From: Octopus vulgaris
Lineage: Eukaryota
DNA: 64,000 nucleotides
Reading direction: 5' to 3'
Assembly: GCA_951406725.2 (NCBI GenBank)
Contig: OX597822.1
Span: forward strand, 91,512,001 to 91,576,000
In this document: in pieces, positions 1 through 64,000 of the stretch
Layout of the letters: every line of letters begins with the position of its first letter
Position numbering within the stretch: the first letter of the stretch is position 1
Notes under the pieces: model-generated
The model's input: only the letters and a program-made list of their open reading frames with translations
The model's database searches: none
What the model was told of the DNA's origin: nothing
Program-made: the position numbers and the translations under genes

Positions 1-43
1 ATATCAAAAGTATTAAAAGTTTAATAAAAGATAAAGAGTAAAA

Positions 44-137
44 CACTATGATCGTTTCATGGCTGTACTAATTCGAATAACAATAATTTAAATTCAATTA
101 ATAATTCGAGTTATGGTTACAGTCAATCTTCAGGTTA
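44..137 (-). ncRNA. Degenerate type-I hammerhead-ribozyme-like motif with long AT-rich stem II
   Basis: Minus strand reads ...aac CTGAAGA t tgactgta ... tacagcca t GAAA cgatca TA gtg. Core boxes are intact, stem II is tgactgta/tacagcca, and stem III looks like a CpG-decayed palindrome (acgatcgt). Stem I is weak. Confidence 0.55.
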
Positions 138-352
138 ATTGAAATATTTTAAAAATAATCAGAAATATTTAAACAATATTTTTAAGATATAAATAATATA
201 ATAAAATTAATTAATTAATAAATAATTTTTTATTTTTAACTTTTATATTTTAAATTAATTTTATGTATTGGCTTATGTTTTTCACTGTTTGATTTGCCTA
301 ATAGTGGTTTTATCTCTAATTTAATATAATATATATATATATATATATATAT

Positions 353-502
353 GCGATGGGCTTCTTTCAGTTTTTGCCTACTAGATCCACTCACAAGGCT
401 TTGGTCAGCCTGAAGCTATAGTAGAAGACACTTGCCCATGGTGCCACACAGAACCATGTGGTTGGGACGCAAGCTTTTTACCACACAGCTATTCCTGCAC
501 CT
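353..502 (-). mobile_element. tRNA-headed SINE family A, 5' part
   Basis: Reverse complement of the head of the family-A copy at 23741-24172; abuts (TA)n. Confidence 0.8.
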
Positions 503-589
503 GTATGTGCTTGTGTGTGTGTGTATGTATGTATGTATGTATGTGTGTGTGTGTGTATAGGTATGTATGTATGTTGTCTCTTCTATTTT

Positions 590-1140
590 TTAATCATTAT
601 AAATCTTCCATTGAGGAGGGAGCTGGTTTCCAACAAAGATACAAGGCTCCATCTTTGGGATGTAGTTAACACAGACAAATTCACATTTGGGACTTGAGAA
701 AAGTCTTGCATATTTTTACTGTTCCACTCACAGATTGCACTTATAATCTATGAATAAGCCAGTTGATTTCTCTTTCTGAAAATCCCAGTTTATCCAGATT
801 CTCTAACAAAACCTAGTGCTCCAATTATTAATGGTATGAATATGAATTCATAGTCTGGATATAGAGGCTGGAGATTTCGAAGCAGTTGTCCATAGATGTT
901 CTTTTTTTCTTTGATTTTCGAAGTGATATTTATCTCTGCAGGGCAGCTGACCTCTGTGATGGTACATACCTTTGCCCCTCTGTTCCAAACTTCAATATCC
1001 AACCTGTTACATTTAAATTTGACAGGAGTTTTGATGGGAATATTCCACCAGTATTCTTTGAATTGGTGTTCATGAATGTATTCCATAACAGAAGGATTTT
1101 CTAAATTTATTTCAAGACAGTCTTTTTTTGCAGATGGCAT
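590..1140 (-). mobile_element. 3' fragment of a non-LTR retrotransposon with restriction-like endonuclease (R2 superfamily, R4/Dong-like)
   Basis: ORF 790-1140 has WWNIPIKT...NRLDIEVW...ITEVSCP...KEKKNIY...IPLIIGALG, the typical PD-(D/E)xK RLE C-terminus. Confidence 0.75.
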
Positions 1141-1799
1141 GTATGTGTGTAGCTGAGTTGGAGTTATCCCCCTTAGATAAGTTTGGGTTACATCAAAAAG
1201 ATTATTATTTAACTCTCTAGATTTGAATAATTCTTAAGTTTAAAATTTGAAAGAAAAAATAGTCATTATAATTTGAAGCTATTTAAACTTGCACAATAAA
1301 GAAATAAACTGATAAAGAAATTAATAAAAAGAGCAAATACCATAAAGCAAAAAAGTGTTATTGCTTCAACTTTCTAGCAGTCAAATGGTATAAAATAAAG
1401 ATAAAGGAAAAATAATTGATAAAAATATAGATATTAATATTTCATTACCTTTTTACTGCTTTAACTTGCTACTTAACTGGTTGAATTTGTGTATATATGT
1501 ATTTGTGTGAGATATGTCTAATGGTTTCTTTGTTTATTGTGCTGGCACATAGCATTTATACATGTTTATTACACATGTATGAAATGACAGTGGATATGTG
1601 TTTTTGTGTATGTGTGTGTATGTGTGTGCATTCATGCATGTGTGTATCAGTGTGTGTGCTTATCTGTGTGTATAAGTATAAAAGTGAGTGTATAGCAATC
1701 TTTCTGTATTCATACAGGACATCTTTCGAGTATTTTATCTGTGTTTGGCAACTGATGGGGAAATTTTTTTATTTCTTTAATCTTTTGTCATGTGCTGGT

Positions 1800-2380
1800 G
1801 ATGTGTGTTCCCAGCATTGAAAAATATTAGTGAGCACCCCTAAGCCATGTGCAGAGGGAGGATACTCATCCTGGGTAATAATGAGTGCTCAGTGGGAGGG
1901 GGTGTCAGTGTAGCACCAGAGGTGTAGTGTATGAGGCTAAGGTGGTGACTGGCACTGGTGACAGCAGCAACAGCAACCGCAGTGGTGGCAGCAGCAGTTA
2001 CAACAACAACAGCATCAGCAATGCTTCTGGCAGTAGCAGCAGCAGTGGCCTTGATGGTAGCAATTGCAGCACCAGCATTGCATTTAGTAATAACAGCAAC
2101 AATAGTAGCAATACCAGCAGCAACAACAGCAACAATATCAGCAACAGCAGCAGCAACCTCAATGAAAGCAAATGATGTAAGCTTTGCTTGGCCAAAACAG
2201 CAAGAATCCCAAAAAACCCATTTGATCGAGGAACCTTTCTAAACTCAAAAAAAAAAAAAGAGAGAGCTGTTTAGTCAGTGCTCTCATTAGAGGAAATTTG
2301 TGTTGAAAACATGGAATTCCCCAATTTGTCAATTTTAGAAATGCAGCTATCTGCAACCATCTCCTGCTGGCCTAATATGA
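1800..2380 (+). mobile_element. Decayed Penelope-like element, GIY-YIG region
   Basis: Fragments read like (C)SVGG..QCSTRGVVYEAKVVT, parallel to CPLNDHCNMETVVYETEVT of the PLE at 32 kb; interrupted by a CAG/CAA expansion. Confidence 0.5.
1960..2160. repeat. Imperfect (CAG/CAA) trinucleotide tract
   Basis: agcagcaacagcaac...aacaacaac runs; source of the poly-S/N, poly-A/T and poly-L ORFs. Confidence 0.9.
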
Positions 2381-2664
2381 GCTCAACTAGAACTGATCTA
2401 ACGTGAGTAACTCTACCCTGCCCAAGGTTTTGCCAGAAGAGTTTTGTTCTGGAATTTTTTGTTTACAAAATTAACTGATCATGATGTATTCTTACCTTCA
2501 ATTGTAGATAGTTTATGCGCCTCCAAGCATTCAATCTGACATCATTACCTTACAGCTAAGCACTTTATAGGGGTAAAACAAATAGTCACTCTCTGACTGG
2601 CCTTAACAAACAACCTTCAAAAATATATATATATAAAATATATACATGCACACACACACATATT

Positions 2665-2822
2665 ACACTTTCGGAGTGGTTGGTGTTAGAAAGGGCATCC
2701 AGCTTTAGAAACATTACCAGATCAGATTGAAGCCTGGTGCAGCTGTTGGCTCTCTAGTCCTCAGTCAAACCATCCAACCCATGCCAACATTGAAAACGGA
2801 CATTAAACAATGATGATGATGA
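2665..2822 (+). mobile_element. RTE-type LINE 3' tail
   Basis: gagtggttggtgttagaaagggcatccagc...ggacattaaacaatgatgatgat matches 29085-29234 and ends in (GAT)n. Confidence 0.7.
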
Positions 2823-3324
2823 TATATATATATATATGGATACACATGCATACATACACATACACACAAAAGGAGATGGAACTTTATACGCACACACTCC
2901 ATACTCACGCATATAAACAAAGACACAAATGGAGACGCACATCCATATATAATAGTCACACAAATCCATACACATAGACACACTCAAACATGCACATGTA
3001 AGAAGACAGAGGCTTACACACAAATACACACACACACACATACATGCAAACACACAAACATGCACACACAAAGACACGAATATGCAGAATACATACATAC
3101 ATTGTTACAAACATATATACATACATATGTACACACATGCACACAAACAGACAAAAAGAATTCAGCTCCAATAATGGACATAGTCAACATCCATTGACAA
3201 TGTTGCAAAAGGCAATGAAAATTTTGGAAGAAAAAAAAGGAAAAATATAAAAAAATATATAAAATAAATGAGTGGAAATCGAACCAGTGAGTGTGTTGGA
3301 TAATAAGGTATTGAGACAATATGA

Positions 3325-4110
3325 CCCCTCCACTACTCCTGTTCACTATCAGAGATGCACATATTGTCAGCCACTAAAGGACATGCTCAACTGGTTAAGG
3401 TGGAGCAACTGACAAGCAAATCTGTGGTATTGAGCAGAACATTTGCTGTAGCCCATCTTTTATACCAAGACAAAACAATGTACATGATAACATTTCCACT
3501 CAGTTAAGCCATGAAAGCCACTGCCTGGTACTGCATCAGGGCAATTTCATTAATACATTATTATCATTATTATTGAGTGAGAGAACAGTACATGCCATCA
3601 AAGTGACAAAATATATGAAGCCCAGTATACCCTTACTGTCTGGTAAGGGTACACCAGGCACATGCATCACAACCATATATGCACAACATAGTGATCACAT
3701 ATGAAAATAAACAGTGCATGACCTTGCAGGTGGGGCCCAGTTAGAATTTTCTTCAGGTTGAGGAGCCCATCTTGCTCAAAAGGTCCCTGAATAAGGGTTG
3801 TTTCAGGATATTGAACGAAACGCCCATGTTTCTGAAGGTGAATTATCCAAACCCCAAAGAATTTCTCTCAACACATGGCTATGATGCTCCCCCTCTTTTG
3901 CTTGTGATCAGAGATGCACATATTGTTAGCCACTAAGGGACATGCTCAACTGGTTACAGTCAAACAACCGACAAGCAAATCTGTGGTATTGAGCAGAATA
4001 TTTGCTGTAGCCCAACTTTTATACCAAGACAAAACAATGCACATGATAACAATTCCAATCAGTTAAGATGAGAAGCCACGAGAGCCACTGCCTGGTACTG
4101 CATCAAGGCA
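3325..4110 (-). mobile_element. Two copies (partial 3325-3545, near full 3575-4110) of a ~560-bp non-coding (TAA)n-associated interspersed repeat (family D)
   Basis: Near-identical to 30009-30345 and to the reverse complement of 37586-38143; copies are bounded by tta/taa runs. Confidence 0.85.
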
Positions 4111-4189
4111 TCATTGAGCAAAATATTTGCTGTAGCAAATCATTGTGAATGCACACAAGTTTATTATTAAAATTATGTTTCTGACATTC

Positions 4190-5205
4190 AAGTTTGAATC
4201 CAATATTTCGCCCAGTCCCTACAGATACTCTTCTTTGTCTTTTCTTTCATATCATCATGCTTAATTCCATTTACTTCAAGTATTCCCAGGTATTTATATC
4301 TGGATTCAGGTTCACTTGCCTTCTTCATTTCACCATTTGGTATACATGTTCTTTCTATTCTGACAAACTTTCCTCATCTCATTACCATCACAGAACCATT
4401 TGAAAGTCCAGACTCCATCTTGATATCATTTGAGAAAATATTCACAAAATGGACTAGACTGTCCAGTTCTGCCTCAATTTTTGTGAACAACTTCAAATTA
4501 TCCATAAATAGCAGATGATTAAGCTTTGCCTTACCACTTCACAGAACATATTCCAACTTTGTCTTCTGCAGTATTTCACTCAAGGGAATTATTCTCAGCA
4601 CAAAGATTAATGGGGATACACTGCCCCCACTGGAAGATTCCTCTCCTCATTTTCACTTATCCTAAACCCTGTCATTTCAGTTCTCCAGTATTTCATATGG
4701 TTCCATATAAGGCTTCCCATATTTTCTGCTACTTCATACTTTCTATAGTTCTTGTTATCCAAGAGTGTGGTATAATATCATATGCTTTACATTAATCAAT
4801 CTATGACATGCTCAAATTTGCGTTCCTTTTCTTGCAGTTTCTGATGATTAGCTTGTCAATTAATAGCTGATCTTTCATTCTCTGGTTCCTCTTTTGACAT
4901 CCTTTCTGTTCATTCGATAGTAGCCCACTTTTCTTTTCTAAGTAACAATACAATTCACTAGCCAAAACACCTGACAGTAGTTTTCACAGTAGCAGAAGAC
5001 ATATTGGTTGAAAGTTGAGTACAATGTTACCCTTTTTTAGATCCTTGACACAACGATGTCTTTCCTATTGTCGTCCAACTGAGCACTGAGCCTTCCTGCA
5101 GGCATTTATCCAGCTGTTCTGCTATCCTTTCATGAGCCCTCTCAGCTTCTTCATCCAATAACTTTGGATACTATCTGGCCCTGGGCTCTTTCAATTTAGC
5201 ATTAT
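4190..5205 (-). pseudogene. Decayed reverse transcriptase of an R4/Dong-like LINE
   Basis: Minus-strand translation across stops and frameshifts gives KSPGPD, EQKGC, KDQLLID, KAYDIIPHSWI, RRGIFQ, LNHLLFMDNLKLF and YKYLGI. Confidence 0.85.
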
Positions 5206-5489
5206 ACTTTTCTCATTTACACCATTATACAATACACTTGTATGGACATTTTCACTCAATATTGAGGTTTGTGTTTTAAGGTTAGTCACCAACCAGTATT
5301 TTTATTGAGACACCTTCTCTAGAAAGATTGTCAACCAAGGCAGAAGAGCTCTTACTACCCATAAGTGGATACTATTCCTAATCTCATTTCTGAGAGTTGA
5401 GGACCATGGATAGATGTCATTTATATGATGTCATGGTTCTCATTGGGAAACAAATGGTGGGTCGGGTCCCATATCCTCAGCTGACCAGT

Positions 5490-5533
5490 CTCTTCCTCTT
5501 CCTCCTCCCCTCCTCCTCCTCCTCCTCCTTCTT

Positions 5534-5564
<31 letters not shown>

Positions 5565-5582
5565 TTATTATTATTATTATTA
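5490..5582. repeat. Compound microsatellite (CCT)n(CTT)n(TTA)n
   Basis: Directly visible. Confidence 0.95.
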
Positions 5583-5793
5583 AGGTGGCAAGCTGGCACA
5601 ATTATTAGCAAACCAGGTAAAATGCTTAGCAGCATTTTTTCCGTCTTTATGTTCTAAGTTCAAATTCCTTTGAAGTCGACCTTGCCTTTCATCCCTTTGG
5701 GGGTCTATAAAATTACCAATTGAACATTGGGGTTGATGCAATCAACTACCCCCAGCCCAACAAATTTCAGGCTTTGTGCCTATAGTGGAAAAG

Positions 5794-5830
<37 letters not shown>

Positions 5831-6046
5831 GGTGGTGAGCTGGCAGAATCCTTAATACACTGGACAAAATGCTGAGTGGAATTTCTTTCTGACTTTACAT
5901 TTTGAGTTCAGATTCCACTGAGGTTGATTTTGCCTTTCATCCTTCAAGGGTCAATAAAATAAGTACCAGTTAATCACTGGGGTCAATGTAATTGAATACC
6001 TCTCATCTACCAAAATTTTCAGACCTTGTGCCTATAGAAGAAAGAA
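5583..6046 (+). mobile_element. Two tandem copies of tRNA-headed SINE family B (5583-5795, 5830-6046) separated by (TTA)n
   Basis: A-box-like gagctggcagaa, B-box-like gagttcaaattcc and body ttgcctttcatcc...ggggtcaat...gtgcctatagaagaaaga; matches 53685-53896. Confidence 0.85.
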
Positions 6047-6126
6047 TTATTATTACAACTACAATGAAGTTTGCTGAGACAATTTAAATACTTAATTGAA
6101 GGCCTTTTCTAACTGATTTTCTAATA

Positions 6127-7404
6127 TCAGGTTGAGTAAAAAGTAAGCAACGTTTTGAACCATGAAGAATTTGTACCAGATTTTTGAAGAGTTTTGAATT
6201 TTTTTTAAACATTTTTTTTTGCAATTGTCTGATAATACAGGCATAGACTTGCCTACATGCATCAATAACATAACGTTGATATTTTTTCACTGTTGTTACA
6301 ATAATCTGAAATGGAACTGTCAAAGCATGATATTCGAGCAATTTTGCTATTCAACTTCAAAAAAGGATGTAAAGCAGCTGAAACTGTTCGTGATATCAAC
6401 AAAATGTTTGAGGAAATGACCAGTGAGTGGTCAGCTTGAAAATGGTTTAAATGATTTTGCAATGAAAACCTGAGCCTTGAAGATTGTGAGTATAGTGGAT
6501 GCCCATCTGTCATCAATGACAGCCAATTAAAGACCATCATTGAGAAAGATCCATGTAAAACTTCTTAGGAACTGGCAAAAGAACTTCAAGTTAATCAGAA
6601 AACTGACTGAAACCATTTGCATGTGATTGGAAAATCGAAAAAGCTTGACAAATGGGTGCCACACGATTTGAATGGAAATCAGAAAATGTGCAGATATGAA
6701 ATTTGCTTGTTGCTTCTTCTCTGTAACCAAATCGATCCATTTCTTGACTGTATTGTAACTTGCGATGAAAAATGGATCCTCTGTACAATAATAAAAAACA
6801 TTCTTCACAGTGGTTGGACCAAAATGAAGCACTGAAAACTTTCCCTAGACTCAAGCTCTTCAAAAAGAAGGCCATGGTGACTGTTTGGTGGTGTACTGCT
6901 GGACTCATCTGCTATAACTTCTTAAAACTTGGAAAAACCATTACTGCAGAAACATATTGCCATGAATTTACTAAAATGAATGAAAAACTGCTACTCATCC
7001 ATCCCAGACTGGTCGACAGAAGAGGGTCAATCATTCTTCATAACAATGCTTGACCACACGTTTTACTAATGATGCTTCAGAAGTTGAGGGAACTTGGCTA
7101 CGAAGTTCCTCCCCATCCAGCTTATTCCCCAGACCTTTCTCTGACTATCACTTTTTCAAGCACCTTGATGGTCTCCTGCGAGAGGAGTTCAAAAATCAAA
7201 CCGATGCTGAAAGTGCATTCAAAGAGTTCGTCAGCTCCAGAACTCCAGATTTTTGTTACTGGAATAAACAGACTTGTAACTCATTGAAAAAAATGCTTTG
7301 ATTGTAATGGTACTTACTTTGATGAATAAAATTTCCACATTGTTGAAAAATATTGTGATGAATTTCATGTTTCAAAACTTTGCTTACTTTTTACTCAGCC
7401 CAAA
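6127..7404 (+). mobile_element. Full-length decayed mariner (DD34D) transposon
   Basis: ~40-bp TIRs (tcaggttgagtaaaaagtaagcaacgttttgaac / gtttcaaaactttgcttactttttactcagccc) with flanking TA. Frameshifted transposase has WVPHDL, VTCDEKW, HNNA and HPAYSPDL motifs. Confidence 0.93.
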
Positions 7405-8354
7405 TAGATAAAATCCAGAATACTGAAAACGTCCCTATGCTTGTCAAAGATAGAAAGTTTAAGAAGAATTGAAATTTGTCTGTAACAGAAAGTAATTGGA
7501 TAACAACATTTTGATTAAATGTATTTGTATACAATGAAGAGATTAAAACATTAAAACATTTAAAAAGCATGGGGTCAGCTATTTGATATTATCAGAATAT
7601 TAGAAAAAATAAAAGAGAAAAAGGGGGGAGAGGAAGGAGCGAAAGATTGAGTAAGTGAAAGAATTGAACAAGATGAAGAAAGAACTAATGGAGAATGTAA
7701 AAATACAGAAATGGTTTGTAGATACCTAAATTTACTCATGAGTAGGAAACACAAACACAATTTCTAAAGACCCACAATAATTTTCTTTGGTAGAATCCTA
7801 TTTATCATTTCTTGTACAGCATAAACATCCCATTTTTCACAGAAATGCAATCTATATTCAAAAGTAGTGCATTTAGGCACCAATAACATATTTTTATCCA
7901 AGATGGTTGTCTAAGGTTACAAGTACACCAAACATAATTTAAGAACAATGACAATGTTGGTTTAAAATTAAATTATTCAAATGAAACTAGACAGCAACAC
8001 ATGCAAGTTAAATGAATAAACAGCAATAAAATATTTTAATCAAAGAATATTTGTGGTTATTAAAATTTTAATATATTGATTTAGTATTTATCAACATTTT
8101 TGAATTATAATTAACAAACAAGATCAGATTATAGCATTCATAAAAATAATCTCTCAAAACTGGTTATTTAATCTCAGATAAGCCATGCACCACTTAAAGT
8201 TATTTATTTATGGAATTACTTTCTTTGGAAAAGCTGTTATACATACACTTTTACAGGCTAATTATACTCTTGATTAAAATACTCAGAATAACTAGAAGTT
8301 TATCATCTCTTTTTGAATTTGATAACAGAATTAAATATATACGGTAATTAAATA

Positions 8355-8566
8355 TTGATTTCAAATTTCGGGACAAGGCCAGCAATTTTGGGGGTGGGGG
8401 TAAGTTGATTACATCAACCCCAGTGCTTGACTGGTACTTATTTCATGGACCCCAAAAGGATAAAAGGCTAAGTCGACCTCAGTGGAATTTGGACTCAGAA
8501 TGTAAAGAAAGATTAAATGCTGCTAAGCATTTTGCCTGGCATGTTAACAATTCTGCTAGCTTGCCT
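8355..8566 (-). mobile_element. SINE family B
   Basis: Reverse complement of the family-B sequence. Confidence 0.8.
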
Positions 8567-11500
8567 CTTTTATATATTGTAAAATATATTTACCATACAC
8601 ACTCAGGATATTTGTTTTGAGCAAATTATCCACACTTGTAACCAGTCCAGATTAAAATAAAGATGGAATGGTTTGACAAAATTGATTGCACATAGCCCTA
8701 ATTAAAGAAATTATTATTCTTTAATCCTTAACATTTAAAGCAGTGCTAGACTGATGTTCTGAAAATATGTTAAATAATTTTCTTTTTTTTTTTGCATTCC
8801 TAAAGTCCTATTTTGATTTGAATTCACTCAGACATAATTGATTTGATGTTATTTAAATCAATATGGTTTTTTCCTTTTGAAAAACTAGTTTTAGAACAAC
8901 AAGTAAAAAAAAAGAGTTCTAAAAATGAAAACAACAGGATTGGAGAAATTATTTCTGAAATCGAGTTTAATAATTTTTACTATAAGGGTAAATATTCAGG
9001 TGTGTTCACAGTATTTCGGTAATTTCTGCATTTTTATAAACCTAATAAATTAATATTCAAATACATAAGAGCTATTTAGTAAAATTATGCTCAGTGTTAG
9101 TCCTAAATTAGCCTCCTCAGCAGATAATGGTTTCAGATTGAGAAGCTTTGATTTAACTAAGCCACAACTGGTTACTGAAAAAAACTATATTTAGCACAGT
9201 ACTAAGTTTAATGATGCATTTAACTAAAGTCTTTGTTATAAAAATTATCATTATTCTGTTACTCAAGTTGAAAGTCTTTTGTTCAATTCCTTTTTTGGTT
9301 CTATTACTATAAAATAATGTTGAATCTAGACCTTCAATTTTATTTGAAACGAATCATATAGAATTATTATCACTGGTGTAAATGTTTACAAAATAGCTTT
9401 CGGTTAGTCAAGCTTATTTATATAATTTTTCACTGTAGTTTCTATTTTTAGACAAATCTTCAATAAAGTTGAACTATCTTTAAAGCTTTCCAAGCAGTCA
9501 TTTTCAATCCACTGCTGGATAAGCTTCAGCTTGCCATTGTTGGCTTAATTATGTTGATTGTAGACTGACTTGTTGACACTGGACAACTGCAGGTTAGATG
9601 GATTGCTCCTGTGGTTGGGTAATTATACCTGGCTTTGGGCACCTTGGCAGAATTTGAAACCAGAATGCAAAGTACTAGAGCAAATACTTCAAGACATCTC
9701 ATCTGATGTTCTAACAATCTACTAATCAATCACCCTGTAGTGGTACTATATTTATTGATAGTGAGAGGAGAAAAGTTGATTTTGAGTGGGATTTGAACTA
9801 AAAGCACAGTGAACTGGAATAAATATTGCAAAGCATTTTATCTGATGCTTCATTATATCTGTCAGTTCAGTACCTTTTATATTTAGATATTTTATGTAAA
9901 ATTATACTTTATGGAAAAATTCCATCATTTGGATCACAGGAGCAACATTTATAAAAATTTGTTTTTACATCCTATAATATAAAGCAGTTGGTAGAGCTCT
10001 CTCTTTTCTTTGTTTCTAAGCTATTCATTTGAGGATGTGAATTCACCATTACAATTTAATTAAATTTTTCATGGTACGTATTTGGGTATATTATTTGAGA
10101 ATCAAAGCCATGGGCATAACACACTGCAAATTAAAGTAAATGAACTGTCAAACCTAGCACTACCAGGCTTCTACGTTCACAACATTGACCTATTATATTG
10201 CAATAGCAGTCAACTATAAATTCAGTTTTTTTTAATATTATGATACACAGAAATGTAAATTTGACATTGCTGAATCCTTCTGCATTGTCTAATAAATAAG
10301 GTAAATAACATTTTTTAAAAAGAATATAGAACAAAGAAATCTGGAGTTATCTCATTCTATTATAAGTATATTTATCTGAAATATCTTCTAGTTTATTCAA
10401 GGTTAGTTATAATTTAAATAAGACTTTTGATGAAACTGAACTGTAAACAGTTGGGAAAAATGGGTGTAGTACCAAATACAGTGAAAACACACACACACAC
10501 ACACACACAAACACACATGCACACACTCACACACACAAACACACATGCACACACGCACACACGCACACACAGACACACACATACACACAGAGCCATAGCT
10601 AGTTAGCCTTTAGCAACCATCATGAGCAGACTCACTATTTTTTCTTTAACTTAATATATCTATGAAGTAGAACAATAAATAGTGCCGAGTCTCCCAGTTG
10701 TCCAATATTGTGTACCCAATAGAACTGACCTTCCACATTAAGTCTAGCTATGGCTCTGTATAGTAATAAGTTGTAAAGAGTAAGCCAGAAGAAAAAAAAT
10801 GGATTTGATGTCTTAAAAAGTTCACATTAAGTTCTTTAAAAGTCAGTCATAAAGAAAAAAAACATTCATTAATCAGTGAAATGACAGAAGGCTGAACATG
10901 TAGCTATCTTAGATGGCTCCACTCACCGGCATGGACCAATACACAACCATATATCTGAAAGTGAGTATGAAAGATTATGTTAATAGAAAAGTATGTAATG
11001 TCTGAAAGCTTAACCAGTCTTAACTTTTGGGAAAACTGTAACAGCCATAAAACAGAAAGAAGTTCATAAGAAATGGTAAAAGTTAAAAAGAAATCTTCCT
11101 AAAAACACCACTGAGCTACTGAGAAAGTCCTAGGATGCATAAATACGACAAATCCTTCAAAGGGACAATGGTATTCTCTCCAGAAGGTTTATATTATTTT
11201 CACCAGCTTGTTAAACAGAAGCATGTAGAAAAGTAGAATCAAGTATTTTGTTTAGAAAATGTTGAGGGTGAATTTGGACTTACTGACTGCCAGCAACTCA
11301 GCTTTCACTTCTAAAAATTTGGAAAACAAAAACAAAATTATTTAGAGTCTCAGATTAACTTTTTCTTTTTATCACACATGCTAGAAAAGTTTTGAATATT
11401 ATTTTCAATATTTCATTAAAGTAGAAACTAGTCTATGAAAAGAACAATGAAAGTCTTGGGAAAAAAATGAATGAAGGGCATCACACACCCATATAAAGTC

Positions 11501-12309
11501 AATCATAAAAACTTCAGCTACAGCTGTAACTTCACTTCACAAATTGAAAGAATAGAGATAGAACTGAAATAATATAACATTGTGGATCATACATGCACCA
11601 AATATGACCAACAGGCTGTATGTTGCCAGTGCTCAATTTCCTTATAGGAAAACAGTAATAATCTCTTAAAAATACTCAATACACCAAATTGCTGAAGCAA
11701 AACTCAGAACTAAACCTTTTAATTTAAATCATTCTTCCTATATTTATGATTCAATATAGAAATATATAAAAAGATTAACTTACATTTTTGGAAAATCTAT
11801 TGTGCCCAGCAGTATTTTTCTTTAAAACTGTAATGTTTACTCTGATTATTGAGGTGTGTAGTTCTTCCTTATTTTATCTGCTTCTTCTTTGTCAAAATAG
11901 TTATGCCTCAATTGCATTTGCTATTAGATTGCATGCAGAAGAATAGCTAAATAAAGTGATAGCCATACCAAATATACATGATAGTAGCATATGTACCAAA
12001 ACTAACATTTGAAGCTGAAAGAATCAATAATAGCGGAGAAGCTAAAGGCAAACTTTTAGACATCCATATTAAGGACCAAAGATTAAAAAAAAAAAGCTTG
12101 CTAATAGACATAGCAGTGGACAAAAATATCTTTTGGAAGAAATAGAGAGAATTTTAAATAATTTGAATAAGAATATGGAGTACTTGAAACATAAAATTAC
12201 ATGGTATGTTATTGATGATGATAAATTTCTTTTTCTCATCATTAAGCCAAAGTGCATCAGGGCAAGATCTGAAATTGGAGTTAAGCTGGACAAAACTAGA
12301 TACAGCAAT

Positions 12310-12530
12310 CTATTCTTTTCTACTCTAGGCACAAAGTCTGAAATTTTTGGGGAGGGGAGCCAGTTGATTAGATCGACCCCAGTACTCAACTGGTACTTAA
12401 TTTATCGACCCCCAAAAGGATGAAAGGCAAAGATGACTTCAGCAGAATTTGTACTTAGAATGTAAAGACAGATGAAATACCACTAAGCATTTCACCTGGC
12501 ATGTTAACGATTCTGCCAGCTTGCCACCTT
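12310..12530 (-). mobile_element. SINE family B
   Basis: Full-length reverse-complement copy. Confidence 0.85.
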
Positions 12531-13454
12531 AGATTCAGCAATCTATTGCTATCTTCTGTGTTATAATAATAACAATGTTTCATAAAGAACTTTTAACAAC
12601 AGTAATTTATAATACAAACACAACGGCAGACATTTTTTAGAGAACAATGTAATTAATTTAATCAACACCAGTTTTTAACTGGTACATATTTTATTGATAT
12701 GTGAAGGTCTTTAGTTTGACAAGTGTACTGTTACAATATAAGCAGGAAAGCTTGTTAAAGCTGTAAACATCCAGACAGTGATAAAAATCAATATAAAGGG
12801 TTTTAATCAACATAAAGTTGTCATCCAGCACACCAGGATGAAAAGAGTTATCACAAATGAATACAGGTATTGTCAATGAATAAAGGTGAATTCATGTAAG
12901 ACTGAACTGAATTCCTAAAAGAATATTGATCAACAAATCTAGCAGTATCAATATATGGTTTTAGTATTATTGACTGAAAACCACAGAAAACCAAAATAAC
13001 TAGACAGAAATCTAAGGAAGCTTCTTACTACGAACAGGATGACTAGGATTCACCATCTTAAAGCTGATGCAATTAAATTATATATTAAAGGACAAAGTGG
13101 TGAACACAAACTTCATCTTATAATAATATTATTTATAGTTAAATGAATCTAGTTGAATAAAAACTGCTTTATTAAAAACTTACATAAACAGGGGAATATA
13201 AAAATGTATTTATTCATTAAAATTTAATCTGACATAAGAATTTTAATTGTAAAAGAAATGATGATTTCTTACTTTGTACAAATTTGTAAGGGTATATTTT
13301 CTTGCAATAACTGTAGATGATTATAAGTATAAATTCTGATGTAAAAAACAACTTGAAAAAAGTAGCCTAAAGAAAAACATGTTTAAATGACAAAAAAGAA
13401 AAGTTTTGACAAGTCTACACAAATGTTTGTTTAATCTGTTATTGGCGACACAAA

Positions 13455-13760
13455 CAATGATATGGGATGATGAAGGTCACGACAAATAGAGCAAAAAAAT
13501 TGAAGCCCTGGCCTTGATTAATGCTATTACTTTGTCAAAGGTAAAAGAAGATTAGCAAATACTGTCATCTGGAGATTGGAATCAAAAGAACACGAACACA
13601 AAAATACGAAGAGTCAGTTGTCATTGAAACACTTGGCACATGAATAACTTTTTCTTCTAACAAACATTGTGAGCAGTTCATAGATATATCACATGCCAAA
13701 CAATTGCAGAAGATTGCATTCTTGGAGACTACTAAATATCCTAAGAAAGTTACTCATAAA
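13455..13760 (+). mobile_element. Highly decayed RLE-LINE 3' fragment
   Basis: IWD..., VVIETLG and QLQKIAFLETT..LRK-like C-terminal signature. Confidence 0.45.
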
Positions 13761-13899
13761 ATAAAGCTCAAGTTTGTTAGTTTATGAAAATCAGCTTAAA
13801 GGATGTGAAATATAAACAACAATAGCATTAAGGCTATCTTAGAACTAAGAGATATTTTAATTTGTTGGAGAAGTGCATTACTGATTTATAAATTCTATA

Positions 13900-14117
13900 T
13901 ATTCTTTTCTACTTTAGGCACAAAGCCCGAAATTTTTGGGGAGGGGGCCAGTCGATTAGATCGATCCCAGTACACAACTGGTACTTAATTTATTGACCCC
14001 AAAAGGATGAAAGGCAAAGTCAACCTCGGCGGAATTTGAACTCAAAACATAAAGACAGACGAAACAACGCTAAGCATTTTGCCTGGCATGCTAATGTTTC
14101 TGCCAGTTTGCTGCCTT
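13900..14117 (-). mobile_element. SINE family B
   Basis: Full-length reverse-complement copy. Confidence 0.88.
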
Positions 14118-14298
14118 GAAAATTCCATATATTGCTAGTACTTATGTTACTGACACCTCAGATAGATGAAAGTTGAAACTGAACATAATGGAATTTGAAC
14201 CCAGAATATAAAAGGATGTCACCAAATATTGGGAGTCATTATAATGATAACATCAAAAAATACCTTAGGAATGAGAACCCAGGTTCAACATTTCCCCA

Positions 14299-14345
14299 AG
14301 ACACCTGATGAAGGCTGGAGGGTATATCAGCTGAAACATTGTGTT
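14299..14345 (+). ncRNA. Minimal type-I hammerhead-ribozyme-like motif in a ~150-bp unit (14248-14397)
   Basis: gacac CTGATGA a ggctg-gagggtatat-cagct GAAA ca T T gtgtt: stem I gacac/gtgtt, 5-bp stem II and a 1-bp stem III with a 2-nt loop. Confidence 0.65.
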
Positions 14346-14396
14346 AACAACAAACAAGATGAGGACAAATATCTGTCAAATGTAAATAATGTAAAT

Positions 14397-15212
14397 ACAC
14401 AGGATGTTAAGGATAATACAGCATTGTGGGCATGGCTTAAACAAGGTGATTTGAAGTGTACCACCAAAACCTGATCATTGCTGCACAAGACCTGGCTCTC
14501 ATTACCAAGTCAGTGGAGTATAACATCAATAAAACTTCTGATACCCAGAAATGCAGACTCTGTGGAAAGAGTGTGGAAAATGTGACCCACTTAGTAAGTG
14601 GATGTGAGAGCCTTGCACAAAAAGAATACAATCGCTGCCACGATAATGTGTGAGTGTGTATCTTCATTGGCTCTTATGCCGTAAATACCAATTTGAAGTA
14701 ACAGAGAACTGGTATGAGCATGTACCAAGTCAAGTTATCCAGGAGGATGGAAAAGTAATGATACTTTGGGACTATGATTTTCAGATGGATCATGTAATCG
14801 AACACTGTTGGCTGGATATTGTCATATTGAATAAGAGAGACAAATACTGTCAGATCATTGATGTAGCCATACCAAATGACATGAATGTTGTGAGAGAAGA
14901 GGTTGAAAAATCACCAAGTACTCCGAATTAAAAGTGGAAATGGCAAGACTGCATGGAATGCAAGAGGGTAATGTAAAAGTGATACCAGTGGTGATCAGAG
15001 TGTTGGGCTCAATCCCATTGAAACTTCAAGACTTCTTAAGGCAACCGGAAATCCCATGCAAGATTAATGTCTTGCATAAAGCAGCCTTATTGGGCACACA
15101 TCTTAAGGAAAGTATTATCTGCCTGAGGTCCTTGTTGTGACTTGACAGATGACTAAAGACTCCGATGCATTTTTATCTACACTGTGTTACAAAGGAATAA
15201 TAATAATAATCC
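14397..15212 (+). mobile_element. 5'-truncated R4/Dong-like LINE (CCHC knuckle + RLE) ending in (TAA)n
   Basis: WAWLKQGDLK, IIAAQD, CRLCGKSVENVTHLVSGC, HDNV, ILWDYDFQ, LDIVI, IIDVAIP and IPVVI motifs; followed by ataataataat. Confidence 0.9.
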
Positions 15213-15284
15213 TTTCTACTATAGGCACAAGGTCTGAAATTTGGAGGAAGAGAATAGTCGATTACATTGAACCCAGTGTTTCAC

Positions 15285-15860
15285 AGAGAGCCTAATTGTA
15301 GCAGTCCAAGATTAAGCGATAAAAACAAACAACTTGAGGAAAAATGTATATGGGTAGAATATGCCAGAAAAATGTAGAGTCTGTGGAACTTGGAATGAGA
15401 CAGTAGCACGGATTTTTGCAGAATGTCCCAAGTTGGTACAGGAAAAATATAAGAAAAGGAGGCATGGTCAAGTTGTAAAAGTTTTACACTGGAAACTTTA
15501 TCAGAAATGGGGATTTGAAGCTGGAGACACATAGTATAAACATCAGATGGAATTGGACTTAGAGAATTGTAAGATTTTGTGGGACTTTCCCATTCAAACC
15601 GGAAGCTAGAAAATAATAGACAAGACATAACAATAATAGATAAGGGAAGTGAAGTTGTTTACTAATTTATCCATCATGTCCATCTGATTTCAGGATCAAA
15701 AAGAAAGAAGACATAAAAGAAAAAAAAAGGATTTACAATTCCATAAAATTTTAAATTGCAAGAATTTGGAATATGGAAGCTGTAAAGGTTGTGCCAATGA
15801 TAATTGGTGCATTGGAAACTGTAAGCAAAGATATAAAAGAAATGGTTGAAGGATGTATGC
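15285..15860 (+). mobile_element. Second decayed R4/Dong-like RLE fragment
   Basis: IVAVQD, CRVCG..NETVARIFAEC, RRHGQV, KILWDFPIQT and KVVPMIIGAL across frameshifts. Confidence 0.8.
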
Positions 15861-15885
15861 ATATGTGAGTACACACACACACACA

Positions 15886-15956
<71 letters not shown>

Positions 15957-16682
15957 TCACTCACTCACAAGTGAATAAACAGAAAGGAAGAAGCACTGCA
16001 CATTTCAGAAATGCATGGAACCTGTATCAATTAATACTAATTTAAAACTGCTATATAATTTTACTTTGGTTGCACCTTGCTTGTTTTGCAAAATCTTTTG
16101 CCATAATGGGTTATTGATAAAAAAACAAAACAAAATAGAAGCATTATACACCCTTTGGCTGTGAGAAAGGGAATGGAAAGTGATTTAAGTAAACAGCCAA
16201 TCATGTGCTCTCCTCACAATTCAACTTTACTGAGATATAAGTGGGTGTGGTCTCAGGAGATTTACTTGTTATATGCATTGTTTAACTTATAATGTGGAGA
16301 GGAAGCATCAATTGTGATTAATATTAACTGCATATTACAATACAGTTAATATTTTGTAACAGTTTTGACATTTGTATAATACACATTCCATGTATTCTTG
16401 AAATATGTGTAGTGCAGAACTGCTTCTTCCATTCATTTCATTCACTTATTCAATAATTGCTGACTTAGCAGCATAAACTGATTTTGTGCAGGAGTTTTAT
16501 AGCATCTGTCATCTTACAAGGATTACTCTATGATTTTGACACAGAACAAAGTGCACATTTGATACATGGATTATTAATACATTTAATTGACTGATTATTG
16601 CTTCCTTCATATTTTCTGTAAGAGCCTGAATATGTTAGAGGCTAATCAACTTTTTTACCATAATCAATTAGCTTCTGCTATG

Positions 16683-17063
16683 CAGCTGTGAGGTAAGAAG
16701 CTTGCTTCCCAACCAAATGGTTCTGGGTTCAGTCCTGCTGCATGGCACCTAGGGCAAGTGTCTTCTACTATAGCCTCGGGCTGACCAAAGCCCTGTCAGT
16801 GTATTTGGTAGATGGAAACTGAAAGAAGCGCATCGTATGTATATATATATATATACATTTGTGTGTGTGCTTGTGTCTGCTTGTACCCCACCTTCACCAT
16901 TTGGTGTGTTTTAGTCCCTGTAACTTAGCAGTTCAGCAAAAGAGACCAACAGAATAAGTACTAGGCTTACAAAGAATAAGTCCTGGGGTCAATTTGTTTA
17001 ACTAAAGGCAGTGCTCCAGCATGACCACAGTCAAATACCCAAACAAGTAAAAAAGTAAAGGAA
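16683..17063 (+). mobile_element. SINE family A with internal (TA)n/(TG)n
   Basis: Colinear with 23741-24172. Confidence 0.85.
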
Positions 17064-17679
17064 TATATATATGAAACATCATTGTCACATTTTAATGTAA
17101 TTGTTTCATTTTTAACAATTTCTGCCTCTGAATATATTTTCTAGTAAATATCCAAATTCAGTAATTAATATTGAAAACAAATTAAAATGGAAAACACTAC
17201 TAACTATTCCACATTAATCCCCTAGTTATTTCAGTTTGGATATGAACAGGGAAATTATATGCAGGTGATTTGCTAAAACACTTTTACATTTTTGACATCC
17301 TAAATGAAGTTTAACAATTTCAAGATGTTTTAATAAATGACAAGGTTATCATACTGTAGATATTACCCAACCCATTCCAGCATTGAAAACACACACAAGA
17401 ACTTGATATATATCATAGTATTGTAGGTAATTATATTATAGTTGTTTAATGGTTTAAGTCAGGAGAAAGAGGCAGATCCTATGACCTTTGTAGACTCTTT
17501 GTGATTAGGGAAATTCATATTATTGGTATTTAGTTTTAACATGTATAAGTTAAGAAAAACATGGGTAAGAAGGGAGTTACACAAAGCTGATATTCTGGAA
17601 ATAAATGGTTTTGTGTGTGGTATGTATGCTAAGAGGAGGTGAGATGGGCATGTCAGATGGAACTGGATAGATGTTGTAT

Positions 17680-18160
17680 GTAAAAGGAAAGTGAGAGTAG
17701 AGAGGCAAGTTTTGTCAAGCGAATGTTTTAAAAAAAGATGGGTGAATGTAGCAAGGATGGCACGTATGAATGACGAAGCCACCTTGAGCATAACCCTATG
17801 AACCCGGAAATTTAAAACAGAGGGTTACCCACCTGCAAACAAATGTGGTAACATGTAACAATATTGACCGAGGTTAGCGTGGTCTTTTCTGTAGGCTTTT
17901 CTTCCCACGGATAAACCTTATCTGCTTCCCCCTTTACACCTTACATCATGACACTGAGATACACGATCCCTATTCATTGTTTTTTCCCCTTTTTTCCTTT
18001 TTTTCCTTTTTTCTTTTGTTCTGTTTTTTTCTTCTTTCCCTTTTATGATCCCTTTTGATCGAAACCTACCCCATTTTTTTTTCCCAAAAAAAGAAAAGCT
18101 CTACTTTGTAATCTGTCCCATCTGTGTGTAGCCCTGTGTGGCTAATAAAGAAACATATCT
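17680..18160 (+). mobile_element. Probable L1/Tx1-like LINE 3' end (ORF2 C-terminus + 3'UTR)
   Basis: KRKVRVERQVLSSECFKKRWVNVARMARMNDEATLSITL* followed by a T-rich 3'UTR and AATAAA at ~18144. Clade call is by recognition only. Confidence 0.5.
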
Positions 18161-19458
18161 AATATAGAGTGATAATTGTGGCTTCACTGTAATAGAACAA
18201 AGAAAATGAATAAAAGGTACATTATTTTTAAAACTTAGTATTTGGATAAATACTTTACACAAGCCTATCTCAATATGCTTGTTAGCAAAAACATCCGATA
18301 GCAATAATTACTGTAGGCAACTTTTTCTGAAGTTCAACCAACCAGATCTTTCTAAAATCACTATTAACACACTGTAACGGGTAGAGTATATGAAAAAGAT
18401 TTACTATCTGTACTCAACTGTAATATTTGAAAGAAAAATATGGGGAGAGAAAAAAACAAACAAAGAAAAACAATCAGTATAATTATGATTCAATGTAAAT
18501 GATGTGATTGAATGTTTTTACATATCATCTTCTGTGGAACCAACCAATTAAAATAAATATTTTAAGAGTTTCAAATGATATATAATTTGTTGCACTAAAC
18601 AGAAAGAAAAAAGGTTAATGAGAGATCAAAGTAGTTATTTATAAATAAAATTTAATATTTCATATAAACGATTAAGGGAAGGGATAAACATACAGTTCTA
18701 ATTGTTGAGTAAACATTATTAAGTTATAGCCATAAAACTGTTAATTTGCCTTAACCATCATCTTAATTTCAAAACGATGAAATTTTTTATCAAAAAAAGC
18801 TCCACTGAGCCAAAATTCAGAACATCACACAAAGGAGAGTCTTTGTAAAAGAGAAGCAGTTAATATCAAGCCTGAATGATTAGTAAAGTGAGTAAGGCTA
18901 GAAAACCTAGAAGCTGAGTGCAAACCAGATCAACTACTAGACATGTTGCTATTAAATACTGAGAAAATTCTTTGATTTTGGTATACCTTACAGTAATTTC
19001 TTCAATATAAATACATTTTAATTTAAAAAACATCAGAAAACACATTAAGATTGGAGGTAAACTTCTCTACAATGTATTTGAATTAGAAAAATGTTGAGTG
19101 TTGTTATTGCTTTTATAGAATAACTAGATGTTATTGATAATTTTCAAGTGTATAGACAATTAGTGCATAGAGAGTAATTAAGTTTATATGAATATGATTT
19201 CAGAAATGAGAAGTCTAGAAACTCTCTTGTAGACAGCAATAAATAGCAGTACTGAACTTAAATACATATTTGGAAAAGAAACACTTTTTATATTTGAAGA
19301 GGCATGGAAAACATTGAAATAAAGCAAATAATTAAGTTTAGAATTATAATAAATGCATAAGTACAGTCAGTTCTAGCTTTCTAGTCTGAAAGTGTAGAAC
19401 AAGTTGTGTATTTTTGGAAGGTATTTAACCAATTTTGAATGATGGGAACAAGATTTAA

Positions 19459-19678
19459 CCCTTTCGTTACCAGTCCGCCTGAAACCGGCTCTGGCTCTGA
19501 GTACAAATATCTTGTTTTCATAAGTTTTGAATTAAAATCTCCCATCAAACCTTAGTCACAATCTATGTCCCTAACTCTAGCTGAATGATAACGAAGTTAT
19601 TTTACTAAATTCTTTGTTATATTTAAAGTAATTGAAAGAAACACAGAGCATCTTAAAATAAATACAGTAATGAAAGGG
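19459..19678. mobile_element. 220-bp piggyBac-type MITE
   Basis: TTAA on both sides; TIR ccctttcgttac / gtaatgaaaggg; second copy at 52194-52413. Confidence 0.92.
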
Positions 19679-20538
19679 TTAAAGATTTTTCACTTATAAT
19701 GGTCATTATGACATATAATGGGAGTTCAGCTGCTATTGCATTATTACCTATAACACATTACAGGATTAACAACTGAGGCCTTGAACTGGAGTTATGTATT
19801 CATGTTCTTAGGTATGTATTGCACACTGAGTCACAAAGTAAAAAAAAAAAGAAACTATTTACTTTTAAAAGTAATTTATATATTCATAATTTATTGCACT
19901 TATTTCTCATAATTTATGCTCAACACTTAACTTTTTGTTTGATAGTTGTTGTCAGTCACCACTACTTTGTACGTATTTTAGTACTGACAGCAATAAGATG
20001 AGATAAGCAATGATATCTAACTTTATCTTATAATGATCTGCATATTTTATTTTAATACCTACACTCCTGATGTGTTTCTACCAGGCCACAGAAACAGGCA
20101 TAAACTTACCCTATTTTCCAATTTTTCAAGGCAGGAAGACTAATTCTGTGCATTTATAGATTTGTACAAGATTCTATACTGTGCATATAATTAGTGTGAA
20201 CTCATAATATTCAAAACAAAATGATAAAAGTGGATTATTGAAACAAAAATATCATATGGGACATAAGTTTTTCTTTGAGCAACCTGTCACTATTGTTCTG
20301 GAAGACAGAAATAAGTGCAAAAAAAAAAAAAACCGAAACTAGTGGGTTAGTTGTAGCACAACAAACAACCAGAGGTTGTGACACCATCTTCTGTCAGCTG
20401 ATTGAATCAACAGGCAAGCAGACTTTAGAATGTCATCATTAGCCACATATACTGTACCTCACTACTCAATATTGATTGCAGCAATTTAACAGCCATCATC
20501 AGCAACAGCATCAGCAGTATCAGCGCAGTCTTGTGCAA

Positions 20539-20796
20539 ATGGTGACACGAAGAGAAAGAGGAAGAGGAGAAGAGGAGAGGAGGAAACAAGCAAGTGATTC
20601 TTGGGTTGTAAACAGTTTGTTGAGGTTCACTTTTGTAGGTCAGATGAGCCAAAAGATAGTACTGAGTGCTCTGCTGCATGATGAAGAGGATGGGTATGGC
20701 ACTTGTACAGAACCAGATGTCTTGAGTAGGCTCATATTGCAAGATGTCCACAGGAATGGCAATGGTGCAAAATTAACAGACTATTCAGTGCAAAAG
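20539..20796 (+). CDS. Candidate coding exon of an unidentified host gene (possible alternative first exon; ATG at 20539 or 20644, or acceptor at 20638)
   Basis: Non-repetitive, higher-GC open frame MSQKIVLSALLHDEEDGYGTCTEPDVLSRLILQDVHRNGNGAKLTDYSVQK ending at AAG|GTACTT (donor-like), followed by a sharp drop to AT-rich sequence. ttttgtag acceptor-like site at 20631-20638. Confidence 0.45.
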
Positions 20797-21282
20797 GTAC
20801 TTTACATTGTTAAAGAACAATTTTTTTAGTGTGTTCTTTAATTAAGTAGGTATAAATAATCTATGGTAATGAATTTTGTAGTATTTATGTATATTTTTCT
20901 GGAAACACCACTTTGTTAATTATCAAAATAAAATTTGTAATTTGTGATTTATTAAGTATATAATGTAATTTTTGAAGTCTATTACTATTTTATTTTTAAT
21001 TAATTTTAATAGCACAAAGTGTGTATTTTATAATTAATGATGTTTATTTGAATTTTCTGAAGTCTATATATATTTTTTTTAGCTAAAACTGTAATTAAAA
21101 TCAGAATTTCTTACATAGATAAAATACCAGAAATTTTGTGGGGAAGAGGGCTTAGTTGATTAAATCGACTTCAGTACTTGATAAATACTTTATTTTATGG
21201 CCCAGAAAGGATGATAAATTAGCACCAACAACATTTAAATTCAAATTATAAAGAATTGGAACAAATAACGAAATTCACTATC

Positions 21283-21370
<88 letters not shown>

Positions 21371-21377
21371 TAATAAT
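21283..21377. repeat. (AAT)n microsatellite
   Basis: Directly visible; flanked by decayed SINE-B pieces. Confidence 0.95.
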
Positions 21378-23740
21378 TTCATACAGAAGCATAAGGTCAG
21401 GAATTTTGTTGGGAGTAAATAATAAATTATATGACTATAGGCAAAGTTGATCTTGGCAAAATTTGAAATCAGAAGCCAGAACAATTAGTGCAAGGTATTT
21501 TGTTCAGAACTCTGCTGATTCCTCTGATAAAATTAAAATAAACCACACAGGTAAATTCTTTGACCATTGAACACAGCTAGATTGGGCTCTATTAGGATTT
21601 GCAGCACCATTCTCAAAGTGGACAGTTTATGATATAATACTGGAGGTACAGGGGTGGTAAATGGCTTTTGAGTTTGCAGAATAGACTATCTGGCTTCACA
21701 ACTTAGCAAACAAAAGAATATTTTAGATTGTTTTTAGAAATTACAAAGCCTGACAGTCAAACCAGCCATTGACAGTTATGAACAAATTGTCAGCTATGTC
21801 TGTAAGAAAAAATTCTTTCCAAATATGTGGTAACTAAAAGCTTACTTATCGCATGCAAAACAGATATTAATAAACTCTTACACACTTCTGTGCTTATGTA
21901 TAATTGAATTATATATATATTTTTTTAATACAATTTTATTTTAATCTTGTCATTTTCTGTGGATGGCCATAATTTTTTTCTATACTAGTTGCTATATTAG
22001 TAATGTTCAGTTCTTTCAGTAAGGTCCTTATATATTGCCTTAGTTGCTAACATCTTTCAAAGTGTAAGAGCCTATAGATATCTGTTTTGCATGTGATAAC
22101 TGAGACTTTAAATCTAGGCTTAGTCTTGATGTACCCTATAATCTTTAGTGAATATAAAGAAAATACAGTAACCTGCAACTTAAAACACTCCCCCACAATA
22201 ATATAGTTTTTGCTGTTTTTATCTTCAGAAAGTACTCTAACATAACAATGATATTTTTATCTTTCAAATAGTGGCAGCAGTTAACTTGAATACATTTTAT
22301 ATACCTTAACTAGTCTTTTGGTGATAACAAAGACTATCAGAAATATATATCTGTATTGCAAAAATAGAATTTAAGATTGCCATACAATAAAGATTAGAGA
22401 GTAAAATGTTTGAGTCAGTAACTGAAATTACTTTGGCAGAATCCTATAAATATTAGTGAATAGTTATTTAAAACAAATAAAATAAAAACATTGTGTAATT
22501 TAGAAACGAACAATAAAACAAAATTTTCAAGATTATAATTCAGATACATAATAATTTAAGAATACTGTTTAGTACATTACAAATAATCTTTCTTTGAAGA
22601 GCTTATGTTTGTATGTACATATGAATACACATATACACAAGCAAACAAAACACACATACGCACATATGCCAACTATTAGAAACGGTATATCATTTCAAGT
22701 GTTTTGAATAATGAAGTGAAATGTAAAAGAACTGTCTAGGAAAATGGACTGGAGCACTAACTAAAATCTAAAGAACACCTTTACCCAAACTTTCCAGAAA
22801 TGAACTTGTGTATAACTATTTTGATTCAGTCACACATTTTCTAGGAGAAAAGCTGTTAACAACCTAGATATAAAGATTCCACTGCTGAATACTTATTGTG
22901 CTTTTTTTTTTAAAGATTTGTTAAGTGCTTTGCTAAAGAACAATACAAATAAAAAGATAGAAATTCAGACCTTGTTGGTTATCTCACATAAGAAATATCA
23001 ACTAAATGTCAGTTCAGTAATCTTTAAACCCACAAACAAGTTAGACAGTCAATTCTGGTTACAAATTGAAACAGCAATGTAAAAACTAATTTAAGTTTAA
23101 AAAAAAAAGAGAAAAGGGGAGCACAAATAAAGGAATTAGAGATTTTAAATAAAAATTCAAAGAATTTAGTTTTAAATATTTTAAAAGTCTGGTTCAGATG
23201 ATTCTAATATAGTTGTATATTTGAAATTCTTTATAATTTCATGCTGTTGACTGTTTAGCTGTTTCTTTCACTTAAGCATAATTACATACAATGGTAACCT
23301 TGTGGTCTTTTGCGGTAAAAAGTCTACATTTTATAGTATGGTTCTTATAGTATGCAAGTTCATTTAATGAAATGATGCTGGGTATGGGTCCCATAAGTGA
23401 AATTTTATTAGTAAAGGAGAGATTTTCAGATAATCTTTCATTCAAACAATAGATTAAGTAAATATTTATATCATTTTAAACTTTTCCTGGAATATAAGTA
23501 ACACTGATCTGACAAATTAAGTAAATAGTTAAGAATTTGGGTAGGACCAAGCTCCTAGTTGATCAAGTCAATGGAGCAGTATACTAAAAACTCTAGGGAG
23601 AGCATGGACATCACAGTATCCATTTCTGATTTTCCAAAATGTGCTTTATCAGAGAAACCAATAATCAATTAATGCAGCTTGCAAGACAATAAGCACTAAG
23701 TTTTATACTTTTTTTAATTGACTTCATGTTTGATTATATA

Positions 23741-23915
23741 GGCATAGGAGTGGCTGTGTGGTAAGTAGCTTGCTTACGAACCACATGGTTCTGGGTTCAG
23801 TCCCACTGCATGGCACCTTGGGCAAGTGTCTTCTATTATAGCCTCGGGCCGACCAAAGCCTTGCGAGCGGATTTGGTAGACGGAAACTGAAAGAAGCCCG
23901 TCGTATATATATATG

Positions 23916-23963
<48 letters not shown>

Positions 23964-24172
23964 CGTGTTTGTCTGTGTTTGTTCCCCCAGCATCACTTGA
24001 CAACCGATGCTGGTGTGTTTATGTCTCCGTAACTTAGCGGTTTGGCAAAAAAGAGACCGATAAAATAAGTCCTAGGCTAGAATAAGTCCTGGGGGCGATT
24101 TGATCAACTAAAGGCGGTGCTCCAGCATGGCCACAGTCACATGACTGAAACAAGTAAAAGAGTAAAGAGTAA
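23741..24172 (+). mobile_element. Near-intact tRNA-headed SINE family A
   Basis: A box tggctgtgtgg, B box ggttcagtccc, CORE-like accttgggcaagt, internal (TA)(TG) tract and tail tgactgaaacaagtaaaagagtaaagag. Confidence 0.9.
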
Positions 24173-24352
24173 ACTGATGCTTGATCATACAGATTTTCTA
24201 TAGAAAATCTGAAAAAAAAGGTTAAGGAAGGTGTTAATAAAAAAATGAAAGTATAAGTTGAAAATTGTACTCCCTAATTGAGAAGAACAAAAGGCATGCC
24301 AATGAAATCTACGCAATGCTGACAGTGATAAGTGTGTCACTATACAATGTAA

Positions 24353-24655
24353 GACTGGCACTCGATTGGTTACAACAACAAGTGTTCCAGTTGATCCATT
24401 CAATGGAACAGCATGCTTGTGAAGTTAATGTGCAAGTGGCTGAGTACCCCATAAACATGCATACCCTTAATGTAGTTCTCAGAGAGATTCAATGTGACAC
24501 AGAATGGCCCTTTGAATTACAACTCATTGTTGCCAGCTGAGTAGACTGGGGCAATGTGAAATAGAGTGTCTTACACAACACACTGGCAAAAAATGAACTC
24601 ACAACCTTATGATTGTGAACCGAATGTTCTTAACCACTAAGCCACGTGTCTTCAC
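24353..24655 (-). mobile_element. tRNA-headed SINE family C
   Basis: Minus strand begins gtgaagacacgTGGCTTAGTGGttaag...ttgtGAGTTC, then a ccagtctactcagctgg central domain. Confidence 0.7.
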
Positions 24656-24724
24656 ACTAAACAGTGAGCTTCTTTAGTAAAACCTATATACAGTCGTTTC
24701 CACTTGAAAATGTAATGCACTGGG

Positions 24725-24831
24725 CACAGACATAGCTGTTGAGTTTGCTTCCAGACCAAATGTTCTCATGGTTAATTCTACTGCATGTTCTACTATAGAT
24801 AGATAGAGAGGGAGAGAGAGAGAAAGAGAGA

Positions 24832-24897
<66 letters not shown>

Positions 24898-25090
24898 CAG
24901 TGTCACTGTCACATAATCTATGTTCTTTGTTTCCAATCTATTGTGAAAACATGTCTGGCCATAAGAAATATTGGTTTACATGGAAACAGGTGAAAGTAAT
25001 TGACAGGAAAGGCAATTAGGCATAGAAAATTCACATTGACAAATTCCATCTGATCCATATGAACAAATGGATGTTAAAATGATGATGAAG

Positions 25091-25092
<2 letters not shown>
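24725..25092 (+). mobile_element. Decayed SINE with internal (GA)n and RTE-like 3' tail
   Basis: Head resembles family A; tail acaggaaaggcaattaggcatagaaaa...ggatgttaaaatgatgatg resembles the RTE tail. Confidence 0.55.
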
Positions 25093-25121
<29 letters not shown>

Positions 25122-25147
25122 TGTATGTATGTATGTATGTATGTATG

Positions 25148-25199
<52 letters not shown>

Positions 25200-25247
25200 C
25201 ATACATATATATATGACACACATGTACATATATGTATATACATTTGT

Positions 25248-25292
<45 letters not shown>

Positions 25293-25869
25293 TATAAATA
25301 ATAAACTATCAACTAAAATGACTTTCTCTTGGACAAATATTTCCACCAATATTCTCTATGGGTACTAAACAACTTCTATTTCTCACTTTTTTTTAAAAGT
25401 ATTTCTACTGTAATGTAAATAATATAATTAAGAGTCCCTTAAACACTCTGTACTGAAGTTATTCAGGGAAACTCAAAATAGTAGTTTTTGTGTACAAATA
25501 TCAAGTGTATATTATATTTATAATAAGGAAAACCAAAAGATCAAATATATAAATATACAAATATATAAAAGTTCCTTCCAAAATATTTCTCTTCTTTGTG
25601 AAGAAACAGAAAAAAAAACTGATGAAAAATGATTTGTATATATGTGTGTGCATATATACACATACATATATAGTTAATCAAATATATCCTTTGAAAATAA
25701 AGTGTACTAGATTTCAGGCAAGTGCTCTTGATATGAGAAATGTCTAAAACCTTAAAGGTATCCAGAGATTCAATTAGAGCGATTAGAAAGTAAAAGCAAG
25801 AAAAATTACATCATAAAAATCACAGTAGAGATACATCCATAATATAAATAAAATTGTATTAGTAAACGA

Positions 25870-26830
25870 ATATATAAAGTATAACTATGATTATTTAAAA
25901 AGGTTTGAGATATAATTTTCCTAATAATCATAAGTATCACCATATATTTAATAGATCAACAATTGAAATACATTTTACTACATTGCCAAACATAAGATCA
26001 ATTATTGCCAGCTCTAATAGATGAAAACTTAATAAATATAAATATAGTTTAAGAAATAATACTAACAACTATAATACTAGTAATGAAATACACAATAGTC
26101 CTACAGCACCAAATAATACTCAATATAATACCAGTTTATTACAAGAATACATAGCAATACTATAACATTAACTAAATCTCAACAAAATTCCAATAATTAT
26201 ACATCTCAAAATCTGCAAACTATTGGATATGACAGGACTTTAGGTAATCCAATACCACAATCTAATAACAATAGTAATATACAAACAGTTAATTTACCTA
26301 GTTCTACTATAAATGATTCCACAACAAATTTAAATATAACACCACACCATAACAAATAATCATAACACCATTAAATCTTATACCACAAAACAGAAACATA
26401 CAACTAAATATTGCACATGTAAAAATAAAAAATCATGTCCTTTAGAAGGCAAATGTAGAAGGTTCAACGTTATATATAAGTGTATTTTTACTAAAACTGC
26501 TAACTCACACAGTATAGTATATATAGGGAGCTCTATTGACTTTTAAACAAAGAACTTTAGCACACTTACATTCATTTAAACTGAATACTATGAATAACAC
26601 TGCTTCATTGGCTACATATGTACATAAACTCAAACAAAAAAATGTTGACTATAAATTATCCCGGTCAATTATTGACTCAGCTACACCATATACCCATAAA
26701 TCTTCTATCTGCCATCTATGTACAAAAGAATCACTATACATATAATTATATAAACAAAATAATTTAATTAATTACCAATTGGAAGCATTATCCACGTGTA
26801 GACATAGGTTTTATAAAACCTTTAAAACTA
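25870..26830 (+). mobile_element. 5'-truncated Penelope-like element (Asn-rich linker + GIY-YIG endonuclease)
   Basis: HIFNRSTIEIHFTTLPNIRSII, Asn/Thr-rich linker, CTCKNKKSCPLEGKCRRFNVIYKC...VYIGS...FKQR..H.HSFK...ICHLCTKESLYI. Confidence 0.85.
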
Positions 26831-27550
26831 TAAGAGATCATCAAGATAAGACTCACATTAATATCTTGAATTTCGTATAGTGGCATCATAATAAAATAGT
26901 AGGATTGTTGTAAGTAAGAAAACAGAAACATAAAATTGAATTATTTTACACTATGCACATGTTCACATTGTATAGATTATCCATTACACGAGTGCCTGAA
27001 ATTTGTCTAATTGAAACTTGAACCTGTACTCCTCTAATGTATAACAAACTGGTTTTAACTATAATACTTTAAATATAACACATTAATTTACTCTATATAG
27101 GGTCAGTACATGGCTATTTTTACATTTGCATAAAATATAATAATGATATCTTCCAGTGCTTCATTTAAGTGCTCCATTCATCAAATTGAAGAAACGTACA
27201 TACACATGGATCTCAAAAAGGCACAAAAATGTAAACATAAAGACATAAAAAGCTTTTTCCTTTTTTTCTTTTCATTTCCCTTTTTCTCCTATATATATTC
27301 CTCCAATAAACTCTAAATCATTCTCTAAATAGAACGAGATAAATGCAAATTTACTTTGAAATAACAAACTGAAACAGCTGTAAATGTTCTTGAACTACAA
27401 TTAAACTATGACCTTTTAATACCAACTTTTAATTGTTAATTGTTGCTCCATTTCTTTTCTTATCTGAATATACTAAACCACAGTTTACCATTTAAATTAC
27501 CAACTACTGTTAACCTTATAGCAAGGTTAAGTAGTGAAGTAATACACCAG

Positions 27551-27650
27551 TAATACACATAGTGTATTAGTAATACACATGGTGTATTAGTAATACACAT
27601 AGTGTATAAGTAATACACATAGTGTATAAGTAATACACATAGTGAAGTAA
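27551..27650. repeat. 20-bp minisatellite with self-palindromic unit (taatacac-ata-gtgtatta-g) x5
   Basis: Directly visible; intact units form an 8-bp stem with a 3-nt loop. Confidence 0.9.
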
Positions 27651-28416
27651 TATACTAGTAGTGCCTATGGATACATTTATCCCTTAGATAGTTGCATAAC
27701 CTCTAACTCATAATTTTTATTCATATACTTTATGCACAATTTTATAGACTTAATACACAGCACTTATAAAATAAATATTCACTCTTATTTTTCCATTTTT
27801 CTCATACACCAAGAAAAAAAAATATCACTGTACATATGATACAACCTTTAGTTAACTTGTATATATCTGCCACGTAAATAAGCATGGATATTTCATGGAA
27901 TTGTACTTGCATGTCCATTAAGTGACAGGTGATATAAAAAAAACTTAGTTCAATTAAAGGAAAACATTTTTCACTACCCAATCACCACCACCACCTCTCT
28001 CTCTTCCATTCCTCTCTCTGTGTCTCTCTCTCCCTTCTCGCTCTGCCTTTTTTTAACCTCACCATCAGAACAGCACCTCTCTGCTAAAACTATATTTTTA
28101 ACTTTCCTACCTTCAACTAACTTTTTAACCATGTAAAAACTATTACGTACCCCCTATCTCACATCATGAACGCCTCTCTCTCCCTCTTTCTGTCTCACTC
28201 TTTGCCTTATCCGCTTTTTGTCTCTCCTTTTTCTTTCTCCTCACTTTCCCTTCAATTAATCACGCGAAAGCATTATAATTACATTCTCTTTACCTCACAT
28301 CACAGATGCTTCTTTCTCCCTCTTTTCTCTTTCCTTCTTTTTTCTCCTTCTTTTTCTCTAATCATGTAAAAGCGTTACTGATGGGCTAAGTAATACAATG
28401 ACAAGCAGAATTATAA

Positions 28417-28793
28417 AATAATCCTTGGATGGAACTTATAAGCATTTAATGCATCGCTACATGCATTTCCACAAATCATATGTCTCTTGAGAACACAGTT
28501 CATATTCCTGGGATGATTAGGTGCAGTTCATAGTATCTGTGGGCATCGGGTTGATCATCTTCATGGATTCATTTCTTCAGGTGATATAACATTAATGGAT
28601 GTAGAACAGAGGGATGTTTATCTCTTTTTACCAGTGTGAAGGTTAAGCAAGTTACATCAGCCTGATGCCCACAGATACTATGGACTACACTGAAATCATC
28701 CCAGAAATATGGACTGGAATCTTAAGAAACATGATTTGTGAAAATGCATGTAACAATGCATTAAATGTTTATAAATTCCATCCAAGGATTATT
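28417..28793. mobile_element. Non-coding palindrome: ~138-bp inverted arms, each carrying a hammerhead-like motif
   Basis: Arms 28417-28555 and 28656-28793. Combined consensus: catcagc CTGATGC c cacagat...atttgtg GAAA tgcatg TA gcgatg. Confidence 0.75.
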
Positions 28794-28799
28794 AATTAT

Positions 28800-29234
28800 T
28801 AAATCAAAATCAAAATCGAAATCGATCAACATCAATGGAAATTGTAGCTGTGATACCAGTGCCGGTGGCATGTAAGAGAACCATCCGAACGTGGCCGTTG
28901 CCAGTGCCGCCTGACTGGCCTCCGTGCCGGTGGCACGTAAAAAGCACCATCCTATCTTGGCCATTGCCAGCCACGCCTGGCCTCCGTGCTGGTGGCACGT
29001 AAAAAGCACCATCCGATCATGGCCTTTTGCCAGCCTCATCTGGCACCTGTGCCGGTGGCACGTAAAAAGCACCCACTACACTCTCAGAGTGGTTGGCGTT
29101 AGGAAGGGCATCCAGCCATAGAAACATTGCCAAATCAGACTGGGCCTGGTGCAGCCTTCTGGCTTCCCAGACCCCAGTTGAACCATCCAACCCATGCTAG
29201 CATGGAAAGCAGGTGCTAAACAATGATGATGATG
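28800..29234 (+). mobile_element. RTE LINE 3'UTR with four ~62-65-bp tandem units and (GAT)n end
   Basis: gtgccggtggcacgtaaaaagcacc-type units at 28859, 28924, 28986 and 29049; a decayed version follows the RTE ORF at ~62985-63060. Confidence 0.75.
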
Positions 29235-29579
29235 ATTATATTTATTGTACATTATATTGGTACAGCTCAATGCAACCCAGAAGAACTAGTTCACCAGTCA
29301 GCATCATTTGACTGTAGGTGGCACAATGGAATAGGCGCTTTATTTGCATATTCAAAACGCTTCCCATAAACAAATCTAGAAAATACATATACATACATAT
29401 ATATAAAATTAGGTATTAACAGAAATGAAAAAAGTAGTAATGGTGACATGTCTATAAATATAAAAATGCAAACAACTATCAGATTAAAATTTCCACAAAT
29501 AAAGACATATTACAATTATAATGTTAAGTAAGTTTATAGTATAGAAAGGATTTATATTTAAAATGTTAACATCTCAAAA

Positions 29580-29970
29580 TAAGCTCATTATGGCAATTAA
29601 TTACAATCACATTTTCTTTACTGTTTTTATTAATGTAAAATGTCTCTGATATATAAAGGTTACTGCCATCTATTGCCACCACTATAAGGTTGTGCATAAT
29701 CAAGTATTGACCAATAAATTCCATATTCAATATTATTATCCATCAATGAATGTACAAATTTAGCTAGGGATGTATAATTAGCCTTATTTAAATACTCTTT
29801 TAAATGTAGATCTATGATTATTCCATCTGATTTTAAATGATGAAGATGCAACAATGTATACATGTTCATTACCAAGGGCCATAATTGAACATTTATATAC
29901 AATGTTTTCCCTAAGACATTGCTTATTAATAAGGTATTTAGCTTTATCATGACAGTTGCAAAAAGTAAAA

Positions 29971-30008
<38 letters not shown>

Positions 30009-30960
30009 GAGTGAGATAGAGCAGTACATGCCATCAAAGTGACAAAATATACGAAGCCCAGTATACCCATCATGACTACCCATCTGGTAAGGGTACACCA
30101 GGCACATGCATCACAACCATATGTGCACAACATAGTGATCTCATATCAAGATAAACAGCAAATGACCTTGCAGGTGGGGCCCAGTTAAAATTTTCTTCGG
30201 GTTGAGTGGCCCATCTTGCTCAAAAGGTCCCTGAATAAGGGTTGTTTAAGGATTTTGAACAAAACACTCATGTTTCTGTAGGTAAACCATTCAAACCCCA
30301 AAGAATTCCTCTCAACACATGGCTATGATGCTCCCCCACCACTTCTAACGGGGGTGGGGGTTAAACCACAAACCATTTTTATATAAAATACCTTTTCTAC
30401 AATATAAATTATGAAATTTGTCATTGTTTACATAATGTATATTTTTATATAAACTACTACTATAATAATAATTATTATTATCTATATTGTTAAAGTTCTT
30501 CAATACATGCATCTTTTTCCAACTAAAATTATAATTTCTATTATAATTATTAATAACATGGTTGTGAATATTGTTAGTATCTTTAATTATATTAGAGCGG
30601 TACTGATTATTTTGTTGATTAAATTTAAATCTATTGTGTTTACAAGAGTTATTTATACAATGTGAATAACTTTTCTGGTTTTTAGTATTTATATATGTAT
30701 TATTTAAAGGTAAATATTTATTATTTAGATTATCAATATCAAATACAGAATTTATATGATCATTATTACTATGAGCATTAAATTCAGGAAGAAAATCTAT
30801 TCCACCTGTTGACATAGCACAAATTCTGTATTATCTTCAGGTAATTTTTTACATTTTGTATTAGTGCAGACATGCAAGTCATTTATCTATGATTATATAA
30901 GTTATTAACATATTTTTTGAGTTATGAAACAAAATTGTAGAATTATTTGGATTTTTTATT
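29580..30960 (-). mobile_element. Penelope-like element remnant (Asn-rich linker + GIY-YIG), interrupted by family D
   Basis: FCNCHDKAKYLINKQCLRENIVYKC...VYIVASSSFKIRWNNHRSTFK...TSLAKFVHSL...WSILDYAQPYSGG; ORF 30345-30815 is the Asn-rich linker. Confidence 0.8.
30009..30345 (-). mobile_element. Family D repeat (partial) inserted at a (TTA)n tract
   Basis: Matches 3575-3900 and the reverse complement of 37800-38143. Confidence 0.85.
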
Positions 30961-31211
30961 TTTAAATAAAGATTCATCTAAATATTTCTCTGTCATTTAT
31001 GACCATGTGTGTGATCGTGCATGTGTATGTGTGAAACATGTATGTATTTATATGTATGTATCATCATTGTTTTAATACCTACCTTTCCATGCTTGCATGG
31101 ATCACATGAGAGTATGTTGAGGTAATGGCCTTCCTATCACCAAACTTCTCTGTCACAATTACAAGCTATTACAATCGGCAAATGAGCACAGGTGAAGACA
31201 AAAGAACTCAT

Positions 31212-31242
<31 letters not shown>

Positions 31243-31318
31243 TTCAGTATGGGTATAAACTTTGTAGTTTGCTTCAAAAGCTTGTTTGTAAGGGGTTGGC
31301 TTGGGCCACACATACTGA

Positions 31319-33135
31319 CTCAGAGAGTTCCTTCAACATGGCAATGGGTGCCTTTGAAAGTGCTGACCTATGTGACCTAGTTGGTCTCTTCATCCTAGAT
31401 ATGCTAAAAAAGAAATTCCCTTCAACTAGCTTTGGCCTCCACAGAGATGACACACTGGTAATATAAGAAGGGCTAACAGCCACATGCTAGATAAGCTCAG
31501 AAAGGACCTTATAGTTACCATTAACTCCCTTGAACTGAAGGTCACAATAGAGACCAACCTGAAAACAATAGATTTCCTTGATGTGACCCTGGATCTGGAA
31601 TCTGATGCCTATAATCCCTTTAGGAAACCAAATGAGAAACTATCATACATTAACACAAGTTCCTGCCATCCAGCCATAGTGTTCAGGAATGTGGTTAAGG
31701 TGTCAGCAGGAGAATCTCCAGCTATTTTCAAGCAAAGAGATTTTTGATGCTGCCACCCTGTAGTACATCTGGGCTCTGGCTGCCAGCAGTTTCAAGCATA
31801 GTATTACTTACATGCCAGACCCTAGCCCCACAAAGAGATAGTGCCATCAGAAAGTGTTGTGATTCTTGCTGCCCTTCTCTTTAAATGTTAAGACCAGAGT
31901 AGGTAAGATCTTCCTTACTTAAGTTGATAAACACTTCCATCATATTAATAGATTCAACAAAATATTTAATAGATATACCCTGAGACTATCCTTTAACTGT
32001 GCAGTGTACGAAAGATTATAGTAGGTAGGCCTACACCCAAAGCAAAGGCAGGATGCTCATGCAGGGCTAACACAACTTGTCCATTGAATGACCATTGTAA
32101 CATGGAGACAGTTGTATATGAAACAGAGGTAACAGCCATAGGACCCAATGGCCAACCAAGCATAAAGAAGTATGTGGGGGCAATGGAAGGCCCCTTCAGA
32201 AACTGCTTTAACAACCACAAGTTCTCTTTCAACATCCTGGTGAGATGTAATGCCACAACCCTAGCCAAGCACATTTGGTCTTTGAAAGAAAGCACCACAG
32301 AGTACAGCAAAAAGTGAAAGATCCTGGAGAATGCAAACCATACTTCAATAGCAGCAGGAAGTGCAGGTTGCACTTGGCTGAGAAGAGAGCAATTTTAAAG
32401 GGTCCCCGACGCCCAGATATTTGCCTGAATAGCAGGAATGATGTGTTTAATCCTTGCCCACATGGAAAGAAGTACATCCTATTGTACCTGTGTGTCCCAC
32501 CATGACCGCAACCATAAGTCCCCCAGTATCAATCTTCCACCAATATCGTTGGGCCTGGCAAAGACCTGAATACACATCAATGCACCCATATACACACCCT
32601 TACATGGCAGACACCCCACAAAATAGACTGTATCTCATCAGCCCCAACATATACCCCTTCACACAGTTTGTATCCCCCCCCGCACACACATTACACACTG
32701 CAGGCTAACATAAAACCCCCACAACCTTAGAATGTATGGAGAGTAAAAGACCAATGAACACAACTATATATACCTACAACCCTGAAAATTATGCATATGA
32801 CACTACTACACATATCACACACCCCATCCCCATAGGAGTACCACACTTAATAAAACACACTTTCTTGACAAACACTTCAAGATAACTCTTACTGGCCTTA
32901 CAGCGTACCAAACCAAAGGACATAATTCCTAACCTAATCCCCTGGCCCTTTTTCTTTTTCACAGCGCTGCAAACTAGGTGTTAATTCACCTCTGACAATA
33001 GAGAGCAGTCACCATACTCTCCTCCATATCAGCTAACTCTGATGAGCATAAGGTTATATAATCAGATTGTTACCTAACACTCCATTGTATTCCTTGCATG
33101 AGACTGATTGTTAAGATCAGCCGTGAAGGATATTT
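31319..33135 (+). mobile_element. Penelope-like element: RT C-half + GIY-YIG + 3' pLTR
   Basis: AMGAFESADLCDLVGLFIL, GLHRDDTL (YRDD-like), IDFLDVTLDL, YINTSSCHP, CSC..CPL..VVYETEV..KKYVG..GPFRNCFNNHKFSF and CRLHLAEK; frameshifted. Confidence 0.92.
33030..33131 (+). ncRNA. Decayed hammerhead motif in the PLE 3' pLTR
   Basis: act CTGATGA gcataagg...ccttgcat GAGA ctgat-tgttaag-atcag cc gtga; stem III is 5 bp, while GAAA and UH are mutated. Confidence 0.55.
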
Positions 33136-33689
33136 AATACTGTACATTTCAGAAAATACACACACACACACATATATGGGGAGAGAGAGGGAGAGAGGGG
33201 GAGAGAGAGAGAGAAAAACAGAGACAGGGAGATACATATATATATATACTCATCTACATTTAAATAGATTATACTCACACATAAATATGCAACTGCACAT
33301 AGTATTTATATCAAAACTGCTCATGCAGAATTAATAATTAATAATTAACAGAAGATGTCTTTAAAGTTAAATGATAACAGATTGTGTATAAAGACACAGT
33401 TTTAAATACATTAGATATTTGTGCTGCTAGAGGAATACAGACTTAGTTATATATGCATCAGTTGGTGTATGATTTTGTAGCAAAAATTGTATATGCATAT
33501 AATTAACTAAAAGCAAATTAAAACACTACATTTTCACTAATATAGGTATGTATGCACTAGTTAGTGTAAAATTGCACATCAAAAATGCATACACAGTAGA
33601 AGATTGCACAACAAAATGTATACACATATATAATTAAATATACAAATGGAATTTATGACTGTTTTCCAATTTCCTGAAATAAACATTTG

Positions 33690-34176
33690 ATTCTTTGGTT
33701 ACATTTTGCAGTGAGTTCAAAGTGTACTTTAATAAGTCCACCTCTGCACATTAAAATGCACAGTGCCTCCTCAGAGCAAAGATTGCATGATTTGGAATAT
33801 GCACTGTATGGGTATGCATTTCTTACCACTATCCATTATATATCATAATCTGTTTTGTTTTCTCTGAGACACTAAATCAGGTCGGCAAAGGATGTGTTGT
33901 GTCTTTTGTCAATGATGCAATGTTATTGTGGTAATGATTTTTTAAGTAATTGCTTGTTGCACCTATATATGCAAATATCTTTGCTCTTGCCCAGACCACA
34001 CATTTGTATACAATGTTCCTATAGATGCACTCATTTCCTAGAGGACAAGTAACCCTGTTTCTAAAATTACATCTCTTTACTAAACTGCTTTCAAATTGAT
34101 CATTACAAGCCTTTTTTGATGTCTCTATTTACCATCTTGTTACTATTATTGCTATTATTATTGCTATTATTATTGC

Positions 34177-34233
<57 letters not shown>

Positions 34234-34440
34234 CATCATCAGTATTATTATCATTATTATCATTATTATTGCTGTTACTATTGCTTTCAATGTTACTATT
34301 ATTGCTGATCCCAACATCATTGTTATCAAAATTTTCAATATTAACATTTTTATTTATATTACTGTCACTATATTACTGTCAATGCTATTGCTTAAATTGA
34401 AATTATACAGACTGGTGTGATTATCTCCTCTATTATTATT
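33690..34440 (-). mobile_element. Penelope-like remnant with (AAT)n poly-Asn linker
   Basis: Minus strand reads CPLGNECIYRNIVYKCVV...AYIGATSN...WIVVRNAYPYSAYSKSCNLCSEEALCIL; the (TTA)n at 34140-34270 lies in the linker position. Confidence 0.75.
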
Positions 34441-34510
34441 GTTATATATTCTTATGACATATAATTTTTGCTGGTAAGAATAAAGTTTCTAAAATAGAAC
34501 TTTGAAGAAT

Positions 34511-34578
34511 TGCTTTGGGACAATGGTAGAGTGCATGTCATGTCTACAGGAGACACAAGTTCAAGTCCCACGGGCAGC
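34511..34578 (+). pseudogene. tRNA-like pseudogene / SINE head
   Basis: gctttgggacaaTGGTAGAgtg...caaGTTCAAGTCCcacgggcagc: D-loop and T-loop boxes are present, stems are decayed. Confidence 0.45.
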
Positions 34579-34719
34579 TTTTAGCATTTTTTATCCTAGA
34601 AGGTTTTACAGCCCAATATTTACATGCTGTTATTTATAGCTTTATGTGAGCCTTAAAAACCCCAAAAAAAGGATTCATTCATTCATTCATTCATTCATAC
34701 ATACATACATACATATTAC

Positions 34720-35215
34720 ATGCACCCACTGTGACCCATCGGGTCACAACCATTCCAAGTTGAAAATCTTGATGCACGGTAGGAAAGGAAAAAAAAACTT
34801 TTTGGGACTTCATGCAATAAAATTCTTAAATAATACAGTTCTCCTGCTTTTGGTGTGACAACATAAACACAACCAAATGCTTCTTCTTTGAAAACGTTCT
34901 AATGGCCTTCAACTTTTTTCTTCACTGTCTCCTTTGCCATTTTTGTTACTACTGTTCCGAGTGAAATATATGGGTACTTCAACATAAAATAATGTTTCTG
35001 TAAAGTCATCATTGATGCACAATGAAAAGAATTCTGTCAATGTTGTTCTCAAAAGTCGTTCATTGACAGCCATATATATCCTCATTATTTCTGAACAATA
35101 TTCTTTGTTCATCTGGTAGATGAACTTGCAGTCTCACTATTGTAGGTGTTCTTTCCTGAATTGAAAATCCTAAAATGGATGCCACTGCTTTGGATGGTCT
35201 AATATACCTATCCAT
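34720..35215 (-). mobile_element. Helitron Rep/helicase fragment with terminal-type hairpin
   Basis: RYIRPSKAVASILGFSIQERTPTIVRLQVHLPDEQRILF...TTLTEFFSLCINDDFTETLFYVEVPIYFT...ELYYLRILLHEV; hairpin tgtgaccc-atc-gggtcaca at 34730-34748. Confidence 0.8.
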
Positions 35216-35605
35216 TAAGTAAGAAAAAAAGGATGGACAACAGTAGCTGTGATGACTCTGAAATGTCAACATTTTCAACTTGATTATTATTTTCTTGAAG
35301 GCGAAAATAACTATTTTATTTGTAATCCTTATCATCTTAATCAAATAGCAGGAAAACAAACACACTTTGAGTTTTAGTATAATATAGATAGATAGATACT
35401 GTTCTTTGAAAGTTGTATAAATGATTAAGGGAAGAAAAAGAAAGTAAGAAAAAAGGATGGATAGTGATATTGCAACAACTCCTTGAAGTATTGCCACCAA
35501 AATCAACACATTCAACCATTTTATTTGTAGTCTTTATCATCTTAATCAAAATGCAGGAAAACAGATGAACTTTGAGGTTTAGCATTATATATATATATAT
35601 ATATA

Positions 35606-35735
35606 TTCAATATTTTGAGACTAGGATCCCTTCTTCAGGAAATCTTCGCAGAAAAGGTGTTGTTAGCTGGCTTCTCTGCAGAACAGAGAACAATACCTTT
35701 CCTCTGAAGATTTCCCGAAAGAGAAGTCCTAACCA
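35606..35735. mobile_element. Short hammerhead-bearing palindrome between TA-rich flanks
   Basis: ~45-bp arms (35621-35664 / 35689-35732). Minus strand: tttc CTGAAGA a ggga-tcctag-tctc AAAA ta T T gaa, i.e. a minimal hammerhead with GAAA decayed to AAAA at a CpG. Confidence 0.6.
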
Positions 35736-35757
35736 TGTTATATATACGATATATTAT

Positions 35758-35952
35758 TGGCTTCAAATTTTGGCACCGAGTTAGCAAGTTTGGGGTAGAG
35801 GGTAAGTCAATTACATTGACCCCAGTGCTCAACTGGTACTTATTTTATCAACCCCAAAAGGATGGAAGGCAAAGTTGACCTTGGGCAGAATTTGAACTGA
35901 GAACATACTGATAAAAAGAAATGCTACTAAACATTCTGCCAGCTTGCCACCT
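35758..35952 (-). mobile_element. SINE family B
   Basis: Reverse-complement copy. Confidence 0.8.
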
Positions 35953-36624
35953 CTATACAATATATTATTAAATAACAGGTTGAGATGGTGCCATGCAACT
36001 TGAAGTTTCCTGGGCTTGAAAACAAATGTAATTCAGGCAGCTAGACAGAGACTAACAAGATATGAGACAAATTCTAGATGTTAGGCCTTTGTTGGTCAAT
36101 TCACATCATGTGGTGTTATTGGGTGTGAAAGCAATTATTGTCTTCATTCCTAGGCCTACGTGGTTAGACAGGATGTTGGTAGGTAACTGTTGCTGCTTTG
36201 TCTGAAACCTGTGCTAAGGCTTATTTAATTATATTGGTTTATTGCATTTGATGCTACACATGACAGAGAGAGGTATTGTCACAGATTAGTGGAAAAATAA
36301 CACTACAGTGGTAACAGACTTTCCATGTGAGTAAACAGATTTGGAGTGGTGCTGGATTAAAATTTGTTGGTCCTAGGATGGATTGTCAGCATGAAAGGGA
36401 CTGTAGTCTATGTGGGCTGCAGGGGTTAAAGTACCATGCCATGTATATGGAATTACCAGGCCTAAGGTGGGACATCTGGATTGCTGGCTGCCAGTGGCTT
36501 GAAGTTCATTATCAGGGTGTACCAATGGTGCAAACAAGATATTTCATTCTTCCTATTGAGGGATACTACAGGCTGGTGGAATATGTACAGTCTCCTGCAG
36601 AGGCTTGTTCTATGAGCCTACAAA

Positions 36625-36825
36625 ACTTTAAGAGTTCCCTAATCAACACTTCATGGGAGTGTTGGAATCTAGTTAAAAAAGAGGATGAAGATTTTGTCAC
36701 ATATGCCAGGACTGTAAACTGAATGTGCAAAAGGTTTAAACTGAAGGAACTAACTCCTGACATGTTTACGTGTCTTATTTTTGTACAAGGGCTTATGGCA
36801 AACAAATGTGCGGAGATTATAAAAC
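36625..36825 (+). mobile_element. Ty3/Gypsy gag-like fragment
   Basis: SSLINTSWECWNLVKKEDEDFVTYARTVN*MCKRFKLKELTPDMFTCLIFVQGL resembles Mag-type gag. Confidence 0.65.
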
Positions 36826-37039
36826 AATTATAAAAGCAAAATAATGAAAACAGGCCCTAACACCAAGTACAGAATGTGCAACCAGCATAATGAGACAGTT
36901 GACAACATCATTTGACTTGTCCTGTCCATATGTGAATATATATATACAGAGTAAGTGGTTATATCCGCTGGACAATATGCCAACATTACAACATAAAGAC
37001 TAACAAGAAACATGTGCCAAGCAAGGGACATGATAACGT

Positions 37040-37534
37040 CCCAGGCCACAATTATGTAGGATATGCCTGTTCAAACTGACAAAGAAATAAAAGTTAATCA
37101 AAGATTGGACCCCCCCCACAAAAAAAAAAAACACTTTATTCACTGATAGACATTGCAGTCCCTTCTGACCAAAATATTGCCCCCACAGAAGTGGAGAAAT
37201 TGTCAAAGTACAAAGACCTTAAAACTGAAGTATTCAAGTTGTGGTGCAGGAAAGTGAAAACAATACCAGTAATAACAGTTTAAGGTATGATAAAAAGAAA
37301 AAAAAAATAGCCCACATCTTATGCAAGACACTACCGATTCAGCCCTGCAACATGTATTCTACAGGCTGGATACCCAACAGAAGAACACAACTTGCATTAC
37401 ACACACAACACACAATACAAACACTAACAGAACAATATATATATAAAGGGGGAACAAAATGAACATACAATGTTGCAAACACCCCAGCAACATGGAGGTG
37501 ATGCAGTAGAAATCTGCCTGAAACTATCAAATGT

Positions 37535-37540
<6 letters not shown>
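37040..37540 (+). mobile_element. R4/Dong-like RLE 3' fragment ending in (TAA)n
   Basis: DMPVQTDKEIK, LIDIAVPSDQNI, EVEKLSKYKDLKTE..KLW and KTIPVI. Confidence 0.75.
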
Positions 37541-37570
<30 letters not shown>

Positions 37571-37585
37571 TAATAATAATGATAA

Positions 37586-38143
37586 ATGCCCTGATGCAGT
37601 ACCAGGCAGCAGCTCTCATGGCTTCTGATCTTAACTGACTGGAAGTGTTATAATGTACATTGTTTTGTCTTGGTATAAAAGATGGGCTACAGCAAATATT
37701 CTGCTCAATACTACAGATTTGCTTGTCAGTTGTTTAACCATAACCAGTTGAGTATGTCCCTTAGTGGCTGATGATATGTGCATCTCTGATCACGAGTAGA
37801 AGTAGAGGGGGAGCATCATAGCCATGTGTTGAGAGGGATTCTTTGGGGTTTGAATAATTCACCTCTGGAAACATGGGTGTTTCATTCAACATCCTTAAAC
37901 AACCTTTAATCAAGGACCTTTTGAGTGGGATGGGTTACCCGACCAGAAGAAAATTCTAACTGGGCCCCACCCGCAAGGTCATGTGCTGTTTATCTTGTTA
38001 TGAGATCACCATGTCGTGCACATATGGTTGTGATGCATGTGCCTGGTGTACCCTTATCAGACGGGTAGTCATGATGGGTATACTGGGCTTCGTATATTTT
38101 ACCCCAGTGTCACTTTGATGGCATGCACTGCTCTCTCACTCAA
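37586..38143 (+). mobile_element. Full copy of family D repeat
   Basis: Starts atgccctgatgcagtaccaggc after (TAA)n and ends ctctctcactcaataata. Confidence 0.88.
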
Positions 38144-38204
38144 TAATAAATATAATAATGGTTTCTCATCTTAACTGATTGGAAGTGTTATCGTGTACAT
38201 GTAG

Positions 38205-39003
38205 TCCTCAAAGAGCTGAAATTGCAGGCTAAAGCTACAAAAACCAAGAAGTATGACAAAAGAATTGAACAAAATAAAATCAATAGATTGTTCCAAAAGG
38301 ATCAGAAAAGGGCTTATTAGCAGCGAAATGGAAAGGTTAACAACAGCGAGAGACAATGAAGAAAATAGGAGGTTCTGGAGAAACATTTGGGAGAAACATT
38401 TGGAAGAAAGCATAAGAAAGGTGCTGAATGGTTGAGAAAAATGAAGTGAAACAGAACAGTAAAAGAATAACAGCTGAAATGGTGACCAAGCAGACAATAA
38501 AAGTTCCAGACTGGAAATGTCCAGGCCTGGATGGGGTACAAGAGTACTGGCTGAAATATTTCTCAGCATTACACAAAAGAATAGCTGCACAAATGGATAG
38601 ACAATGAGGTGGAAACACCAAAGTAGATGACTGCAGGTAAAACAGTTGTTTGCCAAATGGGCCCCGGTAATGGTAATGCAGTGGATAATTACTGGCCAAT
38701 CTCCTGCCTACCCTTGATGAGGAAGTTGATGACAGGAATAATATCTAATTGTGTGTATGACTGCCTGGAAATGACAAACTGCCAGTGGAACAGAAGGGAT
38801 GCAGGAGGAAAAGCCCAGATTTGGGAAATATATTCAGAAAATGCTCTATTGAGGACAGTGAGGATTTTGAGATTGGCAGTTGGGTGTTAAGTATGATGGG
38901 AAGAGACATTGTGAGACCTTTGACAACAGGTTGATGTCTGCTCTTACAGAATTAACTAGAGCAAGTAAAACTGAAAGCTCTGACAAGTAAAATGAGAATA
39001 ACG

Positions 39004-39051
<48 letters not shown>
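38205..39051 (+). mobile_element. Internally deleted R4/Dong-like LINE with (TAA)n tail
   Basis: RRFWRNIWEK, WKCPGLDGVQEYWLK, NYWPISCLPLM and PVEQKGCRRK jump directly to the C-terminal LRTVRILR; 3'UTR then (AAT)n. Confidence 0.8.
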
Positions 39052-39052
<1 letters not shown>

Positions 39053-39715
39053 GCAGAAAACAGATATGGTATTAAATGCTTTATGGGAAATACACACATT
39101 TCAGAAAAATGCCAAAATAATTACATATCAGTTATAGAAACATTATGCAACATTGCCTTCAACTCAATAGGGTCCTGCAATAAATTCAAGAACAAATGTG
39201 TCAAAGCACCAAATATATACACTTTTCCCATATTACAATTTATTGAAACCTTTCATGTCATACAATTTAGCTAGAGACAGAAAAACAGTGTATCAAAAGC
39301 TGTCTGAATTATGCCACACCTCTCTCAAATTGATGTACATGTGACCAGAGAGAGAAATAAAATTTAAAAAAGAACTATAAATAAAAAATATATATATAAA
39401 GGGGGAAGAACATTGACCAAGCTAATAGTATAGGGTCATCAAACCTGCATTATAAATCAGTTAAGGTTTGATGTAATGCAAAGGCTATAAGAACCAATTT
39501 CTTTTAAGACACATAAGCATATATGACATAAAACAAACACATACAAACTTGCACACACACACACACACAAATACAAACATATATGCATACATTCACATAC
39601 ACATATATTTAATCCACACACCCAAACAATTACCCATTTATCTCTCAACCAATCCAATCACCCAACTATCCATCAGCAGAAATGTACAAATATATAAACA
39701 ACATTTATAAATATA

Positions 39716-39820
39716 GGCGCAGGAGTGGCTGTGTGGTAAGTAGCTTGTTTACCAACCACATGGTTCCGGGTTCATTCCCACTGCGTGGCACCTTGGGCAA
39801 GTGTCTTCTGCTATAGCCTC
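39716..39820 (+). mobile_element. SINE family A head, truncated at the mariner junction
   Basis: ggcgcaggagtggctgtgtgg...ctatagcctc followed by an abrupt switch. Confidence 0.85.
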
Positions 39821-40853
39821 ATGGCTGGGAAGAGGTGAAAATCAGAGGGTGCAAGGTCAGGAGAGTAGGGGGATGGGGGAGGAGTTCATAACCGCATGCC
39901 TGTGCTTCTGATCTGGCGACACGAGAGTTGTGGACTGGAGCGTTGTCCTGCAAAAGGAGGATGCCTTTGCTGATCTTGCCCCGCCTCTTGATTTTGATAG
40001 CTTCTCTTAATTTCCTGAAGCATAATAGGCTCCTGTAATTGTGGTACCCTTTGCCAGGAAATCTGTCATCACTACTCTGTCCTGGTCCCAGAAGACTGTG
40101 AGCATGACCTTGCCAGCGAAGGGCTGCACTCTTGCCTTCTTTGGAGGAGGTGAGTCATGGTGCTTCCACTGCATTGACTGGGCTTTGGTCTCTGGATCAT
40201 AGTGATGGACCCAGGTTTCATCCTGTGTAATCAGTCTTTTGAAAAATTTTCGACTCATTTTCTTGGCACATCTCCAAATTCATCCTCGAGCACTCGACGC
40301 ATTCTTGCTTCTGGAAAGGTGTGAGCAGCCTGGGAATCCATCTGGCAGACACTTTTTGCATATGCAAATGGTCATGAATGATAGTTTCCACAGACCTGGT
40401 ACTAATCTTGACCTCATGGGCTATTTGGCGAATAGTTATGCGTCAATCTTCCAAAATGGCAGCTTCAACTTGACAGACAGATGCTTCATCAATGGCAGAA
40501 GTGGGGCGACCAGATCTGGGAGCTGTTTCCACAGAGTTCCGACCATGTTTGAATTCACGATGCCAGCGTTTTACAAGGTCATATGATGGGGCATCATCAC
40601 CATAAGTTACTTTCATTTCATCAAAAGTCTCCTGTGGTGTGCGTCCTTTCAAACCGAATCACTGCTTGACACTCAACAGGCTCCATTTCACACTTGACTC
40701 AGTTCAAACACCTATAAATCAGAAACCACAATTAGTTCAGAGCTGTAATTTGCCACTTAATCTATAGAGATATAAATAATTGCACATGCAAAATTTCAGC
40801 TAGATCAAACAACTGCAAGTGGATCAGGGGCATTACTTATTGAACGTCCCACG
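39821..40853 (-). mobile_element. Mariner transposon lacking its 3' end
   Basis: 5' TIR (ta)cgtgggacgttcaataagtaatgcc. Transposase from ~40686 has APRSGRP, ARWIPRLL, ITQDETWV, QDNAPVH and HPPYSPDLAPSDFHLF, with few lesions. Confidence 0.93.
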
Positions 40854-41559
40854 TATATATATATAAACATAGACATGCATTTACACACATATATATACAT
40901 CTACAAACATATATATATATATATATATATATAAACATACATACACATATACATGCATACACATTCACACACATCCATACATACATACATACACACACAC
41001 ACATATGCACATACACATCTGCACATGCATGCACACAATTATACACATACACATGTGTCAACGCATGATGCATATGTGTGTGTGTAACATGTATATACAG
41101 ACACTCAGGTAGTGTACAAAACTATCAAGATGCATCATAAAGGTTCATAAGCTCTATAAGTCAATATATCAATCTGGCCCACAGACATGGAGGATGTGCA
41201 CTGCACTTGCAGAGAAGAGCACAACCAGAGGCAAATAAATAAAATGTTTCATGTGTGGTGTAAATATAAACAGGTGTTCTGGTCAGTGGAAGTCAATCAT
41301 AATCTGATGATATATCCTTTGTACATCCTGTAGCCCTGGAGGGTATGGTTGATTCTACATTCCTAAAGTTTGGTATTCCATGAAGCTGCTACTGACATGG
41401 GCCCATACAAGAAAAAAAAAAACAATGTATACATGTATGCACACAAAGGAAAGGGGAAGAGAGGGTGGGTTCATGTAGGGTATACATTCAGGAGTGTATA
41501 GGTAGAGAGTATCAAGAAATCCTGTTAGTAATCTGATAGCCATGAGATTTATGTTACCT

Positions 41560-41790
41560 ATTTCTTTACTACCCACAAGGGACTAAACACAGAGAGGACA
41601 AACAAGGACAGATAAACGGATTAAGTTGATTACATCGACCCCAGTGCGTAACTGGTACTTATTTAATCAACCCCGAAAGGATGAAAGGCAAAGTCGACCT
41701 CGGCGGAATTTGAACTCAAAACGTAGCAGCAGACGAAATACAGCTACGCATTTCACCCGGTGTGCTAACGATTCTGCCAAATCACCTACC
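41560..41790 (-). mobile_element. SINE family B variant with a different 3' tail
   Basis: Family-B body, but the tail is tttctttactacccacaagggactaaacacagagagg instead of the usual one. Confidence 0.8.
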
Positions 41791-41899
41791 AAGCCCCTGT
41801 ATTAGTAGTGGGGCTATTTGCATACTATCGCACCTTCCTGTAGTTCAGGCACTTCCTCATCTAGTAATATCAGAATGTCTTACTCTTTTGGTGTGTGGA

Positions 41900-42050
41900 G
41901 TAAATTCCATTTTGCTATGTTTGCTAAGAATGTGCTTACGATTAACCAAAATAATCTCCAACCTTTTCTTTGTACATAACCTACATGACTGTATATCGAG
42001 TAAGGTACTGCATGCCCTAATACCAACCAATTACTTATAATTTGGGTCAA
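41900..42050 (-). mobile_element. Penelope-like GIY-YIG C-terminal remnant
   Basis: W-LVLGHAVPYS..QSCRLCTKKRLEIILVN, parallel to the other PLE C-termini here. Confidence 0.55.
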
Positions 42051-42076
42051 GATAGAAATGATATATATGTATATAT

Positions 42077-42486
42077 TTACCTTTTACTTGTTTCAGTCAT
42101 ACTGCAGTCATGCTGGGTCACCATTTTGAAGGACATTAGCTGAATGAATTGACTCCAGTACATTTTTCCCTTTAAAACTTGGTGCTTATTTAATCGGTCT
42201 ATTTTGCCAATCCTTAAGTTATAGAGATGTAAGCACATCAACAGCAATTGCCAAGCAGTAATGGGGTTCAAACAGACACAGAGACATGCATGTAAATACA
42301 CACACACACACACATATATGATGGGCTCCTTTCAGTTTCCATCAATCAAATCCACTATCAAGGCTTTGGTCAGCTTGATGCTCTAGTAGAAGACAACACT
42401 TGCACAGAGTGCTATGCAATTGGGCTGAATCTGGAGCCATATACTTGGGAAGCAAACTTCTAACTGCACAGCCATACCTGCACCTA
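42077..42486 (-). mobile_element. SINE family A
   Basis: Reverse complement of 23741-24172. Confidence 0.82.
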
Positions 42487-42505
42487 TGTGTGTGTGTATA
42501 AAAGG

Positions 42506-42541
<36 letters not shown>

Positions 42542-43454
42542 AAGTGAGAGAGAGAGAAAGTGAGAGAGTGTGTGTGAGAGAGAGAAGTGTTTGTGGTTAG
42601 CATGTCACATAATTTTTTTGTATCATTGTATTTGTCATAATTGCTCAGAACTAACTTTTTTTAGCGATCGTTATAAAATATTGCCAAAAAGATAATCTTA
42701 CTCATAAGATTAACATGGAGAGGAAGATATCTTGAAGCATGGGAGGATTCTGTTGGGATGGATAGTTCACTAAAGAACAGAGAGGATAAATTAATATTTA
42801 CATTTTGTCTATTTGCCTGGTTGTTGGACATGCCCAAAGAGCAGTAAAAATTCATCCCACATTATAAGACTGTTTCATTAGTTGATTGTGAATTAAATTA
42901 TAATGCTGAAGAAGTGAATGAACACTAAATTTATTGCATAAAATTGCATAATGTAATACAAAATAAATGACATTCATTCATATGTAACATCGATGTGATC
43001 TTTCTTTTCCTTCATTAAAATCATTGTCATTCACTCTGTGAGGATTACAACATACCTAATTGATATATATATATGCCTTGTGCAATATGATGCATTTGAA
43101 CCATGTGATGCTGAAGCAATTATAACAAAGGAATAAATGTAATACCTGAACCTCCATTCTTGGACTTGCTGCATTATACTCAATGCCTGAAATTTTGGTT
43201 TGCATGAATGGTTTCCTTCAGGGAAAACTGTCCATTTCTAACTACTCTGCTAGCTGGCTTTCATAGGAGTGTTGACTGAAGATATAGCATGGATTTTTAA
43301 ATCCCCTCTTACCTGCTACACACACACATGTATGCATGCATGCACGTGCACACACACACACATATAATGTACTGATCCACATACTTGGGAAGCAAACTTC
43401 TAACTGCACAGCCACCCATACCTGCACCTATATGTCACAATACATGTATTAAAG

Positions 43455-43506
43455 TGCTACTAATAGTTTCATATGTTGAGAAAACTCAAACATTCTTCAG
43501 ATGCAA
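43455..43506 (-). ncRNA. Hammerhead-like motif in the PLE 3' region
   Basis: tgcat CTGAAGA atgtttgag-tttt-ctcaacat at GAAA ct-att-ag TA gca; core intact, stem I register imperfect. Confidence 0.6.
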
Positions 43507-44290
43507 ACCTCATATAACGAACTAAAGAAATTGAATAATAAAAAAACGTGAAAACACTGAGAAGGCAGCATATAGAAAACACAGACAGTATACAATTGAA
43601 AATTAAAAACAGAAACTAAAATGTAAAAAATAAAAAGTAAAACGGTAAAAGATCTATCCTCCTTAGACCTTAAATGATAAGGCTGGAAAGATATCAAGTC
43701 AGTCAGGAATAGGCAGAATTTTCCAATTCTTCAAAATATATTTATACATATGCATGCAACCACTGAAAATTTCTGACTTGGAGTTCAATAGAGAGTTAGA
43801 GATTGTAGATCTGAACAGAATCTGCACTTTTTCAGCCAAACAAAGTCTACATTCAATCCATTCACATATGGTATGGATTTCTCAATTACTTTCCATTTAA
43901 TCACATGTGGTGTTTCATTATCTTTCAAAGTTCATACATAGCTAACCAACTTAGTAGGTTTACTTTTGTCCCTATTTTGGAAGGAGGCTATATATTGGCA
44001 CAGCAATCTTTAAATTCACCTTCACATAATCCAGTGTAGGTCTTCTTATCAGTTGTATTATTATTTAGGGTTGCAGTAACTTCTGCCTCATATATGATAG
44101 ATTTAGTCCTACACTGTTGGTCAAATGGATAGGATCTTGGGTCGGGACAGTTGCAACTGGATTCAGGCTCTTGGTATTGACCCCGTGTAATGATACTCAA
44201 AATATTGGGGCAGCAGCTATATGATAATTTCACAGAATGCCTATTAAATATTTTCCTGTATCTGTGACTGGAAAGTGTTTGTCTAGGAGA
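43455..44290 (-). mobile_element. Penelope-like remnant (GIY-YIG + 3' pLTR)
   Basis: RYRKIFNRHSVKLSYSCCPNI, CNCPDP..QCRTKSIIYEAEV, KTYTGLCEGEFK and IKWKVIEKSIPY. Confidence 0.85.
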
Positions 44291-44314
44291 CACTGGGTTT
44301 ACAAGTTTTATTTT

Positions 44315-44802
44315 TCAAGCACAAGATCCAAACTTTGAACAAAGTCCAAATGTTTCTACTTTCATAACAAATGTTTCTGTGAGTTATAGAAAGCGAAAAA
44401 AGCTTCTTCTAAGCAAACAACACTAGTCTTGTTTTTTAAAAAAAGATCTACAAGTTCCTCTATGAGTGCTTCTGAATCAGCAATCAAGTCTACAAGTGAT
44501 GGTATGCACAAGTCTAGTGCGAGTGAAAGTGATTCAGAAAACAATAATAATAATAATAATATGTTTTATTATAAATGATCTTGACATTATTTTTACTTTA
44601 CATTAAATATTCTTTACATTCTACTGTTGTTTTATTGCCATTTATTTACGAGTATTATAAATTTTATAGGTAAAATATTTTTCTGGGAACAAATTACGAT
44701 TTATAACATTGCTACTATGGAAAGTTATTGCTCTGCTTCATGAGTTTTCACTTTACAAGTGGTCTCTGGGTACAAATTAACTTGTAAATCTAGGCATTAC
44801 TG
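44315..44802 (+). mobile_element. pogo/Tigger-like transposon 3' end
   Basis: QDPNFEQS...KASSKQTTLVLFFKK-type C-terminus, then a terminus cttgtaaatctaggcattactg|TA. Confidence 0.6.
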
Positions 44803-46072
44803 TATATGTGTATATATATGTGTGTGTGTGTAAGTCATCTAAGAGTCCATAAGATTCAGGAAAAAAATGCACTTGTATATCTGTCAAAAGAGTCAGTATA
44901 TAATCTGAAGTGTACAGTATTATATATCCATTATGACCGATCATGCTAATTGGTTTCGCACTAGGGATTCGATGGAGTTTTAGGTAACAATCTGATTATG
45001 TAACACTAAGCTCATTAGAGGTAACCAATATGGAATGAAATATGGTGACTGCTCTCTATTGTTGGAGGTGAATAGACACATCCAGTTTGTGATTGTTGTG
45101 AAAAAAGATGACGAAACAAAATGAGTAGAGGATTAAGTTAAAAGTTATGTCCCTTGGTACTAAAACATCAACATTGGGTGGTTATTTTGGAAGTCAGTAA
45201 TAGCTGCAGTTCTATTTTGCAAAAACTAATCTAAGCATAAGTACACTCTGACTACTTTAATCACCTTACCAACCTGTTTCTCAGCTAAAAGTATGCTCAC
45301 ACCACCTACCCCATCACTATTTCCTTCCCAGGAGATTTTCTACCTATGTTCTTTGAGGAACCTGTCTGAAGATCCCCTCCACCTTACTTCTTGAACACAA
45401 CACACATCTTCATGCCTCTGTTCAAGCATCTTGAACAATCTCATTTATTTTTCAATATGCCCACACTGACTGTAAGAGGTGGTAAGAGAGAACAGGGAGA
45501 TGGAGAATGGCATTCAGCATCTGAAAAGAAGGATTGCAAGGACATTTGCCAGCAGGCATATCATATGAGTTTTCCCTGGCATTTAATCTACCATCATTCA
45601 CTCATTTTGCACTCACTGCTTCAACAAGAAGAGGATATACAATCATTGTTAATACAAATATAAATAATATCTGATTAATTAATTAGTTAAATGACTGGTA
45701 AGTGTCCTTATATAACATTTCCTATGTAAAGAGTGCTAGTTATGGCTTTTATATTCCATTACTGTCACTGAAAGAATGCTGAAATACATGAGGAGGTGGG
45801 GCACAAGAAAGGATGCTGGTATAGAGGTGAGGTTTCCAGTATAGGTGGTGGGGGCAAGTATGGGTGGATGCATTGTGAGTGAGCAAGTGAAGCTGTGTGA
45901 CTAGATGGAATCATACAAAATTTCAACAAGCCAAAAAGAAACCTACATTGGATGAAACATACAAATTATCATGAAAAAGAAGAGGTAAGCACAATTTCCA
46001 GGACAGAGCTAGTAGTAATGAAAGGTGGGGAGACAGGATACATTTTCAGGACAGAAAAAGTACACACGCACG

Positions 46073-46111
<39 letters not shown>

Positions 46112-46983
46112 ACACACACACATACACACACACACCTTTGGTTTCACATTTACAATTGTACTTGGCAATAGTGACAATTCATTAGATATGCTGACTGGAA
46201 ACACACAACCTCTTTAATGCTTGAGTTAAATATTCAGCCTTGGTTAGCTTGGCAATGGAAAAAATTGAAACAAAAAATCCCTTTTCTGAGAGTGAGAGAA
46301 GAGTTACCTTCCTCTCTATAATTCCAGCTGTAAATAAAGGAGGTCAACTGTGCCTGCTTACATTTTTGCCATCCTGTAGTCTGTAAGCAGGGAAGACCAT
46401 GTTTCTAAAACAAATTTTCTGTCATGAGGGTAGCAGCTAAAAATTTCTTATGAGTAGATAAATGAACTTTTAAAAATCATTTCTTTATAACTTATAGATC
46501 TTAAGGATAACAAATATTAATCCACTAGAAAAAAAGAAAGCAATATCTTCAAAATAGATTACAGATTTCAACTGAATTATAAACAATGTTTGAACATTAC
46601 AAAACAAAATGAATTTCTTTTAATAATTAACATTGTAACTTGATATTATATACATACATTTATACACACACATATACATTTGATCTGAGTAAATTTGAAG
46701 TAATTTAATACAAATTTAAAATGAAAGAAATTCATGCATAGTAATTGGAAATGTATCATAATAACTTATCCATTGAAAATCATTACTGTATAACAGATTT
46801 TTCTAATACCATAAACCTAAGCAAAATTCAGAATAGCAGACTTATAGAAGAATGTATGAGGACATAGCTGCATGCAATTTGAATATATTAGTGTCACATG
46901 TAAGGTACTCTTTCATTTCAAACAGTGAAATATATGATATTTGTACCAATCTTAATTTTTACAGAGATATGTATATGTGTGCA

Positions 46984-47016
<33 letters not shown>

Positions 47017-47022
47017 GGGAGG

Positions 47023-47056
<34 letters not shown>

Positions 47057-50000
47057 TGGAAAATATTCTGTTTGTAATATACTCTTAGCTAGTTCTCTAT
47101 GCTAGTATGGTTTATGGTTGAGTTGGTTTAGGTATAATTTGCTTTTCCACTTGTAATTTTGAATGAACTTCTTATAAATTATTCAATGCAACTTGTGATC
47201 TCTTAAGTCGACTGATGCAAGCAGAGTTATGTGGTTTCTTCTGAGGAAGTAAAACTTGAAAAAGATGGACATCCATATTGGACAATTAATGTCCAATATG
47301 TGTGGACATTAATTATAAATGTATAAATTAAATATCTAATGCAAGACTGGAAGCTTTATATGAATGAAAGAATGTAGCCTGAGTGATAGATATATGAAGG
47401 TTCCATCTTGATAAGCTGTAACTTTTTTTAATCATTAATGTCCTTGAAAAAGATATGGACACGATAAATTTGATTTGTCTTGCTTCTGCAAAATGGTAAA
47501 AATAATCAGATACTAAAGTATATTACTAGTCATAAAATGTTAGACATAAAATGCAAATATGCATTGTTTCTCTTATCAGAATTTGATGAAAAATATAAAG
47601 TATATTTTATGAATTTTGGTATTATAATTCTCTAATACTGCAGTATTAATCTTTTGATACTGCTTACATACTTGAAAGACCTATTTATGCTATTACAACA
47701 ATTTTCTAAAAACTGAATGAATGATGCACATAAATGCACACCTGTTATTTATGACTCTGGAACTCAGCATTCCAAAGTCATAAAACCTTTGCCTGATTTA
47801 TTACCTCCACTGTGGTCCATACTATGCTTGCCTATTGGTACCTATTTACATGTGATCCTGGTAACAAGGTGTAAACTGATAATTCTTTGCTCAATTTAAG
47901 AAATGATAAATATATTTGCAACTCATCTTTTAATATGAAATGCAATATATGTAATAACAATTTGGATAAATTCTAAAAAGATGTTTCTTAGCATGTTAAA
48001 TATATTGGATACTATCAAAACACATTTAGCATGCTAAATATATTTGGATACCAACTAAAAAACGTTTCTTAGCATGCTAAATATATTTCAAGATTTACTT
48101 CTGATATTGGTATTGATGTGACATGGATAGATAAACATATGGATATAAACTTCAAAGTGTATAAAAAAAAATAAAACAAAATCTAATAGTGGATAAAATC
48201 AATGTGATAAACATTCAGAAAAGATGAAATAAAACACATCAATGATAAAATACAACATATCAATGAATATACAAAAATAGTGTTATACGTCTTATGGATG
48301 ACATTTTTGACTAAATATATGATGAACATTAATGACAAAAATGTATATAATTTTTTGCTTTCATTTTCTTTTAGGAAACATTTTTAACCATTTATGTAAC
48401 ACATGCATTTTCTGCATTTGCTTTTTTTTTTTTTGTAATTAATAACATTAAACTATTTTGTTGAAGACCTATAATCTGGTCACTAATACAGTGGAAGTAG
48501 AGTCATTTATGTAGTTCATATACAATGAAACACATCGATACTTTGGTTGTGATTAAGTGTAAAACAAAGCCAGAGTAATCACTCAACTGGAATAAAATCT
48601 ATATTTGGCTGGGTTAATTATATGGATGGGAGGAGCCTACTGACTTATGCACTTCCAGTTCAATCATCATGCTTCAAAAAAAAAAAGGAACAGATGCTAA
48701 ATGGGAAGAAAAAACACTTTGACCACATACTATCCTTACACTGGGAATAGTAATGTGCATTCTTCTATTATTAATCTCTTATTGATTAGATTGAACCTTA
48801 TTACTTCTACTCACATGTTGATAGGGTAACAATTAGGTTATTTATTATGTTCACAAAATATCTTGCGATTATAGTTATACTCATGGTTATCTCTGGCTGA
48901 TAAGCTGTGCGCCAGTAGACATTTCTACTGAGCCATATTACAGCTTCATAATCTCAATAACTAAGAAAAACTAACTACAAAAAAAAAAAAGAACTACACT
49001 CGTTCTTTAGTCTATGTCATTTTCATATTTTGTTCTGCACTGGACCAGAGATGCAAGAAACCAATATGAAAGTGCAAAGCCATAAGTAAAGATGTATAGT
49101 AGATGCTACTCTATTTTTAAAATCAAATTTATACTTAAAACGAGTTCTTTGGAATGGTAAGTTCTAGTAAGATTGTTTGCTTAGTTTAAGCAGTTCCATA
49201 ACCAGATATTACTATTGGTGGTATTTGATTACATTAAGAAGGGCACTTGCTTTAATAAGTATTTCCATATTTATCATACAGTATATTACATAATAAAATC
49301 AACAAATATATTCATAAAATTAAAACTGAATACATTGAGAATGTTTTGAGAATTTGCATTATATCTACATTATTTTCATGTTTCCTAAGCCTAGAAGAAC
49401 TAAGTGATGTTTGTACTTTTCAAACACAGTCTTATTCTAAAGTCTGTCAGAGGTTTTTGTTAAATAAATGATTATATCTTATAAATAAATATTGTTAAAT
49501 AAAAATAATTTAGACCGTTTTACAGATTTTAGCTCTTAATTTATTATTTAATCAAGAAAGAAAGAAAAATTTGTAGTTGTGAGAGAGTGAGTCTATCTAT
49601 GTGCATGTTCTTTTCCTTTATTGAGAGATAGAAACTGAAAAAGAAGATTGTAGTACGTTATATATTTTTCCTTTCAAAAACTAAAGTGTTCATTTTAATT
49701 GTTGCCGTTTTAAAAATAAACTGTGTGCATGGTTAATAGTTGTTTTAAATATTAAATGATGGGTGATACACATGCACATTATGAAGTACATTATTATTTG
49801 AAAGAAGAAGTATTATATGAGTAGAAATACTATATGAGTAGAAGTACTAAATGACTTTTAATGAAAAGAGAAAGATTATCCATTTTCATTGTATATATTG
49901 GAACGGTTGACATGCATTACTTCTTATTTCTATAAATATGTTAATCTATGAATTATTACTTTAATTCACATTTAATTCAGTGAAAAATAAATTTTATCTT

Positions 50001-50089
50001 TTAATATTTCAAAATTTCCCTTGTTGGGAAGATCAATCATTACTTCACAATTTCTAATATATTTCCATAAGGAAGTACAGTGGATGTAC

Positions 50090-50620
50090 CTTCTTTTGTG
50101 TGAAACATGTTTGATGAAAACAAAACAAAGAATCTTTCAAAAGTTTCTGTCTCTAACAACATCATTTAGTGCCATATTAATGACATCACAGAGGATGTTA
50201 CAAGTATGTAACTAAAAGGATGTTGCTAAAATCAAATTATCAATGCACACATTTACCAATCAGCTGGATGAGTCAGATGATGTTTCTAATTGTGCTCATT
50301 TGAATAACTTTTGCATACAGTATCGATGATCAGCTGAAAAAGGAATACTAATTCTATCTTCAGCTTGAAATAACAACCATAGTACATAACATTATTGAGA
50401 TGGTATCAATATAAAATAACTCCTTTTATCACTGTAGGTGGAAAAATCATAACCAAAACTCTTTCTGACTCATTTAAAAGCATGATGACCTGTGTTACAT
50501 AAGTAGTTAATTTATAAAAATTTTAGCACATAAAGATTTGTTTGTCCAGAGTGACAGGTGAAGAATTTGGTTTTGAATATATGGAGCTGCTGTTGTAACT
50601 GAGGCGAAATGGCTGCCTCA
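50090..50620 (+). pseudogene. Decayed hAT (Charlie/ZBED-like) transposase fragment
   Basis: VSLSNN, FTNQLDESDDVSNCAHL (cf. FSLQLDESTDV) and ELLL-TEAKWL (cf. LLLHTEVRWL). Confidence 0.65.
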
Positions 50621-50621
50621 C

Positions 50622-50694
50622 AACATGACTGCCTCATGACATGGCTACCTCATGACATGACTGCCTTGTGACATAGCTGCCTTGTGACATGGCT
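50622..50694. repeat. 16-bp tandem repeat (approx. acatggctgcctcatg) x4-5
   Basis: Directly visible, right after the hAT WL motif. Confidence 0.85.
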
Positions 50695-52193
50695 TTTGAA
50701 CCAAGTTTTGACTTGTGATCAGAAATTGTGCTGCAAAAACACATCCTGAAAACACCATCAACAAATTCATTCCATACCTAGCTGATCTATCAGAAATTGA
50801 GTGTACAGCATCTTTCTAGTTTCAGCTAGGTGCAATGGGATACTCAACCATAATAACATGAGTTATTGATGCATTTCTCTAATTTCCTATGACTTACTAT
50901 ATGTATGATCTTAGATCCTTGGACAATGTACCACTTCAAGTCCAAAACTATAAGCTGCTTCATTCTAAGCACAGATATTAACCTGGTTCTGTGAAGACTA
51001 TGCATCTAAAATCTGGTGTCACCAAAAAACTTCATTTATCTCACCAAGGCTATGTTCTGTGCACTTGTGTTTTGTATAATACACAATTTTATGCTGAGGC
51101 AATTTGAATTTCTCAAAGCTGAGAAATAATTGGAAGCCATTGCTTGAATGCAGGTGTTTAATATGATTCAACTAAAATGATAATATCTCTTTCAATAAGG
51201 GAAGCAATCAGACTATCAAATAGCATGGTATATGATGATTACTTATTTTATCAACCCAATACAGCTGAAAAGTTGAGTCAACCCTGGTGGAATCTTGAAC
51301 TTAAAATATGAAAGGATTCCCTCAATTTTTTTAGTTCCACCATGGATATCAAAATGATAAAGTGACTAACAAATTACTTCTACAAATGAATTCCCCTAAT
51401 TTGTATATAAGGTTCATTTCCACCTTCAGAAGTCGACAGCATATAGGTAGCTACACTCCCTTGAAGAATGTATATGTGTACTTTTACTTATTCCAGTCAC
51501 TGGACTAGTCATGCACAAGTTATTGCTTTATTTGTCAATCAGATTTTTTCCGGAATTTTCCCAAATACTATGATTGTTTTCTCTGTATTCCATAAAAATA
51601 ATTCCATCTTCACCAGTGTGACAACATCAGAAGAACATAAATAAATTGCTATGTTTACGAAATTGTTAACTTCATATGTTCCGTTACCATTTATGGCTGA
51701 TGCCTAACCATAGAATTAATATATAATAATACACATAACATGCCTGTAAATAAGCATTTAATAAGTAATACAAAGAATCATGTTATAAGAGATACCAACT
51801 CTTTTATACTCTTCTAATTAAAAATCTAAAAATAGTGTGGACATCATATCTGAATATTAGTTATGTACAGATAGAGACAAAACAAAGAAGTAGGAATAAT
51901 GATGCTGAGTTTGATGCAAAGCAATAGGATGTAACATACTAAATGCAACAATAACAAAGTCAGTTTAAGAGATTAAGAAATAAAAGCACTAAAGGAAGCC
52001 TTTTAGAAACATTGAAACTAAGAATCTTACTAGTGCAGGCTACAGGAAGGAGACATAAAATGTAGTAATCAACAAGAATATCTATAGGTTAAAAGAGAAA
52101 TGAGTGAATATATATGCTGCTCTAAACCAGTAGGAGAGGTAACACAAGTAGAATGAATGTCAAAATTAAACGAAGTGTAAGCATGCTTGTTAA

Positions 52194-52413
52194 CCCTTTT
52201 GAGACTAACCCGCCTGAAACCGCCTCTGGCTCTGTAGTACAAATGTCTTATTTTCAAAAATTCTGCATTAAAATCTTCCACCAAACCTTAGTCACAATTT
52301 ATGTTCCTAACACTAGCTTAATGATAACTAAGTTATTTTACTAAATTCTTTGTTATATTTAAAATCAATTGAAAGAAACAGAGCATCTCAACAGAAATGT
52401 GGTAATGAAAGGG
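52194..52413. mobile_element. 220-bp piggyBac-type MITE (second copy)
   Basis: TTAA flanks; colinear with 19459-19678. Confidence 0.92.
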
Positions 52414-52604
52414 TTAAGTATACTTCACTAAATCCTAAAAGAGTAATGAATGCTTAGAAATAATTCTTATCAGATGTATTTTAATTTTAGAACTGGCATT
52501 TGCTATCATCTAATTTTTTAAATGGGGTCATAATACAGAAGAAGTGAATGTAGCACCAATTTCCAGCTGGGAAGATTGAGATAAGTTGAGTAATGTCCTT
52601 CATT

Positions 52605-52983
52605 TATCCCTTTAGCATTCAGATTACATTGTCAAACATAATTCTTATTTATTCAATTTGGTTTGAGTTGATTATGCATTATCTCATAACTTTGAGATTT
52701 CAATGATGATGATCATCATCATCATTTAACGTCCGCTTTCCATGCTGGCATGAGTTGGACGGTTCAACTGGGGTCTGGGAAGCCAGAAGGCTGCACCAGG
52801 CCCATATTTTTGATTGTATTTTTGATTCTATATTTTTGATTGTATTTTTGATTCTATATTTTTGATTGTATTTTTGATTTTTGATTGTATGATAAGTGTG
52901 AGAGACCAAATCTGGCCAGTTTGAACATAAAATGTGTAGAATATTTGGGCTGGATATGGCCAGTTTAAATGCTAAAGCGTTAG
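52605..52983. mobile_element. Second piggyBac-type MITE family, carrying an RTE-tail insertion (52702-52803, -) and a 26-bp tandem (52806-52890)
   Basis: Ends ttatccctttagcatt / aatgctaaagcgttag (decayed TTAA-ccc...ggg-TTAA). Confidence 0.65.
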
Positions 52984-53684
52984 GAGGAACAAGAAAACCC
53001 CTTAATGTGAGACTATTAAATCTGTAGCCCATTACATTGTTCACAGCCATCATGCCTCCACTATCCCCCTTTTACCCCTCCCCATATTCTTGTATGTGTC
53101 AATTTTGTATACAACTTAATTTCTTTTGTATTTGCAGAATAAGTAAATTTCAAAAACTGAAATTCAATTAAAGTCAATTTTACTGAATTATCTTATTTCT
53201 CAAGCTTAGTTTGTCAATCTTTCTATAACTTCTATACTTTGAGATATAACAAGTCATAATTAACTTATATCAAATATTTGGTAAGAGATACAAACTCAAA
53301 TCAGTTGTTAAGCTAAAGATTAACAACCTTTATAAAAATATATTTGATAATTATTGGCAATGTATTGAAATTTAAATGTACTTCTAATATTCTGAAAGGA
53401 CTTTTTATGAAATAAAATAGGAATATACAGTTGACATTTGAAGTCTGCATCTGACTTCTAAATGTATAAAACTATAAAACAGATAACTATAGAAATATAG
53501 AACACAAAAGAATCTGTGAATTCTATGAATAAAATAATCCAAATGTTCAATATCTTAAAAGGAGATAGTTGTTTATACATTATATAATGAACAAACAGGC
53601 CAGTGCTTAGAAAATAAGACTATAGATAATCTTATGCAATAATCCTTTCAGAGAAAGTACATATGTTAAAAAAACACAAAATCA

Positions 53685-53896
53685 AGGGGGCAAGCTAGCA
53701 GAAACAGCATGCCAGGCGAAATGCTTAGCAGTATTTTGTCTGTTTTTATGTGCTGAGTTCAAATTCTGCCGAGGTCGATTTTGCCTTTCATCCTTTCGGG
53801 GGTCAATGAATTAAGTACCAGTTGCATACTAGGGTCGATCTAATCAACTGGGCCCCTCTCCAATAATTTTGGGCCTTGTGCCTAGAGTAGAAAAGT
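53685..53896 (+). mobile_element. SINE family B
   Basis: Full-length copy. Confidence 0.88.
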
Positions 53897-55291
53897 TAAC
53901 CCTTTAGTTTTTGCCAACATTCATACTGAAATGATTACTTTGAAATAATTTCATTGGAAATACTTCACAGAATAAGTATTTAAACTGTGTTGATAGATGT
54001 CTAAATTAATCAAATTGATAATAAAGAAATATTGATTTCTATTAAGAGTACGTTGGTGATTTAATGAACTTCGCTATATTATTGATACTTATTTTACAGC
54101 ATCCAGAAGACTGGACAATAAAGTCAACTTTAATGTAATGTAAACTTTGAAGACTAAATACCAAACTAAAATAAAATACACAGTTCTATTATCTTAGTCT
54201 CAAGTGCCTCTTGATTTTTGGCTAGAAACAAGCCTCACATTTAAGAGGAAGATCAATAACACTGGCTGATATTCATGCCTTTCTTAAGTAGTTCATGTAA
54301 ATGTAGCGAACTGGTTTCAACTGAGACTGAAACTTCAGGCTCTGTCCACAGGGAGTTGTATATCTTGGTCTGTGCTGCAAGACCAATCATTTGTAGAAGT
54401 TTTTCAATTTGCTTGTCTCCAGTACATACTTTGCATCTATTTTATTGAGTGAAAAAGGATGAAATGCAAAATTGAATGAGCCGAAGCAAAGACTTAGACT
54501 CAGTACATAGAGGAACATAATATTGTAGCCTGTATTATGTTTCGCTATTTTTGAGACTCCATACATCAGAATAAAGAACTGTTGATTTTAAATTTTGGTA
54601 CAAGGTCAGTAATTTCGGGTAAGCTGCTTGCATCAACCACAGTGCTCAACTGGTGCTTATTTTATTAACTCCGAAAGAATGAAAGGCAAAGTTAACCTGG
54701 CAGAATTTGAACACAGATGGATAGAGGAATATTGAAAAATATTTTACATTTGTTATAAGTAAATTTTCTCCAAGACATTCAATGGGATGCAAATCATTTC
54801 TCTGTTGTTTAGTTTGGATTTCATATTTGTTTTGATAGGGAATTGAAAAAAGGTGAGATTCTCTTTGACGGAATTTATTTAAATAGATGGAATAACTTAA
54901 CAATAGGACAAATTATGATCAAAATACTGGTCACACTTTTTGTATTTGATTCACATAAAATATAAAAAAGTATTTTTGGTACTTAGTGTGGTAAAAATTT
55001 AAACAATCTCATAACTTTTTTTTTTGTTTTTCTAATTTGACAACTCCAGTGTTTGTAAAATCTAACATGTATCTTCAGTAGCAACAGCTATGCATCTTAA
55101 ATAGGTCTTTAGTTAAATGCTTTTTGAAAAAATTAGGCTTAGCTAAGCTTATCATGGACTTGTCTTGCACAAGCTAAATAGTATAATCTATTACTGACAG
55201 TGAGGTTGAAAAATATTTTGATTATTTTATAAGTTTTAATCATGAAAATAAGGTGAGATATTTGTTAAATGAAAACATAAAACTTTGTTGT

Positions 55292-55333
<42 letters not shown>

Positions 55334-55511
55334 ATCTTTTATCTTTTACTTGCTTCAGTCATTTGACTGTGGCCATGCTGGGGCAGCACCTTGAAGAATT
55401 TTAGTTGAAGGAATCAACCCCAGAAATTATTATTTTTGTAAAGCCTGGTACTTATTTTATCAGTCTCTTTTGCTGAACCACTAAGTTACAGGGATGTAAA
55501 CACACCAACAC

Positions 55512-55577
<66 letters not shown>

Positions 55578-55641
55578 CACACACACACACACACAGACAC
55601 ACAGACACACACATATATATATATACATACATATATGTATA

Positions 55642-56773
55642 CAGGGTTTCCTAAAGAAATGAATACACACTTTACCTAAAGTGCTACAAAATGTTTGAAA
55701 ATGCAGTCAAAATGCAAATACAATTTACAATGGAGATTCAAGCAGATCCATCGAATTAGAGATAAATTTAATGCAGATGAAACCCTTCAGAATGTCCACA
55801 AGAAACATTGTGGAAAACCATAGACACTGACAAACCCCACAAAGAGATAGAAAAGAAATTGCCAGAGATCAAGAAAATCTGTGCAGCAAGTTGTGAGGCA
55901 GGAATTTCAAAATCATACATCTGTTGCATTTTGAAGTACTGTTATTGGAAAAGTTGCATTCTAAGAGTAGTCCATGCTTTCAATAAAGATGATCCATACT
56001 GAAGAAAGGAATTTTGCAATTAATTAGTATATTACTAAGCAATTAGCAAAATGGGTAAAAAAATGCACACTTTCTACCCAAGATTGTTTGGAGCGATGAA
56101 GTTACATTTAAATTAAATGGCTCAATTAACCACCACAGTTGCACCTACTGAAGACCTGAAAACCAGTATACTGCAGAGGACCATGTTAATTTATGAGGAG
56201 TGGCAGTAGGGTATGGCTTATCATCAAATGTATTAATTGAAACATTCTTTTGTGATGATACTGTGACTGGTCTCCTTTACTTGAACTTGCTGCAACAATA
56301 TTTCATGCTAAGCATTCAAGAGGATTTTGAAGATGTAGAGTTATTATTTCCAGCAAGATGTGACACTCCCAAACTACTGTAGCAATGTAAATGCCTACCT
56401 GATTAAATTTTGCCAAATATGTGGATTGGATGAAGTTCAGTATACTCTTTGCATTTACTAAACCTCTCACCACTAGACTTTTTTTTATGGGGATACTTAA
56501 AAGATAGAGTTTGTGGCACAAAACTAGCATGGTCAACAACTAGAGGACAGGTATTGGATGAGAATGCACACAAACATTGAATGAAATGTCTCTCAATGTT
56601 TGTGGTTCTATTGCTTTTTGTTATCAGCAATGCATGAACTAGTTTCAAAACAGGCTTTCATAAAAGTTTAATTTTGTCTGTAAGCTCTATTAAATTTCAA
56701 AAATGAAATGTATTTTAGTAAGCACTGACATTATAATCATTCAATGTGCATATACATTTTTTGGGACACCCTG
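55642..56773 (+). mobile_element. Decayed Tc1/mariner-superfamily transposon (maT/DD37D-like)
   Basis: TIR cagggtttcctaaagaaatg / cattttttgggacaccctg with TA flanks; [17 protein letters not shown] and LSPLDFFLWGYLKDRV. Confidence 0.85.
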
Positions 56774-56845
56774 TATATGTACGAGACAAATGTATGTACA
56801 TGTGTGTGTATATTCTTTTTATTCATGACTGAAACAAGTAAAAAC

Positions 56846-57225
56846 TTGTTTCAGTCATTTGACTGTAGCCATGCTGGAGCAACACATTTAGTTGAACAAA
56901 TCGAAACTAGGACTTATACTTTGTAAGCCTACTACTTATTCTATCAGTATCTTTTGCTGAACTGCTAAGTTATGAGGGATGCTAACACACCACCAGCAGT
57001 TGTCAAGCGATGGTGGACACACACACAAACATATACATACACACACACACACATTTATATACACACAAAAGGCTTCTTCCAGTTTCTATCTACCAAATCC
57101 ACTCACAAGGCTTTGGTTGGCCTGAGGGCTATAGTAGAAGATACTTGCCCAAGGTGCCATGCAGTGGAACTGAACCCAGAACCGTGTGGTTGGGAAGCAA
57201 GCTTCTTACCACATAGCAACACCTG
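56846..57225 (-). mobile_element. SINE family A
   Basis: Reverse-complement copy; another partial copy lies at 55335-55510. Confidence 0.82.
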
Positions 57226-57324
57226 TACTAATACAATTATTTGTTTGTATTCCACCTGCCTTCGTCTTTTGTTTATTTCCATAAACCTGCCTTCGTCTTT
57301 TATCTATTTTCATAAAGCTTCCCG

Positions 57325-57374
<50 letters not shown>

Positions 57375-57414
57375 GCATGTGTTCACACACGCAGTGATAG
57401 AAGATAGAAAATAA

Positions 57415-57906
57415 ACTCTAAGTTAGTTCCAATATGCTTGGGACATATTTCAACTTCTAAAGGCAATTTCACTGCAATTTATTGTGCAGAAAAAATTCTT
57501 ACTTATGATAAAAGTTGTAAATACACCATTACCAGCTCAAAGCACCCTCTGTGGGCAATTATATGTGCATTTCTGGGTCTTTTAATGTCTTCAGCAGTGG
57601 ATACCAAAGAGAGGTAGTCCTACGGTGATAGTAAGCCATAGCTTTATTATAAAATAGTAAATATTAGTTACTAATTTGTGCTTGTAGACCGCCCGGTCTG
57701 ATCAAATATATAAGTAGTAGTGAAGCAGTGATGGAAAATAAACAAACTTCAGGTTAATTCAAATATGTTTGGGAGGCATTTCATCTTCTAAAGGTAATTT
57801 CACTACAGCTTATCGCAAGTGAGAATATTTTCTCTGTGGTAAACTGCAGTGAAATTTCCTTTGGAAGCTGAAATACCTCTCAACCATATTTGAACTAACC
57901 TAAAGT
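57415..57906. mobile_element. Non-coding nested inverted-repeat unit with internal hammerhead-like motif (57546-57600, -)
   Basis: 57415-57520 is the reverse complement of ~57800-57906, and 57746-57906 is itself a ~70-bp-arm hairpin. Minus strand: ccactg CTGAAGA...GAAA tgca-catataat-tgcc ca cagagg. Confidence 0.7.
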
Positions 57907-57944
57907 AAGTTGGTCTGCTTGTTTGTGCATGTGTGTGTGTGTGT

Positions 57945-57984
<40 letters not shown>

Positions 57985-58538
57985 ATGTGTGTGCTCATGC
58001 ACATGTGCATCCAGTGTTGCAGCTATTCAGCATATCTAGAGATAATTCAAGTTATTAAATTCAATAAGTATATTACATTTTAAAATTGTGTCTAAAAAAC
58101 ACTCATAAAAGAAATGGAAAAGATCTATAAGTGGTGATAAAAAGGCGTGATGTGTGAACTGAAAAATATTCAGTAACTTATTTGGTAATTTTATCTAAAT
58201 TTTGTTTAATTTGAATTTACTAAACAAAATTTAAGATATTAGTGTTCAATGAAAGTATTTTCTGAAACCAACCCACAATTTTTAGGATTTGTGGATTTTC
58301 CCCCATTTATCTGTCCATTCCCACTTGTTGATTTATAATTGATTGCACTTTTCATCTTAATTTAGTCACAGTTATCCTGATATTTAATGAGATGGATCCA
58401 TCCTATGCACCTATGAATTTTGAGGCCTTATGGAGCTGGTTAAACAGTAACAAAAAATATATGTAATTCCTACCAAATTACTGAGTGTCACTTTCTTTTA
58501 TTTGTCCACTCACTTGTAATTGTATGTATATATGTGTA

Positions 58539-58596
<58 letters not shown>

Positions 58597-58647
58597 ATAT
58601 CTATCTATCTATCTATCTATATATATCTATATATCTATATATCTATA

Positions 58648-58732
<85 letters not shown>

Positions 58733-58837
58733 AAGTACAAATGAGGATATAAACTGCGGAAGGATAAAAATACCCAAGATTAGACTGGTTGAATGCCTAA
58801 CAAAGCAGGCACATACAAATACAGCATTATTGATATT

Positions 58838-59615
58838 ATACAAAACAAGAGAGAAGATGGAGATAAGATTAATAAAAGTTTATTAGCGTTGACAAGACCA
58901 CACCTACAATTGTTTCAATTCATCACTTGCAGCATAAAAATTAACCAAATATAATTCAATTTAACTAAATTAATTTGGTTAATTACTACAAATGAGAATA
59001 TCTTCAGGGAAGGATGCACAAAGAAATTTACTATATTTAAAACAAAATGAAAACATAAAACAGGAAGCATACAGTGTACCGTTGTAGTTAAAAATACGTA
59101 CACAGTTACACAGTTATAAAAATAGATAGAGTTATAAAATAATATAGCTAGTCATAAATTAATATAAATAATGCAGACATAACCATGTGAAAATACAAAT
59201 AAAGGTGGTGTGTAAAAACAATAGACTGTTTATTAAATTATGGGAGTAGAGAATTTAATAAATAATCTATTGTTTATATACAAAACCTTTATTCGTATTT
59301 TCACATGGGTATGTCTGCATTATTTATATTAATTTATGACTAACTAAATTTTTTTATAACTCTATTTTTATAACTGCATACATATTTTAACTACAATTCT
59401 TCCTGTTTTTATGTTTTAAATGTAATGAATTCCTTTGTGCATCCTTCCTTAAAGATATTCTCACTTGTAATTAACCAAATTAATTTAGTTAAATCAAATT
59501 ATATTTGGTTAATTTTTATGCTGCAAGTGATAAATTGAAACAATTGTAGGTCTGGTCTTGTCAATGTTAATAAACTTTTATTAATCTTATCATCATCTTC
59601 TCTCTTGTTTTGTAT
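58838..59615. mobile_element. 778-bp near-perfect palindrome (arms ~400/365 bp, 12-nt loop), each arm carrying a hammerhead-like motif
   Basis: Arms 58838-59239 and 59252-59615. Left arm minus strand: cc CTGAAGA t attc tcatttgtag...ctgcaagtga t gaat t GAAA caattg TA gg. Right arm has the same motif with the core decayed to TTAAAGA. Confidence 0.9.
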
Positions 59616-59650
59616 GTGTATATATATATACATATATATGGTTATCTTTA

Positions 59651-59705
59651 GTTATCTCTGATGATGTTGAATAGTTGAAACAAATGGCCTGTTTGTAAGA
59701 AAACC
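59651..59705 (+). ncRNA. Type-I hammerhead-like motif
   Basis: gttatct CTGATGA tgttgaatagtt GAAA caaat-ggcct-gtttg TA agaaaac: stems I and III are well paired and the cleavage triplet is GUA; stem II is weak. Confidence 0.65.
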
Positions 59706-60759
59706 TTGAAAAATTCAACATAGTCTGTTCATTGTATATATTGTATTCATTTTTAAAATTGCAAATTCCTGAGCTGAAAAACCAAGCTTACATATGTGTG
59801 TGTGAAGCAATTAATACTAGCAATGAAAAGCAAGTCAGTATGAATATTATGTAACTATGACAAACATTGAGCATAACAAATTAAAAACTAGTCAGTAATG
59901 AATTTATTCAACCAACTTTAGGGTTTGTCTACTAATGAGGTTAGAACCACTGAGTGAAGAAAATGACTGTGTTGCCTCTCCTTATAAAGTCCAACACCAA
60001 GCAACATCTTGCTATTGATGAGCATAAGCAAATATCAGACATCAAGGTAAATTCCTACCTGTTTGATGGACTGAAAAAGAACAAAAAGCACATACTATTT
60101 TAACTTCATTCAGTGAACTATTAAAAAATAATACAAACTGTTATAATGGTCATCTGGTCAGCTGTAAAACAAAAGATAGCATAGATGCCTGATAGCTGAA
60201 AGTTGTATTAAATAAGCTATTGCCAGTAACAGATGGTAATGTCATTTATCATATCTCTTGTGTTTCTCAATATCAGGAATTCTAAACAGAAAAACAAATA
60301 CTTGAATGAATGTAAATATCCTTTTCTTGAAATAAATTTCTTTTTGTCACTTTGATGTAATATTTAAAGAATTATTAGTTATAATCTATAACCTTATTCA
60401 GTTTTAAAGTTCTGCACTCTGTATAATTTTAAATGGAGTGTAAACAGTCTTCTTGGAAACATTTTCCTTTCCTAAATAACTTAGGGAGAGCAGAAAGGAC
60501 AATATCTTTGATGTTTCTCATGAACTTCATGACAGAAGGAAGGAAGTTAGAGCTGGCTTAGATGTTTGCTAAAAGTATTCAAGTGTCAGGTGGTGGTGTT
60601 AAAATGTATGGCAAATTAAATCTACAACAAGCTTCTATACAGTTTTTGTTGAACAAACTTCATTCACAAGGGTTTAGTTGACTCAAGGATATGGCAGAAG
60701 ACATTTATCAAAGGTGCTGTACAGAACAACATAGCTACACCTATTTCCAGAATACAAGT

Positions 60760-63060
60760 GTAAAATATATTCTATTCAAGTAGTTCTCTGGTGATTATTT
60801 TATAAACATTTAGACTAGTTTAACTATTATCTCAGCCTACACCCTTCAATTTGAACTACCTAATGAACAAAAAGACCAACTTTTTGATATCCTTTTGAAG
60901 ACTACCTTGTTGATAAGTGACACTGAGATTCTCTTTGTGGCTGGCGACTTCAATGAAGATGTTATGCAACAGCTTCTATGGTGTGCATGGTGGTAATAGA
61001 TTTGGTTCCCATAATGAGGAGGGAACCAGGCCACTTGATGCAAATGACCTTATGATTTGCAATACTAACTTCAGGAAACCTGCCAGTCACCTTCTCACCT
61101 ATCAATCTGGTGGGCACACCACTAGATTGACTACATTCTCACCAGAAAATGGGAAAGATGGCTGCTTATAAATGTCAAGACTTTCCCAGGTGAAGAATGC
61201 ATCCTTCAACATAAGTTAGTGGATGATGGTTCTTTTGCATCTACTGATTCTGCAAAGAAAGAGGCTTGGAAATGCTATTATGAAAGGCTGCTAAATGTAG
61301 AGAATGCAATGGAGAAGAGTCTGAGGGACCAGATATCTGAATTGACAGTTACTTGGTAAATAAAGCAATCAAGGATATGAAGACAGATAAAGCCTCCAGC
61401 CCATCAGGAATCACTGCTGAGATGCTTTAAATATCTGGCAGAGTGGGATATGATCATACCTAATGATTGGTGGTAGCAGCATTATAGCTCCTACAAAGGC
61501 AAAAGTGATGCCTTAGATAGAAATAATTACAGGGGCATCAAATTACTGGACCAGTGGTGAAAATTTCAGAAAGGGTCATAGTTCAATTAATTAGGAAGAG
61601 AGTTAGTGAAGATGAGATGTCGTTTGAATCTGTGCCAGGTAGAAGTATGACTGATGCTATATATTCCTGATTAGGCAACTGCAAGAGAAGTGTTTAGCCA
61701 TAAACAAACCCCTTTACTTGGCTTTTGTAGACATGGAGAAAGCCTTTGACAGTGTCCCCCACTCCCTTATATGGTAGTCAGTGTGGAAGCTGGGGATAGA
61801 TGAGTAGTTAGTGAGAGCTGTACAAGCCATGTACAGGGATGCTGCCAGTAAGGTGAAGGTTGGCTATGAGTAAAGCAATGAATTCAGTGCACAGGTAAAA
61901 GTTCACCAAGGATCAGATCTCAGGGTCCTCTTGTTTACCATAAGCCTCCAGGTCTTATCAGAGGAATTTAAGACCTGTTAACCCTGGGAGTTCCCCTACA
62001 CTGACGACCTTGTTCTTATAGCTGAGTCACTACCTGACCTAGAGAAGGAATTTCAGGTGTGGAAGTAGGGCCTGGAATCTAAAGGCCTTAGAGTTAACTT
62101 AGCAAAAACCAAAGTCCTCACAAGTAGGAAAACAGACGAATTGCAAGTCCATCCAGGGAGATGGCCTGGCTCAGTATGTAAGAAGGGTGTTTGTAGAAAC
62201 TCCATACCTTGTACCCAGTGCAAGCTTTGGACACATAAAAGGTGTAGCAGTATCACAAGAAAGTTAACAGAGAAAATAGTCTTTGTGTGGGGCAAATGTG
62301 TGGGTACAATAAGCATAAAAAATGTGCAGACAATAGACTCCCTCAAATGCTCAGAGAGATCCTTAAAAGTAGTAGATAGCTTCTGTTAATTAGGCAATCA
62401 AGATAGCAGTGGAAGAGGAAGTTCTGAAAGCATAGTTGCTAGAATAAGAATGGGTTGGGCAAAGTTCAGAGAGCTTCTACCATTGTTGGTAACTAAAGGC
62501 CTCTCCCTCAGAGTGAAAGGCAGATTGTATGATGCCTGTGTATGTACAGCTATGCTAGCTGGTAGTGAACATGGGCTTTGACTTCAGATGACCTGCAAAG
62601 GCTTGAAAGAAATGAAGCTAGCATGCTCTGCTGGATGGGTAATGTCAGTGTGTATGCATGACAGTGTGTAAATGATCTAAGAGGAAAACTGGGTATAAGA
62701 GGCATCAGATGTTGTGTGCAAGAGAGAAGAATGCACTGCTTTGGTCATGTGATGCATAAGGATGAGGATAGCTGCATAAAGAAATGCTGAGCTCTAATTG
62801 AGAAGGGAACTTGTGGAAGGGGTAGACCCAGGAAGATATGGGATGAAATGGTGAGGAAAGATCTTCAGGTGCTGGAACTCACTGGGTAAATGACAAGGGA
62901 CTGGGAGTTGTGATTACTTGTACTTGAGAAGACACATCAAGCTAAGTAAAATCACTGTGATCCATATACACAGGTGTGTCCTTTGCAGGTGCCAGTACCA
63001 CATAAAATGTACTTATGCCAGTGTTGCATAAATGCACCTGTCCCAGTGGCACCTATAAAT
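60760..63060 (+). mobile_element. Old RTE-clade LINE (APE endonuclease + RT, many stops)
   Basis: LFVAGDFN, NDLMICNTNFRK, NYRGIKLL, LAFVDMEKAFD, YTDDLVL, a Cys-rich insert and a 3'UTR with decayed gtgccagtggcac units. Confidence 0.9.
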
Positions 63061-63184
63061 AATTTTTTTGTCATTTTTCTAAGTTGTTATGCCTATCAAT
63101 ATTTATTCACTTCAACTGTTTATATCTCTGTCAGTAAGAAAAGACAAAAACTATACTTTGTTGAGAAAGTCTAATAGACTGAAA

Positions 63185-63360
63185 CAATGGTTCCCAAACT
63201 ATGAGTCGCGACCCACAGATGGGTCGCAAAAAGTTATAAAATTACGCATTAGCTTTGATTAACTGCTGTCTATCGAGATAGTTCAGTAGAGTTAAGTGGG
63301 TCGTCATAAACTGGTGTGATAAATAGTGGGTCGCGACTCTAAAAAGTTTGGGAACCACTG
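63185..63360. mobile_element. 176-bp hAT (Charlie-like) MITE
   Basis: TIR caatggttcccaaact / agtttgggaaccactg; exact 8-bp TSD gactgaaa at 63177-63184 and 63361-63368. Confidence 0.95.
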
Positions 63361-63515
63361 GACTGAAACATGTTTGGAGTCATGCCTATCCTGACAGAAA
63401 TCAGATTCATTGCATTTCAAATTTGGGGGTTTTAATTAATGAAAATTTTAGATTGTTTTCCCTATTTAGTTTTTTTTAGCAGAAATAATTATAAAGTTAA
63501 TGGTTATTTTTTTCC

Positions 63516-64000
63516 CCCCTCCTATTTATCATAGTACTCCAGGCAATTACGGAGGAATTCAAGACAGGCTGTCCCTGGGAGCTCCTCTACGCTGACGACC
63601 TTGCTCTTATTGCTGAGTCACTATCAGAACTGGAGGAGAAGTTCCAGGTGTGGAAGGAGGGTTTAGAATCAAGGGGCCTTAGAGTCAACCTAGCTAAAAC
63701 CAAAGTACTAATAAGTAGAAAGGTAGACAATCCACAAATATCTTCAGGAAGATGGCCCTGCTCGATCTGTAGAAAAGGTGTAGGTAGAAACTCTATAAGA
63801 TGTACCCAGTGTAAGCTATGGACACATAAGAGGTGCAGCAATGTCAAAGGTAGGCTAACTGGGAAGATAGTTTTTGTATGTGGTAGATGCTCGGGAGCAT
63901 TAACCTCCGAAAATCTGCAGAAAACAACTTCCGTCACTTTCCAGGGGGAAAAACTAGAAGTAGTTGATAGCTTCCGTTATCTAGGTGACCAAGTCAGTAG
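63516..64000 (+). mobile_element. Young 5'-truncated RTE LINE, open frame running off the window
   Basis: PLLFIIVLQAITEEFKTGCPWELLYADDLALIAES...VNLAKTK...CSIC..CTQC..H..C..CGRC...LEVVDSFRYLGDQVS with no stops. Confidence 0.93.

Follow-up and report, generated by a model that had tools for sequence, protein, structure and literature searches.

Each of the four palindromes in a 64,000-nt stretch of Octopus vulgaris DNA (hereafter the window) is, with a probability of about 80%, a one-off, old insertion in which the enzymes of a Penelope-like element (PLE) set head to head two 5′-truncated copies of the 3′ end of a repeat that bears a hammerhead, the spreading unit being the one-armed repeat rather than the palindrome. 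The layout is likely the known inverted, 5′-truncated footprint of PLEs, which is already in print, and the parent arm families of the palindromes at 28.4 kb (P1) and 58.8 kb (P3) are abundant repeats with fixed 3′ ends. Membership of the PLEs rests on layout and motif, since no arm is linked within the window to a frame for reverse transcriptase (RT) or GIY-YIG endonuclease. These two grounds support the Penelope link of the original prediction (hammerhead-bearing ends, an inverted copy and likely use of PLE RT and GIY-YIG). Its class of double-hammerhead palindromic mini-elements did not survive, none of the four units having an intact core on both arms. Such a new class would have meant a self-silencing ribozyme retroelement; the evidence favours the known footprint.

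Four Head-to-Head Fold-Backs

Self-BLAST of the window recovered all palindromes of the original prediction (28417-28793, 35606-35735, 58838-59615 and the unit at 57415-57906), as fold-backs at 58838-59615 (P3, E 0), at 28417-28793 (P1, E 1e-56), between 57746-57906 and 57415-57511 (P4, E 1e-36 and 2e-15) and at 35634-35719 (P2, E 9e-8). Ungapped arm identity is 92% in P3, 89% in P1, 78% in P4 and 74% in P2, so that the arms differ by 8-26%, plus indels. The units are mutually unrelated, as had been proposed, the best cross-match spanning only 16-17 nt (E 0.03-0.2). They are also non-coding as expected, with longest stop-free stretches of 46-78 aa and no match overlapping P1-P4 when 150 Penelope-like proteins were compared with the window by tblastn. 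The predicted outward-facing 3′ ends bordering TA/TG repeats or AT-rich DNA are likewise seen. A truncated inverted copy in head-to-head orientation is present in all four. The arms within a fold-back are unequal in length and the spacer, of 12 nt in P3 and ~105 nt in P1, is part of the longer arm. There is no clear target duplication at P1-P4: P1 has a 6-mer, and the others nothing beyond TA/TG words.

Hammerhead Motifs in the Left Arms

Hammerhead-like cores were located on the minus strand of every left arm, in agreement with the original prediction. The type I core with a short palindromic stem III is intact in the left arms of P1 and P3 and decayed in P2 and P4. Stem II is unusually long (68-104 nt) and lacks the usual G10.1-C11.1 pair, its base being A.G in P1 and U.U in P3; G10.1-C11.1 occurs in P2 only. 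The missing pair lowers the case for a standard minimal PLE hammerhead and leaves the PLE-type layout unaffected. If these long stem II hammerheads cleave, they widen the known range of shapes, and standard Rfam models miss them. Similar cores for which no palindrome was found lie at 47-133 and 14305-14340, and a core-like match at 33700-33774 was dropped, as it sits within a PLE coding remnant.

It is very improbable that the motifs match a hammerhead by chance or that assembly artefacts gave rise to the palindromes. The Rfam hammerhead models suggested for the purpose gave no match in the window (0 of 68 matches at E<=10 belonging to hammerhead or ribozyme models), a loose descriptor stays near noise, giving 28 rows where each shuffle gives 14-24 sites, and a strict short-stem descriptor found nothing in the window. 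Our strict type I descriptor, although tuned after the matches had been seen, gave three matches against a mean of 0.11 in shuffles, none of 100 shuffles reaching three. Further evidence against chance or artefact comes from the letters of other copies, which restore pairs predicted beforehand, from the arm differences of 8-26%, unlike an artefact, and from three DNA runs in which the first mirror bases of P1 are covered to the depth of a single copy.

The proposal that each ribozyme is sequestered by its antisense arm holds in RNA folding, which buries core 2 of P1 and both cores of P3 with pairing probability near 1. The same burial is expected of any palindrome, and changes between arms tolerated by G-U pairing do not favour one strand significantly (18 vs 30, p = 0.11). 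Beyond the window, a 25-nt pattern had no match in JGI metagenomes. Literature listings on hammerheads with Penelope in octopus or cephalopods, and on long, extended or longer hammerhead stem or helix II, contained no report of these families. Longer stems may be shown in the supplements of PMC4209133, and Lunse et al., as cited in passages of PMC6765202, may already describe long stem II variants.

The 28.4-kb Palindrome

The long arm of P1 (28417..28649, minus strand, its 5′ limit being approximate at 28644-28656) is the 3′ end of an abundant repeat family and includes the palindrome spacer; contigs of other copies run unbroken through 28417-28644. Its predicted type I hammerhead (28446..28596, minus strand) consists of core 1, CUGAAGA, at 28574..28580, a bulged stem I between 28581-28596 and 28446-28457, a stem II region of 104 nt at 28470-28573, and, at 28458-28469, a GAA with a palindromic stem III and the predicted cleavage triplet GUA, all on the minus strand. 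Core 1 occurs once, in the non-mirror spacer. The short arm (28665..28793, plus strand) is an inverted copy truncated inside stem II, with G12>A and without core 1, and, judged from its sequence, it would be no ribozyme by itself, against the predicted right-arm counterpart. A CTGATG at the start of the right arm was rejected as the core; the left arm reads CCGATG there, and family depth and stem I favour 28574-28580.

As a test of centre recurrence that covered two of the four units, we aligned public genome contigs to P1 and P3. For P1, 1331-1568 contigs were obtained per DNA run, and contig depth and loose ends show a fixed 3′ end with variable 5′ truncation. Summed depth peaks in the spacer, at 38,800-77,800 over 28573-28585, and is only 35-59 over the first mirror bases, where single contigs stand at 19-82; three DNA runs thus cover these bases at single-copy depth. 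The letters that prevail in other copies re-establish the ACGCGCGT palindrome (at 28461, 28462 and 28465) together with one pair in stem I (28582) and one in stem II (28479), and no differences from these copies fall in 28574-28579 among 40 of 43 rows. Stem II of the window copy folds no better than shuffles (z +1.5). Loose letters beyond the 3′ end occur in 47-56 contigs per DNA run and agree only to 0.62-0.65. A run presumed to be RNA held 29 P1-family contigs, none more than 95% alike.

These data bear on whether ORF-less double-hammerhead palindromes propagate whole, the antisense arm gating the ribozyme. Such propagation would fit the outward-facing design common to unrelated sequences and the burial of the P1 and P3 cores in folding. 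Among the 15 joints listed for the P1 family, 7 change strand, and 4 of these place the end of the longer arm at 28636-28644, near where the window copy itself ends; the cluster also speaks for whole propagation, and it may mark a preferred 5′ end or be the mere edge of the reference sequence. However, all seven joints are different position pairs, each in one contig per run, and these seven other fold-back points together with the single-copy depth across the P1 centre argue against a whole palindrome recurring with the same centre, with the reservation that contig graphs break at hairpins and same-centre copies may be under-counted. The same recurrence is opposed more weakly at 58.8 kb, where relatives continue past the centre. 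Given also that no unit has two intact cores, and that the arms differ as described and show no significant G-U strand bias, we regard propagation of whole palindromes as very unlikely.

The 58.8-kb Palindrome

The long arm of P3 (58838..59253, minus strand), which includes the 12-nt spacer, carries a 3′ extension or tail of ~103 nt (58735..58837, minus strand) that the right arm lacks. Other copies have contigs running from the tail into the arm (e.g., 58736-59014 and 58775-59060), and many contigs of the family end at 58833-58842 in TA/TG repeats, in all four runs. The short arm (59252..59615, plus strand) has no tail, ends in a TG/TA repeat and overlaps the long arm by 2 nt at the junction. 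The predicted hammerhead (58905..59007, minus strand) has an intact core 1 at 59001-59007, an 84-nt hairpin as stem II, a GAA with the ACAATTGT palindrome and predicted GUA triplet, and a weak stem I. Stem II folds at -30.7 kcal/mol (z -8.2), and at 58957 and 58992 the letters that prevail in other copies replace G-U by Watson-Crick pairs. On the right arm, the ribozyme expected there fails as in P1, core 1 at 59449-59455 reading TTAAAGA with C3 and G5 changed.

Alignment of 193-306 contigs per run, in four runs, again showed by depth and loose ends a fixed 3′ end and variable 5′ truncation. Depth is 4,400-9,800 at 58861-58878 and 163-330 in the centre bin, and it is 0, 0, 0 and 16 in a mirror bin that comprises only 14 mirror bases and where the contig of the locus itself is missing in three of four runs. 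Four contigs of one run continue beyond 59253 into different sequence with an agreement of 0.99. Upstream sequence of the family amounts to 30 loose letters; since comparison by eye shows no match between the tail and the letters beyond 59253, the unit would exceed ~550 nt. At least two fold-back joints were found among those listed for this family.

Long terminal inverted repeats, TA-rich flanks and a lack of coding sequence would also suit MITE-like fold-back DNA transposons that inserted at TA, or a simple insertion in which DNA repair later produced an inversion. Depth along the arm, however, is strongly polar and not even (13- to 31-fold by run at P3), the ends are not symmetric, the tail is on one arm, relatives pass the centre, and the most covered part of P1 is the hammerhead core inside its spacer. 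We consider this account very unlikely in general, and post-insertion repair possible at single loci.

Penelope-Like Coding Remnants

The original prediction counted seven PLE remnants in the window; five coding remnants stood, the remainder being three weak traces in tblastn with the 150 proteins. The five comprise a coding remnant at 25881..26877 (plus strand, E 1e-19, 126/150 proteins), which is unlinked to any palindrome, endonuclease remnants on the minus strand at 29663..30029 (E 1e-17, 123/150), 33647..34137 (E 6e-18, 129/150) and 43708..44344 (E 8e-31, 138/150), and, also by tblastn, an RT end with GIY-YIG remnant and CxC..CPL..C linker at 31281..32527 (plus strand), which we take to be Neptune-like by motif. 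Pfam gave no PLE domain in the window fragments (31281..32527 included) or in 12 relatives, word-index protein searches gave no match, and no host gene was identified.

Comparison With Known Elements and a Possible Mechanism

In passages of Cervera and de la Pena (2014; PMC4209133), “dual min-HHRs” on opposite strands, 100-700 bp apart, are ascribed to truncated PLEs, and this spacing matches the palindromes of the window. The PLE hammerheads described there resemble P1-P4 in their type I core and short palindromic stem III suited to dimers. They have a highly conserved G10.1-C11.1 pair, and a stem II of 7-8 bp is counted large, unlike P1, where the stem II region spans 104 nt and has A.G at its base, and P3, where it spans 84 nt and has U.U. 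An inverted 5′-truncated copy, a one-sided tail and TA targets are described for PLEs in passages of Craig et al. (2021; PMC8557442) and Arkhipova et al. (2013; PMC3846280). As portrayed in these, the pLTR insertions of EN+ PLEs share with our units the head-to-head copy, unequal 5′ truncation, tail at one end, TA or AT-rich target and hammerhead near the repeat end. They differ in that the window units have no linked ORF and no clear target duplication, and the P3 tail is ~103 nt vs 30-40 bp in those accounts.

A biochemical counterpart is the purified PLE protein of the green anole, Poseidon_Ac (PAc), which is described in passages of Frangieh et al. (2024; PMC11167929) as cutting both strands in vitro and extending them, its RT starting at two sites that bound a tail, and whose hammerhead is dispensable for insertion in vitro. 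From cutting and extension of both strands at AT-rich DNA with two start sites, one would expect 3′ ends that face outward and a tail on one side. PAc is a coding Poseidon element, and the joining of two arms is absent from the portions of that paper considered here. By analogy, the GIY-YIG endonuclease would nick both strands of a TA/AT-rich target, RT would use both 3′ ends as primers and begin at either of two start sites on the RNA, leaving a tail on one arm, and both cDNAs would stop early and be joined at their growing ends. We lean somewhat towards this course of two-strand nicking, priming, early stop and joining, at a little better than even chances. The loci fit the model of priming by PLE enzymes on both strands of the target, which has so far not been demonstrated to completion.

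With the same PLE origin, the inverted arm may alternatively arise by self-priming or fold-back on the antisense template, a rival to the mechanism only and not to the identity of the insertions. Passages of PMC3846280 read the head-to-head repeats of rotifer Penelope, with their junction palindromes, in this manner. Self-priming by itself, however, gives no account of a one-arm tail matching the two RT start sites of PMC11167929, nor of 12- and ~105-nt spacers belonging to one arm, and we hold it to be the less probable route by a clear measure.

In our preferred reading, the hammerheads are pLTR or retrozyme cargo; in tandem parent RNAs they would have dimerised by way of the palindromic stem III and acted in that form. 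Those in opposite-strand decayed copies are probably dead, and the long hairpin would be a by-product. Such insertions seed long hairpins genome-wide, which, if transcribed, could feed RNA editing or small-RNA pathways. More tentatively, and with considerable doubt on our part, the P1 and P3 families may be ORF-less parasites of Neptune-like PLEs, with active hammerheads in which a structured insert of 80-100 nt replaces stem II without G10.1-C11.1, their two-armed insertions starting the longer arm at a preferred point. If true, they would represent a form of hammerhead that has been little described, and would record in nature how a PLE reverse transcriptase primes on both strands.

The 35.6-kb and 57.4-kb Units

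P2 shares with published PLE hammerheads (PMC4209133) the extra nucleotide after A9 and G10.1-C11.1. Its left arm (35606..35680, minus strand) runs up to a TA repeat and carries a minimal hammerhead of the PLE type, now decayed, with core 1 at 35632-35638, an extra A, a 5-bp stem II starting with G-C, and G12>A; just 3 nt of the motif remain before the TA repeat. The right arm (35683..35745, plus strand), 74% identical to the left, is only a remnant, as the original prediction had it.

P4 invites comparison with animal non-LTR retrozymes, portrayed in passages of Cervera and de la Pena (2020; PMC7229834) and Li, Clavereau and Pollet (2026; bioRxiv 10.64898/2026.07.22.740005) as ORF-less hammerhead repeats of ~300 nt whose mobility is ascribed to PLEs. 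In these accounts retrozymes are direct tandems or solo monomers, whereas P1-P3 have no tandem unit in the window, and an active retrozyme has two hammerheads, unlike the window units. P4 likewise looks ORF-less with a 334-nt period, being a partial tandem (57391..57825, minus strand) in which a non-coding monomer of 334 nt is present ~1.3 times, with the direct repeat at 57391-57482 and 57725-57813 and one decayed core (57588-57594 and 57562-57573). An inverted short copy of the 3′ end, without hammerhead core, follows at 57826..57906 (plus strand). The last 24 nt of the tandem (57391-57414) are absent from this inverted arm and form, from the window sequence alone, a tail-like end.

Four fold-backs with outward 3′ ends

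Self-BLAST of the window, animal DNA of 34% GC rich in microsatellites, yields four real fold-backs: P1 at 28417-28793 (arms 89% identical without gaps), P2 at 35634-35719, extending to about 35606-35745 (74%), P3 at 58838-59615 (92%) and P4 at 57415/57746-57906 (78%), in which about 1.3 tandem units of 334 nt are joined to a short inverted end that lacks a core. As first noted for three of them, the fold-backs are unrelated in sequence, sharing nothing beyond 16-17-nt chance words; none has coding capacity, and the outward-facing 3′ ends of all four meet TA/TG repeats or AT-rich DNA. In each unit the left arm, read on the minus strand, is longer or better preserved (cores at 28574-28580, 35632-35638, 57588-57594 and 59001-59007); four of four is not significant, but insertion or decay may favour one strand.

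One readable hammerhead-like core per unit

Rfam returned 68 matches in the window at E<=10, none of them to a hammerhead or other ribozyme, and a strict short-stem hammerhead descriptor also found no match there. A descriptor that allowed for CpG decay and a long stem II, and that required an exact CUGANGA core joined to GAAA and a stem III palindrome of at least 8 nt, matched at three places: P1 left, P3 left and 47-133. Among 100 block-wise dinucleotide shuffles the mean was 0.11 matches, and no shuffle had more than 1. With a 4-nt palindrome six matches, P2 left among them, compare with 0.97; these statistics are optimistic because the descriptor was tuned after matches were seen.

The P1 motif was predicted before contig comparison, with a CpG-decayed ACGCGCGT and a broken stem I pair. 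In three DNA runs the letters of other copies independently support this putative hammerhead: G at 28461 and 28465 and C at 28462 (48-75% of depth) restore the stem III palindrome, C at 28582 (67-72%) restores the stem I pair, and a further pair is regained in stem II at 28479 (77-86%). Stem II of the window copy of P1 folds no better than shuffles (z +1.5). That of P3 is an 84-nt hairpin (z -8.2), in which the common letters of other copies at 58957 and 58992 convert wobble to Watson-Crick pairs; stem I of P3 is weak, and the G10.1-C11.1 pair is absent from both P1 and P3.

A hammerhead had been proposed for each arm, as a remnant in the P2 right arm; the left arms do carry a hammerhead-like motif, but a double hammerhead occurs in none of the four units. 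The P1 core (28574-28580) lies within the non-mirror spacer, and the right arm starts near 28665 inside stem II and carries G12>A. The right-arm core of P3 reads TTAAAGA. In P2 the left motif carries G12>A and stops 3 nt short of a TA repeat, and the right motif is a remnant. P4 has a single, decayed core.

A further intact-core candidate at 47-133 (-) has a stem II of 68 nt (z about -2) with U.U at its base, as in P3, and ACGATCAT as stem III; it sits at the window edge, where any partner arm would be out of view. At 14305-14340 (+) lies a candidate minimal hammerhead of the Penelope-like element (PLE) type, with core, extra A, 6-bp stem II starting with G and 4-bp stem I. No palindrome was found around either core.

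Arms of P1 and P3 recur, whole palindromes probably do not

Family behaviour was taken from public contig sets on 28300-28680 (P1; three DNA runs and one run guessed to be RNA) and 58735-59265 (P3), where contig depth is a sum over contigs and not copy number. For P1, 1331-1568 contigs aligned per DNA run. Pieces of other copies are continuous over 28417-28644, and therefore the spacer belongs to the left copy. Recurrence of the whole palindrome with the same centre was not borne out: depth peaks at the core (38,800-77,800) and over the first mirror bases, those of the inverted arm past the centre, is 35-59, the single-contig level (19-82 among contigs listed). Of the 15 joints listed (of 44), seven change strand, each in one contig per run, and their place pairs all differ. 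In four of these seven the longer arm ends at 28636-28644, near the window copy's own end, which may mark a preferred start or the edge of the reference.

The P1 left flank (28326-28414) itself belongs to another repeat of very high abundance (depth reaching 26,700, with loose ends at 28414), to which a stretch at about 28220-28290 appears related by eye. Directly after P1, at 28859-29073, a GC-rich unit of 60 nt is repeated three to four times in tandem and leads into a SINE-like repeat.

P3 gave 193-306 contigs per run in four runs, with a depth of 4,400-9,800 at 58861-58878 that declines to 163-330 by the centre; the last bin has 0, 0, 0 and 16. Four contigs of relatives run past 59253 into sequence unlike the mirror arm, and two of the 15 joints listed (of 30) change strand, neither at the window copy's centre. 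Recurrence of the same centre is not borne out here either, though less firmly than for P1: the reference reached just 14 bases into the mirror arm, and contig graphs tend to break at hairpins. The arms retain a 2-nt overlap at the junction. In all four runs copies end in TA/TG repeats at 58833-58842, and other copies bridge into 58735-58837, a tail present on the left side only in the window insertion. On the minus strand this tail has a pyrimidine run ending in CAG, resembling a splice acceptor; PLE terminal repeats (pLTRs) are known to carry introns.

Origin of the arms

The layout matches one already published for hammerhead-bearing PLEs, and the families here probably belong to that type. 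Earlier reports describe dual minimal hammerheads on opposite strands, 100-700 bp apart and related to truncated PLEs (PMC4209133), PLEs with truncated 5′ ends, pLTRs in inverted orientation and a tail on one side (PMC8557442, PMC3846280, PMC8969392) and retrozymes as ORF-less PLE derivatives (PMC7229834, bioRxiv 10.64898/2026.07.22.740005). In the main texts of the literature searched we found no report of these families or of PLE hammerheads with a 70-100-nt stem II.

The insertions have unequal arms set head to head, 3′ ends that stay fixed, fold-back points that vary, a tail on one side and targets rich in A and T. In the mechanism that we propose, both target strands would be nicked, each end would prime synthesis at one of two RNA start sites, and both cDNAs would stop early and then be joined. 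Purified anole PLE protein cuts and extends AT-rich DNA on both strands, with two start sites bounding the tail, but the joining step is not shown there (PMC11167929). A published alternative has the inverted arm made by self-priming on an antisense template (PMC3846280).

The ribozyme was also proposed to be sequestered by its antisense arm. Read-through RNAs of P1 and P3 are indeed predicted to form long hairpins burying core 2 (the GAA part) of P1 and both P3 cores, but every palindrome would do so, and the mismatches between arms are not significantly biased towards one strand (18 vs 30, p = 0.11). PLE hammerheads are considered to require dimers on the same strand (PMC4209133, PMC6765202), which an inverted pair could not supply.

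PLE remnants and other neighbours

With a fragment of the window as query, 1406 relatives were found at E<=0.001. The nearest named cluster in the atlas is GIY-YIG, which 12% of its members carry. Long relatives carry a YRDD RT motif and a CxC..CPL..C linker, which we take to be Neptune-like; Pfam gave no PLE domain match on window fragments or on 12 relatives. Proteins of the relatives mark five coding remnants (25.9-26.9, 29.7-30.0, 31.3-32.5, 33.6-34.1 and 43.7-44.3 kb), as well as three weak traces, and do not overlap P1-P4 anywhere.

Related copies at 32912-33153 (+) and 44904-45158 (-) each lie 400-600 nt from a same-strand PLE endonuclease remnant; since one keeps CTGATGA and the other GCGAAAC, their sequences suggest a candidate hammerhead in the pLTR whose stem II would be about 55 nt long. 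About 470 nt from P2, a 74-aa frame at 34909-35133 (-) has no Pfam match and may resemble Helitron Rep/helicase. Mariner-type transposase remnants (PF01359) lie at 6769-7050 (+; E 1.6e-21) and 40010-40279 (-; E 2.6e-17).
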